Virus record (IMG/VR): IMGVR_UViG_3300030330_000815
Coordinates: 1-56,058 of that record
Length of the DNA: 56,058 nucleotides
DNA from: a virus
Taxonomy: Duplodnaviria > Caudoviricetes
Strand: one strand, 5' to 3'
Part shown: positions 1 through 56,058 of the stretch, in pieces
Layout of the letters: the number at the start of each line of letters is the position of its first letter
Numbering within the stretch: position 1 is the first letter of the stretch
Translations under genes and position numbers: made by a program
The notes under the pieces: generated by a model
Databases searched by the model: none
What the model was told of the DNA's origin: nothing
Seen by the model: the letters and a program-made list of their open reading frames with translations, nothing else

Positions 1-1440
1 GTTTCTTGGTTTGATCCACACCCATCCCGGTGTAAAAGTCGAATTACCTGATTGATTTATTTCTTGAGTAGAAGAGTTTCCTGAATACAAGGTTGTCTGA
101 AAATACTTTGACGGATCGGCAATGGTTGGGTTAGATAGGTTGGCGGCAGTCAATTCCTTAAAGTCTGTTGTTGGCGTACCGCTAAGTGGCGAAAAAGTAG
201 CAGTAATTATGGTGCCGGAGGCATAAGGTGCACAACCAAAGTGAAGCGAATTATGTCCACTTAAACCAGTCGTCGCACTGTGGATGCTGGAACCGTCATC
301 AAAAAATTCCAGCGTGTCGGTCGCGCTATCGTATTCCAACCGCATGAGTGAGTTGGCTGCGCCTGTTCCAAGGTCCGTGACCAGACTGCCATTTTTGACA
401 ATCTCTCCGGTTCCAAGGTTATAAAAATAACCGTAGTTATTTCCCGTCGTCGCGGTATGATTTCCGAGTTGATACAGACCGATATAGCCAAATGTGCCTG
501 ACGATTTTTGAAACTCGCAAACGTGCTTGCCGCCATCGTCTACGGCGAACGTAGACACCGCCCATTGGTAACTGTTGCCCGTTGCCGTTGCTACGAGACT
601 GCCATCCGAAAGCCCTGCACCGGCCCAAAGAGGGTTCAAGGTCGATTGGTTATTAGTCGGGCTATCCGTAACCTGATCGTTTGCAGCTAGGCCACTGCTG
701 GTAAAGTCGTTGCCGTTGCCACTACTGTCATTACCAAGGTCAGAACTATCTTCGCCTTTTATGTAAAATCCTTGATTTCCGTAAGACCCTCCATACTTCT
801 TTGGAATCCATTGACCTGTATTACTATTATTTTCTCCAAAATCAGTTGGAGCAAGTTGCTGACCATCAATGAAATGTATTTCAGCCATATACCCATCAAT
901 GCATACCGGTGAAGAAGTTGCATTAAACGCATATGCGCCGATTGCCTGTGTCTTACCACTAGTAAGAGTAGCAACCGCCGTGTCTTGAGCAACGTAAGTT
1001 TCAGTCGCAAAATCTGAAACTTGTGATCCGTTTACATAAAGTTTAGTTCTGTTACTTTCTGTCGATTGAGTCGTATCCATTGAAAGAACAATGTGATACC
1101 AGCTTGCAGGATCACGGAAAACTTGATTGGTTTTGAGCTCGTACCACGAGCCGGTGTAGATAGCCAGATATAAAACGTCATTTGACCACCTGAAAATATC
1201 TCTAGAGACTGATGTATCACCCGGCGTAGCAGAGGAAAAAAGAGACCTTGCAGAAGTGTCGTTATAGAACGTGGTGGGCTTTATCCATGTGCTAAATGTA
1301 AATTTCTTTGTGCTTGTTGGCGTACCCACTGTGCGTAAAAGATAAGGGTCATCCCCGTTATTGAACCGAATTGACTGTTCAATTTCATATCCAGCAGTTA
1401 CACCAGAAGCACCCAAAAGAAGATTGTTATTAAATACCAT
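1..1440 (-). CDS. Tail fibre / receptor-binding protein with LamG (ConA-like) domain, N-terminal part, runs off window start
   Basis: Not in ORF track. Spot-translated from ATG at 1440: MVFNNNLLLGASGVTAGYEIEQSIRFNNGDDPYL..KFTFSTWIK..VFRDPASWYHIVL, and in the same frame FTPGWVWIKPRN at position 1. Continues in 55256-56058. Confidence 0.85.
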   Translation of the reverse strand, partial: MVFNNNLLLGASGVTAGYEIEQSIRFNNGDDPYLLRTVGTPTSTKKFTFSTWIKPTTFYNDTSARSLFSSATPGDTSVSRDIFRWSNDVLYLAIYTGSWYELKTNQVFRDPASWYHIVLSMDTTQSTESNRTKLYVNGSQVSDFATETYVAQDTAVATLTSGKTQAIGAYAFNATSSPVCIDGYMAEIHFIDGQQLAPTDFGENNSNTGQWIPKKYGGSYGNQGFYIKGEDSSDLGNDSSGNGNDFTSSGLAANDQVTDSPTNNQSTLNPLWAGAGLSDGSLVATATGNSYQWAVSTFAVDDGGKHVCEFQKSSGTFGYIGLYQLGNHTATTGNNYGYFYNLGTGEIVKNGSLVTDLGTGAANSLMRLEYDSATDTLEFFDDGSSIHSATTGLSGHNSLHFGCAPYASGTIITATFSPLSGTPTTDFKELTAANLSNPTIADPSKYFQTTLYSGNSSTQEINQSGNSTFTPGWVWIKPRN

Positions 1441-1441
1441 T

Positions 1442-2332
1442 TTATTTCACATCCAAACTAGCAACGGCTTGAACAGCAGTTGAAGTATATGCAATGTAAT
1501 CAATTCTATCAACTGCAGAAGCACCTGTACTTAATGTAGGAGCAGTTCCTCCAACAAATTTCCAGTTACCTCCATAAGACAGTGTTCTACTGCCTGTTCC
1601 GTCTTGAATAATAAAAATACTACCTACTTGTCCAGCAACACAATTAGTCGGGCTTTCTAACGTTCTGTTACCTGCAAGCTGTACAGCAAAGTTTTGTCCA
1701 TCATTAAAGCTTACTGCAATACTAGTTCCATCTGTGAGACTAACAACATCTGCTACAGCAGCTTTACCTATATGAAGTTCTTTTCCTAAAAGGCTGTCTA
1801 CTCCAATAGCAACAGCACTTACATAAATATCAGTACCACTAACTATTCCTGTAAGAGTTCCACCAGAAAGAGGAAGATGATTACCAATACTTGTTGCCAT
1901 TGTTGCAGAAAGCGTAGCTACCGTTGAAGAAGTAGCCACATTTTCGCCATCAACAGTTAACGTACCTGCATTTAAACTTGTTGCTGAAACTGTTGCAAAG
2001 TTAGGAGAACCACTAACTGCAACAGCTTTATCAGAAGGATAAGTAACAAAAACATCTTTAGTACCAGCAGAAAAATCAACTGCTGATCCACCATTAGATG
2101 ATTGTAAAACGGTAGTACGAGCTAATGTAGTTCCACTAGCTGTATAAGTTCCAATACCTACTTCCCACTCAGGCGTTCCAGCATTTTGATGAACAGCCGC
2201 ATAGTAAGTAGTATTTGCATTTCCGATAGCAGAAAAAGATTGAAAACCCGCAACGGCTCCCGCTAAAGTTAGAGTTCCGGTTCCAGTGGTAGTCGTAGTT
2301 TCTTTTACTCTATCTTTTAAAACAAGAGCCAT
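1442..2332 (-). CDS. Tail fibre / fibre adaptor protein
   Basis: MALVLKDRVKETTTTTGTGTLTL N-terminus typical of marine podovirus fibres; T/S/G-rich; C-terminal QDGTGSRTL..W.F.GG.AP domain. Confidence 0.7.
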   Translation of the reverse strand: MALVLKDRVKETTTTTGTGTLTLAGAVAGFQSFSAIGNANTTYYAAVHQNAGTPEWEVGIGTYTASGTTLARTTVLQSSNGGSAVDFSAGTKDVFVTYPSDKAVAVSGSPNFATVSATSLNAGTLTVDGENVATSSTVATLSATMATSIGNHLPLSGGTLTGIVSGTDIYVSAVAIGVDSLLGKELHIGKAAVADVVSLTDGTSIAVSFNDGQNFAVQLAGNRTLESPTNCVAGQVGSIFIIQDGTGSRTLSYGGNWKFVGGTAPTLSTGASAVDRIDYIAYTSTAVQAVASLDVK

Positions 2333-2351
2333 AACAATTAATCCTTAATAA

Positions 2352-2798
2352 TTAGTTAAGGCGAACAATAGCCGCTGCACTTGTAGCAGAAGGAATAGTT
2401 AGCTGGAATGTACCATTGGTGACTGTTTTATCTCCACCAAAATCGTAGACCGCAATAACTTTGTTACTATTTGTTTCATTGTAAAGAATAGCGCCACGAG
2501 CAGTAAAAGTAACACTTGTAAAGCTGACATCAGAAAAGTCTACAACACCAGATGAGCTTACATTTGAAACAGTGACATCGGTAACGGTAAGACCGCCAGT
2601 AATATAACCACTGTCTCCAGTTCCACCCGCTGTTCCAGAAATTTCACCACTGATGCTGGCAATCGTATCGGGACCACCATTTGAAGCACTTCCACTCGCA
2701 GACACAAGAGCAATGCGAAGAGTGTCCGAAGGAAGATTGTGCTGTTCCAGCATCACATCTTTTTTAAAAACAATATTAATACCAGACGTAATAGCCAT
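2352..2798 (-). CDS. Virion structural protein (conserved hypothetical)
   Basis: GYITGG..L, TARGAILYN, DFGGDKT.TNGTF motifs; morphogenesis context. Confidence 0.6.
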   Translation of the reverse strand: MAITSGINIVFKKDVMLEQHNLPSDTLRIALVSASGSASNGGPDTIASISGEISGTAGGTGDSGYITGGLTVTDVTVSNVSSSGVVDFSDVSFTSVTFTARGAILYNETNSNKVIAVYDFGGDKTVTNGTFQLTIPSATSAAAIVRLN

Positions 2799-2812
2799 TT
2801 TTATTAACTCCG

Positions 2813-3076
2813 TTAGGGATTCAAAATTACAGTATCGTCAGGCGTCCAAGTAGCATCTGAGGTTGTGCTAGTTGTAGCCATGACAGTATCAGGACGTGCA
2901 TCCTTTAAAATTATTTCTTTTCTAATAACTGGAGACTTGTTTTGAGGATGGCTCTTTAAGTCATACGCTCCGTCAGACTCAGTCGGTCCAACAACAAATC
3001 CAGTAGATTCAATTATACGCTGTTCGTAAGGAAAACGAAAACCACTACGGTCACATATAAACCAAGCTTTCGGCAT
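2813..3076 (-). CDS. Conserved phage hypothetical protein
   Basis: ICDRSGFRFPY..HPQN..L.DARPD pattern; tightly packed in operon. Confidence 0.6.
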   Translation of the reverse strand: MPKAWFICDRSGFRFPYEQRIIESTGFVVGPTESDGAYDLKSHPQNKSPVIRKEIILKDARPDTVMATTSTTSDATWTPDDTVILNP

Positions 3077-3748
3077 TTAAATCGTCCTTAAACGTGGAAC
3101 GGCTCTAAAAGAAACACGCTCTCTATCTTCTTCCATTGCTTGTAAAAGTTGTTCTTCATAATGATTTTTAAGTATCTGGCTGCGTTGAGCACTGATACCG
3201 GGACGCTTCAAAGAAAGGTAATAAGCAAGACCACTTACCAAGCAAGGAAGAAAACGATAAGGAACGTCCGCATTATCTGAAGAATTATTAAAGTCATTTG
3301 TACGATTAACCGTCCACATACGAACAATATCTGTACTGTTCTCAGGAGTAGGCCACACATAAATATCAACATTGTCTCGCTGACGATGAGTAGCAAACTG
3401 TATGGGACGACCTGTCGTTGTTTTATCAGGAATTTTGAGATACTCTTCCATAGAAATACGATCCATTTCTATGTCTTGATTATCTCTTCGAATGATTGCT
3501 TCAGTAACTGCTACTACATCTTCTGCTAAAGAATAGCTAGCAGTACCATCAGTCATAGTTTGATTTGTAAAACCTGTCTTCCAAAGAAGAATGCCGCGAT
3601 TAGACCAATCAGTAAGTAAAAGATTTAAAGAGCGACGAGCAGTTCTGCTATCCTGACCTGTGTTAGCCGGACCTCCTAAATGCTCAAAGGCATCTTGAAT
3701 AATCTCATCTATATCAAGATTAAAGTCTGTTGTAGTAGAAACCGACAT
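3077..3748 (-). CDS. Head-tail adaptor / head completion protein
   Basis: ARRSLNLLLTDWSNRG, TGRP.QF, WPTP, VPYRFLPCLVSGLAYYLS motifs; downstream of capsid gene. Confidence 0.65.
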   Translation of the reverse strand: MSVSTTTDFNLDIDEIIQDAFEHLGGPANTGQDSRTARRSLNLLLTDWSNRGILLWKTGFTNQTMTDGTASYSLAEDVVAVTEAIIRRDNQDIEMDRISMEEYLKIPDKTTTGRPIQFATHRQRDNVDIYVWPTPENSTDIVRMWTVNRTNDFNNSSDNADVPYRFLPCLVSGLAYYLSLKRPGISAQRSQILKNHYEEQLLQAMEEDRERVSFRAVPRLRTI

Positions 3749-3749
3749 G

Positions 3750-4049
3750 TTAACATCTCCAACGCTTACGTGCTTGACGTAAACGACTATTAGGATTTTT
3801 AGCAGCTTTAGGAAACTTTTTCATTTGTCCTGCTGATCTTGCACAATAAGACTTACGCCTTGCTGAACGTGCTTTAGAAGGTTTCTTTTCAGTTACGGCT
3901 GTTTTAAGTTTAGAACCGGGATTCTGTCTACGATACTTAGCAACACCTTTCTTGGTCATTCCTGCACCAGACTTAGTGGGACGTTTATCGCCACTCTTGA
4001 TGCTCATGCCCTTCATGCCTTTGCCGGTACGTTTTTTTACAGCCATCAT
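3750..4049 (-). CDS. Very basic small protein (DUF6321-like), probable DNA-binding/core protein
   Basis: K/R-rich; NPGSKLK..RRKSYCARS..PNSRL..AR.RW.C pattern recalled from family. Confidence 0.65.
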   Translation of the reverse strand: MMAVKKRTGKGMKGMSIKSGDKRPTKSGAGMTKKGVAKYRRQNPGSKLKTAVTEKKPSKARSARRKSYCARSAGQMKKFPKAAKNPNSRLRQARKRWRC

Positions 4050-4306
4050 TTAACCTTTCTATATTTTCTTACCTTCTTTGCAATTTTCTTAGGCTGCTTA
4101 GAAACTTGTTTTCCCTTCTTAGTAGCTTTACGCTTTGCACGAGTTGTAGCAGCGTATTCTTTGCTATTAAGAGATTTGATTGCTTTTTCTGGTAAGTATC
4201 TTTCACCTGTAGCTTTTGGACCTTGAGTAGAAGGTTTACCAGACTTGGTACGCCATTTCTGTTTTGTCCAAGCAGTTAGACTGCGCTGTGACTTTTTTTT
4301 AGCCAC
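4046..4306 (-). CDS. Basic protein, DUF5872-like C-terminal half
   Basis: SL..WTKQKW.TKSG..GERYLP.KA...L motif; GTG start. Confidence 0.6.
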   Translation of the reverse strand: MAKKKSQRSLTAWTKQKWRTKSGKPSTQGPKATGERYLPEKAIKSLNSKEYAATTRAKRKATKKGKQVSKQPKKIAKKVRKYRKVK

Positions 4307-4307
4307 T

Positions 4308-4412
4308 TTATTTTCCAGTAATAGCTTTAATCACTGCTTTGCAACGTGCAATAATACATTTGCAAATACGAATAACTAAATGCACAAGGCAAAATTTACA
4401 TTCGCATTTCAT
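4308..4412 (-). CDS. 34-aa Cys-rich peptide MKCECKFCLVHLVIRICKCIIARCKAVIKAITGK
   Basis: Hand-translated; ATGA overlap with upstream stop; fills the gap exactly. Confidence 0.55.
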   Translation of the reverse strand: MKCECKFCLVHLVIRICKCIIARCKAVIKAITGK

Positions 4413-4765
4413 GATTTGTAGCCTCCTCCAGCTTCTTTGTAACGTTTCGCTAGCATTTGAGCTTTCCGAGCACTCCACTGTCCCGGCTTTCCGCCCTTTC
4501 CACCAGCCTTGATAGCATTAAACATGCGCTTTCGCATTTCTGGTTTCGTATAATTACCAGCTTCGTTTACACGCGACTTTGGTTTTTTAGTTGCTCCACC
4601 TGTAGCTTTTTTAACTACTGGCTTTTTCTTAGCTGGTTTCTTTTTAGATTTACCTGCAGTACTCAAAGCAATAGCTACCGCCTGTTTTTGAGGACGGCCC
4701 TCTTTTCTAAGTTTACGTATGTTTTTGGATACCTTCTTTTTAGACTTACCTTTTGCTAAAGGCAT
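4409..4765 (-). CDS. Basic protein, DUF5872-like N-terminal half
   Basis: NYTKP..RKR..IKAGGKGGKPGQWSARKAQ..A..YK..GGGY motif. Confidence 0.65.
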   Translation of the reverse strand: MPLAKGKSKKKVSKNIRKLRKEGRPQKQAVAIALSTAGKSKKKPAKKKPVVKKATGGATKKPKSRVNEAGNYTKPEMRKRMFNAIKAGGKGGKPGQWSARKAQMLAKRYKEAGGGYKS

Positions 4766-4769
4766 TATT

Positions 4770-4859
4770 TTAACCTACTACTATTGTAGCATAAACACTC
4801 GTTGCAACAGAGACGTGTGTAGTTGAGTACACATAAATAGCAGTAACATTAGTAGACAT
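4770..4859 (-). CDS. 29-aa peptide MSTNVTAIYVYSTTHVSVATSVYATIVVG (possible internally deleted gene)
   Basis: Hand-translated; AAGGA RBS upstream; lies between capsid terminator and next gene. Confidence 0.45.
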   Translation of the reverse strand: MSTNVTAIYVYSTTHVSVATSVYATIVVG

Positions 4860-4886
4860 AATTTTTCCTTTACTTTACTTTATAGT

Positions 4887-4919
4887 AAAAAGGGAGCGCC
4901 AACAAAAGCTAACGCTCCC
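4887..4919 (-). terminator. Rho-independent terminator after major capsid gene
   Basis: Minus strand GGGAGCGTTAGC-TTTT-GTTGGCGCTCCC-TTTTT. Confidence 0.85.
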
Positions 4920-4946
4920 CTCTAATACTAAACTACTTGTCAGTTA

Positions 4947-5882
4947 TCAGGAAGAACCTGCGTTACCAACCCAGTTACGCCAATCTGACCAGCCGAAGCT
5001 GTACCGTTCACGAGCTTTGAAGCGAAGGTTTCCGGTATCGAAATCCGGTTCCATTTTCGTAGCCAGCGGAGCACGAGTAAACATTTTCGTGCCATTCGGA
5101 ACGTCAGTTTTAACAAACCAAGCATTCGTATCAGTGAAGCGATGGTTAACAAAGCAACCATCCGGCATCACACCCATCGAACGAACCGCGTTAACGTCGT
5201 TTCGATTCGTGATACCATCCGAGCCGTGCGTAGCCGTCCGAGTGCTCAGATCAGAGTAGAGAACTTTCTCTGCCGTGAACTGAAGGTCCGGCGGAACATG
5301 CAGCGAACGCGGCATAGCACCAATAAGAATATCACGGTCGTCTTTCAGCTTCTGAATCGTGATAACTGCCGTTTCAAGCGAAGCTTCCGAAAGATCAGCA
5401 CCCGTCAGGTTATTGTCCTGACTGGAGCCGCCAACGGTTGGATGAGAATCCGAGAACAACGCAACACCGTCACCACCAGCATAATTAGCATCGAATCCGT
5501 TGTTAAACACATTCGCCGCTTTAACCTGCTTGGTAGAAGCCATAGCACGAGCAAGCGCACGAGCACGAATTTTAGCAAACGTGTCGTACAGGTTGTCTTC
5601 CATAGCTTCTTCAGTGACAGCAAACGCAAGAGCAATCGTCTCATGCGTATACCGCGAAGTCCAGCTTTCCTGAGCCGTATCATATTCAACAGCCGCACCT
5701 TCGGCCTTCACAGGAGCTTCACCGAAAGCAGTCATCAAGACTTCTTCTTCAAACGCCCGATCAGAGTTTTCCGTCTCATAAAGAGGAGCATGCTCATCTT
5801 CAATCGAGTTGTACTCAATGCCAAAAATAGCATTAAGGCCGGGAAGAAGCTGTTTGGAAATATTTGAGCGATTAATAGCCAT
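4947..5882 (-). CDS. Major capsid protein (HK97 fold, Mu gpT-like family)
   Basis: LLPGLNA.FG.EY, SDRAFEEEV, GDGVALFS.SHP, DFDTGN.RFKARERYSFG motifs; strongly biased codon use; followed by terminator. Confidence 0.9.
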   Translation of the reverse strand: MAINRSNISKQLLPGLNAIFGIEYNSIEDEHAPLYETENSDRAFEEEVLMTAFGEAPVKAEGAAVEYDTAQESWTSRYTHETIALAFAVTEEAMEDNLYDTFAKIRARALARAMASTKQVKAANVFNNGFDANYAGGDGVALFSDSHPTVGGSSQDNNLTGADLSEASLETAVITIQKLKDDRDILIGAMPRSLHVPPDLQFTAEKVLYSDLSTRTATHGSDGITNRNDVNAVRSMGVMPDGCFVNHRFTDTNAWFVKTDVPNGTKMFTRAPLATKMEPDFDTGNLRFKARERYSFGWSDWRNWVGNAGSS

Positions 5883-5896
5883 TTTTCCTACTTCCC

Positions 5897-6472
5897 TTAG
5901 TTAACCGAGAGATAAGCGTCAATGTGCTGAACGATCCGAACTAAAACCTTCGGATTTGCATCACCTAACTCATTACCCGGAATGTCATACGAACCGACGA
6001 CACGAACCATCTGAGCGATAGTAGTGTCACGGGTAGCAACCTTGATACCCATGCCCGAACGACCAGTTAAAGTACTACCCGAACCAAGCGTAACCGCAAA
6101 GTTCGCGCTTTCCACATCACCAAGCGAGACAGTCGCGTCAGCTTGCATAACATAAATAGCAGACGGATCATCAACAACAAAGGCATGAGGAGTTGCATCA
6201 GCCGACGAAGTAGACGCCGGCCAATACTTACCATATACCGGACGCTTGGAAACGGGATCAACATATTCACAACCCATGAAAACACCCTGTGCAATATCAG
6301 TGGTCGTGGCAATGGGCTGAATAGTACCTGCACTTACCTTAACGATATCTCCCGTAAAGATGTCAGACGCAAAAGTATTAGCAATACGATATCGATTCTG
6401 ACCACCCGAATTGGGTGAGCTACCGCGCATACGTGCAGGAACAGCCCCATTTAGAGCTTTAGAAAGAGCCAT
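5897..6472 (-). CDS. Capsid decoration/cement protein (putative)
   Basis: IFTGD.V, GVFMGCEY.DP, V.DDP motifs; GGAGG RBS; directly upstream of MCP. Confidence 0.6.
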   Translation of the reverse strand: MALSKALNGAVPARMRGSSPNSGGQNRYRIANTFASDIFTGDIVKVSAGTIQPIATTTDIAQGVFMGCEYVDPVSKRPVYGKYWPASTSSADATPHAFVVDDPSAIYVMQADATVSLGDVESANFAVTLGSGSTLTGRSGMGIKVATRDTTIAQMVRVVGSYDIPGNELGDANPKVLVRIVQHIDAYLSVN

Positions 6473-6492
6473 AGCACTTTCCTCCTAACATA

Positions 6493-6560
6493 TTAGAGTT
6501 AAAAATTAGATCAACCATCAAAACGAGCGGATCGACCCGTGCTAACTTTGGATTTACTTG
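6493..6560 (-). repeat. 68-bp long-range inverted repeat, copy A
   Basis: Reverse complement matches 16794-16861 at 67/68 nt. Confidence 0.95.
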
Positions 6561-7047
6561 AATCGGTAACGGGAGCACGACGATCAGGACGATCATTACG
6601 CAGACGAGAATTTACTGCTTCTTCTAACTGTGCTGTACGCTTTCGAACTGCAAGGCGACGTGCCTCTGCATATTCTAAAGGTTGTTTAGCAAGAGCTACG
6701 TCACCACGAACAATACAGCCAGCTAATGATCCTGACTCCATAACACGAAAGCCACTAGCCATTTCAGGACATTCATCAGCCATCACAAATTCCCAGCCTT
6801 CACGCTGTTTGCGACCTATGTTCTGATGGTCATCCTGACCTCTAAGCATAATGCGTATCCACATCAGCCCGAAGCCCTGTCCTTCAAAATCGTCTTTTAC
6901 GCTTTGCGGAATTGCAAGCCAATCGTCGTTTTCAAAGATTTCCATAGCTTCACGAGAAACGTTAATACGTTCTTTGCCAGTACGCTTTGTTTTCTTTAAC
7001 GTCTTCTTTTCTTCGTTCACTTCGTTTTCAAGTTCAATCTGAGTCAT
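6511..7047 (-). CDS. Conserved head-module hypothetical protein
   Basis: WIR..REGWEFV..GD.AL.K motif; between scaffold and decoration genes. Confidence 0.7.
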   Translation of the reverse strand: MTQIELENEVNEEKKTLKKTKRTGKERINVSREAMEIFENDDWLAIPQSVKDDFEGQGFGLMWIRIMLRGQDDHQNIGRKQREGWEFVMADECPEMASGFRVMESGSLAGCIVRGDVALAKQPLEYAEARRLAVRKRTAQLEEAVNSRLRNDRPDRRAPVTDSSKSKVSTGRSARFDG

Positions 7048-7063
7048 AATTTATCTCCGCGCT

Positions 7064-8086
7064 TTAAAGAACTGCAGTATATTCGCCATCCGCTTTATCA
7101 GCTTTGGCTTTTTCGGCAGCATATCGTTCAAGAGGTATATTCCATTTTTTAGCTAAACGCACGTCTTCTTGACTGAGTTTAACCTTTTTTGGAGCAGGTG
7201 TGCGCGATTGCCCTGCGACCACTTGCTTCGGCCTTGACGTTTTGACCGACGACGAAACTTCTTCCTCAACATCCTCTTCTATCTGAGTATTATTCTGAGT
7301 AGAAAACTTGTGAGGTAATTCACTTTTCAGACGGCGATCTACTTCACGATAATAATCTTCTGAAGAAGGATCATAACCGTTCTGTTTTAGTTCACTGTCA
7401 ATAGCCAAAGCTACTGCAGTAGCCGTCTGATCTTGCCCAAACCAAGGATTACGCGCTGCCCAATCTCTCGCTTTAGGATCGTAATTTTCATAACCAGCAT
7501 CGTTCTGTTGAGATTCTACAGACTGACGACGCTCTTCTTCTTGAGCAGCCATCCACTGTTTACGCTGATTCAGTAATTTAATTTCTGTCTGAGCATCAGA
7601 AATTTCTTCTTGTGCTTTAAGAAGATTGTCCTGATCACCATTATTATAAGCTTGTTTAAAAGTAGAACGAGCACTTTCAAGCTTCTGCTGAAGTTGCTGT
7701 TCAGTTGCTGTTACTAACTGCTCTTGGCTAGAATACTGCTCTTGTTGTGCTTTCTGTTGAAAAGCTTTTAGTTCAGCTAATTCTTTTTTCATGGCATCAA
7801 TAGCTTCGTCACGCTCTTTGCGCTGACCAACTAGCTGACGAATACGCTTCTGCGCCCCATCAGTTTCGATGCCTTCTAATTCAGGAACACTTTCTTCTTG
7901 TTCTTCTTTTGAAGACGGTTCCTCTTTTTCTTTGATAACTTCAGTTTCAACAGTAGCCTCTATTTTAGGTTCAGGCTCTTCTGTCTTCACATCCGCATCT
8001 AGTTCAAAATCTACTTTATTCTGATCCTGACCTTCTTCATAAGAACTAAGGTCAAGTTCATTCCAATCATTTTCATTCTCAGACAT
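7064..8086 (-). CDS. Capsid scaffolding protein (putative)
   Basis: Acidic coiled coil; DPKA..WA..N.WFG; C-terminal VKLS..A...L..YA helix; gene position. Confidence 0.7.
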   Translation of the reverse strand: MSENENDWNELDLSSYEEGQDQNKVDFELDADVKTEEPEPKIEATVETEVIKEKEEPSSKEEQEESVPELEGIETDGAQKRIRQLVGQRKERDEAIDAMKKELAELKAFQQKAQQEQYSSQEQLVTATEQQLQQKLESARSTFKQAYNNGDQDNLLKAQEEISDAQTEIKLLNQRKQWMAAQEEERRQSVESQQNDAGYENYDPKARDWAARNPWFGQDQTATAVALAIDSELKQNGYDPSSEDYYREVDRRLKSELPHKFSTQNNTQIEEDVEEEVSSSVKTSRPKQVVAGQSRTPAPKKVKLSQEDVRLAKKWNIPLERYAAEKAKADKADGEYTAVL

Positions 8087-8128
8087 TTTTACTTTCCCGC
8101 AGTAGCGAAATCTACGTTAACGCTAGTA

Positions 8129-8548
8129 TTAAACAGTTAGATCATGCATGGGATCAACGTCACTTGGATCATCGATACTCATCATAATCTGATCATCGTA
8201 CAAAAGAATATATCGAATACCTTTATATACAAACTTCTGTCCACTGTGTTTAGTATAACACACAAAGTCACCCTCACAACACCACGGTCCCTTGGGAAAC
8301 TTATCAACATCCATATAAGCAGTATCTCCTACTTTAACTACTTTGCCAACAGTAGTGAGATACTTCATGTCTTCTTTAAACTTATCAGGCAGCAAAATAC
8401 CACCTTTAGTTTCGCTACGAATAGCAAGAGGTCGAACTAGAATATGATAACCCGGAATCTCAGGAAGAACATCAGGGTCTTCTACTTCTGAGTTGGTAAT
8501 CCAATCGTCATTCATAATGGAACGTCCCATTTGAGGTTGAAAAGTCAC
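8129..8548 (-). CDS. groES: Co-chaperonin GroES (Cpn10)-like
   Basis: ILVRP..ETKGGILLPD..G.VV.VG..GD.V.Y..GQ..LL.DD.I. Confidence 0.85.
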   Translation of the reverse strand: MTFQPQMGRSIMNDDWITNSEVEDPDVLPEIPGYHILVRPLAIRSETKGGILLPDKFKEDMKYLTTVGKVVKVGDTAYMDVDKFPKGPWCCEGDFVCYTKHSGQKFVYKGIRYILLYDDQIMMSIDDPSDVDPMHDLTV

Positions 8549-8565
8549 AGGTAACTCCGTTAGAT

Positions 8566-8775
8566 TTAAAAGTCGTCGTCGTCTTCGTTCATCTCATTCA
8601 GAACATTAGACACGTAATTATCTAACAATTTAACTGCTTGTGTCAACCCCTCATGTATTCCAGTTACAAAACGGTATTCTTCAAAGGATTCGCAATTACC
8701 GTAAGCCAGTTGTTCTTTTATTTTTTCCTGTTCTTCAGCAAATATTTTTTTAACTTCATCAAACTCTGGAAACAT
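8566..8775 (-). CDS. Conserved hypothetical protein
   Basis: L..G...FEEYR..TG...GL pattern common upstream of phage GroES. Confidence 0.65.
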   Translation of the reverse strand: MFPEFDEVKKIFAEEQEKIKEQLAYGNCESFEEYRFVTGIHEGLTQAVKLLDNYVSNVLNEMNEDDDDF

Positions 8776-8778
8776 TGT

Positions 8779-8916
8779 TTAAATTTTCTTCACACCATTA
8801 GTAAAAAAAGATTGCTTCTTTAGCCTTTTCGGTACTTTTTTATAGTTAGTGTGTCGTTTCTTTTTTATCTTTTTAAATTCAATCTTATTAGATTTCTGAT
8901 GTTTTTTAAAAGCCAT
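8779..8916 (-). CDS. 45-aa Lys-rich peptide
   Basis: Hand-translated MAFKKHQKSNKIEFKKIKKKRHTNYKKVPKRLKKQSFFTNGVKKI; fills intergenic gap. Confidence 0.55.
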   Translation of the reverse strand: MAFKKHQKSNKIEFKKIKKKRHTNYKKVPKRLKKQSFFTNGVKKI

Positions 8917-8926
8917 CTCACTCTAC

Positions 8927-11900
8927 TTAACTAAAGAACACATCACGTTCTGCCGCACGGCGTCGAACCAATCCAGCAAGTTTTTCACCGCCAGCTTTTA
9001 CAAATCCTTTGTCTTCATCAAAGAACTCTTCAGCCGCTCCTTCAACGTCACCCTGATTAAGTTTCTTCAAACCCTGACTACGAGCAATAGCACCTATGCC
9101 TACATTGTAAGCTAACGATTTAAGAGCTTCTTTCTGACCGGGAGTAACTTTTACCTTCAGCAGTTTATCAAGTTCTTTATCAAGATTATCTAAATCTTCT
9201 TGAGCAAGAGCCGAAGCTTCTTCTTCAGTTATCTCATCTGGAATAGCACGGCCAGATGTAGCGGCAGTACCATAGCCTACAGTACGAACACCAACTGAGT
9301 CGTCATAAGCCTTTTCTTCAAAACCCTCAAATTCTTTTACAAGGTCTAAAGAACTTTTATCCATTTTATCTCTTTCACTAATAGTTGGTTGACGTGAAGG
9401 CGTTCTAAAACTTTTTGCTTCACGAGCATCTGTGCCATATTCGTCAACAAGTTTTAAATCGTCCTGTATTCTTGGAACATCAGAAAGTTCATCCAAAGAA
9501 GAACCTTGTTTATCACGCTCTTGTTCATATCTGCCCTGAGCAAAATCACCTAGAATATCTAACTTCATACGCTCTTCAGGAGAAAGTGGCGTAAAAGTAG
9601 ATGTTTCTGTTTTTCCTAAAGACACTTTTGTATCTTCAAGCTCTTCACTTGGACGAATAGCAATACGCAAATCTTCTTCAGCTTCAGGCATGATAAGAGG
9701 AATCAACTCAGAAGCGCCTAGTTCTGATAGTACTTCTTTTGCTTGATCACCTACAATATTATCTTCCTGTTGATTGCGTATCTCTTGTAGCACGGCAGTA
9801 AGAGGTATTCCAGTTTGCTCTGCAATTTCTCTAATTTTATCTCCTGCTGGATAACGATCTGCTCTTGGAATATTAATTGGAGCACTATCGTCCATGCCTT
9901 CTTCGTAAGTAGCCATTGCTTCTTCAGAAGTATCAACAGTCAGTCTTCCTAGAAGAGTATCAATTTCACGAACACCCTGCGAGTAGTCATCTACTGTGCC
10001 GCCTTGAGCTAGATTTTGAGTTCTCGCTTCACGCTCTTTCATAAACAGTTCGCGCTCTTTAAGCATCGCATGAACAGCTTCAATAGCTAGTTTTGTTTCT
10101 TGATCTCGTATACTGGTTTCTCGCTTCATCTGCATGTTGCCAGCATCTTTGAGAGCACGAATACGACGATCAACTTCTCTGTCTTCTTTATCACTGATTT
10201 TAGAAGCAGCACGTAACTGAACTTCCTGCTGCTTAATAGCAAGCTCACGATTTTTAAGAGAAAGCTCTGCCGCATCTTTCGTAGCTTCAATCTGCATACC
10301 TTCGCGTTTAATGTCAAGAGACATACGCTCAAGTTCCATGCTTTGCTGTTCAAGAGTTTGAACACTATTAGCACCGCCCTGATTGGCCTGTAGAACCTGT
10401 TGAGCCGCTGCAGTAGTAAGCTCACCCATAATCTCAGGAGTAATCTCAGTATTAGTCTGCTGAAGCTGTTCCGCACCCATATCAACAAGACCACCCATCT
10501 GTTCTGCATACTGAAGAACCATATGCTCACGAATGTTAGCCTGTAGCACGGGAACAACAGTCTGCATCATCGGATTTTGACCGAGTGTCGGGTCTTGAAT
10601 GAAAGCAGACTTTACTGCAATGTGAGATGCATGATCCTGTTCTGGAAATGCTTTAATGGGCTTGCCCTGAGATGCAGCCTGAATATCCGTAATAGGATCG
10701 GCTGGCTGCGGTTGCATCGGGGCTGGCATGTACCGCTCTGGATTCTGAATGTTTGAAGCAGACAGAATACCTAGATGAACCTGTCGTAAATCGTACATTC
10801 CGGGCGGCGCTTGACTCGCCAACTGTAGCACCATTTGTGCCATAGCCAAGCGATGAGCAGCGGAGGGAATGTTAGGATCAGAAACAGGAATAACATCAAC
10901 CCTGCCATCAAAATCAGACTTAAAAATACTGGAGTCAATATTAGGAATTTGATATGGGTATACATCAGGCAGAAACTCAAAGTTTAAACGTGAAAGAATA
11001 TTAAACTCTTCACGCTGGCTATGATGTAGCCTTTTGTGTACAGCACTGAAGAACTTGGCACCTGCCTCTAGCAGAGCCATAGTCGTTCCTACTGGACCGT
11101 AGTTCGTGGCATCAGCAACAATCTGATCAGTCGTGTCTGCAAACTTTTGACCTGCAGACGTAAGAAAGCCCAGCATCTGAAACAGAACCTGTGATGGTTC
11201 TTTGTAAGGCAAAGGCACAATAGACTTTTGAAGGTCCATGCCTGTGGCTTCGACTTCACGAAACTCACCGGGAGAGATAGGATCGTTGCCACCCACAACA
11301 CGAACGCCACGAGCCTTGAATCCACCGGGAAGATTAGAGAACTGACCCGCATCTACAAGACTACGAAGCGCAGCCGTTGCAGACATTGTAAGATTGCCTA
11401 GTAGATGAATAAGGCCAAGGCCATAGAATCCAAAACCCGGAACAAACTTGTAGTGCGCGAAATAAGTTTCACGTTCGCGCCTTACATCATCTTTATTAAA
11501 ATTACGTCGTATAGCTAGAACTTGTCCGCTACTCTCTTCTACAGTGACGATGTAAGGATACGCTACGCCGTCAGGATCGTTGAACGGTTCTGGAAGATTA
11601 AGATAGCAGTGCTGTTCAAGAACAACATATTGCTGATCATAATCTTGAGAAGGTGCAAGACCCATCAGTGAGTCGATCTTCTGACCAAGCATAGACGGGT
11701 CAGGTGCCGAAGCTTGAGGAAGATCAATGTCTCGATACATGCCCACCGAAATTTCTTTTCGCAGTTCGTTGGGTGATCTATAAATTACATGTGTGTAACG
11801 GTCTGCCCTTTTCAAATCGGGAGCATGATAAGACACGTAAAATTGGTCTACGGGAACAAACTCAGAACAGGGACGTTCTATGCTTGGATCGTAGTAAATC

Positions 11901-12496
11901 TTTTTAAACGCAGAACCTACAAGCGGTAGGTGAAACAACATACGTTCAAATTCATCGAAGTACTCGCTGATCTGATCCGTAAGCTGATAGTTCATGAACT
12001 GTTGTACACGAGTTGCCTGTGCTTCCTTTTGAGGATCGGCAGAGCCAACTATCTGTGTACGTACTGGCCCACCCGGAGGAAACAGTTCAATAGATGCTTT
12101 ACTTTGAAACTTGATTGCTGATTCAATAATCAACGGAGAAACTGCAGTGCAAGCGCCTTCGAAAGGTTCAGTAGTTTCCTGCAGCTTCAAGCCAAGCAGA
12201 TCGAATCCACGTTCAAAAGTGCTTTCCCACTCTCCACGCGAATCACGATCTGCTTCAAACTGTTCGCAAACCATGCTGCCAATTTCTTGCAGATCATTAT
12301 CATCAAGATATTCTGCAAGGTTGGCATAGTGATCTTCTTCAACAAGAGCAAGTGCGGCCATATCCTCACTTAGCTCTACGCCTTCTAGTTCACCGTCTTC
12401 TATTTCAATGTCTATTTCAAGATCAGCGCCATCATCGCTGATACTATCATCTAAGCCACCGGGAAGAACTTCAAATGGATTGCGTTCTACAGCCAT
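8927..12496 (-). CDS. Portal protein with long acidic linker and C-terminal GH24 lysozyme
   Basis: aa ~55-650 portal motifs (PFEGAC, RV..FMNYQL, GSAFKK.YYD, GFGFYG.GL, PLPYKEPS, DV.PVSDPN); aa ~1045-1189 lysozyme EGFEEKAYDDSVGVRTVGYG..GLVRRRAAE. Confidence 0.9.
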   Translation of the reverse strand: MAVERNPFEVLPGGLDDSISDDGADLEIDIEIEDGELEGVELSEDMAALALVEEDHYANLAEYLDDNDLQEIGSMVCEQFEADRDSRGEWESTFERGFDLLGLKLQETTEPFEGACTAVSPLIIESAIKFQSKASIELFPPGGPVRTQIVGSADPQKEAQATRVQQFMNYQLTDQISEYFDEFERMLFHLPLVGSAFKKIYYDPSIERPCSEFVPVDQFYVSYHAPDLKRADRYTHVIYRSPNELRKEISVGMYRDIDLPQASAPDPSMLGQKIDSLMGLAPSQDYDQQYVVLEQHCYLNLPEPFNDPDGVAYPYIVTVEESSGQVLAIRRNFNKDDVRRERETYFAHYKFVPGFGFYGLGLIHLLGNLTMSATAALRSLVDAGQFSNLPGGFKARGVRVVGGNDPISPGEFREVEATGMDLQKSIVPLPYKEPSQVLFQMLGFLTSAGQKFADTTDQIVADATNYGPVGTTMALLEAGAKFFSAVHKRLHHSQREEFNILSRLNFEFLPDVYPYQIPNIDSSIFKSDFDGRVDVIPVSDPNIPSAAHRLAMAQMVLQLASQAPPGMYDLRQVHLGILSASNIQNPERYMPAPMQPQPADPITDIQAASQGKPIKAFPEQDHASHIAVKSAFIQDPTLGQNPMMQTVVPVLQANIREHMVLQYAEQMGGLVDMGAEQLQQTNTEITPEIMGELTTAAAQQVLQANQGGANSVQTLEQQSMELERMSLDIKREGMQIEATKDAAELSLKNRELAIKQQEVQLRAASKISDKEDREVDRRIRALKDAGNMQMKRETSIRDQETKLAIEAVHAMLKERELFMKEREARTQNLAQGGTVDDYSQGVREIDTLLGRLTVDTSEEAMATYEEGMDDSAPINIPRADRYPAGDKIREIAEQTGIPLTAVLQEIRNQQEDNIVGDQAKEVLSELGASELIPLIMPEAEEDLRIAIRPSEELEDTKVSLGKTETSTFTPLSPEERMKLDILGDFAQGRYEQERDKQGSSLDELSDVPRIQDDLKLVDEYGTDAREAKSFRTPSRQPTISERDKMDKSSLDLVKEFEGFEEKAYDDSVGVRTVGYGTAATSGRAIPDEITEEEASALAQEDLDNLDKELDKLLKVKVTPGQKEALKSLAYNVGIGAIARSQGLKKLNQGDVEGAAEEFFDEDKGFVKAGGEKLAGLVRRRAAERDVFFS

Positions 12497-12507
12497 TTTA
12501 TTTCTTT

Positions 12508-12774
12508 CTACTTTCGATTATAACGAGCTTTACCGTAGCCCATAGGAACTTTACCACCTGCAGCCATACGAGCACCACCAGTTCCCGTATTTTTTGACAT
12601 AGCAGCAAGTTCTTTTTCTAATTGTTTTATTTCTTCTTCTTTATCTTTGTCGCCTTGCATTCCTTTATAGATCATGCCGGGAAGCATACCTACAGCAAAG
12701 CCCTTCATATCATCGGGAAGCCTGCCTGCAACCGCTGGAATTACTCCCATAAAATCTGTTTTTTTAATTCCCAT
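12508..12774 (-). CDS. Small late protein with MAxGG..GYGKA tail
   Basis: C-terminus MAAGGKVPMGYGKARYNRK shared in pattern with neighbours. Confidence 0.7.
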   Translation of the reverse strand: MGIKKTDFMGVIPAVAGRLPDDMKGFAVGMLPGMIYKGMQGDKDKEEEIKQLEKELAAMSKNTGTGGARMAAGGKVPMGYGKARYNRK

Positions 12775-12779
12775 AGCTA

Positions 12780-13034
12780 TTATCCTTTACGAGCTTTACC
12801 GTAGCCTTGTCCTGTAGGACGACCGCATACTGCACCGCCGTGAGCCATGCCGATATCTTTATAGTCAAAAGCATTCTTTTCTTTTTTCTTCTTGCCTTTG
12901 CCTTTAAGCTTTTTAATATTACGTTCAAGCTGAAGCATCTCATTGCCTTGTTTTGCCTGACGTTCCATAAACCGACGCTCTTCTTCAGGAGTCATAGCAG
13001 TACTGGAGCTAAACATTTCTCGCATGTCAGCCAT
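12780..13034 (-). CDS. Small late protein with MAxGG..GYGKA tail
   Basis: KEKNAFDY..MAHGGAV..GYGKARKG; AAGGA RBS. Confidence 0.7.
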   Translation of the reverse strand: MADMREMFSSSTAMTPEEERRFMERQAKQGNEMLQLERNIKKLKGKGKKKKEKNAFDYKDIGMAHGGAVCGRPTGQGYGKARKG

Positions 13035-13050
13035 AATATATTTCCTTATT

Positions 13051-13416
13051 TTAAATTAATTTATCACTGTAAGTAGCTTTACCGAAACCGCGTTGTGCTT
13101 TTCCTACACCCCGTGCTGCACCGCCGTGAGCCATTTGTTTTATTTCTTCTTCACCGACATGTACATGTTCGTAATAGTCAAAAGCATTCTTTTCTTTAAT
13201 AGCTTGATCGATAGCTTCATCTGCAATCCGTTGTTCCATCTCATAACCAGCCATGCCCTTATCGCCATATTTATTCTTTGCTTGCTGTTTTCTTCGGGCT
13301 GCTTCTCTATTACTCATTGATCGCAGACCTCTGGAGCTTCTTGGTCTTTTTGGACCTTCAGATAAACCTTTACTTGACATTTTCTTAGCTTTAGCAAATT
13401 TCTTTTTGTCAGCCAT
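13051..13416 (-). CDS. Small late protein with MAxGG..GFGKA tail
   Basis: KEKNAFDY..MAHGGAA..GFGKA; AAGGA RBS. Confidence 0.7.
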   Translation of the reverse strand: MADKKKFAKAKKMSSKGLSEGPKRPRSSRGLRSMSNREAARRKQQAKNKYGDKGMAGYEMEQRIADEAIDQAIKEKNAFDYYEHVHVGEEEIKQMAHGGAARGVGKAQRGFGKATYSDKLI

Positions 13417-13436
13417 GTGACACTTCCTTTATTTAA

Positions 13437-14987
13437 TTAATTAGAACTCGCAAAACTCCAATATCCTTTTCTTGGAGATCGATATACATCTTCATCTTCT
13501 TCGAAGTCAGGATCATTTGGGTGTTCTACTTTCCAACTGTCCCTCATATATAGCACAGCCATTACCATCGCATCAACCTGATCATCGTGGCGGCTATGTG
13601 GAAAACTTGAAGCTTCTTCCAGCAAAGTCATAGACCAGCTTTTCATAAGCGGTAGCCAAACGCGACCTGCCTCAAGAAAAGGAGTTATCGCATTCGCTCT
13701 ACTTACTTTATCACGATCTGGTGTATATTCCAAAACAGGAAGACCCGCTCTGCGTAAATCCTGTATCAGAGACTGACCGCTAGCTTTCTTTTCTATCATG
13801 ATAACATCTGGCTGATGTTTATCATATTCATCTTGAGCACGAGCACGTAGCTCTGGATACTCAAATCTGTCTCGCACATTACCAAGAAGAATAATATGTG
13901 GAACCCACATCTCTACACCACGACTGTCTGTCTCCAGTGTTTCAAATATTCCCCATGTCTGCATCACAGAGTAGTCAGCCGTTGTCTTTGTAGAAAAGGC
14001 TGTATCAAAAGTCTGAACAATAAAGTCACATGGTGGAGGTGACTCTTCGTTCCAACTGCGAAACCATTCACGCTTCATGATTCCGCCTTCAGCCGGAACC
14101 GGATTCTGCATGTACAACGATTCCCAATAACGAGAACCGTTATGTCTTTTTATTTCTGTTTCATCTGCTTTTAATACGTTATCAGGCTTCCATTCTGGAA
14201 AGTAAGATGATCCTACTGGAAGATTTAAAAGCTTTGATGCGTTTTCATCCAGCCACGCTGGTATCTTGATAACTTCCCACGGATCAAGATTAGTATCGTT
14301 ATTGTCTGCTTTTTCTTCTGCAGCCAGAAGCCAGCCACATATATCATCTTCATGATAACGAGTATTAATGATAACAACTGCACCATTGGGCATTAAACGA
14401 GTGCGTAGACCTGCAGGATACCACTCCTTAATATATCTACGACCCGCCTCACTAAATGCATCTTCTTCCGACATAACGTCATCAAGCAGTGCAACGTGTG
14501 CGCCACGTCCAGCAATCTGTGTTCTTACACCCGCTGCTACATATACACCATTCTGATTGGTCTGCCACTTACCTGCTGCACGTACGTCAGAGCGCAGCGT
14601 AACTTCTGGAAATATTAGTTTAAATATTTCAGAATTAACCACATCTCGAACAGAACGGCCAAAATCACTAGCAAGCTGGTCAGAATGAGAGACTGAAAGT
14701 ATTTCATGATTAGAGTGTCTGCCTATGTACCATGCAGGAAAAAGCTTAGAACAAATAACAGATTTACTGGAACGTGGTGGTAGAAACACCATCAGTCTTT
14801 TAACTGATCCTTCTTCTACCTGTTGAAGCTTGTTACATATTAATTCAATGTGCCGACCCATCTTAAAGTCAGCAACTAGCTGCGGTGCAACAAGACGAAC
14901 AAAAGTAAGAAAGTCATTACGAGCATTGCCTACAACAAGCTCAAACATTGCATCTCTTGCTTGAATCTGATCAGCGGATGCTAGCAC
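13437..14987 (-). CDS. terL: Terminase large subunit
   Basis: Walker A PPRSSKS, Walker B LLDD, TRYHEDD, nuclease DTA..ADYS, IEKKASG, HDDQVDA. Confidence 0.95.
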   Translation of the reverse strand: MLASADQIQARDAMFELVVGNARNDFLTFVRLVAPQLVADFKMGRHIELICNKLQQVEEGSVKRLMVFLPPRSSKSVICSKLFPAWYIGRHSNHEILSVSHSDQLASDFGRSVRDVVNSEIFKLIFPEVTLRSDVRAAGKWQTNQNGVYVAAGVRTQIAGRGAHVALLDDVMSEEDAFSEAGRRYIKEWYPAGLRTRLMPNGAVVIINTRYHEDDICGWLLAAEEKADNNDTNLDPWEVIKIPAWLDENASKLLNLPVGSSYFPEWKPDNVLKADETEIKRHNGSRYWESLYMQNPVPAEGGIMKREWFRSWNEESPPPCDFIVQTFDTAFSTKTTADYSVMQTWGIFETLETDSRGVEMWVPHIILLGNVRDRFEYPELRARAQDEYDKHQPDVIMIEKKASGQSLIQDLRRAGLPVLEYTPDRDKVSRANAITPFLEAGRVWLPLMKSWSMTLLEEASSFPHSRHDDQVDAMVMAVLYMRDSWKVEHPNDPDFEEDEDVYRSPRKGYWSFASSN

Positions 14988-15322
14988 TACTGTACTTTGT
15001 GATTAGAGCGTTGAAGCAATTCTTTTTCGTAAAGAGTGTTAAACAGATCAAACAAACCTACCGCTATGTTAGCAGCCTTGTCTCTTGTTTCATTCATCTC
15101 AGGATCAGGATTTCTAAACGAAGGATGACTGCAAATCTGACAGTGCCAAATCTCTATCATGTACTGAACACGATCCATAGCCTGTTTGTGTCCAAACGTG
15201 CCTACTGAGTGCTCACCCGGAGAATACTCTAATCTTCCTGAAAAAGAACTGGTGGTGTTATAAGGATTATCATCATCAAGAGGATTTATTCTTATAAAAT
15301 CTTTAAACTCTTCTACATTCAT
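14987..15322 (-). CDS. Hypothetical protein
   Basis: ORF fills gap between terS and terL with 1-nt overlap. Confidence 0.6.
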   Translation of the reverse strand: MNVEEFKDFIRINPLDDDNPYNTTSSFSGRLEYSPGEHSVGTFGHKQAMDRVQYMIEIWHCQICSHPSFRNPDPEMNETRDKAANIAVGLFDLFNTLYEKELLQRSNHKVQ

Positions 15323-15333
15323 ATCAGAGCAGC

Positions 15334-16068
15334 CTACTCTTCTTTTCCACCTGATATAACCTTTAACCCAGCTATCTCTGCTAATTTTGCTATATCCTTT
15401 TCAACTGCATCTTTGTCTGTGTCGTTAGAAAAGGAAGACATTTTAATTTTACTTTCAGTACGATCCACAAACATACCAAGATGTTTTGCAACTGCTTCTA
15501 TACTTCTATTAGCGTTCGTATAGTCACCATTATCCAGTGCATGTTTATACACTTCATCTAATCGATGCAGAACGTGATCAGCCGACCAAGCCATACGATC
15601 AATAGCTTCATCTCTCAAATCATTGATACGCTGCTTAATCTTTTCTTGTGCAAACACACGAGAAGCTCTCTGCCTGTTTTCTCCATCAGTGTCTGCAAGA
15701 GCATAACCCGCTGCCTTGTAAGCCGTAAGCGTGTCACCCGTAGCAAGATACTCCATACAGAACTTTTCCTGCTTCGGTGACATTCCCGCCATGAACTCAC
15801 CCTTTTTAAACTTGCGTCCTTTTTCAGGCCTTTCGAGCATTTCCTTTTCCTCTGAAGACAAAGAATTATCTTTCATTTTCTTATTATAAGCACGAACTTC
15901 TTTTTGAGCAAGACGTACATTCTGTCTTCTCTTATATTCTTTTCTCATTTCAGCTAGATCACGTCCTGCATAGTTTGTTGCGCGTTGAGACGCTAGAAGA
16001 CAAATCTTATCTTTTAATTCTTTATCAGATAGTCTTCCATACAGAACATGTGGAGGAGATTGAGTCAT
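15334..16068 (-). CDS. terS: Terminase small subunit with N-terminal extension
   Basis: MSPKQEKFC.EYL..AY.AAGY..ASR, ..A..AKHLGMF motifs; first gene of late arm. Confidence 0.8.
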   Translation of the reverse strand: MTQSPPHVLYGRLSDKELKDKICLLASQRATNYAGRDLAEMRKEYKRRQNVRLAQKEVRAYNKKMKDNSLSSEEKEMLERPEKGRKFKKGEFMAGMSPKQEKFCMEYLATGDTLTAYKAAGYALADTDGENRQRASRVFAQEKIKQRINDLRDEAIDRMAWSADHVLHRLDEVYKHALDNGDYTNANRSIEAVAKHLGMFVDRTESKIKMSSFSNDTDKDAVEKDIAKLAEIAGLKVISGGKEE

Positions 16069-16241
16069 ATGTACATATTAGATTCATTAGATTCAGGTTG
16101 AATAGATTTAAGAAATAAAAAGAAAAATAAAATCAGATTCAATATTAATCTATATTAATCTAAGCTGCTTCAAATCAAATACAAGATTAGAATATCATAT
16201 TTTTAAAATTTACGCAACTGTGGCAAATATGCAACAGGTTT

Positions 16242-16278
16242 CTTACCGGTCCCACAGTGGGGAAGCAGATAGATACAG
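16242..16278 (+). repeat. 37-bp long-range inverted repeat, copy A
   Basis: CTTACCGGTCCCACAGTGGGGAAGCAGATAGATACAG matches reverse complement of 24403-24439 at 34/37. Confidence 0.9.
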
Positions 16279-16597
16279 TATGTACGTTTAAGTGCGATAT
16301 AGGTATCCTGATTTTAAAACAAGGGGGCCATTTTGAAATGCTGGTCATTTTGGGTGGGTGGGTTTTCTCTCTGATAAAAACAGTGGCAGTTTTTTCTGCC
16401 CCCAGTTCCCCTTTCCTCCTCATGTCATTTTCTTCTATACAATTCCTCTAAAGATGTTACATTAATAATTGCCAAGCGGGGAAGGGGGCTACCCTTTCGG
16501 TTCAGAAGGCTTAAAACCGCAAGCCCGGAGCTAAACACGATCCTCCCGGTGAACGACAAAAAAAGATTGTGTATCATTTTCCATACGGAGAAAGAAG

Positions 16598-16855
16598 ATG
16601 AAAACAGTATTCGCAGTACTTATGGTTTTGAGCGGGTTTCTTATTGTGCACGTCATGCACTTGTATAATCCTGATGATCTACCGGGATACGTTGGCTACG
16701 CAGTAGGAGCCGTGCTGTCAATCATGGGCATATTTGCTTCGATGGTAGGTGCTCTGTTACTCAGCAATAGAATAACGATAATCATCGGGAGAACAAGTAA
16801 ATCCAAAGTTAGCACGGGTCGATCCGCTCGTTTTGATGGTTGTTCTAATTTTTAA
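16598..16855 (+). CDS. Small two-TM membrane protein with captured C-terminus
   Basis: GGAG RBS, two hydrophobic segments, followed by terminator. Confidence 0.6.
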   Translation: MKTVFAVLMVLSGFLIVHVMHLYNPDDLPGYVGYAVGAVLSIMGIFASMVGALLLSNRITIIIGRTSKSKVSTGRSARFDGCSNF

Positions 16856-16861
16856 CTCTAA
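16794..16861 (+). repeat. 68-bp long-range inverted repeat, copy B
   Basis: 67/68 identical to reverse complement of 6493-6560. Confidence 0.95.
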
Positions 16862-16871
16862 ACTGAAGATA

Positions 16872-16909
16872 GGGGGAGGAGCTTCGGCTCCTCTCTCTTT
16901 TTTTCTTTT
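16872..16909 (+). terminator. Rho-independent terminator
   Basis: GGGAGGAGC-TTCG-GCTCCTCTC followed by T tract. Confidence 0.85.
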
Positions 16910-17030
16910 ATGCGTATGTGAATGCACCGACCAACAGTTTCTGTGGTGGTAGTAGATGCCGACACGCCAAAATAAAACAGCAGCGGCGGAAGGGGTCAGG
17001 ATCAACTGATCCCAACCCCAGCCCTACTTT

Positions 17031-17219
17031 TTACTTGACAACGTTCATGTTGATCTTGACCGTTCCCAGTTCGGGCGCGCCGTCCACGGTGGACATCACG
17101 AATCCGTTGGTGCTGGCGACCACCTTCGTCTTGCCAGACTTGGAATCCGGCAGCGCGGCGAGATCGTTTGCCTTAACGCGGATAACGAGATCACCAGACT
17201 TCTTATCGAACTTCAACAT
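17031..17219 (-). CDS. 62-aa protein, paralog 1 (SKSGKT.VVASTNGF family)
   Basis: 49/62 identical to 17470-17658; AAGGA RBS; own promoter. Confidence 0.85.
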   Translation of the reverse strand: MLKFDKKSGDLVIRVKANDLAALPDSKSGKTKVVASTNGFVMSTVDGAPELGTVKINMNVVK

Positions 17220-17273
17220 AACTTTTTCCTTATATTTAAGAACGTTGACCGGACCACCCGATCAACTGCAACC

Positions 17274-17301
17274 ACCATAGCACACTGCGGCTGGGCGTCA
17301 A
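17274..17301 (-). promoter_or_regulatory. Sigma70-type promoter of cassette 1
   Basis: TTGACG-N16-TATGGT with AT-rich upstream tract. Confidence 0.65.
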
Positions 17302-17469
17302 GAAAAAAATGCAATCCACGCGGAATAATGCACAGGCACACGCCCAGACACGCACCAGACACCGACACCTGTTGTGGCATCGGAGGTCCGTTAGATGCCG
17401 ACACGCTGAAAAGTTAGAGACGGCAGAAGAGGACAGGATCAACTGATCCCATCCTCTTCCTAGCTGTTT

Positions 17470-17658
17470 CTATTTCACAGCGTTGAGATTGATTTTAACA
17501 ACTCCCAGTTCAGGCGCTCCGTCGATGGTGGTCTGAACAAAACCATTGGTACTGGCGACGACATGCGTCTTCCCAGATTTCGATAAAGGCAAATCAGTCA
17601 GATCATTGGCCTTCAGTCTGATAACCAGATCGCCAGTTTTTTTGTCAAATTTAATCAT
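17470..17658 (-). CDS. 62-aa protein, paralog 2
   Basis: 49/62 identical to 17031-17219; AAGGA RBS; own promoter. Confidence 0.85.
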   Translation of the reverse strand: MIKFDKKTGDLVIRLKANDLTDLPLSKSGKTHVVASTNGFVQTTIDGAPELGVVKINLNAVK

Positions 17659-17712
17659 AATTTCTTCCTTCTCTTTGTGAGTGTTGGCCGAACCGCTCGA
17701 CCAACTGCACCC

Positions 17713-17740
17713 ATACTAGCAGCTTTCGCTGCCCAGTCAA
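17713..17740 (-). promoter_or_regulatory. Sigma70-type promoter of cassette 2
   Basis: TTGACT-N16-TAGTAT at the same position as in cassette 1. Confidence 0.65.
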
Positions 17741-17844
17741 GTTTTATTTGTCTTCATGGCAGCTTCAGGTGAACCGTCCACCAGACACCGACGCATGAGA
17801 TAGCGTTAGCCGTGCGTTAGACGCCGACACGCTGAGATTGGTGC

Positions 17845-17921
17845 AAAATAGTTCTTGACTGTGACATTTTTGCAACAGATTACAATGAAAAATAATGCTT
17901 GACAGTTGTATTTATGCAACA
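17845..17921 (+). repeat. Imperfect 33-bp direct repeat pair
   Basis: AAAATAGTTCTTGACTGTGACATTTTTGCAACA / AAAATAATGCTTGACAGTTGTATTTATGCAACA. Confidence 0.7.
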
Positions 17922-18117
17922 TTCCCCCAGAAGTCCTCTATATGATGCAGTTTTCTCTCTGAGAAATTTGTTTTTATTCTGTCGTCAACCCCTCACTATT
18001 CCCCCAAATATCCCTCATACATTCTTATGATGAGACAATTTCAATTCTAATATTTTCATTTGAAAAGAAATAGATATCTCCTTCATTCAATAAACAGCTT
18101 CTCCTAGCTCAGGGCGC

Positions 18118-18179
18118 TGCGGCATTGTGTCGCACCCTGCAAGTTTCGAATTGACAAGTTCGCCTTGCCGGTGCAGAAT
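18118..18179 (+). promoter_or_regulatory. Early sigma70 promoter with upstream RegA/PrrA/RegR-type box
   Basis: TGCGGC-N5-GTCGCA (18118-18134), then TTGACA-N17-CAGAAT (18151-18179). Confidence 0.6.
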
Positions 18180-18227
18180 ACTCACCGTTCGCTACTCAAT
18201 TTAATTCTTATGTTAAGGAGAAGACAA

Positions 18228-18416
18228 ATGAAGACATACGAAATATCTGTTTACAGAACTATTCAACAGTCATCAACAGTCACTGTTAATACGGACCATG
18301 ATCCGAATGATGTTGTCTTTATGGAAAGACTTGCAGAAGACGAAGCAGCACATCTTCCTGATTATGATTGGATAGATGGACCGATTGATCATATTGAGTT
18401 CTTTTGGAAATCCTAA
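18228..18416 (+). CDS. Hypothetical early protein
   Basis: Start moved to ATG 18228 behind AAGGAG. Confidence 0.65.
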   Translation: MKTYEISVYRTIQQSSTVTVNTDHDPNDVVFMERLAEDEAAHLPDYDWIDGPIDHIEFFWKS

Positions 18417-18430
18417 TCGGAGAAAGACAA

Positions 18431-18643
18431 ATGATGTTACTTACTGGATACAAGTCGAAGAAAGAACTGAAAGAGAATATTGGAAAGCCCTTGTCTTACC
18501 AAGAAACATCTCTTTTCGGTCCTGAATATCTGTCTACTGGCAAGTTTGTAGCAGCACATAGACCCCTTGTTACAGGTCTTCCCGGCAGAGAGTTCTTTGC
18601 TGAAATCACGATGAAGAATGATCTTATTGAAGGAGTGAAATAA
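18431..18643 (+). CDS. Conserved phage hypothetical protein
   Basis: YKSKKELKE.IG..L.Y.ETS.FG.EY..REFFA; GGAG RBS. Confidence 0.7.
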   Translation: MMLLTGYKSKKELKENIGKPLSYQETSLFGPEYLSTGKFVAAHRPLVTGLPGREFFAEITMKNDLIEGVK

Positions 18644-18644
18644 G

Positions 18645-18857
18645 ATGGACAATCTATGCCTTCACCACGTTGAAGAAGTTTTTGTGTCTCAGAAAGACTT
18701 CAGTGATTTTCGAACCTTTAATTTTGTATTCAAACAGAAGGATGGTAAACGTTTTCAGGTAGAAACTTTTACAACTTTGAAGACTGAGTTAGATTTGACA
18801 GTTCTTCCTGATTCTACTTTTCAAATAAAAAAGAGTGAAATAAGGGAGAAAAAATAA
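18645..18857 (+). CDS. Hypothetical protein
   Basis: GGAG RBS; tight packing. Confidence 0.6.
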   Translation: MDNLCLHHVEEVFVSQKDFSDFRTFNFVFKQKDGKRFQVETFTTLKTELDLTVLPDSTFQIKKSEIREKK

Positions 18858-18864
18858 ATTGTAA

Positions 18865-18989
18865 GGGAGTTCTGGTGAGTGAACGTTGTAAAACCTAAGA
18901 AGGCACGACTAGCGTGTTGGAGGTCTGTACAATGCAACGGGGTAGGTACAGCTACCTAACGAAGGGTTCAATTCCCTTCACTCCCACCA
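18865..18989 (+). ncRNA. tRNA-like RNA with expanded anticodon domain
   Basis: GGGAGT/ACTCCC-ACCA acceptor; GAAGGG-TTCAATT-CCCTTC T arm; no D stem or 7-nt anticodon loop. Confidence 0.7.
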
Positions 18990-19022
18990 CCACCCACTAA
19001 CGGTAACAAAGGAGAAAATACC

Positions 19023-19700
19023 GTGCTAAAACTTATCAACACCTCACGTCAGAAGAAGACCGGCGACATTCCCCAGACATATCGTTCTGGGGGAGAGACT
19101 AATCAGTTTGGAACGTGTCCCAGTAGTTGCCCACTCAAATGCAAGTCTGCTACTGGTGCTAATACAGTCGATGAAGACTACGCCAGAGCACTAGCAAATG
19201 CTGTTCCCAGACAGGGTAAAGCATATTCCTATTCACATTTTCATTGGCTCACATGGAAGTATCTGGGTTTCAATCTGCCCGGAAAGACAGTCATGAATTA
19301 CTCAGCTAACACACCCAAGAGTGCTGCATTGGCTGTACGTCATGGTGTTCCCGCTGTGTGGGCAGAAGAAAAACCACGATACAGAAACGTTGACGGTATC
19401 AGTTTTATTCCCTGCCCTGCTGATGTTCGTTCAGACATATCCTGTGTCACCTGTGGCAATGGTGATCCCTTGTGTGCTCGTCCTGATCGCAAGTTTGTTG
19501 TGGTTTTCAAACAAAAAGTTTGGAAGAAAACACCATGCTATGCGGCAAATGGTCACACCGTTTTTTCTTGGCGAAACGCTGGAAAGCAGGTATCGAACAT
19601 GACGGATGGCGAAAAGGTTCTTGATTGGGTAAAAGATTTACCCCGTAAAAGTCTTCTTCGGCATCACGTTGCTGGTGATATTGGAAAGGTGATTGACTGA
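19023..19700 (+). CDS. Cys-rich phage protein (GP88-like, possible Fe-S/Zn binding)
   Basis: KTG.IP, TCPSSCP, CPA..C.TCG..LCAR, CYA..G, RHHVAGD motifs; AAGGAG RBS. Confidence 0.6.
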   Translation: MLKLINTSRQKKTGDIPQTYRSGGETNQFGTCPSSCPLKCKSATGANTVDEDYARALANAVPRQGKAYSYSHFHWLTWKYLGFNLPGKTVMNYSANTPKSAALAVRHGVPAVWAEEKPRYRNVDGISFIPCPADVRSDISCVTCGNGDPLCARPDRKFVVVFKQKVWKKTPCYAANGHTVFSWRNAGKQVSNMTDGEKVLDWVKDLPRKSLLRHHVAGDIGKVID

Positions 19701-19876
19701 TGAATATCTACGAAGTGTCTTTTAGAGGTAGACCTATTGGCTCTATCGGTCTCTTTCGAGACTGTACGGTAGAAGTTGCGGCAGAAGATGAAAAACATGC
19801 TGTCAAAAAAGCATATGAATCTCATGAACATTTGATGTTTACTAAAGTGAAACAGATAGGAGATGAAACGCTATGA
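19700..19876 (+). CDS. 58-aa hypothetical protein
   Basis: Hand-translated MNIYEVSFRGRPIGSIG..; overlaps stop/start codons on both sides. Confidence 0.6.
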   Translation: MNIYEVSFRGRPIGSIGLFRDCTVEVAAEDEKHAVKKAYESHEHLMFTKVKQIGDETL

Positions 19877-20178
19877 ATATTCGAGACATTATACCCCATG
19901 TTTCTGTTTCAGATTTCATACTGAAAAATAAGGAAAAGCATCACGGTAAACACGGAATCAATCCAGTAAGTGAACAGAAAATTAAAACTTTCTGGATAGA
20001 GATTGACTGTGATATGTGTGAAGACGGTAAAATATATTCAAACATGGTAGCAACAGTAGGACGATACTGTCCAGAGTGTGATGGAACAGGCAGATACGGC
20101 TGGACAGAAACCATGTTTGAGAATATGCAGGAAGTTCGTAAACAATATCCTAACGCAGAAATAACGGAGATAAAGTAA
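19873..20178 (+). CDS. DnaJ-type zinc-finger protein
   Basis: CDMCEDG..CPECDGTG. Confidence 0.65.
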   Translation: MNIRDIIPHVSVSDFILKNKEKHHGKHGINPVSEQKIKTFWIEIDCDMCEDGKIYSNMVATVGRYCPECDGTGRYGWTETMFENMQEVRKQYPNAEITEIK

Positions 20179-20179
20179 G

Positions 20180-20350
20180 ATGAGTGTCCCAGAAATGGAC
20201 TATATGGTTGAAGAACATTTTTTCAGTTCACTAGACGAAGTTCATGCATCATGCTTGCATGACATCAAGAACTGGTGTTTGTCTGATGAAGAGAAACATA
20301 TACTTGCAACAGTCTTAATTGGTTTACGCTACAAGGAGGGAACGTTATGA
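20180..20350 (+). CDS. 56-aa hypothetical protein
   Basis: Hand-translated MSVPEMDYMVEEHF..; GGAG RBS; ATGA overlap with next gene. Confidence 0.55.
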   Translation: MSVPEMDYMVEEHFFSSLDEVHASCLHDIKNWCLSDEEKHILATVLIGLRYKEGTL

Positions 20351-20532
20351 TACCTACTATTCAATATACAAAACACACAGAAATACCCTTTTACTTGAGA
20401 GAGTATCTTGAATCTGTGTCAGCAACTAATTCAGTGGAAGACATTCCATTGGAAGAAATCAATGGTTTTATGCAGATGATGGAAGAAGTAGAACGTGGAA
20501 AATACTGGAAAGAAAGCACAGAAGACGTGTAG
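20347..20532 (+). CDS. Hypothetical protein
   Basis: AAGGAGG RBS. Confidence 0.6.
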   Translation: MIPTIQYTKHTEIPFYLREYLESVSATNSVEDIPLEEINGFMQMMEEVERGKYWKESTEDV

Positions 20533-20639
20533 TAATTATGGTGATTACATTGGAAAAAATGGAGAAAAAGCAGTGCTAAGAAATAACAAATTGTTATGCT
20601 ACACATGTTGTTTATTGAAACAGAAAATGGAGAACTGAA

Positions 20640-21614
20640 ATGTACGGTAATACAAACGACTACAACAACATCAACCTATCTGGAGATAAAGAAATGTATC
20701 GTTATCCTAACGGAGATAAAACAATGTATCCCTTTCCTACCGAATCTGAAATCTTCTACAACGTAACTGAACATAAACCTATGTGGCTGGAAAAAGTGTA
20801 CGGAGTTCGCCATCCTCATACCGATCTAGACATGAAAATGCTGGTGCGTGATGATACTCAGGAGGTTCTTGGGTATCACAAAAAAAACTACACCACTGTA
20901 CAAAATCGTGAGCTTTTTCAACACATTGAACGAGAAATGATAAACAATTTCGATCTGTTGGAACTGGAACATGTAACAGTTCATGATCACATTTCGAGAG
21001 GTGGTAAGTCTGCTGCTCGTGAGTATCGTTTTCCGAAAACAGAAATGCTAACTACAAACAATGGACACCAGACTAAGATTCAGTTGAGAGCTATTGGCTG
21101 GAACTGTTTCGATGGATCAGCCAAGTGTAAGATTATCTTTGGTGACATTGATTTGTTCTGCATGAATGGAATGGTTCTTGGTGAGAAAGATATCATTGCA
21201 AAGAAGCGTACTAAGAACTTTAATCTGTCTGATTTCACATCTTTGGAGGAATCATTTAAGAGGTTCAACAGTAAGATAGACCTCTACCGTGAATGGGCGC
21301 AGACTCGTGTCAGTATAGCTGATGTTGAAGCGTTCTTCGCAAAGTCGTTTAAGAACGGAAAAAAGAAGACGGATGGTACATACTCTAATCTTGAGAAGTT
21401 TTTAGAGCAGTTCAAAGAGGAATGTTCTGTTCGTGGTCAGAATCTTTGGTCAGTAGTATCTACCATGACAAACTATGCAAGCCATACTGATGAATGGACA
21501 CTGAACAAACAATCCAAAGACAATGAGTTTGGTATTCTGTATGGAAGACAAAAGGATGTTCAAAATATTATGAACAGCGAAGCCTTCCGTGATCTTACAA
21601 AGGTAGCAGCATAG
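20640..21614 (+). CDS. DUF932-family protein
   Basis: VR.DT..VLG....Y..VQN, N.FDGS, L.C.NGM, W......T.YA.H pattern. Confidence 0.7.
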   Translation: MYGNTNDYNNINLSGDKEMYRYPNGDKTMYPFPTESEIFYNVTEHKPMWLEKVYGVRHPHTDLDMKMLVRDDTQEVLGYHKKNYTTVQNRELFQHIEREMINNFDLLELEHVTVHDHISRGGKSAAREYRFPKTEMLTTNNGHQTKIQLRAIGWNCFDGSAKCKIIFGDIDLFCMNGMVLGEKDIIAKKRTKNFNLSDFTSLEESFKRFNSKIDLYREWAQTRVSIADVEAFFAKSFKNGKKKTDGTYSNLEKFLEQFKEECSVRGQNLWSVVSTMTNYASHTDEWTLNKQSKDNEFGILYGRQKDVQNIMNSEAFRDLTKVAA

Positions 21615-21691
21615 TGAGAAATATTCATTATCTGTTGTTTTATATTGGATCAATGGTTCTTGCTGCTCTGTATATAATGGCAGTAACTTAG
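21614..21691 (+). CDS. 25-aa single-TM peptide
   Basis: GTG overlapping upstream TAG; MRNIHYLLFYIGSMVLAALYIMAVT. Confidence 0.4.
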   Translation: MRNIHYLLFYIGSMVLAALYIMAVT

Positions 21692-21697
21692 TTGGTA

Positions 21698-21784
21698 GCG
21701 GACGTGGTGGAATTGGTATACACAACAGACTTAAAATCTGTCGGTCGCAAGACCATGCGGGTTCAAGTCCCGCCGTCCGCACCA
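21698..21784 (+). tRNA. trnL: tRNA-Leu(TAA)
   Basis: GCGGACG/CGTCCGC acceptor, ACAGA-CTTAAAA-TCTGT anticodon arm, long variable arm, GGTTCAAGTCC, encoded CCA. Confidence 0.97.
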
Positions 21785-21808
21785 CTCTTTTGAAAGGGAG
21801 ACACAAGA

Positions 21809-22210
21809 GTGACATCGTTAGAGTTCAAGACAGATGTTTTAGATCATTGGGTACATGGAAAGACTGCAAGACAAATCAGTATGATACCCTATGTTTCTGA
21901 AAAATACACAAAGGAAACAGGTAGAAGCATTACTAGAAATGTAGTTATTGGTATTGTTAACAGAGCGCGATACGGACAGAGACAGGGAGAGGCTCTGAAA
22001 AAGAAAATTGAAATCTCTATACCATACAAGCCTAAGACACCTCTGCCTACGTTCGATCAAAAGAGAAATCCTGAGAAGTATAGAGAGCGCAAGTGCTTGC
22101 AGTGCAGAAAGCTTGTCATTATGCCACGAAACCGCTATAGGTGCGACGATTGCCATCGCAAAACTGACGATGCCTATGGTTTAGTAGATGGTTACTCAGT
22201 AAGGATGTAA
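21809..22210 (+). CDS. GcrA-like HTH regulator with C-terminal zinc finger
   Basis: W..G.TARQI..ITRNVVIG.V.R resembles GcrA N-terminal domain; CLQC..CDDC. Confidence 0.7.
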   Translation: MTSLEFKTDVLDHWVHGKTARQISMIPYVSEKYTKETGRSITRNVVIGIVNRARYGQRQGEALKKKIEISIPYKPKTPLPTFDQKRNPEKYRERKCLQCRKLVIMPRNRYRCDDCHRKTDDAYGLVDGYSVRM

Positions 22211-22219
22211 GTAAATCTA

Positions 22220-22315
22220 ATGAACGCTATGCAAGATGTACTAGATGAGATGGACCCAGAACCGGGAACACCTGAACACTACGATTGGATCAGAGAAACC
22301 TACGGAAACGACTAA
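22220..22315 (+). CDS. 31-aa acidic peptide
   Basis: Hand-translated MNAMQDVLDEMDPEPGTPEHYDWIRETYGND; stop overlaps next RBS. Confidence 0.4.
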   Translation: MNAMQDVLDEMDPEPGTPEHYDWIRETYGND

Positions 22316-22325
22316 GGAGAGTCCT

Positions 22326-22499
22326 ATGGAACGCCTGAGAATTATTTCTAAAAAAGGTAAAAAATTGAGCACATTGTGGAAAGTTCAACATTCTGATGGT
22401 CAGGTTACATATCACAAAACCTTAAAGGCTGCTAAGGCTTACAAACATCAGTTGTTAGTATTTGATCCGTTTCCAGAACACCCTTTAGAGGAAAATTGA
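22326..22499 (+). CDS. Hypothetical protein
   Basis: Start moved to ATG 22326 behind TAAGGAG. Confidence 0.55.
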   Translation: MERLRIISKKGKKLSTLWKVQHSDGQVTYHKTLKAAKAYKHQLLVFDPFPEHPLEEN

Positions 22500-22500
22500 A

Positions 22501-23181
22501 ATGAACATATTCTATCTAGATTCTACTCAACATGTCTGCGCTCAGATGCACAACGATAGACATGTAGTCAAGATGATTGTTGAGTATGCTCAGTTGTTAT
22601 CCACTGCTCACCGTGTACTGGACGGTGAAGAACGTGTTGTTTCTAAATGGGTTTATTCTAAGAAGGATAAGGCATGGAAAATCAAAGATAACTTCAAACA
22701 CATGCATATGAATGGAGATGTATATGATGAGTTTGGTGTGCTTGAACCTAAGAATAGATTTACTGATCGCTATCAGTGTCCGTTCTATCTGACAGCGCAT
22801 ATCGGTCATCCTTGTGCTGTATGGGTGCGAGAGACATCAGAAAATTATTCTTGGCTGTCTGTTCTTCTGATGGAATTATGTTGGGAGTTTACACACAGAA
22901 GAGGGACACTGCATGGTACTCAGATTGATGGAATTGTTGCTAACCTTTTGTCTCTTCCCAAAAATATTCCAGAAGGTTCTTTAACAACACCACCGCAGTG
23001 CTTTGGTGAGTATCAAGAAATTTGTGAGGTAGAGAATGATCCTATAGAAGGCTACAGAAAATACTACAACAAAGCTAAACAATTCGATAAGGCTGGTCGT
23101 CCTATGAATGTTTGGACAAATCGTGAAGTACCAGAATGGTTTACAATGGAGAAAGTAAATGAAGAAACGTGTTCATATTAA
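22501..23181 (+). CDS. Pyrimidine-dimer DNA glycosylase-like protein
   Basis: MNIFYLD..CA..H.D.HVVKMI.E.AQLLSTAH, H..HPC..W.R, PPQC, Y..YY...K. Confidence 0.8.
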   Translation: MNIFYLDSTQHVCAQMHNDRHVVKMIVEYAQLLSTAHRVLDGEERVVSKWVYSKKDKAWKIKDNFKHMHMNGDVYDEFGVLEPKNRFTDRYQCPFYLTAHIGHPCAVWVRETSENYSWLSVLLMELCWEFTHRRGTLHGTQIDGIVANLLSLPKNIPEGSLTTPPQCFGEYQEICEVENDPIEGYRKYYNKAKQFDKAGRPMNVWTNREVPEWFTMEKVNEETCSY

Positions 23182-23383
23182 TCAACATGTGATCAAAAAA
23201 AACGCAAAGACAGGTGAAAGAGAACCTGTAATCACAGTAAAAACGTATAAGGATAATGTCTATGGTACGAAAGTTCGTATCGATGGGCCATGTGAGGTTA
23301 TATACAGCCCAGACAAGCCGCTATCCTGTGGTGCAAGGGTATGGATAGAGACTGATGCAGAGTGTGATATAATAAATGAGTAA
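23159..23383 (+). CDS. Conserved phage hypothetical protein
   Basis: HINQHVI..N...PVITVK..PDKPLSCGARVWIET. Confidence 0.75.
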   Translation: MKKRVHINQHVIKKNAKTGEREPVITVKTYKDNVYGTKVRIDGPCEVIYSPDKPLSCGARVWIETDAECDIINE

Positions 23384-23404
23384 ATATATAAAGGAAGCAA
23401 GAAA

Positions 23405-23731
23405 ATGTATAAATCAATTAGAATAATACTAATTACTTTGTTACTATTTTGTTTTAGTATTGTAACAACAAACGCCCAGTCTAATGACGATAAGGACGGA
23501 CCAGTTTTTAAATGTTTTCCTTCAGATTTAGTTATAAAATATCTAACTGAAGAAGGACTGACACATATAGCTGCTGCTGGACTAGATGAACAGGGAAATT
23601 TAATGAGATTATTCTCTAGCAATAAAGGAGAGTGGCAAGTTATAATTACTCTGGCTCAACAGAATTTAAGCTGTCCATTAACTTTCGGTTATTATCTTAC
23701 AACATATGAAAGAAAAGGTGAAACACACTAA
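23405..23731 (+). CDS. Secreted/periplasmic hypothetical protein
   Basis: N-terminal signal peptide-like stretch, two Cys in mature part. Confidence 0.6.
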   Translation: MYKSIRIILITLLLFCFSIVTTNAQSNDDKDGPVFKCFPSDLVIKYLTEEGLTHIAAAGLDEQGNLMRLFSSNKGEWQVIITLAQQNLSCPLTFGYYLTTYERKGETH

Positions 23732-24195
23732 TGATAGATGTTACCCTTCCAGTTCTAGCTATCATCGCTGGCTTTGCTAATCTAGAAGAAGCCAAACAAA
23801 CAAAGTGTATGGCAGAAGCTATCTACTTTGAAGCACGTTCTGAGTCCATTATGGGACAGTTAGCAGTAGGAAATGTAATTATCAACCGAGTTAATAGTGA
23901 CAGGTTTCCTAATACTATTTGTAAAGTTGTACATCAAGGACCGAAGTACAAATCTGGTCATCCTGTCAAGCATAAATGTCAGTTTTCTTATTGGTGCGAC
24001 GGAGTAAAAGAAAAGTACACCGACAGGCGAGCATATGCCGATGCTTTAAATGTAGCAGTTATGATAAACAAAGGTATAAGAATAGAAAGTCTTACAAACG
24101 TTTTGTTTTACCACGCTACTTACTCATCTCCGTATTGGGCAGCTAAAAAGAAATTGAAAAGTATAATTGGAAGCCACGTTTTTTACGCTGATTAA
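23731..24195 (+). CDS. Cell wall hydrolase, SleB/Hydrolase_2 family
   Basis: CMAEAIYFEAR.E..GQ.AV..VI.NRV..FPNTIC.VV.Q..CQFS.WCDG..YHA..P.W..IG.H.FY. Confidence 0.9.
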   Translation: MIDVTLPVLAIIAGFANLEEAKQTKCMAEAIYFEARSESIMGQLAVGNVIINRVNSDRFPNTICKVVHQGPKYKSGHPVKHKCQFSYWCDGVKEKYTDRRAYADALNVAVMINKGIRIESLTNVLFYHATYSSPYWAAKKKLKSIIGSHVFYAD

Positions 24196-24389
24196 TTATC
24201 TTCTTCTGGTTTCCCGTTTTCAATAACTACCCCCAGTGAATTGAGAGTAGCTATCAAACGAGAATGATCCATTAATAAGTTGGATATCTTTTTCTTTTGA
24301 GTAGTTACTTTCTTTCCTTTTCCTTTTTGAGATTCCTCAGACAAATCATGATAATCATCATGAGTAGTATACAGCTTTAGTGTTCTCAT
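24192..24389 (-). CDS. Hypothetical protein, opposite to early operon
   Basis: GGGAG RBS and own near-consensus promoter. Confidence 0.65.
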   Translation of the reverse strand: MRTLKLYTTHDDYHDLSEESQKGKGKKVTTQKKKISNLLMDHSRLIATLNSLGVVIENGKPEEDN

Positions 24390-24402
24390 TCTGTCTCCCT
24401 AT

Positions 24403-24439
24403 CTATATCCATCTGCTTCTCCACTGTGGGACCGGTAAG
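24403..24439 (-). repeat. 37-bp long-range inverted repeat, copy B
   Basis: 34/37 match to 16242-16278. Confidence 0.9.
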
Positions 24440-24503
24440 CGAAACTGTTTCTAAACAGATGAACAAATATAATTATCATTGTTTTGTTCAACCGCTGAAG
24501 CGG

Positions 24504-24532
24504 ATTATAACAACGCCGCAAAAAAGCGTCAA
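24504..24532 (-). promoter_or_regulatory. Sigma70 promoter (leftward)
   Basis: TTGACG-N17-TATAAT. Confidence 0.8.
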
Positions 24533-24549
24533 GTAAAAACCGACACGGG

Positions 24550-24608
24550 TGCGTCAAAATGTCGCACCTAATTTTTTTCTTGACAGCCCCGACGCGCTGC
24601 TTTATGGT
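24550..24608 (+). promoter_or_regulatory. Replication-operon sigma70 promoter with RegA-type box
   Basis: TGCGTC-N5-GTCGCA (24550-24566); TTGACA-N17-TATGGT (24580-24608). Confidence 0.7.
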
Positions 24609-24646
24609 AGCATCCGGTCGCAATCGAAGAAAGGAGTAATGCTGTC

Positions 24647-26368
24647 GTGAATAGTGATAGCTTTCCAGAAGGCAACTCTACAGAAATAGGACGTGGCGCA
24701 TGTGATCAGTGCGGTTCATCTGATGCCCATGTCTACTACGCTGATGGTCATAGTCATTGTCATAAATGTGGTCATCATACACCTGCCTCTAAACAAAACA
24801 AACAGGAGTTTAAAGTGTCGGTATCGACAAATAACGTAACACCAATATCTACTGCATCCTTACCATCCGGTCAGTATCTTCCTTTGAATGATCGAAACAT
24901 CTCTGTTGATGTCGCAAAGAAGTATGGTATCGAGTCGAAACAACACCCAAACGGTCACATCACTTCTCATTACTATCGATACTACGATAAGAAGGGAAAC
25001 ATCACCGCTGTCAAGGAACGTCATGTAGACACAAAAGGTTTTAACTGGACGGGCAACTCTTCTAACTCTGCTCTTTTTGGTCAGAATCTTTTCAACGGTG
25101 GTGGCAAGATGGTCACGCTTTGTGAAGGTGAACTGGATGCTGCATCAGTTTATCAGATGAACGGTGGGTATCCTGCCGTATCTGTACAGAATGGTGCTCA
25201 GTCTGCTCTGAAGTCATGTAAGCGCAGCTTTGAATTTCTCGACAAGTTCGAAGAAATCATTATCTGTTTTGATAATGATGATGCAGGATGTAAAGCAGCT
25301 AATGAAGTAGCTGAACTCTTTGCTCCCGGTAAGTGTTCTATTCTCACTACAGAACTGAAAGACCCTAACGAATATCTCAAGCAGGGCCGTAGTAAGCAGT
25401 TTATGAACGAGTTCTGGAACAACAAGCGTATCTATGCTCCAGATGGCATCATCTGCTTCACTGACATGTGGGATAATCTCTCAACGAAAGAAGAGATTGT
25501 TACCGTTGACTACCCTTGGGAAGGATTGCAAGACCTCAGTTATGGTATGCGATTGGGTGAACTTTGTACCTACGCTGCCGGTACTGGACAAGGCAAGTCA
25601 ACTACGATGCGAGAGATTGCTTATCATATCATCAACACAACTAAGTACAATGTTGGTATGCTGTTTCTTGAAGAGAGTGTGAAGCGTACTGGCTTGGCAC
25701 TGATGGGTATTCACGCTAACAAACCTTTTCATCTTCCCACCTGTCAGTATAGTGATGAAGAATTTAAGGAAGCATTCGACACTCTTTCGTTAGATCGTCG
25801 TGTGTTTCTATTCGATCATTTTGGTTCTTGGGATATCGATAAGCTAGTATCTCGTGTTCGATATATGGCAAAGGGTTTGGAATGTAAGTTTATCTTTCTG
25901 GATCACGTCAGTATCGTAGTCAGTGCCGGTGAACAGGGTGACGAACGTCGAGCATTGGACGAAGTAATGACGAAGCTTCGTATGCTGGTTCAGGAACTCG
26001 ACATTCACCTTGCCGTTGTTACTCACCTGAAGCGAGTACAAAACAATGGACATGAAGAGGGAGGTGTTGTATCTCTTTCCCACCTTCGTGGCAGTGCAGG
26101 TATTGCTCAGTTGTCGGACATGGTTATCTCTTTGGAGCGTGACTCTCAGAATGATAATGCTGAAGTTCGAAACACTACGTTGGTACGAGTATTGAAGAAC
26201 AGGTTCAGCGGAGATACTGGGCCAGCTTCTTATCTTCAGTACGATAGGAATACTGGAAGGCAGTTCGAAGTTGACGGACTTCCTGATAGTGACGACAGTT
26301 CGTCTGATACAGATGAACAAGCAAAAGCTACAGACTTCACTCCTGTAGTTGATATTGACAATCTTTAA
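24647..26368 (+). CDS. DNA primase-helicase, T7 gp4-like
   Basis: CDQCGSSD..CHKC zinc ribbon, TOPRIM EGELD/FDNDDAG, Walker A AGTGQGKS, LDH, LRGSAGIAQLSD, LKNRFSG. Confidence 0.95.
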   Translation: MNSDSFPEGNSTEIGRGACDQCGSSDAHVYYADGHSHCHKCGHHTPASKQNKQEFKVSVSTNNVTPISTASLPSGQYLPLNDRNISVDVAKKYGIESKQHPNGHITSHYYRYYDKKGNITAVKERHVDTKGFNWTGNSSNSALFGQNLFNGGGKMVTLCEGELDAASVYQMNGGYPAVSVQNGAQSALKSCKRSFEFLDKFEEIIICFDNDDAGCKAANEVAELFAPGKCSILTTELKDPNEYLKQGRSKQFMNEFWNNKRIYAPDGIICFTDMWDNLSTKEEIVTVDYPWEGLQDLSYGMRLGELCTYAAGTGQGKSTTMREIAYHIINTTKYNVGMLFLEESVKRTGLALMGIHANKPFHLPTCQYSDEEFKEAFDTLSLDRRVFLFDHFGSWDIDKLVSRVRYMAKGLECKFIFLDHVSIVVSAGEQGDERRALDEVMTKLRMLVQELDIHLAVVTHLKRVQNNGHEEGGVVSLSHLRGSAGIAQLSDMVISLERDSQNDNAEVRNTTLVRVLKNRFSGDTGPASYLQYDRNTGRQFEVDGLPDSDDSSSDTDEQAKATDFTPVVDIDNL

Positions 26369-26384
26369 GAGGAGATAGCTAACA

Positions 26385-26648
26385 ATGGCAAGGCTGAATC
26401 AGAAAGAAGAAGAACTTCTGTTGGAAGTAACTAACCATCTACTGAAGTGTTTACGTTACATGTCTGAATGTTATACCCTTGAACTAGATGATCTAGGAAA
26501 GATGGATAAACTAGCTAACAACCTAGCTCAAGCATTCGGGTCACGTTGGTATCGAGAAAAATGGTGTCATGACTACAAAATATCAAAACAAAAAGAGTTA
26601 GAGTTAAATGGATCAATAAAAAATCTTGATGAATTTACTGAACACTAA
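26385..26648 (+). CDS. Hypothetical protein
   Basis: GAGGAG RBS. Confidence 0.65.
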   Translation: MARLNQKEEELLLEVTNHLLKCLRYMSECYTLELDDLGKMDKLANNLAQAFGSRWYREKWCHDYKISKQKELELNGSIKNLDEFTEH

Positions 26649-26650
26649 CC

Positions 26651-28306
26651 ATGAAAAAGGTCGTACTTGACATAGAAACGGACGATCTAAACGCTACCGT
26701 GATTCACGTCGCCGTTTGTAAAGAAGTAGGCGCGAACTCACATGTCGTGTTTGGTGGACCGAATGGCAAACCTATCACTATGCTTGTCCCTTATCTTCAG
26801 AGCGCAGATAAGATCATCATGCATAATGGAATGTCATTCGATCTACCAACTGTCAATCGATTGTTAGAATCAAATATCTCTTACGGTAAGGTAGTCGATA
26901 CGCTTCTGCTATCGCAGTTACACAATCCTATCATCGATAAGGGACACTCTCTTGCTGAATGGGGAGAGCGTTTCGGTTTAGCTAAGATCGACTTTCACGA
27001 TTGGTCAGGCTATTCCGAAAGTATGGAAACTTATTGTAAACGAGACGTAGACATCACTGAAAAACTCTACACTCATTTTTCAAGCCACGCCTCAGACTTT
27101 TCTAAACGCAGCGTCGATCTGGAACACGCAGTTCGAAGAGCTATAAACATTCAGGAAGATAATGGATTTTATATAGACACAAAAGAAGCAAATCTTCTTC
27201 TTTGTGAATTGAATGATGAGTCGTTCAAAATCGAAAAAGAAATGCAGGAAACTTTTGAACCTACAATTTTACCGCGTAAAAGAATACAAGATAAAATTGT
27301 TCCGTTCAATCCTCAAAGCCGACAACAAATAGCTGACCGACTGATGAAGCGTGGGTGGCAACCTACTGAATTTACTGAGAAAAGCGGCAACCCGGTTGTT
27401 AATGAAAAGACCTTGGGAGAGTGTGAACTTCCTGAAGCCAAGCAGCTACTTCGTTATATGTTGTTGAAAAAGAGAGAGGCTCAGATCAACTCTTGGTTAA
27501 AGGTAGTCAATGCCGAAACCAACCGTGTTCACGGTAGAGTTATAACTATCGGTGCAGTAACAAATCGAATGACGCACAACAGTCCTAACATGGCTCAAGT
27601 TCCAGCAGTCTACTCTCCCTACGGAACTGAATGCAGAAGTTGTTGGACAGTAGAAGATAAAGAAAATTATAGATTGGTTGGTGCTGATAGTTCTGGTTTA
27701 GAACTTCGCTGCCTAGCTCACTACATTAAAGACGATGACTATACTCGTGAGATACTGGAGGGGGACATTCATACAGCCAATCAGAAGATGGCTGGTCTAC
27801 CTACTAGGGACAATGCCAAGACCTTTATCTACGCCTTCTTATATGGCGCTGGAGCGGCAAAGATAGGAAGCATTGTCGGTAAAGATTTTGAAGAAGGACA
27901 GAAACTGATTGGCAGCTTTCTCGAAAAGATGCCCAAGCTCTCGAAGTGGCGAAACGAAGTAATGGAAGAAGCTGAAGGATCTAATAAAGTGAAAGCTCTG
28001 GACGGAAGATATCTTCATGTTCGTAGCTCTCACTCTTCCGTTAACACTCTTCTTCAGGGAGCCGGTGCTATCATCTGTAAAGATTGGTTGACACAGATAA
28101 TGTCGTTGGTTAAGGTCAAAGGACTTGACGCTCAACCCGTAGCAAATGTTCACGATGAAGTTCAGTTTGAGGTTCACCTGAAAGACGCAGAGGAGTTTTC
28201 CAAGCTCACTCATCAGGCTACGAAACAAACAGAAGAAAGTCTGTCGGTAAACTGTCCGCTGGATAGCGAAGCAAAGATTGGTTTTAACTGGGCTGAGACA
28301 CACTAA
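26651..28306 (+). CDS. polA: DNA polymerase family A, T7 gp5-like
   Basis: Exo DIET, HNG..FD, YC.RDV; motif A D.SGLELR, motif B AKTFIYAFLYG (Tyr at E. coli 762 equivalent), motif C VHDE. Confidence 0.97.
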   Translation: MKKVVLDIETDDLNATVIHVAVCKEVGANSHVVFGGPNGKPITMLVPYLQSADKIIMHNGMSFDLPTVNRLLESNISYGKVVDTLLLSQLHNPIIDKGHSLAEWGERFGLAKIDFHDWSGYSESMETYCKRDVDITEKLYTHFSSHASDFSKRSVDLEHAVRRAINIQEDNGFYIDTKEANLLLCELNDESFKIEKEMQETFEPTILPRKRIQDKIVPFNPQSRQQIADRLMKRGWQPTEFTEKSGNPVVNEKTLGECELPEAKQLLRYMLLKKREAQINSWLKVVNAETNRVHGRVITIGAVTNRMTHNSPNMAQVPAVYSPYGTECRSCWTVEDKENYRLVGADSSGLELRCLAHYIKDDDYTREILEGDIHTANQKMAGLPTRDNAKTFIYAFLYGAGAAKIGSIVGKDFEEGQKLIGSFLEKMPKLSKWRNEVMEEAEGSNKVKALDGRYLHVRSSHSSVNTLLQGAGAIICKDWLTQIMSLVKVKGLDAQPVANVHDEVQFEVHLKDAEEFSKLTHQATKQTEESLSVNCPLDSEAKIGFNWAETH

Positions 28307-28863
28307 TGATAGAGATTGAAATAACAGACGAGATGCGAAAGTCTGCATTCGATAAGTCGATGGAGATGGGCCAGCTTCGAAACTCTATTACACAGGGAAA
28401 GCATAACGAGTATGGTTTCCTTGGTGAAGCAATGGTGGCTAAGTATCTCAACTGCGATACCTATAACACCTACGAATATGATATAATTTTACAGGACGGT
28501 ACGCGGCTAGAAGTTAAAAGTAAGCCAACACCGCACAAGCCCCCTGATTGGTATGAAGTTAACCTATCCGCTCTTAATCCTAATCAACGGTGCGACTACT
28601 ATGTATTTTGTCGTATCATGAAAGACAGAAGTAAGGGTTGGATTGTCGGTTACGATAGCCGAGAGGACTATCTGAAGACAGCCAAGCTTTATAAGAAAGG
28701 CGAAAAGTTTTCAAGAAGTGAATATATCGTCAGATCGGATTGCTACATTAAAGAGATAAAAAATTTGCAGCAGCCGAAAAAACTTCTTGACATTGCTTCG
28801 GAGGCCAATTATGCTCCTCCGCAAGTTAGTAGTAAGAGTAGTACCGAAACTAAACGAATCTAA
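28306..28863 (+). CDS. PD-(D/E)XK nuclease-like hypothetical protein
   Basis: G.LGE..V..YL..YD......EVK.K..D.YVF. Confidence 0.55.
   Translation: MIEIEITDEMRKSAFDKSMEMGQLRNSITQGKHNEYGFLGEAMVAKYLNCDTYNTYEYDIILQDGTRLEVKSKPTPHKPPDWYEVNLSALNPNQRCDYYVFCRIMKDRSKGWIVGYDSREDYLKTAKLYKKGEKFSRSEYIVRSDCYIKEIKNLQQPKKLLDIASEANYAPPQVSSKSSTETKRI
28787..28815 (+). promoter_or_regulatory. Sigma70 promoter for ssb
   Basis: TTGACA-N17-TATGCT about 75 nt upstream of SSB start. Confidence 0.65.
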
Positions 28864-28891
28864 CCGAAACTCATAAAAGGAACTTAAAATA

Positions 28892-29383
28892 ATGGCAGTG
28901 ATCTCTGGAAAAGCTTTTTGGGCAAAAGTCTATCAGCCCCAAGCATCCAAGTTCAACCCCGATGATTATCGTTATTCTATTGACGTTGGTCAGCTTGACG
29001 AACGTAACATCAAGCTTGCCGAAGACCTTGGCATGGATGTTAAGACTGATGAAGTCATCGAAGGTAAGCCCTATTCGGGTCAGCGTGGAAGGTACGTTAC
29101 AATTCGTAACTACGCCAAGAGTCAGAATGGCTCAGACAATCCACGCCCCCGTGTCGTAGATGCTCAGACAAATCCGATGACCAAGCTTATTGGTAACGGG
29201 TCTGATGTAAACGTTCTGTTTGACGTGTCCCCTTATAAGCGTGGTCCGCGTGAAGGACAGAACGGTTTCTATCTGAAGGGTGTTCAGGTAGTTAGTCTTG
29301 TAGAGTACGAAGGTGCAGGTGACAGTGGTGGTTCTTTCGCCGCTGTTGACGGCGGTTACGTCGAAGAAGCCGCTCCTTTTTAA
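28892..29383 (+). CDS. ssb: Single-stranded DNA-binding protein, T7 gp2.5-like
   Basis: G.A.WA.V..P, P.VVD..IGNGS.V.V, L.GVQV..LVEY; acidic tail ending in Phe. Confidence 0.85.
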   Translation: MAVISGKAFWAKVYQPQASKFNPDDYRYSIDVGQLDERNIKLAEDLGMDVKTDEVIEGKPYSGQRGRYVTIRNYAKSQNGSDNPRPRVVDAQTNPMTKLIGNGSDVNVLFDVSPYKRGPREGQNGFYLKGVQVVSLVEYEGAGDSGGSFAAVDGGYVEEAAPF

Positions 29384-29395
29384 GCAGTGCGTACC

Positions 29396-29438
29396 GGACG
29401 GAGTGAGGGTTTTTCTTTCTCCTTACCTCACTCCGTCC
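29396..29438 (+). other. 13-bp perfect stem-loop after ssb (processing or termination signal)
   Basis: GGACGGAGTGAGG...CCTCACTCCGTCC; no U tract. Confidence 0.7.
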
Positions 29439-29455
29439 ACTAGAGGGAAGCCACT

Positions 29456-30301
29456 ATGACCGCCAGCTTTGATACACTTGAAGATGATCTCAAGTCCCTT
29501 TGGGATAAAGGTATAGAACCTTCTGAAAAAGATTTGGAAGAGTTCGCTGAGAACATCAAAGAAGCTGTTGTGGCTTCCCTCACTCGCTCTAAGACAGAAG
29601 TGGATGGGAAGAGAGAAGTTCTTCGAATGTCTTCTATAGGCAAGCCTATGCGTCAGCTATGGTACGCTGCTAGAGAAGATGCTAAAGCAGAGAACTTTTC
29701 TTACTCTACTCTCCTCAAGTTTCTTTACGGCTCTATCATCGAAGAGCTTCTTGTCTTACTCGTAAAAACCGCTGGTCATTCCGTTACTGGTCAACAAGAA
29801 GAGCACGATATAGAAGGTGTAAAAGGTCATTCAGACGGTCGCATTGACGGAGTTCTAGTTGATTTCAAATCAGCTTCAGGCCGTTCTCTTCTTAAGTTTA
29901 AAAATAAAAATATTTTCTTTGACGATCCGTTTGGTTATATCGCTCAGATAAGTGCCTATGCTGAAAAGAAAAAGGATGATCGTGCAGCCTTTGTCGTTAT
30001 GGATAAACAGGCTGGAGAGTTAGTTACGATGGAGCTTAGTCGATCAGAAATGATCGATCCAATGAAAAGAATAGCTGATCTTAAAGAAGCTTTATCGAAG
30101 GATACGCCTCCTGATCTTTGTTATTGGGATGAAGAAGATGGAAAGTCTGGTAATAGAAAGCTGGCAGTTGGGTGCTCATACTGTCAGTTTAAAAGTAAGT
30201 GTTGGCCTAATCTCAGAGCTTTTAAGTATTCGAATGGTACTAGGTTTCTAACGGTCGTAGAACGAGAACCGAATGTCGAAGAAGTCTTTGTTGAACAATA
30301 A
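29456..30301 (+). CDS. Exonuclease, PD-(D/E)XK (Cas4-like) family
   Basis: LRMSSIGKP.RQLWY, GH.DG.IDG..VD.KSAS, DDPFGY..Q..AY, C.YC.FK..CW. Confidence 0.85.
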   Translation: MTASFDTLEDDLKSLWDKGIEPSEKDLEEFAENIKEAVVASLTRSKTEVDGKREVLRMSSIGKPMRQLWYAAREDAKAENFSYSTLLKFLYGSIIEELLVLLVKTAGHSVTGQQEEHDIEGVKGHSDGRIDGVLVDFKSASGRSLLKFKNKNIFFDDPFGYIAQISAYAEKKKDDRAAFVVMDKQAGELVTMELSRSEMIDPMKRIADLKEALSKDTPPDLCYWDEEDGKSGNRKLAVGCSYCQFKSKCWPNLRAFKYSNGTRFLTVVEREPNVEEVFVEQ

Positions 30302-30710
30302 TCGTTATGGAAATAGAAAGGGAAAGTTTAGATCAAACTTTGAAAAAACTGTAGCGGAAGACTTAGAAAAGAGAAGTGTAGAGTATGAGTTTGAACCCTA
30401 CACTATTCCGTACATAGTACCTGCAAAGAACAGAACTTATCTTCCAGATTTTATTCTTCCTAATGGTGTCTTAGTAGAGTGTAAGGGCTGGTTTAATCTA
30501 GAAGACAGACAGAAAATGCTATACGTCCGTGATTGTAATCCCGGCTTGGATATTCGAATACTTCTTATGTCACCTAAAGCTAAAATATCTAAGAAGAGTA
30601 AAACGACTGTAGCGGAATGGTGTGACAAGAATGGATTTATCTGGGCTGAGAAAGTGGTGCCGAAAGAATGGTTGAGAAAGAAGGGGAAGCGCAAGAAGAG
30701 TTCTTCGTAA
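30273..30710 (+). CDS. Endonuclease I (Holliday junction resolvase), T7 gp3-like
   Basis: FRS.FE..VA..L, Y.PDF.L.NG..VE.KG.F...DR.K, LDIR. Confidence 0.92.
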   Translation: MSKKSLLNNNRYGNRKGKFRSNFEKTVAEDLEKRSVEYEFEPYTIPYIVPAKNRTYLPDFILPNGVLVECKGWFNLEDRQKMLYVRDCNPGLDIRILLMSPKAKISKKSKTTVAEWCDKNGFIWAEKVVPKEWLRKKGKRKKSSS

Positions 30711-31096
30711 GCGTATCATCTCTTAATGAAGAAGGATTTGATTTTTCTTGGAGTGACTTAGGTTTCGATTATTCAAACATTGAAACAGATGAAACAAAAA
30801 GTTCTCCATCTAGTCCTGAAAGAATGATGTTTATTGCGGTCTTCATTCAAAGCTTGTTAGACGCTACCAAAGAAAAATATGAAGGAGAGCCTACTGAATC
30901 CGTTAATAATCGAAGAGCAGCGCACAAATGGTTTAGTGTACCTTCGTGCGTCACTGCTTCTACCTTCGAGCCTATCTGTGAGCTAGCGGGTATCGATCCA
31001 GACTATGCGAGAAGGTATTATAAAAAAGTTGTTGACGGTGATATTGAGTTTCCATATCGTAGAATTAACGTGTTAATCAACGCTTCAAAGGATTAA
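30668..31096 (+). CDS. Hypothetical protein
   Basis: PER..F.AV..Q.L.DA, A..WF, F..IC.LAG.DP pattern. Confidence 0.65.
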   Translation: MVEKEGEAQEEFFVSVSSLNEEGFDFSWSDLGFDYSNIETDETKSSPSSPERMMFIAVFIQSLLDATKEKYEGEPTESVNNRRAAHKWFSVPSCVTASTFEPICELAGIDPDYARRYYKKVVDGDIEFPYRRINVLINASKD

Positions 31097-31099
31097 GAA

Positions 31100-31444
31100 A
31101 TGAAGTATGAACATTGGAAAGAGTTAATAGAAGCAGAAAAAGATGGAGAGGATTCTATCTTATACATGACAAATCCTGTTAACGAAAAACATGATGAAGT
31201 TTCAAGACCGGCACACTACAACCGTAGTGGTATTGAAGCTATTAAAGCCATCGAAGCTAGCATGTCAGAAGTAGAGTTTCTTGGCTATCTCAAAGGAAAT
31301 ATTCTCAAGTATCTTTGGAGATATGCTTATAAAGATAATCCAAAGAAAGACATAGCTAAAGCTCGTTGGTATCTTGATCTTCTCTATAATCAGATTGTAG
31401 ACTTGGATCAAAAAGAACTGTCTAACAAGTTGAAAAACCTGTAG
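31100..31444 (+). CDS. DUF3310 protein (T7 gp1.7 nucleotide kinase-like)
   Basis: V..P.HY...IE.I.AI..GYLKGN.LKYLWRY..K..D..KA.WYL. Confidence 0.85.
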   Translation: MKYEHWKELIEAEKDGEDSILYMTNPVNEKHDEVSRPAHYNRSGIEAIKAIEASMSEVEFLGYLKGNILKYLWRYAYKDNPKKDIAKARWYLDLLYNQIVDLDQKELSNKLKNL

Positions 31445-31456
31445 AAAATTTTTTTC

Positions 31457-31485
31457 TTGCTAGCGCGCTGCGGCGCTGCTAATAT
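31457..31485 (+). promoter_or_regulatory. Putative sigma70 promoter for RNR operon
   Basis: TTGCTA-N17-TAATAT with T-rich upstream tract like other promoters here. Confidence 0.5.
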
Positions 31486-31518
31486 GGTTGTCCGGCCTTA
31501 ACGAAAGGAGTTTACTCA

Positions 31519-31719
31519 GTGCAATATATAGTTCAACCCAACCCCAAACATGATTATCTTTCTTCTCGTAGTGCTTCTAATCAGCTTGTAAGCAATATAG
31601 AAGAGTTCTGGTCAAAGAAGGGATATACTAATGTACGTGCTTGGGTTGAAAAAGAAGAGTACGGTAGTAAGCATATCTATGTAGTGCGGTCAAATCTCTC
31701 TCTAAGACCTACCCCCTAA
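31519..31719 (+). CDS. Hypothetical protein
   Basis: AAGGAG RBS; I..FW..KGY..V..W..VRSNL. Confidence 0.7.
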   Translation: MQYIVQPNPKHDYLSSRSASNQLVSNIEEFWSKKGYTNVRAWVEKEEYGSKHIYVVRSNLSLRPTP

Positions 31720-31747
31720 CTAATTCTAAACATAAAGGAGAACTGAC

Positions 31748-33433
31748 ATGGCTACGTTTCGTAGCAATGAAAACCCCATGTTTCGCTCAAAATTCAGCGA
31801 AGATATCTTCAAACATAAATATGCTCATCATAGTTGTGAGACTTGGGATGCACTAGCATCAACTCTTGTTGATGACGTGTGTCAGGATTATCTGTCCAAG
31901 GATGATAAAGATGAGCTAAAACGTATGATCACTGACCTTAAATTTATTCCGGGTGGTCGATATCTTTATTATGCTGGTCGTGATAACAAGTTCTTTAACA
32001 ACTGTTATCTTCTACGTGCAGAGGAAGACACCAGAGAAAATTGGGCAGACATCTCTTGGAAGGCTGAGTCGTGCCTGATGACAGGTGGCGGCATTGGAGT
32101 AGACTACTCTGTTTATCGTGAAGAAGGCCGTCTTCTAAACGGTACAGGTGGACTAGCGTCTGGTCCTATTCCAAAGATGCAGATGGTCAACGAGATTGGT
32201 CGCAGGGTTATGCAGGGCGGTAGTCGTAGGTCTGCTATCTATGCTAGCTTAAACTGGAAGCATCCTGATGTAGACAAATTTCTTACTAGCAAAAACTGGT
32301 ACGATATGCCAGTAGGAGACACGGGCTTTAGTATTGGTCAGGTTAAAGAGCAGGACTTTAATTTTATTGCTCCTCTTGATATGACAAACATCAGTGTAAA
32401 CTATGATACAGAATGGTTACTTAATTATTGGAGGACAGGAGATGTTGGGAGTACTTTTAAGCAGAATGTTAGACAAGCCTTATCTACCGCCGAACCGGGG
32501 TTCTCGTTCAATTTCTTCGAGAAGGAAAATGAGACGTTACGGAACGCTTGTACGGAGGTTACATCTGAGGATGATAGTGACGTGTGCAATCTTGGGTCTA
32601 TTAATATGGGACGTATTGATAACCTGAAAGATTTTTCTGATTGTGTAGAGCTTGCTACTAAGTTTCTGTTATGTGGCACACTCAGAGCCAAGCTTCCCTA
32701 CGAAAAGGTATATAGAGTTAGAGAGAAGAACCGTAGGCTGGGCCTTGGCCTGATGGGTATGCATGAATGGTTAATCAAAGGAGGACACAAGTATGAAGTC
32801 ACTGATGGTCTTCACAAGTGGCTGGCCGTCTATAAAGGCGTCAGCGACAATACTAGTCGTTCACTGGCTGATAGCCTTTCAATTTCTCGTCCTGTGGCTA
32901 ATCGGGCTATCGCCCCCACCGGAAGCATTGGCATACTGGCTGGCACCAGTACTGGTGTTGAGCCTATATTTGCAGTGGCGTATAAGCGCAGGTATCTAAA
33001 GGGAGGCAATCGCTGGCACTATCAGTATGTGGTAGACAGTGCAGCGCAAGAGATCATTGATCTTTATGGTGTTGCTCCTAATAAGATTGAGTCCGCTCTT
33101 GATCTGGCAGAAGACTATAAACGTCGTATGAAGTTTCAAGCTGACGTTCAAGACTATGTCGATATGTCCATCAGTAGTACTATTAATCTTCCTAAGTGGG
33201 GAACTAAACTTAATAATGAAGATACCGTCGATAGTTTTTCTGAAACTCTTGCTTCTTATGCTCACCGCTTACGTGGTTTCACGGTATATCCAGACGGTTG
33301 TAGGGGTGGGCAACCTTTGACATCCGTTCCCTACTCTGAGGCTGTAGATAAGCTGGGTGAAGAGTTTGAAGAGAGTGTCGAGACGCATGACATATGCGAC
33401 ATTACTGGACACGGTGGAAGCTGCGGAGTATAA
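31748..33433 (+). CDS. nrdJ: Ribonucleotide reductase, probably class II (adenosylcobalamin-dependent)
   Basis: FIPGGR, FNNC, NACTE active site, CNLGS, R.LGLG.MG, IAPTG, C-terminal Cys pair; no beta subunit gene in genome. Confidence 0.88.
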   Translation: MATFRSNENPMFRSKFSEDIFKHKYAHHSCETWDALASTLVDDVCQDYLSKDDKDELKRMITDLKFIPGGRYLYYAGRDNKFFNNCYLLRAEEDTRENWADISWKAESCLMTGGGIGVDYSVYREEGRLLNGTGGLASGPIPKMQMVNEIGRRVMQGGSRRSAIYASLNWKHPDVDKFLTSKNWYDMPVGDTGFSIGQVKEQDFNFIAPLDMTNISVNYDTEWLLNYWRTGDVGSTFKQNVRQALSTAEPGFSFNFFEKENETLRNACTEVTSEDDSDVCNLGSINMGRIDNLKDFSDCVELATKFLLCGTLRAKLPYEKVYRVREKNRRLGLGLMGMHEWLIKGGHKYEVTDGLHKWLAVYKGVSDNTSRSLADSLSISRPVANRAIAPTGSIGILAGTSTGVEPIFAVAYKRRYLKGGNRWHYQYVVDSAAQEIIDLYGVAPNKIESALDLAEDYKRRMKFQADVQDYVDMSISSTINLPKWGTKLNNEDTVDSFSETLASYAHRLRGFTVYPDGCRGGQPLTSVPYSEAVDKLGEEFEESVETHDICDITGHGGSCGV

Positions 33434-33439
33434 TAAATT

Positions 33440-33898
33440 ATGGCATTAGTTAGCTTAACTCAGAAAACGGCATGGGTTATTGACGACGATCCTGTTCGTC
33501 CTGAGTTAAGCTATGCCTTTAGAACATCAGAGGACAGACACGGTTACGTTCTTTTAAATGATTTTAATGGAAACATTGAAGCAGCTTGCTGTACCGCAAT
33601 GTGCTCTTCAGTTCCCAAAACAGTTGAAGAACTGTCTAACTTTTCTGTAAAAGAAAATACTAGAAACATAGCTGTTTTTTATACTTTATGGTCCTATGCG
33701 CGTGGAGCAGGTAGACAAATACTATTTGATATCTATTACGACATAAAAAATCACAGACCTTCAGTAGATCGTTTTGTAACTCTTAGTCCCAAGACAGAGG
33801 TGGCAGAAAAGTTTCACACGTCAAATGGTGCTATTGTTCTTAGTCGTAATGAAGAGAGCGATAACTATGAGTACGTTGAAAGAAAGTTATTTCAATGA
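33440..33898 (+). CDS. Conserved phage protein, GNAT-like
   Basis: DDPVRP, FYT.WSY..GAG, RFVTLSPKT..A.KFH..NGA. Confidence 0.65.
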   Translation: MALVSLTQKTAWVIDDDPVRPELSYAFRTSEDRHGYVLLNDFNGNIEAACCTAMCSSVPKTVEELSNFSVKENTRNIAVFYTLWSYARGAGRQILFDIYYDIKNHRPSVDRFVTLSPKTEVAEKFHTSNGAIVLSRNEESDNYEYVERKLFQ

Positions 33899-34458
33899 AT
33901 ATTCAAGAAGTTTGGAAAAGTGAGAGTGCTCTGTCAGAGGAGTTTTGCGACAATCTTGTTCGACTCGGTAAAGAAACAAATCATGAATATGGTTTTGTAA
34001 ATAAAGATACTTTAAAGACAACTGTTAGAAATAGCAGGGTAGCTTGGATAAATAATCCAGAACTTACTGAAGTATTTTACAAGTGCATTATTCTTGCCAA
34101 TCAAGAAGCTGGCTGGAACTTCGATATAGGCTCAGTAGAAGTTATGCAGTTCTCTACGTACTATGAGAGGGGTCACTACGGCTGGCACACGGACATAGAG
34201 AACTCATTCGACCCCGCAAAAGTTAGAAAGCTTTCGCTGGTTGTATCTTTAAATGATGACTATGAGGGCGGTGAGTTTCAGTTTAGCTGGGGCAAGCCGT
34301 CCAAGAGTTATCAGAAACGTATCATTGACTGCCCTGAATTAAAAAAGAAGGGAAGCATTGTTGTCTTCCCCTCTTTTCTTTGGCATCGTGTGAAGCCAGT
34401 TTTATATAATGAAAAGCATTCTATTGCTCTTTGGGCTTATGGTCCTGCTTTTCGGTAA
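33895..34458 (+). CDS. 2OG-Fe(II) oxygenase (prolyl 4-hydroxylase-like)
   Basis: Y.WHTD, RKLS.V.LN..YEGGE, VFPSF..HRV.PV. Confidence 0.9.
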   Translation: MNIQEVWKSESALSEEFCDNLVRLGKETNHEYGFVNKDTLKTTVRNSRVAWINNPELTEVFYKCIILANQEAGWNFDIGSVEVMQFSTYYERGHYGWHTDIENSFDPAKVRKLSLVVSLNDDYEGGEFQFSWGKPSKSYQKRIIDCPELKKKGSIVVFPSFLWHRVKPVLYNEKHSIALWAYGPAFR

Positions 34459-34693
34459 CATCATATAGCTGCATTTCTAACTTTACAATTTCTTCATCAA
34501 GAGCATCGCGCTGAAATTTAAGTGTTTCTAGCTTTTGCTCTATCGCCGCTTCTTTATATTTCTTCATAACTCTTTCTGAAACCTTATAAGCCTCTTTATG
34601 TTTTTTAACAAAGGCTTCTGAGTAATTAGAGTAGTCATAAGGGGTAATAGTAGAAAAATAATTGATATACATATCAACCTCTTTATTTAGCAT
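34421..34693 (-). CDS. Hypothetical coiled-coil protein
   Basis: GAGG RBS before second Met; last gene of minus-strand arm. Confidence 0.55.
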   Translation of the reverse strand: MLNKEVDMYINYFSTITPYDYSNYSEAFVKKHKEAYKVSERVMKKYKEAAIEQKLETLKFQRDALDEEIVKLEMQLYDVTEKQDHKPKEQ

Positions 34694-34747
34694 TGATTAA
34701 TGCGAACCTTACTATAAGCATTCGCAGATGAAATGTAGATACTGATA

Positions 34748-35155
34748 TTACTTTTTCAAGTTTTCTCTAGCAACCCCTTTCATTTTCTCAAATGATCTCA
34801 TTCCGCCAAGTCCAAGTAAAGACATAAGAAGCGTCATGAGTGCTTGTGTATCCAGTGCAGGAAGTTCGATAACAGGATACCAGATAGCAAAGCCCCAGCT
34901 AGCTATCGGAGCTATGATAAACTGCCACGCTAATGCAAAGGCGCATATCCACATGATAGCTGGTCTAGCTCCGCTGACAAAGAGAGAGGGATGCTTCGCC
35001 TGTTCTATGTTCGCTTGTGCTTGAGCAAGATCAAGAGATACTAACTGTGTTTTTAGCTCATGATCTAGTTTTTTTCGTAGGTCTTTATCTTCTACAAACT
35101 TATCTAAAACTTTACCGGCAACTCCGATTACGGAATCTGCAATACCTAAAACCAT
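34748..35155 (-). CDS. Holin, GTA-type 3TM family
   Basis: LDKF..DKD, N...A.H.S.FVSG.RP...W, LLGLGGMRSFEK.KG. Confidence 0.85.
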   Translation of the reverse strand: MVLGIADSVIGVAGKVLDKFVEDKDLRKKLDHELKTQLVSLDLAQAQANIEQAKHPSLFVSGARPAIMWICAFALAWQFIIAPIASWGFAIWYPVIELPALDTQALMTLLMSLLGLGGMRSFEKMKGVARENLKK

Positions 35156-35517
35156 TAGTCTGCCTTTCTTGTATCTGACACAGGCGGATGTGCGCCATTG
35201 TGCATGTGATAGAGCCTATCATAGCTTTTTTCTAAGTTTTTTATAGTTGTTAGTATTTCAGATAACTGCATGTGATCACGCCTGAGATTTTCTGGACTTG
35301 CCAGTTTAGCTAATACACTAATTCTTTGTTCTTGTGTTTCTGTAGAGGTATGCAGCCTGTCATAATTACTATCCATCTTTCTTAAACGCTGCTCTACATC
35401 CTCTAGTTTATCTACTAATTGTTTAATCTGAATCTTTGCAACAGCGGATGCCCCTGCAACACTAAACAGTATTCCGCCCAGAGTTATGACCAAACGTAAA
35501 TCAATCGCCCCTTCCAT
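35155..35517 (-). CDS. Membrane-anchored coiled-coil protein (lysis module)
   Basis: N-terminal TM then heptad-rich region. Confidence 0.6.
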   Translation of the reverse strand: MEGAIDLRLVITLGGILFSVAGASAVAKIQIKQLVDKLEDVEQRLRKMDSNYDRLHTSTETQEQRISVLAKLASPENLRRDHMQLSEILTTIKNLEKSYDRLYHMHNGAHPPVSDTRKAD

Positions 35518-35518
35518 T

Positions 35519-35809
35519 TTATTTAATTCTATTCATTAGCGCTTCTTCAATTTTAGGAAGAAGGCGTATGCCACAATATCCAATAACAAAGGCCAAACCA
35601 ATAGCAACTTGATCATTAAACTTAAAATGGCTCATGGCTGCAGGAATTAGAAACTCTGCTGCAATCCATCCAACGATAATTGCAATTAAAATATCTTTAA
35701 TAGCTCCTAAATTCCATTTTTTCTGTGTAAGTACGTTTGCTAATCCACCGCATCCCGAAGCAAAAATACAACACAGTTTTCCACCGAATGTCATAATAGC
35801 CCATTCCAT
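35519..35809 (-). CDS. Small 3-TM holin-like protein
   Basis: Three hydrophobic segments; AF.IGY.G motif; AAGGAG RBS. Confidence 0.6.
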   Translation of the reverse strand: MEWAIMTFGGKLCCIFASGCGGLANVLTQKKWNLGAIKDILIAIIVGWIAAEFLIPAAMSHFKFNDQVAIGLAFVIGYCGIRLLPKIEEALMNRIK

Positions 35810-35842
35810 AGCTAAATCTCCTTGTCATGCTTTTATTATATA

Positions 35843-36136
35843 TTAGTCCATTATGTCTAATGTATTTATTAAATCTTGTTTAATTCTATCAAGTTGAATA
35901 TATACGGCGCTTACAGTCAATGCTCCGAAAAACCAATCGTGCATTGATCCATCTTCTTCGAACGCAAGAAATACGCCTCCCTTTATTTTATCATTTTCTG
36001 CCACTATTTCAAAAATCTTGTTCATAGACTCAACTACAGTAGCGTGAGCCTGTTCATCAAGACCTTCGTCAGTATTTTTATTAGGAGGAAGAGCTATAAA
36101 ATTACTAGGAAAATCAACGATATTGTCATCAGACAT
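35843..36136 (-). CDS. Hypothetical protein
   Basis: GGAG RBS; DNIVDFP N-terminus. Confidence 0.6.
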   Translation of the reverse strand: MSDDNIVDFPSNFIALPPNKNTDEGLDEQAHATVVESMNKIFEIVAENDKIKGGVFLAFEEDGSMHDWFFGALTVSAVYIQLDRIKQDLINTLDIMD

Positions 36137-38444
36137 TCAGTATCTCCGTGTAATGAGGTTTAATGTATCCGTTAGATACTCGGTCTTTCCATATAGCGTT
36201 TACTAGTCCACCACAATGCATGTTCAGCGTCATGTCCACTGATTTATTATCAAGCATTTGTTCCATGTCCTGAGCCATCGCTAGCAACTCACCCGTGACC
36301 CAGAACTTCTCTTTCTCTTCTCCAATGCCAACCTTAATCCATTTAGGACTGCCGCTTTCAAGAAGCTCTTCCTTGTCTTCAGGCTCTCCTTCAATACAGG
36401 CATCAAAGCCGAACAGATCAAAGTTACGAAAACCAAGAACATGAAACAAACCGATAGCTCTGGTAGCTGCACACGTTCCACCTGCAATCAACATAGTATC
36501 TCTGAGAAGCGGCCAATTCTGAATAGCCTGAGAGAACGCATCCCAACCGTAAACATTGTCAGTCTTACTTAGAATGTAATCAACAGCAGTGACATCCGTC
36601 ATCGACGCAACAAAGAACTTTGTCTTTTCAGGAATATTCTTGAAGAGATCACGCCTCTTTACGCCGTGCGTAGATACCCCGTCAATCGGTCTAGGATCGA
36701 GCACAATGCACCCCCAAGGGATGATGCCCTTTTTGACCAGCACCGGAAGAGAGTGCTTAACACAGACCACCTTAGAACGCTTTTCAGCCACTATCTGTTT
36801 TAGCTTATCTATATTCTTTTTAAGAGAGGGACCACCAGAAACAATACACATATGCTCGTTGTTTGGAGCACCTGCTTGCTTGACCCATCTTTTTATTTTA
36901 TTTTTATTAGCTGTAATACTCTCCTGAATATATTCATCAGGCATTGAATCGTGAGGCGTTACCTTGATGGGAGTACGGTTCTGTACAGGAGAAAGCGTCA
37001 TCTCAGGAAGATCAGGCAGCTTGTCAGTATGAAGAACAGCTACAAGATTAGTGATACCGCCGCCCAGAACTCTATCGTTTGATGTCAGAATTTTCTTTCG
37101 TGCGGCGTCATCTATGAGATTGTCATATACGTGGTTTGTGCCACACATTTCTAAATCAACTTCTTTACCCTCTTCATCGGCAGTAAAGTAGTCATCAATG
37201 ATCACAAACGGAACATGCTTCAGCATTTCATAGTCTGAAGAACACGTCTGTATGCTGTGACCTCCATCGATGTAAGCAAAGTCAGGGTGAATATTATGAG
37301 TATTGCTAAAGTCTGTGTCGTGTATCAGCTTTAGAGTTTCTTTTGAATCTCCTGCATACAGACAAAAAGTAAAAGTCTTACCATCTTCTTTTGCCTTTTT
37401 AGCAAACTCAGTTAGCTTTTCTTCAACCTGTTCTTTAGTGTGATGTGCTTTCGTATTAAGTTCTGCTTTATCCGTTTCTTCTGTGGCATAATCAAACAGA
37501 TCAAAACCAGTGTAGTGAACAACATCCGATTTAGCGAACGCTGCAGATGCCATTTGTATAGCTCTATCACCATTCCACGTTCCTACTTCAAGAAGATTTT
37601 TTCTTTCATAAAAGGCAACAAGAGAATTAATATAAGCATATCGCTGCGGACCCACTGGCATCGCAGGTATCTGATTTGCTTGGTCTTGTTTATTATACTT
37701 TAGATTACCCTTCTTGTGCTCCAAAAACTTACCAAGCTCGCTGGTAGCAAAAGCATTTAGATCAGTGCAATCAGGCGACATGTTGTAAACATTCAAGCCA
37801 TGCTCTTCATGAATGTTCAACAAGCGCGTAAAGACAAAGCCATCGTGCCACTCTCTGTATCCAAACACTTCATGGCTCGTGTACATTCCACGAAAGTCAG
37901 ATAGAAACTCAAGAGTACGAGTAGAGTTTAGATTGAAGGACAGAAAAGAAGTTTCACTGTAGTCGATAGCAGTGCGGCCTAGATGTACGACTTCTGCTTC
38001 TTCGTTAGGTGCAGCAAAGTTTACGATGTCCGACCAACTCATGTAATCTTTTGATACAGTATCTGCATCTAGCCATACGAGATAACCACCCTCATTTTCA
38101 AGGCCCATCTTTTCATTAGCAAATGCTGAGTTTGTAATAGCAAAAACCTTGTGACAAAACTTTATCACGTCCATACGGTAGTTGTAGCCACCGTTAGGTT
38201 CTTTACCGTTATACTCAGCATTATCGTTCTTAAAAGTTGTGAGGTCTTCATCACTGTCTAAGGAAAAGTAAGAAACGTTTGGTGCATCAGGAGCGTCTTC
38301 AGGCAGTTCTCCGTTATGATAGTAAAGCCGAAGCTCTATAGTGCTTTCCCATTTGTCTATAAAGCTTTCAACAAAATTCTTAGCGTAAACTTCCCAATCT
38401 TTTACGTGAAAGCTAGAAACAATAGTAACTTTTTTCGATGTCAT
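36129..38444 (-). CDS. Glycosyltransferase + SAM methyltransferase + Maf/DUF115 (MptE-like) fusion
   Basis: GT-A: KF.HKVFA, WLDAD, EWHD..VF, H.KG; MTase: LEVGTWNG, GFDLF, GDS, IDGGHS, DDY; DUF115: IVSGGPSL, GI.P....LDP, LGFR...LFGFD. Confidence 0.85.
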   Translation of the reverse strand: MTSKKVTIVSSFHVKDWEVYAKNFVESFIDKWESTIELRLYYHNGELPEDAPDAPNVSYFSLDSDEDLTTFKNDNAEYNGKEPNGGYNYRMDVIKFCHKVFAITNSAFANEKMGLENEGGYLVWLDADTVSKDYMSWSDIVNFAAPNEEAEVVHLGRTAIDYSETSFLSFNLNSTRTLEFLSDFRGMYTSHEVFGYREWHDGFVFTRLLNIHEEHGLNVYNMSPDCTDLNAFATSELGKFLEHKKGNLKYNKQDQANQIPAMPVGPQRYAYINSLVAFYERKNLLEVGTWNGDRAIQMASAAFAKSDVVHYTGFDLFDYATEETDKAELNTKAHHTKEQVEEKLTEFAKKAKEDGKTFTFCLYAGDSKETLKLIHDTDFSNTHNIHPDFAYIDGGHSIQTCSSDYEMLKHVPFVIIDDYFTADEEGKEVDLEMCGTNHVYDNLIDDAARKKILTSNDRVLGGGITNLVAVLHTDKLPDLPEMTLSPVQNRTPIKVTPHDSMPDEYIQESITANKNKIKRWVKQAGAPNNEHMCIVSGGPSLKKNIDKLKQIVAEKRSKVVCVKHSLPVLVKKGIIPWGCIVLDPRPIDGVSTHGVKRRDLFKNIPEKTKFFVASMTDVTAVDYILSKTDNVYGWDAFSQAIQNWPLLRDTMLIAGGTCAATRAIGLFHVLGFRNFDLFGFDACIEGEPEDKEELLESGSPKWIKVGIGEEKEKFWVTGELLAMAQDMEQMLDNKSVDMTLNMHCGGLVNAIWKDRVSNGYIKPHYTEILNV

Positions 38445-38445
38445 C

Positions 38446-39243
38446 TTATAAGCTGCCCTTAGAAGAGATAATGCTTGTCTTTAAGTACAAAGCATCTTTG
38501 TAGTTTTTAAACCATTCGTCGGCAAATGGAACTTCTTTGTATTCAGGAAACCAAGGACCGCCCTCAGAAAAGTGAACAGCTTTGATGTTGACGCCTTCTT
38601 GTTCTGCTTTCTCGGTATTAACAGAGATGCCCGGAATAAAGTTCCATCCTTCGTTTATCTCACCAATCTCCTCATCTTTCAACCAACTGAAAGAGTGTAG
38701 ACTAGCACCCGTAGCTTGATTAGTTTTAATAGGATCAAGGATAGGTTTATTGGACGGATGTCCTACGTTCCACAAGACAAAAGAAGACCAGAGCTTTCTT
38801 GGATAAGCACTCTGAACCATGCCATCCATCTTCTTTTTATTTTTTTTAGGAGTGAAATCAAACTTGACACACATTGCTGCGTACTTATCGTCAACCTGTT
38901 CGAACAGGCTATTGAGCGGTGCTCTGAACATGAAGTCACAGTCGCAGAAAAGAATCCAACCATCTTCTGCGCAATGATATTTAGCCATGTAGGGAGCTAG
39001 AAAACGAGAGTGAGAAAACTCTGTAGAAAAAGGCTTACCATCTTCTTCGTCCCAGTACTGACCATCCTCATCGATGAGCCACCTACGAGAAAACCAGTTG
39101 TAACGACGAAGCATTCTATGATCTAGTTTATAAACTCCGACATCTACACCGTTATACTTTTTTAAAGTAAACTCACAGACATCGTAGGCTTCTTGTTCAC
39201 GAGAGTCATAGCCCACATACACACTATACTTTGGCAGTGACAT
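38446..39243 (-). CDS. Glycosyltransferase (GT-A fold, GT8-like)
   Basis: VGYD.RE, STEFS.SRFL.P, F.DCD, YPRK.WSS, WN, HF..GGPW. Confidence 0.85.
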   Translation of the reverse strand: MSLPKYSVYVGYDSREQEAYDVCEFTLKKYNGVDVGVYKLDHRMLRRYNWFSRRWLIDEDGQYWDEEDGKPFSTEFSHSRFLAPYMAKYHCAEDGWILFCDCDFMFRAPLNSLFEQVDDKYAAMCVKFDFTPKKNKKKMDGMVQSAYPRKLWSSFVLWNVGHPSNKPILDPIKTNQATGASLHSFSWLKDEEIGEINEGWNFIPGISVNTEKAEQEGVNIKAVHFSEGGPWFPEYKEVPFADEWFKNYKDALYLKTSIISSKGSL

Positions 39244-39276
39244 AATAAAACTAACCCTATAGAAGGAAATACTCCT

Positions 39277-39305
39277 TTTATATAGTCAATTTATATCAGT
39301 GTCAA
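39277..39305 (-). promoter_or_regulatory. Putative sigma70 promoter for glycosyltransferase operon
   Basis: TTGACA-N17-TATAAA in intergenic gap. Confidence 0.5.
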
Positions 39306-39309
39306 TATC

Positions 39310-42300
39310 TTATTCGCTGTATGCTGCTTCTCCAAGAATACGAGTAAGCAGTTCAGGACGCACTGCTTTTGGAACACGGGGTCCGGTACTGTAGCCAAAT
39401 GGTTCCATTGCTCGCATCACTCGGTTCATCGGCGTTTTCGGATTAATTCGATACTGACGAGAAGGCTCCATAATATTATCAAAGTCATGCTGCATAGTGT
39501 GCAGAAAGTCTGTGTAATATTTAGCTAGGAAGTTAGCGGCGGAGTCACCGTCGCCTCTTTGAGCGGCTGCTAGATAAGCACCTAGATTTTTAGACATTCT
39601 ATTTGTGTAAACATCTTTGCCTACCTTAGAACGATAAGACAGATAGTTCTCAAGACCTCTTCTTTCTCTAGCACGGGATACAGTAGTAGGCGTAAATCCA
39701 AATGTTTTCATAAGACGTTCTGTTCTAGACAGAGAATCTGCAGGTAATAGCTGCTGTCCTCTTGCCGTAAACGTACCCACTGATGGTTCTTTTACTAGAG
39801 CATCGTAAGCATTACGTGCAGCGATAGGCATTACGCCAACAGCAGCGCCAAGAAGATCACCATTGTTGTAAGCTTCCTTTGTTCCCTTTACCATGTCTAC
39901 TGCACGAGAAATAGCAGGACCAGCAAAGTCAACAGGATCGCCACCCATTAACAATCGTATTGGAGCAACATCACCGTAACCAGTACGACGCGATACGTCT
40001 GCACCCAGCATTCTAGGAATACCGCGAAGAAGCGCATCAGTTGCCGTATATCCCATTGTTTCGCCAAGAGTTACCCGAAGCTCTTCTTCAAAGTCTTCTC
40101 CGACCTGATCACCAAACTGCTCTGTAAAGAACTTGATAAGCTCTTTTAGATTTTCCATAAACGGAAGACCCATAGCACCGCCAAACGCCATCATAGAAAG
40201 CGTCATGGCTGCTAACTGCTTCATAGCTATCTTACGTGCAGCAGGGCGAAGAGGCTCTGGAATAGCATCCATACGTCCATTCAGAGACTTGAAGAGCGCG
40301 TCACCGTACATTCCAACCATCTGATACAGGAAGCTTTGAAACTGAGTTACAACACTCATAACTGGACCCTGCATAATAGCAGGACGGTTCTCTTGGCCCA
40401 TGAAGAACTGTGTCTTTTCGACACCCATTGTTCCCATCAGTTTAGCAAAGTCTTCAGTGTCTAACCCAGAGACATCCTGATCACCAAAGCGAGTGCCGCT
40501 TACGAATGCTTCAAAGTTCTTACGGTTCTTGGGGTCTTTAGCAGCACGATAGAAAGCGAGAGCCGCTGCAATACGGTTAGTGTTTTCGACAACACCAAAA
40601 GCATAGCCAGAAGCGTTAAGCACAGGAGCAACACCACGCCTGACATCTAGCTCTTGAAGACGAGCCGCGCCCAAGTCAATGTTCTGAATCGGCTGAATAA
40701 CACCAGTTCTAAATAGCTCTGCCAGATACCTGTATTCTTCTTCTGTAACAGAGTCAGGTTTTTTATCCATGTCTACTTCGACGCTGACCGTACCATCAGG
40801 AGCCGTCGTAGTTTTAAAGAACGAGAAGCCGTACTCACCTACTGAAGGTTTGTCTTTTGATCCAAGCATCTTGCCGTACAAAGCAGATGAATCTTTTAGA
40901 GCTTTCGCAACATACACACCGCCGCTACCCAATCCGGTAATAGCACCTAGAACAGGATAGGTAGCTTGGAAAGTCTGCGTCAAGTTGACTAGAGCAGATG
41001 AAACATTAAAGCCAAGGAACATATGGAAAGCAAAGGCACGAGCCATAGGAGCTTCGTTTCTTGGATTATTTACATAATCATATATTTCTTTAGCTCTATC
41101 ATGATACTTAGGTTGAGTACCTCTAGCAGCTTCTAGATCAGTCAAGCTTCCAAAAAGTTCAGGCTCTGTAAACAAAGAAGAGGCAGTGTTTGCTGTAGTA
41201 TCGATAGACCTAACAAAAGAATCAAGAAGATAGGCACCATCGTTATTTCTTGAATTGATGTAACCCGGAATATTCTGCCGTGGCTGTATCAATCTATTAA
41301 TACGCTTTTTAAAAAGACCATTAGCAATTTCATCTATAAGCGTACTAGCATCGTCTGAAGTAGTTCCTGCTTTTCTCAAAGCTATTTCTTCAAGAATGTT
41401 TAAGGACTCAAGCAGTGCAGCCTGTTCTTCTGGTTTAAGTCCTCTAAATGTTTTCTTATTTTTATCGTATTCAATTTTAAATGGATCACTTACAGTCATG
41501 CCCGGATACTGAGCCTGTAGTTCTAAACGAATTTCGTTCAGCCTTTCCTTTTTTCTTGAGCCAAAGCGATCTAAGAAAGTAGAAGAAACAGTTTCAAAGT
41601 ATACAACATCACCGTCTTTATTTCTTACTATGATACCAGTATCGCCATAACGATAGTTAGGAAAATAACCGTCTTTTCTGCTTGCTAATAGCTCTTGAAC
41701 AAGTTGAATAGCATCATTTAATTTTTCAAATTTTTCAGGTTTAGCTAAATACTCTTCTTTTAGCCCCGGAAATGCTGCTTTCTTTTCTTCTATCGTTGCG
41801 TTTTTAAAACTATCTTTTATTCTAATATAAGAACTTCCGTCGTCTTCTTTAACTCTTTCTAAGAATGGATTATTATCTACATCTAAAAACTTGCGAAGAT
41901 CAGCAATTACATTGTTGTAATCAGCGGGTTGTCCAGCATCATCTACAGTTCGAATGATGTCAGCAAGACCAGACTCTTTCAGTTCTCTGCCGTTTATGAA
42001 AGAGTGAAGAATGGAGGTAAACAAATTATTACTAAGAAAATTACTAGTAGAACGTACACCAGCTACAGCATTAGCAACTTCAGGCTGACCTGACAGGGTA
42101 AACGTAACTCCTTCTTCTCTTTTCTGTATTGAAACTGTTGATGGATCAACGCCAAGCATAGACAAAAATCTATCTTCTGTTCCGTATTCAGCTTCTATTC
42201 CATCATATCTTGTTTGTGGTATAGAAACTTCAACAGTTCCATTTTCAATGTCTATCGTTGGCTCAACTTCACCATTATTAGCAAGCTGAATCATTACAGA

Positions 42301-45300
42301 CGTTAGCTGTCGTTGATCACGATTAAGAGCACGTAAAGGTTCTGCACCTATCTTAACTGATGCACCTTTAATAATGTTACGTATCTGTACACGTTTCTGA
42401 AGCGTGTTATAGAAAGCACGAAACAGTGGATTCTTCTGCGCTAGATCAGAGGGATGAGAAATAAGACGACCCATGAAACCAAGATCACGCAAGGAGTTGT
42501 TAAAGAACCCATCTTTAAATGGATTAGCAACGCCACCAAAGCCCGGAGTTCTCTTGATAGGAGCACCTACCAGTGCTTCATAGTTAGGCGCAGCATTTAT
42601 ACCTGCGTACTTTTTCAGAGCCTGATCATCCAAACGTCCTGCTTGTCTTGCTAGCTCACCACTATCAAAGTCTTCAAAGAGTTTTTTAACCTGTTCAATC
42701 TCTGATGTAGCATCTAGGTCAACTATCTTCTTAATAAAGCCTTCGCCCCGCGCCCAGCTAGACACTGCATCAAAGAAATCTTTAAGTGTTTTTAGCCGCC
42801 GTCTAACCGGAGCTTGCATTCCTTTGATTGGAACACCCGCTGCCCACAGAGAAAAGATTTGAGCCTGTGCCTCTTCCAAACGATGCTCTGGAGAATAAGC
42901 GTCAAACCACTCTTTTGATACTCCATTTCTGATAGCAAACTCAGGCGTGATAACTCTGTCGAGCAACGCCTGATCATCCTGAGTAAGAACTAAACGCTTA
43001 CCAGCATGAAACGCTTCATGATAAGTAACACCAAGAAGCCTTGAATAATCATTAAAGCTTTCAGGAAAACCGTGTTCGCTGGTGGGAAGACTTGTTGTCT
43101 GAATAGCTATTCTTGTTGGAACACCTTGACGACCATCATAATCTCCACCAACTTCTACATAACCATATGGAGTTTTTACAAAAGGCTGTTCACCTTCTTT
43201 ATCAAATCTAATAGTAGCAGCGCCTAAAGTATTTCTAGCTAGATACTTATTAGCTTCTTGACCTATGTAGATAGCTATCTCTTCTGCACGATCCGCTCTT
43301 ATTGGTCCTACCATTCTAAGAATAGCGTTCTTTAAGTTTTGTATAGCAGCACTATCGACAACGCCATCTGTAGCCGTCTTTTGATCTGTAATCATAACAT
43401 TCTCAAAAGACGTTACATCTTTAATGTTACCATCTCCAAGATACTGACCAACTTCTCCTTTTGCATATGCATCTAGAAAGTTTTTAAATTCTTTGGCGTA
43501 AGGTTTAGCTCTTGCCCTTGAATAACCGCTTAACAAGTTTGATCCATCAGCATCAACCAACACACCAGAGTTTGTCAATGCTGCAACATTTACTCTTCCG
43601 TCTGGTCTTCTGAAACTTTCTATTGCAGCTTCAAAATCTTGAGCGCCTTCCTGATCTGATCCAAACACACCAACAATTCTAGCAAAGTCTTTTTTGATAT
43701 CTCTAATGGTTTGCTGTGCTGCTGCATTAGGTTGTTTTTCTTGAGCAGGTAGCTTGTTAGGATCAGTAGTCGTTCCAGTGGGAGAAGGTGTTACTTCTTG
43801 TGCTGCATCAGGTTCACCTTCAGTAGTCGTTCCAGTGGCAGGAGGTGTTACTTCTTCTGTTACATCAGGTTCTACTACAACCTCTTCTTCAGGTTCTGCT
43901 TCAGGTTCTGCTTCAGGTTCTGCTTCAGGTTCTGCTTCAGGTGCTGCTTCAGGTGCTACTTCAGGTGCTACTTCAGGTGCTGCTTCAGGTTCTGCTTCAG
44001 GTTCTGCTTCAGGTGCTGCTTCAGGTTGTTTTTTAGGGTCTGCTTTTTTTACAGCTTCTTCTTTGGGTATTAGCTTTCTAACATTATTTACTGCTTCATT
44101 AGCAAAAACAGTATTACGCTCACGAATAGCTTTCATGATACGTGCGTTAGAGATGCCCGCCTTACGCGCCTCTCTAATAGAAGACAAAAGATTATAACGT
44201 ACTTGCAGTCTTTGATTAGCGTCTAGTGAAGGATCATTTTCTACTGCATTGACTGCTTCATTCTGATTTGCTTCACCAAACTGATAGCCTGTCCTTAGTC
44301 GAATGCGTTCAGCAACTTCACCGCGAGAAGCTTTTCCTTCTGCTTCTTGAACGTAAGCTTCTTCAACAAATGCACCAAGTTGACCAACACCCTGCGGACC
44401 TGCTTTGTCGTAAACAGCTTCTATCTCTTCAAAGGTAAACTCTGCACCTGTGTCAGGATTTTGAGTAACACTAAGAAGATCACGAGCATCACGTTCATAT
44501 TTAGTTGCTGGATTTCTTACATGACGTTCATAAACTTCAGACAGTTCTGAGCTTGTCATCTTGTTTAGCTGGTTCTGATCGTACATGGGAGTACCATCTT
44601 CCAGCTTTTGATCCATCAGATAAGCTAGAACTTCAGGACCGCCATAGACATTTTCCATGACTGACGTTGTTACAAGTTCATTAGCTCTCTGAACACGCGC
44701 AGTAGCATCGTTTATAACTGCTTGATACTGGTCTGCTAGTTGCTGATTACCTTCATCTAAAGCTTGAGCTTGTGCTGCTTCAGCCTGTTCTAAAGTTGTA
44801 ACATCCGCCTCTACTTGCTTTCGTACATTTTTATATTCTTCAGAGTTTGTGTACTCGTCAAACTTTTTACGAACACGACGCGCTTTACGAAGCCCAAAGC
44901 TTTCAATGATACCTGCAAGAGTTCCACCAGCAGCACCACCATACAGACCTTCTTCCATGATCGCAGGATCAAGAAGTTCTCTATCTGGATTATAAACATA
45001 TTTTTCAATAGCATTTTGAGCTATAGCAGCTACCGCTTCTTGAGAACCTTCAAGTCCAGCAGTCTTTGCTATACGAACTCCAAATTCTTTAAACGGTTTA
45101 TCTGAAATACCTAAGTTAGCTGCCAAGTCTCCACGCTGTGCTTGCTTTGTTCCTATTTTTTGAACTGCGCTTTCTAAAGTATTTGTAAGTTCTGTCTTAC
45201 CACCGTATATCTTTTTGATACGATTGATTGCTTTGATAGGAGCAAGTACTTCAGTCAGACCAACACCAGCGCCAAACAATGTAGCTTGAGTAAGCTGTTC

Positions 45301-45906
45301 ATCACTAGCACCAGCTTCTTTAGCACGTTCAAAAGCTTCATCTGCACCAGAACCAGCAGCAAGAGATGCCGCAAAACCAAGAGAAGCCCCGCCACTAATC
45401 GGAGCCGCTATTATTGCGGGAGCAGCAAAGCCTAAAATAGAACCAAAAGCATTGGCAAATTTAAAGAGAGTTTCTTTATCTTTAGACGCTTTTATCTCTT
45501 GAGCGCCTTGTTTAAGAGCATCACCGGCTTGACTAACCCAACCGTCATCATCTCCAGTAGGGTCCAATCCAACACGTTCTGCAATGCGCTCAATACCAGT
45601 CAAGCCAGAGCCAACAGCGTACTGTGCGCCAGAGCGTAGTCCAGCAAGTATCTCACCTAGATAAGTACGATCTTGATCACTTACTTGTGCAGCTTCTTGA
45701 GAGGCAGGAGTAAACTTAGGAGGAGTAAGTCCACCTCTTTCCATTTCAGACAAAAGATTATTAATGCCTATTAGCTCTTGATCTATAGCCTGAAAAGTAG
45801 GGTCTTGTAGATTAGCTAAAGCAATAGCATCTTGAACCTGTTGAGTATTGTACTCATCAGGTATCTCTAGCTGGCCTAACCCCTGTAACTGAACAAGTGT
45901 CGGCAT
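39310..45906 (-). CDS. Large internal virion / ejection protein (polyvalent-protein-like)
   Basis: 2198 aa, last of the ejection-gene block; HEAFH..EEAQA zincin-like motif; GYFPNYRYGD resembling PLxRFG domain; PEAE repeats. Confidence 0.75.
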   Translation of the reverse strand: MPTLVQLQGLGQLEIPDEYNTQQVQDAIALANLQDPTFQAIDQELIGINNLLSEMERGGLTPPKFTPASQEAAQVSDQDRTYLGEILAGLRSGAQYAVGSGLTGIERIAERVGLDPTGDDDGWVSQAGDALKQGAQEIKASKDKETLFKFANAFGSILGFAAPAIIAAPISGGASLGFAASLAAGSGADEAFERAKEAGASDEQLTQATLFGAGVGLTEVLAPIKAINRIKKIYGGKTELTNTLESAVQKIGTKQAQRGDLAANLGISDKPFKEFGVRIAKTAGLEGSQEAVAAIAQNAIEKYVYNPDRELLDPAIMEEGLYGGAAGGTLAGIIESFGLRKARRVRKKFDEYTNSEEYKNVRKQVEADVTTLEQAEAAQAQALDEGNQQLADQYQAVINDATARVQRANELVTTSVMENVYGGPEVLAYLMDQKLEDGTPMYDQNQLNKMTSSELSEVYERHVRNPATKYERDARDLLSVTQNPDTGAEFTFEEIEAVYDKAGPQGVGQLGAFVEEAYVQEAEGKASRGEVAERIRLRTGYQFGEANQNEAVNAVENDPSLDANQRLQVRYNLLSSIREARKAGISNARIMKAIRERNTVFANEAVNNVRKLIPKEEAVKKADPKKQPEAAPEAEPEAEPEAAPEVAPEVAPEAAPEAEPEAEPEAEPEAEPEEEVVVEPDVTEEVTPPATGTTTEGEPDAAQEVTPSPTGTTTDPNKLPAQEKQPNAAAQQTIRDIKKDFARIVGVFGSDQEGAQDFEAAIESFRRPDGRVNVAALTNSGVLVDADGSNLLSGYSRARAKPYAKEFKNFLDAYAKGEVGQYLGDGNIKDVTSFENVMITDQKTATDGVVDSAAIQNLKNAILRMVGPIRADRAEEIAIYIGQEANKYLARNTLGAATIRFDKEGEQPFVKTPYGYVEVGGDYDGRQGVPTRIAIQTTSLPTSEHGFPESFNDYSRLLGVTYHEAFHAGKRLVLTQDDQALLDRVITPEFAIRNGVSKEWFDAYSPEHRLEEAQAQIFSLWAAGVPIKGMQAPVRRRLKTLKDFFDAVSSWARGEGFIKKIVDLDATSEIEQVKKLFEDFDSGELARQAGRLDDQALKKYAGINAAPNYEALVGAPIKRTPGFGGVANPFKDGFFNNSLRDLGFMGRLISHPSDLAQKNPLFRAFYNTLQKRVQIRNIIKGASVKIGAEPLRALNRDQRQLTSVMIQLANNGEVEPTIDIENGTVEVSIPQTRYDGIEAEYGTEDRFLSMLGVDPSTVSIQKREEGVTFTLSGQPEVANAVAGVRSTSNFLSNNLFTSILHSFINGRELKESGLADIIRTVDDAGQPADYNNVIADLRKFLDVDNNPFLERVKEDDGSSYIRIKDSFKNATIEEKKAAFPGLKEEYLAKPEKFEKLNDAIQLVQELLASRKDGYFPNYRYGDTGIIVRNKDGDVVYFETVSSTFLDRFGSRKKERLNEIRLELQAQYPGMTVSDPFKIEYDKNKKTFRGLKPEEQAALLESLNILEEIALRKAGTTSDDASTLIDEIANGLFKKRINRLIQPRQNIPGYINSRNNDGAYLLDSFVRSIDTTANTASSLFTEPELFGSLTDLEAARGTQPKYHDRAKEIYDYVNNPRNEAPMARAFAFHMFLGFNVSSALVNLTQTFQATYPVLGAITGLGSGGVYVAKALKDSSALYGKMLGSKDKPSVGEYGFSFFKTTTAPDGTVSVEVDMDKKPDSVTEEEYRYLAELFRTGVIQPIQNIDLGAARLQELDVRRGVAPVLNASGYAFGVVENTNRIAAALAFYRAAKDPKNRKNFEAFVSGTRFGDQDVSGLDTEDFAKLMGTMGVEKTQFFMGQENRPAIMQGPVMSVVTQFQSFLYQMVGMYGDALFKSLNGRMDAIPEPLRPAARKIAMKQLAAMTLSMMAFGGAMGLPFMENLKELIKFFTEQFGDQVGEDFEEELRVTLGETMGYTATDALLRGIPRMLGADVSRRTGYGDVAPIRLLMGGDPVDFAGPAISRAVDMVKGTKEAYNNGDLLGAAVGVMPIAARNAYDALVKEPSVGTFTARGQQLLPADSLSRTERLMKTFGFTPTTVSRARERRGLENYLSYRSKVGKDVYTNRMSKNLGAYLAAAQRGDGDSAANFLAKYYTDFLHTMQHDFDNIMEPSRQYRINPKTPMNRVMRAMEPFGYSTGPRVPKAVRPELLTRILGEAAYSE
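43882..44025 (-). repeat. 12-bp tandem repeat, 12 units, encoding PEAE/PEAA/PEVA linker
   Basis: Units CCTGAAGCAG(A/C)A and variants. Confidence 0.95.
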
Positions 45907-45909
45907 TCT

Positions 45910-48456
45910 TTAAATCCTTTGAATGCTCGTTATACCGTATCTATCTTTTAGATCATCTGGCATCACGCCGCCAGCCGCTGCTCCACCCGTTGTTCTGAAT
46001 CGAGCATATGCTGATTTCTGTGCATCAATTATAGCTTCTGGAGAAAGGTTTTTAACATCTGCATCTTCACCAAACAAATCTTTTAGCAGAAGCTGTTTTG
46101 CCATGTCTGGCATTTTCTCATAAGATTTAATAGCTAGTTCTCTATCTTTAGTAAGAACATCATTTCTAAACTTAGATATATCTAAAAGAAGTTGTCTTTG
46201 AGCAGTTTTACTTTTAGTTGATTTTGATATTGAGTCAATAAGACCGGCCTGCCCAATAACATCTCTATAGCGTGCTGTTGCTCTAGCAAGCTCAATATCT
46301 TCAGGCCGTTTAACCTGAGACAATAGTTTAGCAGCGTTGGTCAAACCTTCTTCACGCCCTGTGCTAGCAGCCAACGCAGCAGAAGCCAGACCAAACCAAT
46401 CAGTAAGGTCTTCTGCTTTCTTAGGTTCTGCAGCAGCAGCGGGAGGAGCATCAGCGGCAGTAGGTTTAGCTTCTTCTATATCTTGTTCCATTTCAGAAAG
46501 AGGATCAGCGTCTAGTGCAAAAGCTTCAACAGCTTCTTCTGCTGTTTTAGGACGGTCTTCGGAGGGAGGCATTATACGACCAACTCCAAAAGAACCATAA
46601 CCTAATCCTTGGTCTTTCAAAGCCTTACTTCTTGCAGCACCTTTTTCTTGTAGTATTCCATCTTCTACAGCTTTAGCAACAGCCGCTGCTCTCTCTTTTT
46701 CTGACAAAGCACTAACATCTACTTTAGCTATAGCCGATGCTCTTTCTTTTGCTTTATCTGGATCAAGTCCCGCTTCAATCAAACGTTTAGTTTCTGTTTC
46801 TATTATTTTATCAACTTTAGCTGCTTGAGCTTGTTCAGCAGCAGCTATTGCACCTCTGCCTTTTACAGTTCCTTTTGCAACATAAGTTGGAAGACCTGAA
46901 CCAACTACCTCTCCAACACCTTTTCCATAAATTAATTCTGCAGCTTTTTTCCTAGACTCAGTAACACTTTCACCTAAATCTCTTTGCCTTCTTTCGACTT
47001 CTGCTTGAAAGGCTGCTTGTTTCTCTTTACCGGCCTTAATATTAGCAAAAAGTTCTGCATCGAATGGATTATTAAATCCTGAACCTATCCTTTCAAGACT
47101 AGAAGTAAAACCTTCTTTAATCTCTCCAAGAATATTTCTATCAGGTTTCGTTGTATTTTTAGAAACACCAGTAGGCGCTGGAATCACAGGAGGAGGACTA
47201 CCAAGACCAGCATTGGCTCGTGCTTGTGCCATGCTCTTGACCAATGCAGGAGGTACGGGAAGACGCCTTCTCTGAAACTCTTTTATAAGTGCTGAAGTAT
47301 TTGGATCATTTGGTGTAGCTCTGCCAGCTAAACTGTACAGATAATTTTGAGAGAATACTTTAAAGTCAGGTCCAGAATGAATTTGTGTAATTCCGCCGGG
47401 AGCATACGAAGCAACAGGATTACCAACCATGCTGCTTAGTCCTTTATCGTCTCCCACACTTTCTGTGTATTGCTGAGACGGAGCACCGCCAAAGGCAAGA
47501 CCTACGATGCCGCCATCATTAAACAAGCCGAAGCCTTTACCAAGAGCACCTGCCGCTGCAGCCTGTCCAAGCATCTGTTGAGTGGCACTAAAAGGAGCGG
47601 CTGTTGTTTTATATGTGTTCATAGGCGGCTGGTAGCCACGAAGAATACCAGAATAAAAACCAATCTGTTGTTTTGGATAATCAACTTCACGCTGAAACTC
47701 TTCAAGACCGCGACCAATAGCTTCCGTCTGCAGACCACGCTGCGCTTCACCAGCGGCTAGCTGACGACCAACACCAGCAGAAAGAATACCTGCCTCATGT
47801 ACTCCAAGACCTGCAAGCTGTCCACCTATATCAGAGACAGCCTGACCTGCACCTATCTGCCTTTGACGCTCTTGCTCAAGACGCTGAGTAGCACGATCAA
47901 ATGCCGTAGCCCCTCCAGTAGTTTGAATGTCAGCAAGGCGCTGTCCAAGATTACGTTCAAACTCTGCTTCAAGAAGAGCACCACGCGAGCCACCAAAAGC
48001 ACCAGACCTTGCCGCCTGTGCCTGAATCGCCTGTCTTTGCGGCTCTGCTCGTCGCAGTTCCTCTCGTATAGCAATATCCGTAACAGCTTGCTGAAACGGA
48101 TTCATCGCCTCTCTTAGTTCTTCACCGCCTATTCTCTGAGCACCAGCAGTCGCTATATCGCTACCTGTAAGAGAAAGCCCCTGCCCACCACGAATAGCAT
48201 CCATACCTGTCTCAGCCATCTCCGTTGATTTTAAACGATCTAAAGCTGTTTGCTGGGCAGGATCAACAGGAGCAAGAGTTTGTTCTCCTACTTCCTGAAG
48301 ACGCCCTCTCTCTGGTGGCGTAATATAGGCTTCTTTAGAGATAGCCGAAGAACGTCGAAAGATGTCCTCAAGAAACGGTCTGAAGAAATCAGGAATCTCG
48401 CTTCTAACTACCTGAGTTTGTGTTGGTGCCGGGGGCGGCGGTGACCCTTTACCCAT
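45910..48456 (-). CDS. Internal virion / DNA ejection protein
   Basis: MNPFQQAV, GAFGGSR, Q/A/G-rich helical N-terminal half typical of podovirus DNA-transfer proteins. Confidence 0.7.
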   Translation of the reverse strand: MGKGSPPPPAPTQTQVVRSEIPDFFRPFLEDIFRRSSAISKEAYITPPERGRLQEVGEQTLAPVDPAQQTALDRLKSTEMAETGMDAIRGGQGLSLTGSDIATAGAQRIGGEELREAMNPFQQAVTDIAIREELRRAEPQRQAIQAQAARSGAFGGSRGALLEAEFERNLGQRLADIQTTGGATAFDRATQRLEQERQRQIGAGQAVSDIGGQLAGLGVHEAGILSAGVGRQLAAGEAQRGLQTEAIGRGLEEFQREVDYPKQQIGFYSGILRGYQPPMNTYKTTAAPFSATQQMLGQAAAAGALGKGFGLFNDGGIVGLAFGGAPSQQYTESVGDDKGLSSMVGNPVASYAPGGITQIHSGPDFKVFSQNYLYSLAGRATPNDPNTSALIKEFQRRRLPVPPALVKSMAQARANAGLGSPPPVIPAPTGVSKNTTKPDRNILGEIKEGFTSSLERIGSGFNNPFDAELFANIKAGKEKQAAFQAEVERRQRDLGESVTESRKKAAELIYGKGVGEVVGSGLPTYVAKGTVKGRGAIAAAEQAQAAKVDKIIETETKRLIEAGLDPDKAKERASAIAKVDVSALSEKERAAAVAKAVEDGILQEKGAARSKALKDQGLGYGSFGVGRIMPPSEDRPKTAEEAVEAFALDADPLSEMEQDIEEAKPTAADAPPAAAAEPKKAEDLTDWFGLASAALAASTGREEGLTNAAKLLSQVKRPEDIELARATARYRDVIGQAGLIDSISKSTKSKTAQRQLLLDISKFRNDVLTKDRELAIKSYEKMPDMAKQLLLKDLFGEDADVKNLSPEAIIDAQKSAYARFRTTGGAAAGGVMPDDLKDRYGITSIQRI

Positions 48457-48889
48457 GACAAACCTCTTTCTCTACCAAATAAAACTTTTGATGATAATTA
48501 TCTTTTTTCATTCTTTTAATCCAACCTTTTCGTCCACCAGTTTCAATAGAAGAACATTTATTGAGAACCGCAAACTTTTCTAAATCAGCTAACATTGGAT
48601 CGTACCAACTATCTAAATTCTTTCCTGAACATAAAAGAAGAGTAAGAACTTTTTTACGTGGATAGTTACAAAAGTGAGAAACTACTAATCCATCTATCTT
48701 TTCATTTACCGCATCAAACGCTAACCAAAGCTGCATCTGATCTGCATGTAAAGCTTCTTTTATGTCCTCTTTATTATATCTTCCACCAGTATAAGGAATA
48801 ACTTTATCTAATAATTTGTCTACTTCATCTGTTTCTAATACTGGATTATAGTTTAGTATATCAGCACCGAGCTTAACTATTTTGTGCAT
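48449..48889 (-). CDS. GNAT-like virion assembly protein
   Basis: QLW, YPRK..L....G, FA...C..IE..GR.GW pattern; between ejection genes. Confidence 0.6.
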   Translation of the reverse strand: MHKIVKLGADILNYNPVLETDEVDKLLDKVIPYTGGRYNKEDIKEALHADQMQLWLAFDAVNEKIDGLVVSHFCNYPRKKVLTLLLCSGKNLDSWYDPMLADLEKFAVLNKCSSIETGGRKGWIKRMKKDNYHQKFYLVEKEVCHG

Positions 48890-48890
48890 T

Positions 48891-50279
48891 TTATCCCATC
48901 ATAGAAGAAAGCGTCCTACTCAGCGGCCCCGGCTGTTGTGGAGTTCCGTTCTTGTCTTCACGAACATTCTTCATAAGATTATAAAGTTTTTCGTGTCCCT
49001 TCGTAATATTTCCGCCACCTATTTCAGCAACTTTATTACGGGGAATAACAAACTCTCCACGAGATAGCCGTGCCGCTTGTCGTCCTCCTATTGTAGCCTG
49101 AACTTTATCATCAAGTCCAGAACCGGGACCGCCAACTAATCCCTGCAAACCACTGTTAATTACATTTCCTTTTTGATAGTTGGCTCCACCAGCACTCATT
49201 CCAAGTTCATTTGCAAGACGCTTTGCTCCTGCAGTCGTATCACCATCTCCAATGTCAGACACAACATCAGCAGTAATAACAAAATCATTTTCATTTAGCT
49301 TTGCAGGACCGCCTTCAGCCATTACCGGCTGGGGTTGTAAGGAATAAGGATTAAAGAAAGTACGGCTTCCTATTGGCGCTAGCCGCCTTTGCATCGGTGC
49401 CGCAGGAGAAATAGTGTACGGGTCTTCTTCTTCCATAGAGAAAGGTTCTGGTTCGGGTGGTGTAAGAGCATACTTAATACCTTCACCTGCCGCTTGCATT
49501 GCAATATTTGACATAGGAGTTGCGCCTAACTTCTGTAGATAAGTAGGCTCTACTATCGACGCAGTATCAGCACCTACATCTCCTTGAACAGGCGGAAGAT
49601 CGCTTATTCCTGCGTATTCAGGAGACGTAAAAAAACCTTCGCCAGCTTTTGTTATGTTTGTACCTGTTAAGCTTGAAGCAGCTTCTTCTCCTCCAAACTC
49701 TCCTACAGTTTCTCCTAACGTTGTATCTCCTACAATGTCTGATGCAATACCATCTGCACCACCAAATATCTTTCCAGCGCCATAAGAGAACAATGCAGAC
49801 ATAGCAGCGTCTCCAAGTATCTCATCTGGCTCTTTGCCTTCAAGAACACCTACAGCCGCGCTAGAAGCAGCGGAAGCTCCTACAGGACCAAGAAAAGGAG
49901 TAAGAAGAACTGTACCAGCTATGCGTCCCAACATTCCAAGAATACCACCCCTTCTATAATGAAGAGGAATATCAGCAATTCCGCCGCCAGCCATTTCTAC
50001 ACCGCGTCCTCTGAGAACATCAGCGTAACTAATTTTTCCATCTTTATTTAAATCAGGAAAACCAGCAGCGCCTCCTTCAGCCATTTGAATGCCACGTATC
50101 TTTGCAAGCATTTCCATAATACGTGTGCGTTGCTCTGGGCTTATAGATGATATATTCGGCACTCCTCCGGTGGGTGCTCTTCCAGTAGGCATTCTTCCAG
50201 AAACACCTTCTAAACCTACTTGAAGACCGGCGTTTCCCATGTTCATGTTAAATCCAACCATTAGTGAAAATCCTGCCAA
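48891..50279 (-). CDS. Internal virion protein with multiple hydrophobic-xxGG motifs, EF-hand-like loop and duplicated GEFV module (start may be ~50247)
   Basis: MAEGG x2, MAGGG, YRRGG, MSAGG; DLNKDGKISYAD; GPG.G.DD...ARLSRGEFV. Confidence 0.7.
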   Translation of the reverse strand: MAGFSLMVGFNMNMGNAGLQVGLEGVSGRMPTGRAPTGGVPNISSISPEQRTRIMEMLAKIRGIQMAEGGAAGFPDLNKDGKISYADVLRGRGVEMAGGGIADIPLHYRRGGILGMLGRIAGTVLLTPFLGPVGASAASSAAVGVLEGKEPDEILGDAAMSALFSYGAGKIFGGADGIASDIVGDTTLGETVGEFGGEEAASSLTGTNITKAGEGFFTSPEYAGISDLPPVQGDVGADTASIVEPTYLQKLGATPMSNIAMQAAGEGIKYALTPPEPEPFSMEEEDPYTISPAAPMQRRLAPIGSRTFFNPYSLQPQPVMAEGGPAKLNENDFVITADVVSDIGDGDTTAGAKRLANELGMSAGGANYQKGNVINSGLQGLVGGPGSGLDDKVQATIGGRQAARLSRGEFVIPRNKVAEIGGGNITKGHEKLYNLMKNVREDKNGTPQQPGPLSRTLSSMMG

Positions 50280-50563
50280 GTTGTTCCGTTATAACCCTGA
50301 AATTTATTTGTAGAAGAATTAAATCTAATATCACCAGCTTTAGCTGTAACCGCTGATCCAGTGTCTGCTACGTTTATTCTTCCGGGTATTTCAATACTTC
50401 CATCATCGTCTTTTTCTACTTTACGCTGCTGTAAACGAATGTCAGCTTGATTGTTTGTTTCTATCAGAGCAGTTGCCCACTGACCTATAATTCGATAAAG
50501 AGTTTCTGAAACTACAGTATCAAAGTTATATGGAAATCTGGGAAAGTTAGGAAACTGAGCCAT
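50261..50563 (-). CDS. Tail-associated hypothetical protein
   Basis: G.IRFN.STNKFQGYNGT.W motif found in fibre and tail proteins. Confidence 0.6.
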   Translation of the reverse strand: MAQFPNFPRFPYNFDTVVSETLYRIIGQWATALIETNNQADIRLQQRKVEKDDDGSIEIPGRINVADTGSAVTAKAGDIRFNSSTNKFQGYNGTTWQDFH

Positions 50564-50565
50564 AT

Positions 50566-52404
50566 TTATCTCTTACCATCAGCCATCATATCCATTCTGA
50601 CTGTTCCAAATTTCCATTGCGTTTGAGCCGTAGACGTAGCTATTTTTAGTTTAGCTGTACGCCCCCGTGCTCTCGGCCTTAGCTGAGTAGTAGTGTTGTT
50701 TACAACAAACGGTCCCTTCGTTATTTCTTCTGAGCTAGGATGTGATTTAGTAATTAGACTTACATCCAAAGTACCAACAGAAACAATGAAGTCAGGAATA
50801 ATTCTGTCTATATACATTATATCGTCTCCATCACCGATATCAAATTCGCCGCTTTCAACGAATGAGGTTAACAGAGCACCATCTGCGGTATATACGCCGT
50901 TAGGTTCGTTATTATAAAGATAAGCATAATTAGGAGGAGTTTCTCCTATTGAAACAGAAACACCCGCTGTTAATACATTCTCAAATACGTTTGAGTCTTC
51001 CCACACTGTCCAGATAGCATCACCATAAGTCCAGTAGTTTTGAGAAGGACTAAACGAAACATACTTATTACACTCTTTAGACGCAGCAGAAGGATATAAC
51101 CAAGTAACTTCTTCAAACTCAGAGTTTACACCAGCATATACTTTTTCTTTTTGATCAAAGTTAAAATCATCAAATATAAATGAGCGAACGGTACATGGTA
51201 AGACATTTACCTGACCAGCATACATAAAGAAGTTGCCTTCTCCCATCCAAAAAGCTCTGCCATCTATCTCTGCTGCCGCTGTTCTTGAAATAATTCCACA
51301 GTTATCTCCAAGCTGTGTGCTGGCAAAGACAAGAGGAGAACCTACAAACTGCATTCCATGAAGAGACTTATCAGTCCAAACTAATGTCTGATTACTATAA
51401 TTAATAGCGCAACGAATTTCAGAACCACTAGCTAGTCGCACATCACCAGAAGTATTTCCTACTGAGGGTGTCCAATCATCATAGTTTTCTTGTGCAGACC
51501 AACGAACCAAAAGAGGATCAAACTCACCTGTCTGATCGGTAGAACCAAGAGCAAGCACATGCCTGTCGATTGGACTTACAATAACTCCATTGGTAACGGT
51601 GGGTGCGGCGCTGACGATAACAGCTTCTGTACCTGTTCCGTTGCTTTCATCCCATCTATATATTCTGCCTTCAGGATAAGGATTGATAAGAAGGTCTTCA
51701 CCAAAAGGTGAAAATGTCCATTTGCGAATATCAAATTCAACATTTGTTGAAGTAGCTGGAACGTTCCAAGCACGAACACTTGCACCAGCAACAAGACCAT
51801 TATATGTTCCAGCATTATAACCCGAACCACCAGTTGCATTTAATTCACCAGAAGGAAGTCTGTAATTAATTGTAGCATTTCCTGCATTAACAGATGTTGC
51901 TGCTGCTGCTGAAACATATGTAATTTCAAAAGAATTATTATCTACAACACTTACTTGATAGTCACCGTCAAAATAAACATTACCACCAACCGTAGTAGCA
52001 TTTTCAATTTCAATATAACTATCTTGTTGAATGTTATGCGCTGTTAAACTAACAATAACATCAAAACTTCCCACACTTGTATTAAAACAAGCACTTACAG
52101 AAACAATGCTTACAATAGGAGTAATGTCATAAAAACTACCACCAGTTTCTAAGTAAACTTTATGATTAGTACCTATTGCTGCATATTTAGTTGAGTCTAA
52201 GCTTGACCAAGTTGTTATTTGACGAGCAGTTCCTATAAAGGTGCTAACATTTCTTTTTTGCCAGCCTCTAATATTCTGTGGTTTACCGTCTCTGAAACGA
52301 ACACGATTACCGTCAAACCAACCACCTTCTGCAGCATAAGGAGTGGTTTCACGGGTAATACCGGGACGAAACTCGTATTTAACTGTTCTAGAGTCAGTAG
52401 ACAT
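50566..52404 (-). CDS. Tail nozzle / packaged-DNA stabilisation protein (P22 gp10 / T7 gp12-like)
   Basis: PGI..E.T.Y..EG.W....VRF..G.P, FGEDL, RWS.QE....W.P, F.EV.W.YPS, DG.R end. Confidence 0.75.
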   Translation of the reverse strand: MSTDSRTVKYEFRPGITRETTPYAAEGGWFDGNRVRFRDGKPQNIRGWQKRNVSTFIGTARQITTWSSLDSTKYAAIGTNHKVYLETGGSFYDITPIVSIVSVSACFNTSVGSFDVIVSLTAHNIQQDSYIEIENATTVGGNVYFDGDYQVSVVDNNSFEITYVSAAAATSVNAGNATINYRLPSGELNATGGSGYNAGTYNGLVAGASVRAWNVPATSTNVEFDIRKWTFSPFGEDLLINPYPEGRIYRWDESNGTGTEAVIVSAAPTVTNGVIVSPIDRHVLALGSTDQTGEFDPLLVRWSAQENYDDWTPSVGNTSGDVRLASGSEIRCAINYSNQTLVWTDKSLHGMQFVGSPLVFASTQLGDNCGIISRTAAAEIDGRAFWMGEGNFFMYAGQVNVLPCTVRSFIFDDFNFDQKEKVYAGVNSEFEEVTWLYPSAASKECNKYVSFSPSQNYWTYGDAIWTVWEDSNVFENVLTAGVSVSIGETPPNYAYLYNNEPNGVYTADGALLTSFVESGEFDIGDGDDIMYIDRIIPDFIVSVGTLDVSLITKSHPSSEEITKGPFVVNNTTTQLRPRARGRTAKLKIATSTAQTQWKFGTVRMDMMADGKR

Positions 52405-52414
52405 TTTTATTTAT

Positions 52415-53347
52415 TTACTTTAAATCTTTTAGAGCAGCAACATCAATAGCAGAAACTCCTCTTACAAAGTAAGATAGTCCATCTACTGCACTAGCTAATT
52501 GTGTGAGAGATATAGAAGCACCTCCTGAAAAATTCCAAACATCTGAAAAAGAAATATCATTTGAACCAACTGAATCTTGAATTACGTAAATTATTCCAGA
52601 CTGTCCTTGAGTTATATTTAAAGGAGTTTGAATTGAAACATCGCCTTTTGTATAAACAAAAAAGTTATTACTTTGACGCAGGTTAATCTGATGATCACCG
52701 CTAACACTGGCAGTAACAAACTTGGCTATAGCTGCGCCACTAACAGAGACAACAGACTCAAAAGTAACTGTTGATTTTGCAGTTATATTTGTAGCAACAA
52801 TAGACGTTCCTGAAACTGAACCACCTGTGATAGCAGTATTATTAATTGTAGAACCACTAATAGCAGCACTGGTAATAGTAGGAACATTAATAGTAGTAGC
52901 AGAAAGAGTTGCAGGTTGTCCTGTCGTTTGATTTACAGGAGTAGTTACAGGGTTAACACTGACACCATCAGTAAAGATAACACAGGTTGTTCCCTGTGGA
53001 GCAACAAAGCCATTTGTCTCTGATGTACTTTTAATAGTTACATCAAAGCTACCTGATGTATTGTTTCGAACAATATAAACTTTTTCAATATTGTCTGGAA
53101 CATTAACATCAACGCTAGAGGTCAAAGTACCGTGAAGATAGAGAGCAGCAGAACGAGCTTCATCACTAGCACCGTTATTAGTAGTCAGAGTATGACTAGC
53201 GTCAGTTAGCGTTATTGATGTATAAGCGCCTACAGCTTGGTCTACAAGATCGATAACATTATCATTTAAACGATTACCCCAGCTACCAGCGTTATCACCT
53301 GATCCCTGTTTTTCTAAACGTAGGTTTGTTGTGTAAGTACTAGACAT
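52415..53347 (-). CDS. Tail fibre anchor protein
   Basis: M.STYT..L.LE.Q..G.N...WG..N; C-terminal domain paralogous to 1442-2332. Confidence 0.65.
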   Translation of the reverse strand: MSSTYTTNLRLEKQGSGDNAGSWGNRLNDNVIDLVDQAVGAYTSITLTDASHTLTTNNGASDEARSAALYLHGTLTSSVDVNVPDNIEKVYIVRNNTSGSFDVTIKSTSETNGFVAPQGTTCVIFTDGVSVNPVTTPVNQTTGQPATLSATTINVPTITSAAISGSTINNTAITGGSVSGTSIVATNITAKSTVTFESVVSVSGAAIAKFVTASVSGDHQINLRQSNNFFVYTKGDVSIQTPLNITQGQSGIIYVIQDSVGSNDISFSDVWNFSGGASISLTQLASAVDGLSYFVRGVSAIDVAALKDLK

Positions 53348-53352
53348 TTATA

Positions 53353-54012
53353 TCAAGTCCCACTAATTAAATTATCTTCGCCGCCAGAAGGATTAGCTGC
53401 CACAATCATATCATCACGGCGAGTGCGTCTTGCTTCATTATTTAGAGCAGCAACTTCTTCAGTATATCTTTTTTCCCAGTAGGCTACTGCAGAAGGATTC
53501 TTCATGTAATAGCAGCCTTCAATCAAACAAGCGTACAGCAAAGCATTAGAGGCATAATCAGTAAAGTAATTTGTCTGATTATTGTCAGCTAATGAAACTG
53601 GTTTAACAATGTACTCCATTTCAACGTTGCTGGTTGAAGAAGGAGTAGGAGCTACTAGTATTCTATCATATCCAAAGTTAGAATAATAACGTGGTGATCC
53701 TACAGAAGTACGTACAGGCCAGTAATCTGTAATGTATTCATTAGTTGCTTGCAGAAGTTGAATACGATTTCCTTCTGCAGTTTTGTAGTTAATACTACGA
53801 ATAATAGCAGTCTCTACTGGTTTACTTAAAAAAGGATCGCCAATATTAAAGTTAGAAGCAGCGTATCTATTTAAACCTAGTGAATCAATTTCACGAAAAA
53901 GACGCCATTCTCCACGATCAATAAAAGATGGAACAGCATCAGAAAATTCTGAGCCATCATTTTCCAAAATGTCTTTTATTTGACTTTGAAGAGTTGAGTA
54001 AGTTAAAGACAT
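53353..54012 (-). CDS. Tail adaptor / tubular protein A-like
   Basis: TY..L...I, G.PRYY, .APTP, LLYACL.E, RRD. Confidence 0.65.
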   Translation of the reverse strand: MSLTYSTLQSQIKDILENDGSEFSDAVPSFIDRGEWRLFREIDSLGLNRYAASNFNIGDPFLSKPVETAIIRSINYKTAEGNRIQLLQATNEYITDYWPVRTSVGSPRYYSNFGYDRILVAPTPSSTSNVEMEYIVKPVSLADNNQTNYFTDYASNALLYACLIEGCYYMKNPSAVAYWEKRYTEEVAALNNEARRTRRDDMIVAANPSGGEDNLISGT

Positions 54013-54021
54013 TATAATTTC

Positions 54022-54666
54022 CTATAAAAGCGTTGTGACCGTTGTCCAAGCTTCCAGCGTATCGTTTTCAGGAACACTGTACCAAACTAGTCCAGTAGCT
54101 TGATCAAATCTTGCACTCAGTCCTGTAACACTTACGTTTGCGTCACCGGTTACTGAATAGTCTCCTACATTAAATATAGCACTAGCTCCTGCTATACTTA
54201 CTGGAGTTAAAATTTCTAAACCAAAAGAACCGTCATTCCACTCAGCAGCTACACCAGTTAAAACAGCAACACCACCGCCTGAAGCTCTAAGTTCTCCAGT
54301 ATTAGCTATAAAGCCTGAACCACTAACATTTACATTAGTAGTAATAGTATTTGTAATTGTTCCAGTATTAAAAGTAGCATTAACACCAGTAAGAGCGGCT
54401 TCTATAAATGGTATAGCAACAATATTACCAGAATTAAAAAATGATGATTGTCCTGTTACATTAACAACAGCATTGCCTGAAAGAGTTAGTGTTCCTGTAT
54501 TTGCTGTGTATCCTACACCTATAACATTAAATGTTAAATTAATAGTAGGTGAAACAGTTCCTGTCAGGAAAATAGCATTAACGCCTGTAATGGCTACCGT
54601 ATGATCAGGTACACCGATATTCTCAGCAAAAGCTGTTTCAGCAAAGGCGCTGTTGCCAAAAACCAT
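54022..54666 (-). CDS. Beta-rich virion structural protein
   Basis: FG...FAE.AFA start; repeated V.G....TG units. Confidence 0.55.
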   Translation of the reverse strand: MVFGNSAFAETAFAENIGVPDHTVAITGVNAIFLTGTVSPTINLTFNVIGVGYTANTGTLTLSGNAVVNVTGQSSFFNSGNIVAIPFIEAALTGVNATFNTGTITNTITTNVNVSGSGFIANTGELRASGGGVAVLTGVAAEWNDGSFGLEILTPVSIAGASAIFNVGDYSVTGDANVSVTGLSARFDQATGLVWYSVPENDTLEAWTTVTTLL

Positions 54667-54667
54667 T

Positions 54668-55246
54668 TTAGTTTCCTAGTTCAGGCCAATCGTATAGAAC
54701 ACCAGACTTAGTTACACTACCGTCTTCATTGGTCGTATACGTTACAAATAAATCAGCTATAGCGTCTGTGTCAGCGGCATTATCAATAGCCGTTTCCATC
54801 TCTGTGGCTTTGGACCGGATAGCAGCACGGTAGGTTGCAATGTTGTCAGGAACCGCTGTACCAGTGTCAGCGTTGCGGATCACAGCCCAGTCAGTTTGGG
54901 ACAACAGTGCGCCTTGCTGCGCTTTGACTTCTGCAATCAGGTTTGATTTGACGCCCGGTGTAACAACCTGTTCGCCGTCCTCTACAATCGGATCGCCGTT
55001 TTCGTCAACTGCATTAACATCGTCCAGCGACTTAGCCGTGCTTGTAATCGTGCCGTCATCATTATATCCCCAGTGATATAGACGGCTGTCCGGTGAAGGC
55101 TGTTGCACTATTTCAGTAATGCCGCATTCGGCTTTTTCTTCCGCCGACCAGACGTGCCAGTTTGCGGGATGCTGAATGCCATTCCCGTCGGTCCACGCCT
55201 TACCGGGCCGGATGTTCTGCCCGTGGCATTTGAAAATTGATGTCAT
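54668..55246 (-). CDS. Tail fibre assembly chaperone
   Basis: G..HP.NW..WS..EK, LL..TDW.V.R..P..I..YRAA.R, WP end; directly after fibre; GGAGG RBS. Confidence 0.75.
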   Translation of the reverse strand: MTSIFKCHGQNIRPGKAWTDGNGIQHPANWHVWSAEEKAECGITEIVQQPSPDSRLYHWGYNDDGTITSTAKSLDDVNAVDENGDPIVEDGEQVVTPGVKSNLIAEVKAQQGALLSQTDWAVIRNADTGTAVPDNIATYRAAIRSKATEMETAIDNAADTDAIADLFVTYTTNEDGSVTKSGVLYDWPELGN

Positions 55247-55255
55247 GTATGCCTC

Positions 55256-56058
55256 CTATCGGGCGGTTGCTGTTTTAAAAGGGGACTCGGCAAAGGCCAT
55301 ATAAAGATAATCACCACCACTAGCATTCATTGCTGTATTTGTAGTTCTTACCTTAAAACCATTTGAAAGATATGACGCCCTACGGCTACCACTGGGATTA
55401 TCTTCTTCAGCAGCAGAAGTACTAGCAACCAGAACAGCATTTAGGTCATTACCTGCTGTTGGATTATCTCCACTTGAACCAGCATCCGAACCGAAATTGC
55501 CACTGCCCCGTGCCGTGTCGAGAATGGGCCAACTTTCTGTAGAGTCATATCGTTTAATCATCACCCATCTAGGCTTGAAACCAGTGTAGACAAAAGGACC
55601 ATCCGTAGAGCCATTACCTTCGTAGCTTCCAAACTTGCTGAATCCCTCTACTTCTGCAAAACAGTAAGCAATGTAGTTTCTACCAGAGCCATTAACTTGT
55701 GTTTCATCACCAAGAGTAAAGACACTACTTGTTGGTGATGTATCATTCCAACGGTTACTGGCCGTAAAAGCAGCCATGGTGTCGTTCAAATACACAAATT
55801 TCGTTGGTCCCATCGCTTCATGAAAAACGACCCAGCTTTCTGCGACACCCCGGTCTTTCAATATGATCATTTTTACATCAGCGCCAAGCCCGTGACCCAC
55901 TGTTGCGCCAGAGGTCTCATTCCCACTGTAGGAAACAATAGAGAAGCCTGATGTAATATTAGCCGAAACCGTGCTGTTGATGCTGCCATCAGTATTGCTG
56001 CTGCCGCTGCCGTTAGCTTTCCATTGCCATGCGACCATATTTTTACCAGTTTCATTTA
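55256..56058 (-). CDS. Tail fibre / receptor-binding protein, C-terminal part, runs off window end
   Basis: Frame open to window end (NETGKNMVAWQWKA); GFSIV.Y.G, HGLG, Y.AYCFAE..G.SKFGSY.GNG..GF.P, YLYMAFAE.PF. Confidence 0.85.
   Translation of the reverse strand, partial: NETGKNMVAWQWKANGSGSSNTDGSINSTVSANITSGFSIVSYSGNETSGATVGHGLGADVKMIILKDRGVAESWVVFHEAMGPTKFVYLNDTMAAFTASNRWNDTSPTSSVFTLGDETQVNGSGRNYIAYCFAEVEGFSKFGSYEGNGSTDGPFVYTGFKPRWVMIKRYDSTESWPILDTARGSGNFGSDAGSSGDNPTAGNDLNAVLVASTSAAEEDNPSGSRRASYLSNGFKVRTTNTAMNASGGDYLYMAFAESPFKTATAR

What the first reader, a model, noticed from the sequence alone, without database searches (positions are those of the whole stretch)
4409..50279. Shared hydrophobic-x-x-G-G tag across late proteins: candidate processing or head-loading system
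Seen: [MFYL]-x-x-G-G-x-[VAILPT] recurs in otherwise unrelated late proteins. Instances: portal LAQGGTV (aa 829, where portal-like sequence gives way to the lysozyme extension); 12508 MAAGGKV; 12780 MAHGGAV; 13051 MAHGGAA; 45910 FNDGGIV, LAFGGAP, YAPGGIT (clustered at a domain boundary); 48891 MAEGGAA, MAGGGIA, YRRGGIL, MAEGGPA, plus the variant MSAGGAN; 4409 the looser KATGGAT. Established: adenovirus protease cleaves (M/I/L)xGG, ASFV protease cleaves GG-X, and lambda gpH carries FATGG/YATGG in its processed C-terminal region. No canonical prohead protease is visible here. Inference: a genome-wide cleavage or docking signal that turns late proteins into polyproteins or routes cargo into the head.
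Basis: partly seen in the sequence, partly recalled or inferred. Interest (0 to 1): 0.85.

Follow-up and report, generated by a model that had tools for sequence, protein, structure and literature searches.

The report
Shared hAxGG tag in phage ejection proteins
A short peptide motif (hydrophobic-Ala-x-Gly-Gly) really does recur, far above chance and conserved in relatives, in the proteins this short-tailed phage carries inside its head and injects into the host; it probably holds these proteins together, but whether it is a docking tag or a cutting site is still open.

Summary
Every listed instance is present. The tighter [MFY]-A-x-G-G gives 8 against about 1.

The signal is narrower than "late proteins". 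It sits in the ejection-protein cassette behind the tail nozzle (48891, 45910), in three small basic paralogs upstream of the portal, and at the junction where the portal body meets a lysozyme extension.

The motif is conserved in homologs at 20-85% identity. It lies in segments AlphaFold2 models with low confidence. It travels with an uncharacterised C-terminal "GEFV" module that has 6550 cluster representatives at E<=1e-3.

In 72 unrelated viral loci the motif occurs in the GEFV gene and the genes 2-3 places downstream (49 of 114 ORFs). It is absent from all 303 ORFs 2-7 places upstream.

No protease domain was found in any late ORF. The adenovirus spacing does not fit, and the lambda gpH likeness is not statistically supported.

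Best reading (0.4): a docking or zipper motif that assembles the ejection proteins near the portal. A cleavage site (0.2) is not excluded.

The parts
48891..50279 (-). GEFV protein (462 aa from the TTG; the database form starts at Met7). It holds the gp14-like position right behind the nozzle. It has hydrophobic helices at aa 114-172 and five motif copies.
   Evidence: Position by synteny with Pa223.
50064..50084 (-). MAEGGAA (aa 66-72 of 48891)
   Evidence: Conserved as MA[EQ]GG in 9 of 13 aligned homologs and displaced by an insertion in the 51-53% group.
49938..49994 (-). MAGGGIADIPLHYRRGGIL (aa 96-114): the bipartite form MAxGG[IL]Ax[IL]P...YxxGGI
   Evidence: GG 99-100 and 111-112 are invariant in 13 sequences. 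The same layout occurs in downstream genes of other loci.
49302..49322 (-). MAEGGPA (aa 320-326), directly before the first FV module
   Evidence: A321, G323, G324, P325, A326 invariant.
49212..49307 (-). First, shorter copy of the FV module (NDFVITADVVSDIGDGDTTAGAKRL)
   Evidence: HMM of the module matches aa 325-356, domain i-E 1e-8.
49179..49199 (-). MSAGGAN (aa 361-367), between the two modules
   Evidence: Only partly conserved (GMGGKAG in the 51-59% relatives).
48894..49142 (-). C-terminal GEFV module (aa 380-462), which contains no motif copy
   Evidence: 6550 cluster representatives at E<=1e-3, nearly always at the extreme C-terminus. It is the only confidently modelled part of the protein, pLDDT 77-88.
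48449..48889 (-). 146-aa protein between the GEFV gene and the ejection gene. It has no motif.
   Evidence: Homologs in 33 of 72 loci, 30 of them at position +1. phrog_22172, function unknown.
45910..48456 (-). 848-aa ejection protein, gp15-like position
   Evidence: phrog_4287 'DNA ejection protein', E 1.4e-9, aa 59-311. Homologs in 66 of 72 loci.
47377..47625 (-). Low-confidence linker (aa 278-360) that holds FNDGGIVGLAFGGAP (312-326; DNA 47479-47523) and YAPGGIT (351-357; DNA 47386-47406)
   Evidence: pLDDT below 50 between a helical N-domain and a confident small helical domain. G315, G316, G354, G355 invariant in 16 sequences at about 20% identity.
45961..45981 (-).
   Evidence: Aligns with LAEGGAV of the 75%-clade relative G002.
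8927..12496 (-). Portal protein fused to a C-terminal lysozyme (1189 aa)
   Evidence: Portal PHROG match aa 161-612. Phage_lysozyme PF00959 aa 1054-1183, E 4e-34.
9992..10012 (-). LAQGGTV (aa 829-835) at the portal/extension junction
   Evidence: Of 28 loci examined (from 80), 6 of 6 extended portals keep [ML]A[QK]GG at 826-829. The 22 of 22 unextended portals end at 822-888 aa and have no motif.
8930..9991 (-). Extension: acidic linker (aa 836-1049) plus lysozyme domain (aa 1050-1189)
12508..12774 (-). Small protein (88 aa), MAAGGKV at aa 70 (DNA 12547-12567), tail GYGKARYNRK
   Evidence: The same protein is in relative L012.
12780..13034 (-). Small basic protein (84 aa), MAHGGAV at aa 63 (DNA 12828-12848), tail GQGYGKARKG
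13051..13416 (-). Small basic protein (121 aa), MAHGGAA at aa 95 (DNA 13114-13134), tail RGVGKAQRGFGKATYSDKLI
   Evidence: In 6 homologs the motif reads L[SN]GGG or SGGG, while the GG and the tail are conserved.
39310..45906 (-). Giant protein (2198 aa), gp16-like position. MAFGGAM at aa 1906 (DNA 40171-40191) lies inside a hydrophobic stretch.
   Evidence: Conserved as MAFGGAM at aa 1927 in G002. Probably a different kind of site.
50566..52404 (-). Tail nozzle protein. It marks the upstream edge of the cassette and has no motif.
   Evidence: phmmer against solved structures: 9nwi_Y E 4.7e-13, 8zkk_O 'nozzle gp16' E 3e-6. Homologs in 61 of 72 loci.
4409..4765 (-). Lys-rich 118-aa protein with KATGGAT (DNA 4589-4609). 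Probably not part of the system.
   Evidence: It does not fit the regex and the context is K/A/G-rich. Conservation was not tested.

Best explanation
The window is a whole short-tailed phage genome. Behind the tail nozzle gene lies an ejection-protein cassette: 48891 (gp14-like position), 48449, 45910 (gp15-like) and 39310 (gp16-like).

These proteins, three small basic proteins encoded just upstream of the portal, and the lysozyme-bearing C-terminal extension of the portal share one short linear motif. Its core is [MFYL]-A-x-G-G followed by one to four hydrophobic residues. The fullest form is [MYF]AxGGI[VI]AFxxGG. It always lies in segments predicted to be unstructured.

I read it as a docking or 'zipper' element. 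It would be a short strand, bounded by flexible Gly-Gly, that pairs with like copies or with a common partner. In that way it would tie the cargo that must leave through the portal into one assembly next to the portal. T7 gp6.7 does something similar with two short loops.

Shown: the motif exists, is non-random, is conserved, is confined to this set of proteins, and is linked to the GEFV module.

Inferred: that it binds something, what it binds, and that the carriers are inside the head (from synteny and a PHROG name only).
For: (1) Enrichment survives whole-protein and local block shuffles.

(2) Conservation at low identity. The GG pairs at 315-316 and 354-355 of 45910 are invariant in 16 sequences at about 20% identity. 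In 48891 the motif residues are invariant across 13 homologs at 58-85%. The portal junction copy is kept at 75% and 95% identity.

(3) An unbiased sample. 149 proteins were found through the motif-free GEFV module alone. Of these, 129 have at least 100 aa outside the module and carry 68 [MFY]AxGG against 10.7 shuffled (max 19). Permuted motifs are near expectation at 18, 8 and 5 against about 10. 51 of the 129 carry at least one copy.

(4) Positional specificity in 72 viral loci. Copies occur in 34 of 62 ORFs at +2 and 15 of 52 at +3 from the GEFV gene. They occur in 5 of 63 at -1 and 5 of 70 at +1. They occur in 0 of 303 at -2 to -7 and in none of 67 ORFs on the opposite strand.

(5) Features of a binding element rather than a bare cut site. 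Copies come in tandem 8 residues apart. The hydrophobic I-[VI]-A-F after GG is conserved. Strict copies lie in the last 40 residues of 9 of 263 cassette ORFs against 0.9 shuffled (max 5), and in 2 of 440 other ORFs. Where the gp15-like protein is split into two genes, the first gene in several loci keeps a copy (often the looser x[KE]GG[LIV] form) 8-33 residues before its own stop.

(6) AlphaFold2 gives pLDDT below 50 at every copy in 48891 and 45910, while flanking domains are confident.

(7) Co-occurrence. Small motif-bearing ORFs upstream of the portal are found in 6 of 6 loci with an extended portal and 0 of 22 without.

(8) Precedent. T7 gp6.7 is 88 aa, and its gene lies upstream of the portal gene (gene order recalled, not from a call). 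Two short loops of gp6.7 bridge the portal barrel, gp14 and gp15 (PMC11784390, section 6 read). Pa223 gp54 sits around the portal crown (preprint passages).
Against: No partner is identified. A full-length AlphaFold2 model of 48891 does not dock its own motif copies onto anything.

The motif is not obligatory. 78 of 129 GEFV-module proteins lack the strict form. Relative G001, whose portal is 55% identical, has only looser copies (MQDGG, FRKGG, LQAGG). In homologs of 13051, M-A is replaced by L-S or L-N.

The virion location of the carriers is inferred, not measured. Low pLDDT may partly reflect shallow alignments (16-64 rows).

The junction position in the portal, and a lysozyme that must reach the periplasm, fit cleavage at least as well as docking.
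Confidence: 0.4

Rival explanations
1. Cleavage site. A protease cuts after Gly-Gly. This would free the lysozyme from the portal, separate modules of the ejection proteins, and trim the C-terminal tails of the small proteins.
For: The portal copy lies exactly where unextended portals of relatives end (822-888 aa). A portal-tethered lysozyme must somehow reach the cell wall.

In relative G001 a T4-lysozyme-like domain (aa 213-338, E 2e-8 against solved T4 lysozymes) sits inside the GEFV protein, bounded by MQDGG and FRKGG. So the same cargo is bracketed by hxxGG in both placements.

One family member starts where another has YNNGG followed by the same domain (P0046 against P0029). All copies lie in accessible, low-confidence segments.

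Lambda gpH is cut somewhere in its Gly-rich C-terminal region by an unknown protease at an unknown site (PMC12617516, passages). A cut after FATGG would give 80.1 + 12.2 kDa, against about 78 + 14 kDa quoted there.
Against: No peptidase family was found in any of 40 late ORFs or the 10 largest early ORFs.

The spacing differs from the recalled adenain rule (hydrophobic at P5, not P4).

Tandem copies 8 residues apart and a conserved hydrophobic P1'-P4' are unusual for a cut site. Copies 13-30 residues from natural C-termini would release only tiny peptides.

The lambda module likeness is not statistically supported.
Confidence: 0.2
2. Post-ejection element. The Gly/Ala/Ile/Val/Phe-rich segment acts only after ejection, either as a membrane-active (fusion-peptide-like) patch or as a strand that zips subunits into the trans-envelope conduit.
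For: All carriers are candidates for ejection. The fullest form, MAGGGIVAFxxGG, is short, hydrophobic and Gly-rich. 48891 also has predicted hydrophobic helices at aa 114-172. A published review describes ejection proteins as refolding after exit (PMC8954989, passages).
Against: The portal, small-protein and GEFV-proximal copies (LAQGGTV, MAHGGAV, MAEGGPA) are much less hydrophobic. Eight hydrophobic residues cannot span a membrane. Nothing in the sequence separates this reading from docking inside the head.
Confidence: 0.2
3. No common function. The copies are linker or turn residues of modules spread by duplication and recombination among ejection proteins, plus some chance hits.
For: The three small proteins are paralogs, and 48891 has a duplicated hAxGG+FV unit. 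About 6-7 of the 17 regex hits are expected by chance. The loose regex is only weakly enriched in neighbours of other loci (237 against 198-205). Domain swapping among ejection proteins is well known (PMC8954989).
Against: The GG is invariant and the flanks are conserved at about 20% identity while surrounding low-complexity sequence is not alignable. The strict motif is 3-9 fold over local-composition shuffles in three independent data sets. Portal, small proteins, 48891 and 45910 share no other detectable similarity.
Confidence: 0.15

Closest known systems
T7 internal core and small core protein gp6.7 (with gp14, gp15, gp16)
   Same: The cassette has three proteins of rising size behind the tail genes. 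Small proteins of about 85-120 aa are encoded just upstream of the portal. In T7, short peptide segments of gp6.7 glue the portal barrel, gp14 and gp15 (PMC11784390).
   Different: No sequence similarity to T7 proteins was tested or found. A Foldseek search with the 45910 model gave only generic coiled coils. T7 has no repeated shared motif that I know of (recalled). Here one motif recurs in all partners.
Capsid targeting sequence of T4 internal proteins, and encapsulin cargo-loading peptides
   Same: A short conserved peptide on otherwise unrelated cargo destined for the inside of an HK97-fold shell, sometimes at a terminus.
   Different: Both comparisons are recalled, not tested. The T4 tag is N-terminal and is removed by the prohead protease, and encapsulin tags bind the shell. 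Here copies are internal, tandem or near the C-terminus. No protease and no partner are known.
Adenovirus protease (adenain) and ASFV pS273R Gly-Gly cleavage sites
   Same: A Gly-Gly preceded by a hydrophobic residue, found in several virion core proteins including small basic ones.
   Different: The recalled consensus (M/I/L)-x-G-G puts the hydrophobic residue at P4. Here it is at P5 with Ala at P4. No clan CE peptidase domain is found in the genome.
C-terminal region of lambda tape measure protein gpH
   Same: FATGG (aa 733), GEFV, LYRLM and YATGG (aa 778) occur in the same order as hAxGG, GEFV module, LYNLM in 48891. That part of gpH is unresolved in cryo-EM, and gpH is cut nearby at an unknown site.
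   Different: hhalign picks this region as the top hit, but at 18.6% and 11% probability. An HMM of 130-residue C-termini of the module family does not report gpH even at E<=10 among 773 sequences. 48891 has no TMP_2 or Tape_meas_lam_C match.
Bruynoghevirus Pa223 ejection proteins gp56, gp54, gp53
   Same: The nozzle protein is homologous (9nwi_Y, E 4.7e-13). The gene order is the same: nozzle, gp14-like, small ORF, gp15-like, gp16-like.
   Different: tblastn of 48891 and of a GEFV family member against 50,697 phage records did not return Pa223-type phages. So the GEFV module and motif are apparently absent there.

Membership tests
Substrates of a viral Gly-Gly-specific cysteine protease (adenain / ASFV pS273R type) | Consensus (M/I/L)-x-G-G|x, hydrophobic residue at P4 (recalled) | tested here: not met
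   All 8 strict [MFY]AxGG copies in the window have the hydrophobic residue at P5 and Ala at P4 (MAxGG x7 and YAPGG; LAQGG and LAFGG follow the same rule). Across 68 copies in 129 unrelated proteins, position -2 from GG is Ala by construction and position -3 is Y/M/F.
Substrates of a viral Gly-Gly-specific cysteine protease (adenain / ASFV pS273R type) | A cognate peptidase encoded by the virus | tested here: not met
   Pfam scans of all 40 late ORFs and the 10 largest early ORFs give no peptidase family. Eighteen small early ORFs were not scanned, and a novel fold would be missed.
Substrates of a viral Gly-Gly-specific cysteine protease (adenain / ASFV pS273R type) | Cleavage after GG seen in virion proteins | not testable with these tools
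   Needs virion mass spectrometry.
Lambda-type tape measure protein C-terminal region | Pfam TMP_2 and Tape_meas_lam_C domains | tested here: not met
   gpH matches both. 48891 matches neither.
Lambda-type tape measure protein C-terminal region | Statistically supported similarity of the hAxGG-GEFV segment | tested here: inconclusive
   hhalign's top hit is exactly this segment, but at probability 18.6% and 11%. hmmsearch with the module HMM reports no hit to gpH.
Podophage ejection-protein cassette (gp14/gp15/gp16-like) | Location directly behind the tail nozzle and needle genes, in the order small, medium, giant | tested here: met
   The nozzle homolog is at 50566-52404. The order 48891 (462 aa), 45910 (848 aa), 39310 (2198 aa) follows. 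The same order appears in 72 loci and in Pa223.
Podophage ejection-protein cassette (gp14/gp15/gp16-like) | Sequence or fold similarity to known ejection proteins | tested here: inconclusive
   45910 aa 59-311 matches phrog_4287 'DNA ejection protein', E 1.4e-9. The Foldseek PDB search has no hit with E<=0.001. 48891 has no PHROG or Pfam match.
Podophage ejection-protein cassette (gp14/gp15/gp16-like) | Presence in virions and ejection into the host | not testable with these tools
   Needs proteomics or infection assays.
GEFV-module proteins (uncharacterised; no Pfam or PHROG model) | C-terminal module G-x-G-x-x-D-x-(8-12)-A-R-L-S-x-G-E-F-V-[VI]-P...G-x-G...L-Y-x-x-M at the extreme C-terminus | tested here: met
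   phmmer with aa 380-462 finds 6550 representatives at E<=1e-3 and 515 at E<=1e-10. The module HMM matches 48891 at E 2.8e-45.
Terminal cargo-loading tags (T4 CTS, encapsulin CLP) | Short conserved peptide at a terminus of unrelated cargo proteins | tested here: inconclusive
   Strict copies lie in the last 40 residues of 9 of 263 cassette ORFs against 0.9 shuffled, and near the C-terminus of the three small proteins. Most copies are internal: 49 of 100 have more than 400 residues after them.
Terminal cargo-loading tags (T4 CTS, encapsulin CLP) | Binding of the tag to shell, scaffold or portal | not testable with these tools
   No partner was identified.

The most novel reading that the evidence does not exclude
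The hAxGG copies are recognition sites of a still unidentified Gly-Gly-directed processing activity, either from the host or from a phage protein of unrecognised fold. That activity would turn the portal-lysozyme fusion and the ejection proteins into polyproteins. It would release a free lysozyme and separate ejection modules inside the head. The same chemistry would explain the unmapped cut in lambda gpH near FATGG.
Probability: 0.15. Interest if true: 0.85.

Novelty: new variant of a known kind. Interest (0 to 1): 0.6.

Why it matters
It is poorly understood how short-tailed phages load a defined set of proteins into the head and arrange them for ordered exit. The known cases (T7, P22, N4-like, Pa223) show no common sequence signal.

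Here one short motif marks the ejection proteins, the portal-proximal small proteins and a portal-borne lysozyme. It recurs with strict positional specificity in many uncultured phage genomes. It also travels with a C-terminal module that has thousands of relatives but no Pfam or PHROG model.

That gives a concrete, mutable handle for asking what recruits or releases ejection proteins: Gly-Gly to Ala-Ala, or loss of the IVAF stretch. Cultured carriers exist for the test (Synechococcus phage MinM2 and its Planktothrix-phage twins, and Caulobacter phage GB2A).

If the motif turns out to be a cut site, it would reveal a processing system with no recognisable protease.

Tried and rejected
1. Co-folding the GEFV module (48891 aa 375-462, alignment A2) with the motif linker of 45910 (aa 298-368, alignment A5). 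The verdict was 'no answer', score 0.00 against a mark of 0.32, and the controls were not run. This counts neither for nor against binding.

2. The idea that the GEFV module is a LexA/signal-peptidase-like Ser-Lys protease. In many family members G-D-G-M-S-D-S-I-P-A ... G-A-K-R-L recalls the S24/S26 motifs (recalled). I dropped the idea because the Ser positions read D-D-K in 48891 and are absent in lambda gpH. No structural test was made.

3. Homology of the module to lambda gpH. See: not supported by HMMER, weak by hhalign.

4. Caulobacter phage GB2A's 'tail length tape measure protein' as proof that the module occurs in true tape measure proteins. Its gene neighbourhood is the same podophage-type cassette, so the name is probably automatic.

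5. Looking for a protease. The 340-aa protein at 7064-8086 had no solved-structure match and only a weak Atlas lead to a scaffold family (score 0.88, 14% of members).

6. Foldseek of the 45910 model against the PDB gave only generic coiled coils, best E 0.23. A profile of A2 and a profile of A6 against PDB sequences gave nothing meaningful.

7. PHROG and Pfam on 7 distant GEFV proteins and PHROG on 46 long ones gave no common family. Cluster names: only one of the members listed carries a name, 'hypothetical protein'. The Atlas on 48891 aa 300-462 returned only unnamed viral clusters.

8. Pelagibacter phage HTVC023P, the nearest named phage by terminase at 38%. It has no small motif proteins between terminase and portal. 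Its only hAxGG strings lie in Gly-run fibre-like repeats, the capsid protein and one more ORF, so it was not a useful comparator.

9. Literature. A full-text search for FATGG, YATGG, MAxGG, 'AxGG motif' and GEFV listed only gastro-oesophageal papers among the 15 shown, all with zero counts for the first four terms. A search for tape-measure cleavage sites gave nothing on this motif. So I found no description of the motif in that library. Subscription journals are not covered. Supplements of the papers read (Pa223 table 2, T7 figures S6-S7) were not opened.

10. blastp of the window's lysozyme domain against ORFs of G001-G003 found only the G002 portal. The lysozyme in G001's GEFV protein was then shown through solved T4 lysozymes instead.

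11. Two selection biases. The first family sample (40 proteins) came from a word-index search with the whole 48891, so motif words may have helped pick candidates. I therefore repeated the test with the motif-free module. In one search the GEFV ORF was recognised by a regular expression in 72 of 80 loci, and the other 8 loci were dropped. In one search only 28 of the 80 portal loci were given to the script.

Full report
WHAT THE WINDOW IS. The 56,058-base window is a complete virus record. Late genes lie on the minus strand (1-16423 and 34421-56038) and early genes on the plus strand.

The late genes include a small and a large terminase subunit. The large subunit is 38-40% identical to those of Pelagibacter phage HTVC023P-type phages. 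There is a 1189-aa portal whose C-terminus carries a Phage_lysozyme domain. There is also a GroES-like protein, a Mu gpT-like capsid protein, two SU10-type adaptors and a tail nozzle protein. The nozzle matches solved nozzle/tail-hub chains: 9nwi_Y at E 4.7e-13 and 8zkk_O at E 3e-6.

Behind the nozzle lie a 100-aa ORF, 48891-50279 (462 aa), 48449-48889 (146 aa), 45910-48456 (848 aa, PHROG 'DNA ejection protein') and 39310-45906 (2198 aa). In Pseudomonas phage Pa223, whose nozzle is the 9nwi chain, the genes after the tail are a gp14-like, a small, a gp15-like and a gp16-like ejection protein (preprint 10.1101/2025.06.11.659172, passages read). By synteny I assign 48891, 45910 and 39310 to those three roles. 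This is inference.

THE OBSERVATION. The regex [MFYL]xxGGx[VAILPT] hits 17 times in 40 late proteins. Whole-protein shuffles give 5.7 (0 of 2000 reach 17). Shuffles inside 10- or 20-residue blocks, which keep local composition, give 6.5-6.9 (0 and 2 of 1000).

The signal is carried by a tighter form. MAxGG occurs 7 times against 0.24, and [MFY]AxGG 8 times against about 1.0-1.1. Roughly six of the regex hits are therefore expected by chance. Early proteins have none of the tight form, but only 0.03 were expected, so that contrast is weak.

The three small proteins are paralogs with a common tail G[YF]GKA, and 48891 holds a duplicated unit. The independent carriers are therefore 48891, 45910, the portal extension, the small-protein family and perhaps 39310.

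CONSERVATION.
- 48891: in 13 homologs at 58-85% identity, the GG of MAGGGIA and YRRGGIL and the residues A321, G323, G324, P325, A326 are invariant. MAEGG before FPDL is kept even where an insertion displaces it.
- 45910: in 16 sequences at about 20% identity, G315, G316, G354 and G355 are among only 22 invariant columns.
- Portal: I examined 28 of 80 related loci. The 6 with a lysozyme extension (95% and 75% identity) all keep [ML]A[QK]GG at residue 826-829. The 22 without an extension end at 822-888 residues and have no such motif. The motif therefore sits at the junction and came with the extension.
- Small ORFs with the motif upstream of the portal occur in those 6 loci and in none of the 22.
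- Relative G002 (portal 75% identical) keeps the copies at homologous places in portal, GEFV protein, ejection protein and giant protein.
- Against this, homologs of 13051 read L[SN]GGG or SGGG instead of MAHGG. What is conserved there is GG plus the tail RGVGxAQRGFG[KR]AxYSDKLI.
- Relative G001 (portal 55% identical) has no strict copy, only MQDGG, FRKGG and LQAGG.

STRUCTURAL CONTEXT. An AlphaFold2 model of 48891 (55-row alignment) has a mean pLDDT of 48. Only aa 405-450 of the C-terminal module are confident, and all five motif copies lie in stretches below 50.

A model of 45910 aa 1-430 (64 rows) shows a long-helix N-domain. The linker at aa 278-360, which holds the three copies, is below 50. 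A confident small helical domain follows at aa 365-415.

The copies thus behave as short linear motifs in flexible linkers. Low confidence may partly come from shallow alignments.

THE GEFV MODULE AND THE WIDER FAMILY. The C-terminal 83 residues of 48891 contain no motif copy. phmmer with them finds 6550 cluster representatives at E<=1e-3 and 515 at E<=1e-10 among 1.84 billion proteins, nearly always at the very C-terminus.

Neither Pfam nor PHROGs has a model for this family. The only name listed in ten clusters is 'hypothetical protein'.

Of the 149 best hits, 129 have at least 100 residues outside the module. There [MFY]AxGG occurs 68 times against 10.7 in shuffles (max 19). The permuted controls [MFY]xAGG, GGxA[MFY] and A[MFY]xGG give 18, 8 and 5 against about 10. 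51 of the 129 carry at least one copy.

The consensus of 46 long members shows a duplicated unit, hAxGG followed by an FV module, just as in 48891 aa 320-462.

POSITIONAL SPECIFICITY IN OTHER GENOMES. A GEFV ORF was recognised in 72 of them.

The strict motif occurs 76 times in these GEFV ORFs outside the module, against 8.6 shuffled. It occurs 100 times in 703 same-strand neighbours against 26.1 (max 40). It does not occur in the 67 opposite-strand ORFs. Block shuffles give the same picture: about 10 and about 30-33.

By gene position relative to the GEFV gene:
- +2: 34 of 62 ORFs carry the motif
- +3: 15 of 52
- +4: 2 of 16
- +1: 5 of 70
- -1: 5 of 63
- -2 to -7: 0 of 303

Homologs of 45910 occur in 66 of 72 loci, of 48449 in 33, of the nozzle in 61 and of the giant protein in 15.

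The downstream copies share an extended consensus after a Pro/Gln-rich stretch: G[IL]xx[LI]P, about 7 residues, then [MYF]AxGGI[VI]AFxxGGxV. The window's FNDGGIVGLAFGGAP and MAGGGIADIPLHYRRGGIL are variants of it.

Where the gp15-like protein is split into two genes, the first (about 310 aa) in several loci ends 8-33 residues after a copy, often the looser x[KE]GG[LIV] form. Strict copies lie within the last 40 residues of 9 of 263 cassette ORFs against 0.9 shuffled (max 5) and of 2 of 440 other ORFs. For the loose form the excess is marginal, 21 against 8.4 with a maximum of 22.

Cultured carriers:
- Synechococcus phage MinM2 and its Planktothrix-phage twins. In the 24-kb MinM2 stretch examined, YAEGG lies before the module, YADGG and YAVGG lie in the gene two places downstream, and YAKGG and YASGG lie near the C-terminus of a protein about 9 kb upstream of the cassette.
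- Caulobacter phage GB2A, with one copy directly before the module.

THE LYSOZYME. In the window the only lysozyme found is on the portal. In G001 a T4-lysozyme-like domain lies inside the GEFV protein (aa 213-338, E 2e-8 against solved T4 lysozymes), between MQDGG and FRKGG.

A published review notes that muralytic domains move between ejection proteins (PMC8954989, passages). The portal extension thus looks like an ejection-protein module that has been attached to the portal. It must either be cut off or reach the wall on its 214-residue acidic linker.

WHAT IT IS NOT.
- Adenain-type sites have, as I recall, the hydrophobic residue at P4. Here it is at P5 with Ala at P4.
- No peptidase family appears in any of the 40 late ORFs or the 10 largest early ORFs. 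The capsid protein's PHROG rows named 'protease' match only the capsid part of fused profiles.
- Lambda gpH does show FATGG, GEFV, LYRLM and YATGG in the same order. A 2025 paper states that gpH is cut in its Gly-rich C-terminal region at an unknown site by an unknown activity, and that residues about 690-817 are unresolved (PMC12617516, passages). A cut after FATGG would give 80.1 and 12.2 kDa. Even so, hhalign rates the likeness at only 18.6% and 11% probability. An HMM built from 130-residue C-termini of the family does not report gpH at E<=10 among 773 sequences. I treat the lambda case as a resemblance only.

MECHANISM. The facts are these:
- a conserved Gly-Gly with Ala two residues before it and a bulky hydrophobic residue before that;
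- one to four hydrophobic residues after it;
- tandem copies eight residues apart;
- flexible context;
- restriction to the proteins that sit by the portal and leave through it;
- copies kept near the C-termini of separate proteins.

I think the most likely reading (0.4) is a docking or zipper strand that ties these proteins together near the portal. It would be comparable to the two short loops by which T7 gp6.7 bridges the portal barrel, gp14 and gp15 (PMC11784390, section 6).

Cleavage after GG (0.2) is favoured by the portal junction and by the need to deliver the lysozyme. It lacks a protease and fits the tandem and C-terminal copies poorly. A role only after ejection, in membrane insertion or assembly of the conduit (0.2), cannot be told apart from docking by sequence. 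The remaining possibility (0.15) is that the copies are linker residues spread with duplicated modules.

The one complex prediction I could run gave no verdict and is listed only under what was tried.

NOVELTY AND VERDICT. A shared, positionally specific short motif across the ejection proteins, portal-proximal small proteins and a portal-borne lysozyme has not, as far as my searches show, been described. It is coupled to a very large module family that has no Pfam or PHROG model.

The kind of thing is known: peptide-mediated assembly or targeting of internal virion proteins. This form of it is new, and its function is untested.

Noticed in passing
window 8927-12496 (-): The portal is fused to a C-terminal T4-type lysozyme through a 214-residue acidic linker. 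The fusion is kept in relatives at 75% and 95% identity and absent at 52-56% identity. No other lysin was seen in the late ORFs scanned, so this may also be the phage's only muralytic enzyme.
   Followed up: partly
L092 3023-4336 (record G001, 22023-23339): In a relative whose portal lacks the extension, a T4-lysozyme-like domain (aa 213-338) sits inside the GEFV ejection protein. The muralytic module has moved between portal and ejection protein.
   Followed up: yes
window 48894-49142 (-) and 49212-49307 (-): The C-terminal 'GEFV' module has 6550 cluster representatives at E<=1e-3 but no Pfam or PHROG family. It is duplicated inside 48891. It is a candidate for a new domain family definition.
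   Followed up: partly
P0022, P0029, P0042, P0044, P0046, P0055; G001 23771-25729; G003 9909-11687: A second conserved module, GRxGD[ST]xLVHMxxxExxxLxxxxxxGGSLTxNPxTGLPEA, lies at or near the N-terminus of many GEFV-family and ejection proteins, often right after a MAxGG copy. It is absent from the window and had no family match in the proteins scanned.
   Followed up: no
window 12508-13416 (-) and 4409-4765 (-): Four small, very basic proteins lie in the head-gene block. Three have Arg/Gly-rich C-terminal tails (RGVGKAQRGFGKA, GYGKAR). They may be DNA-associated internal proteins. The conserved tail GG..RGVG.AQRGFG[KR]A.YSDKLI is unexplained.
   Followed up: partly
window 36129-38444 (-): A 771-aa late protein combines a methyltransferase domain (aa 285-410) with an MptE-like domain (aa 518-685). 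This is unusual among structural genes.
   Followed up: no
window 39310-45906 (-): The C-terminal third of the giant 2198-aa protein matches PHROGs of 3000-4600-residue proteins, one of them named DarB-like antirestriction. It has no Pfam domain.
   Followed up: no
window 8129-8548 (-): A GroES-like co-chaperonin gene (Cpn10, E 4e-10) lies between the portal and the capsid genes, as in HTVC023P.
   Followed up: no
window 3077-3748 (-) and 53353-54012 (-): There are two SU10-type adaptor paralogs at opposite ends of the record. This fits two stacked adaptor rings, as described for Pa223, and a circularly permuted or terminally joined late operon.
   Followed up: no
window 48449-48889 (-): A 146-aa protein is conserved at position +1 in 30 of 72 loci, with 33 hits in all. 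By eye it has a GNAT-like strand pattern and several Cys and His residues. Its function is unknown and it was not folded.
   Followed up: partly
L162, L163, L134, L170 (gene -1 of the GEFV gene): Large proteins (594-2144 aa) upstream of the GEFV gene end with a common tail: [FY]A[QE]GG[IVM]V, then an acidic stretch, then LL/LI-x-ILKG. This may be an extended C-terminal version of the tag.
   Followed up: no
L179 5498-7240 (Caulobacter phage GB2A gp065c): This gene is annotated 'tail length tape measure protein', but it sits in the same nozzle-to-ejection cassette and carries the GEFV module. The name is probably wrong.
   Followed up: partly
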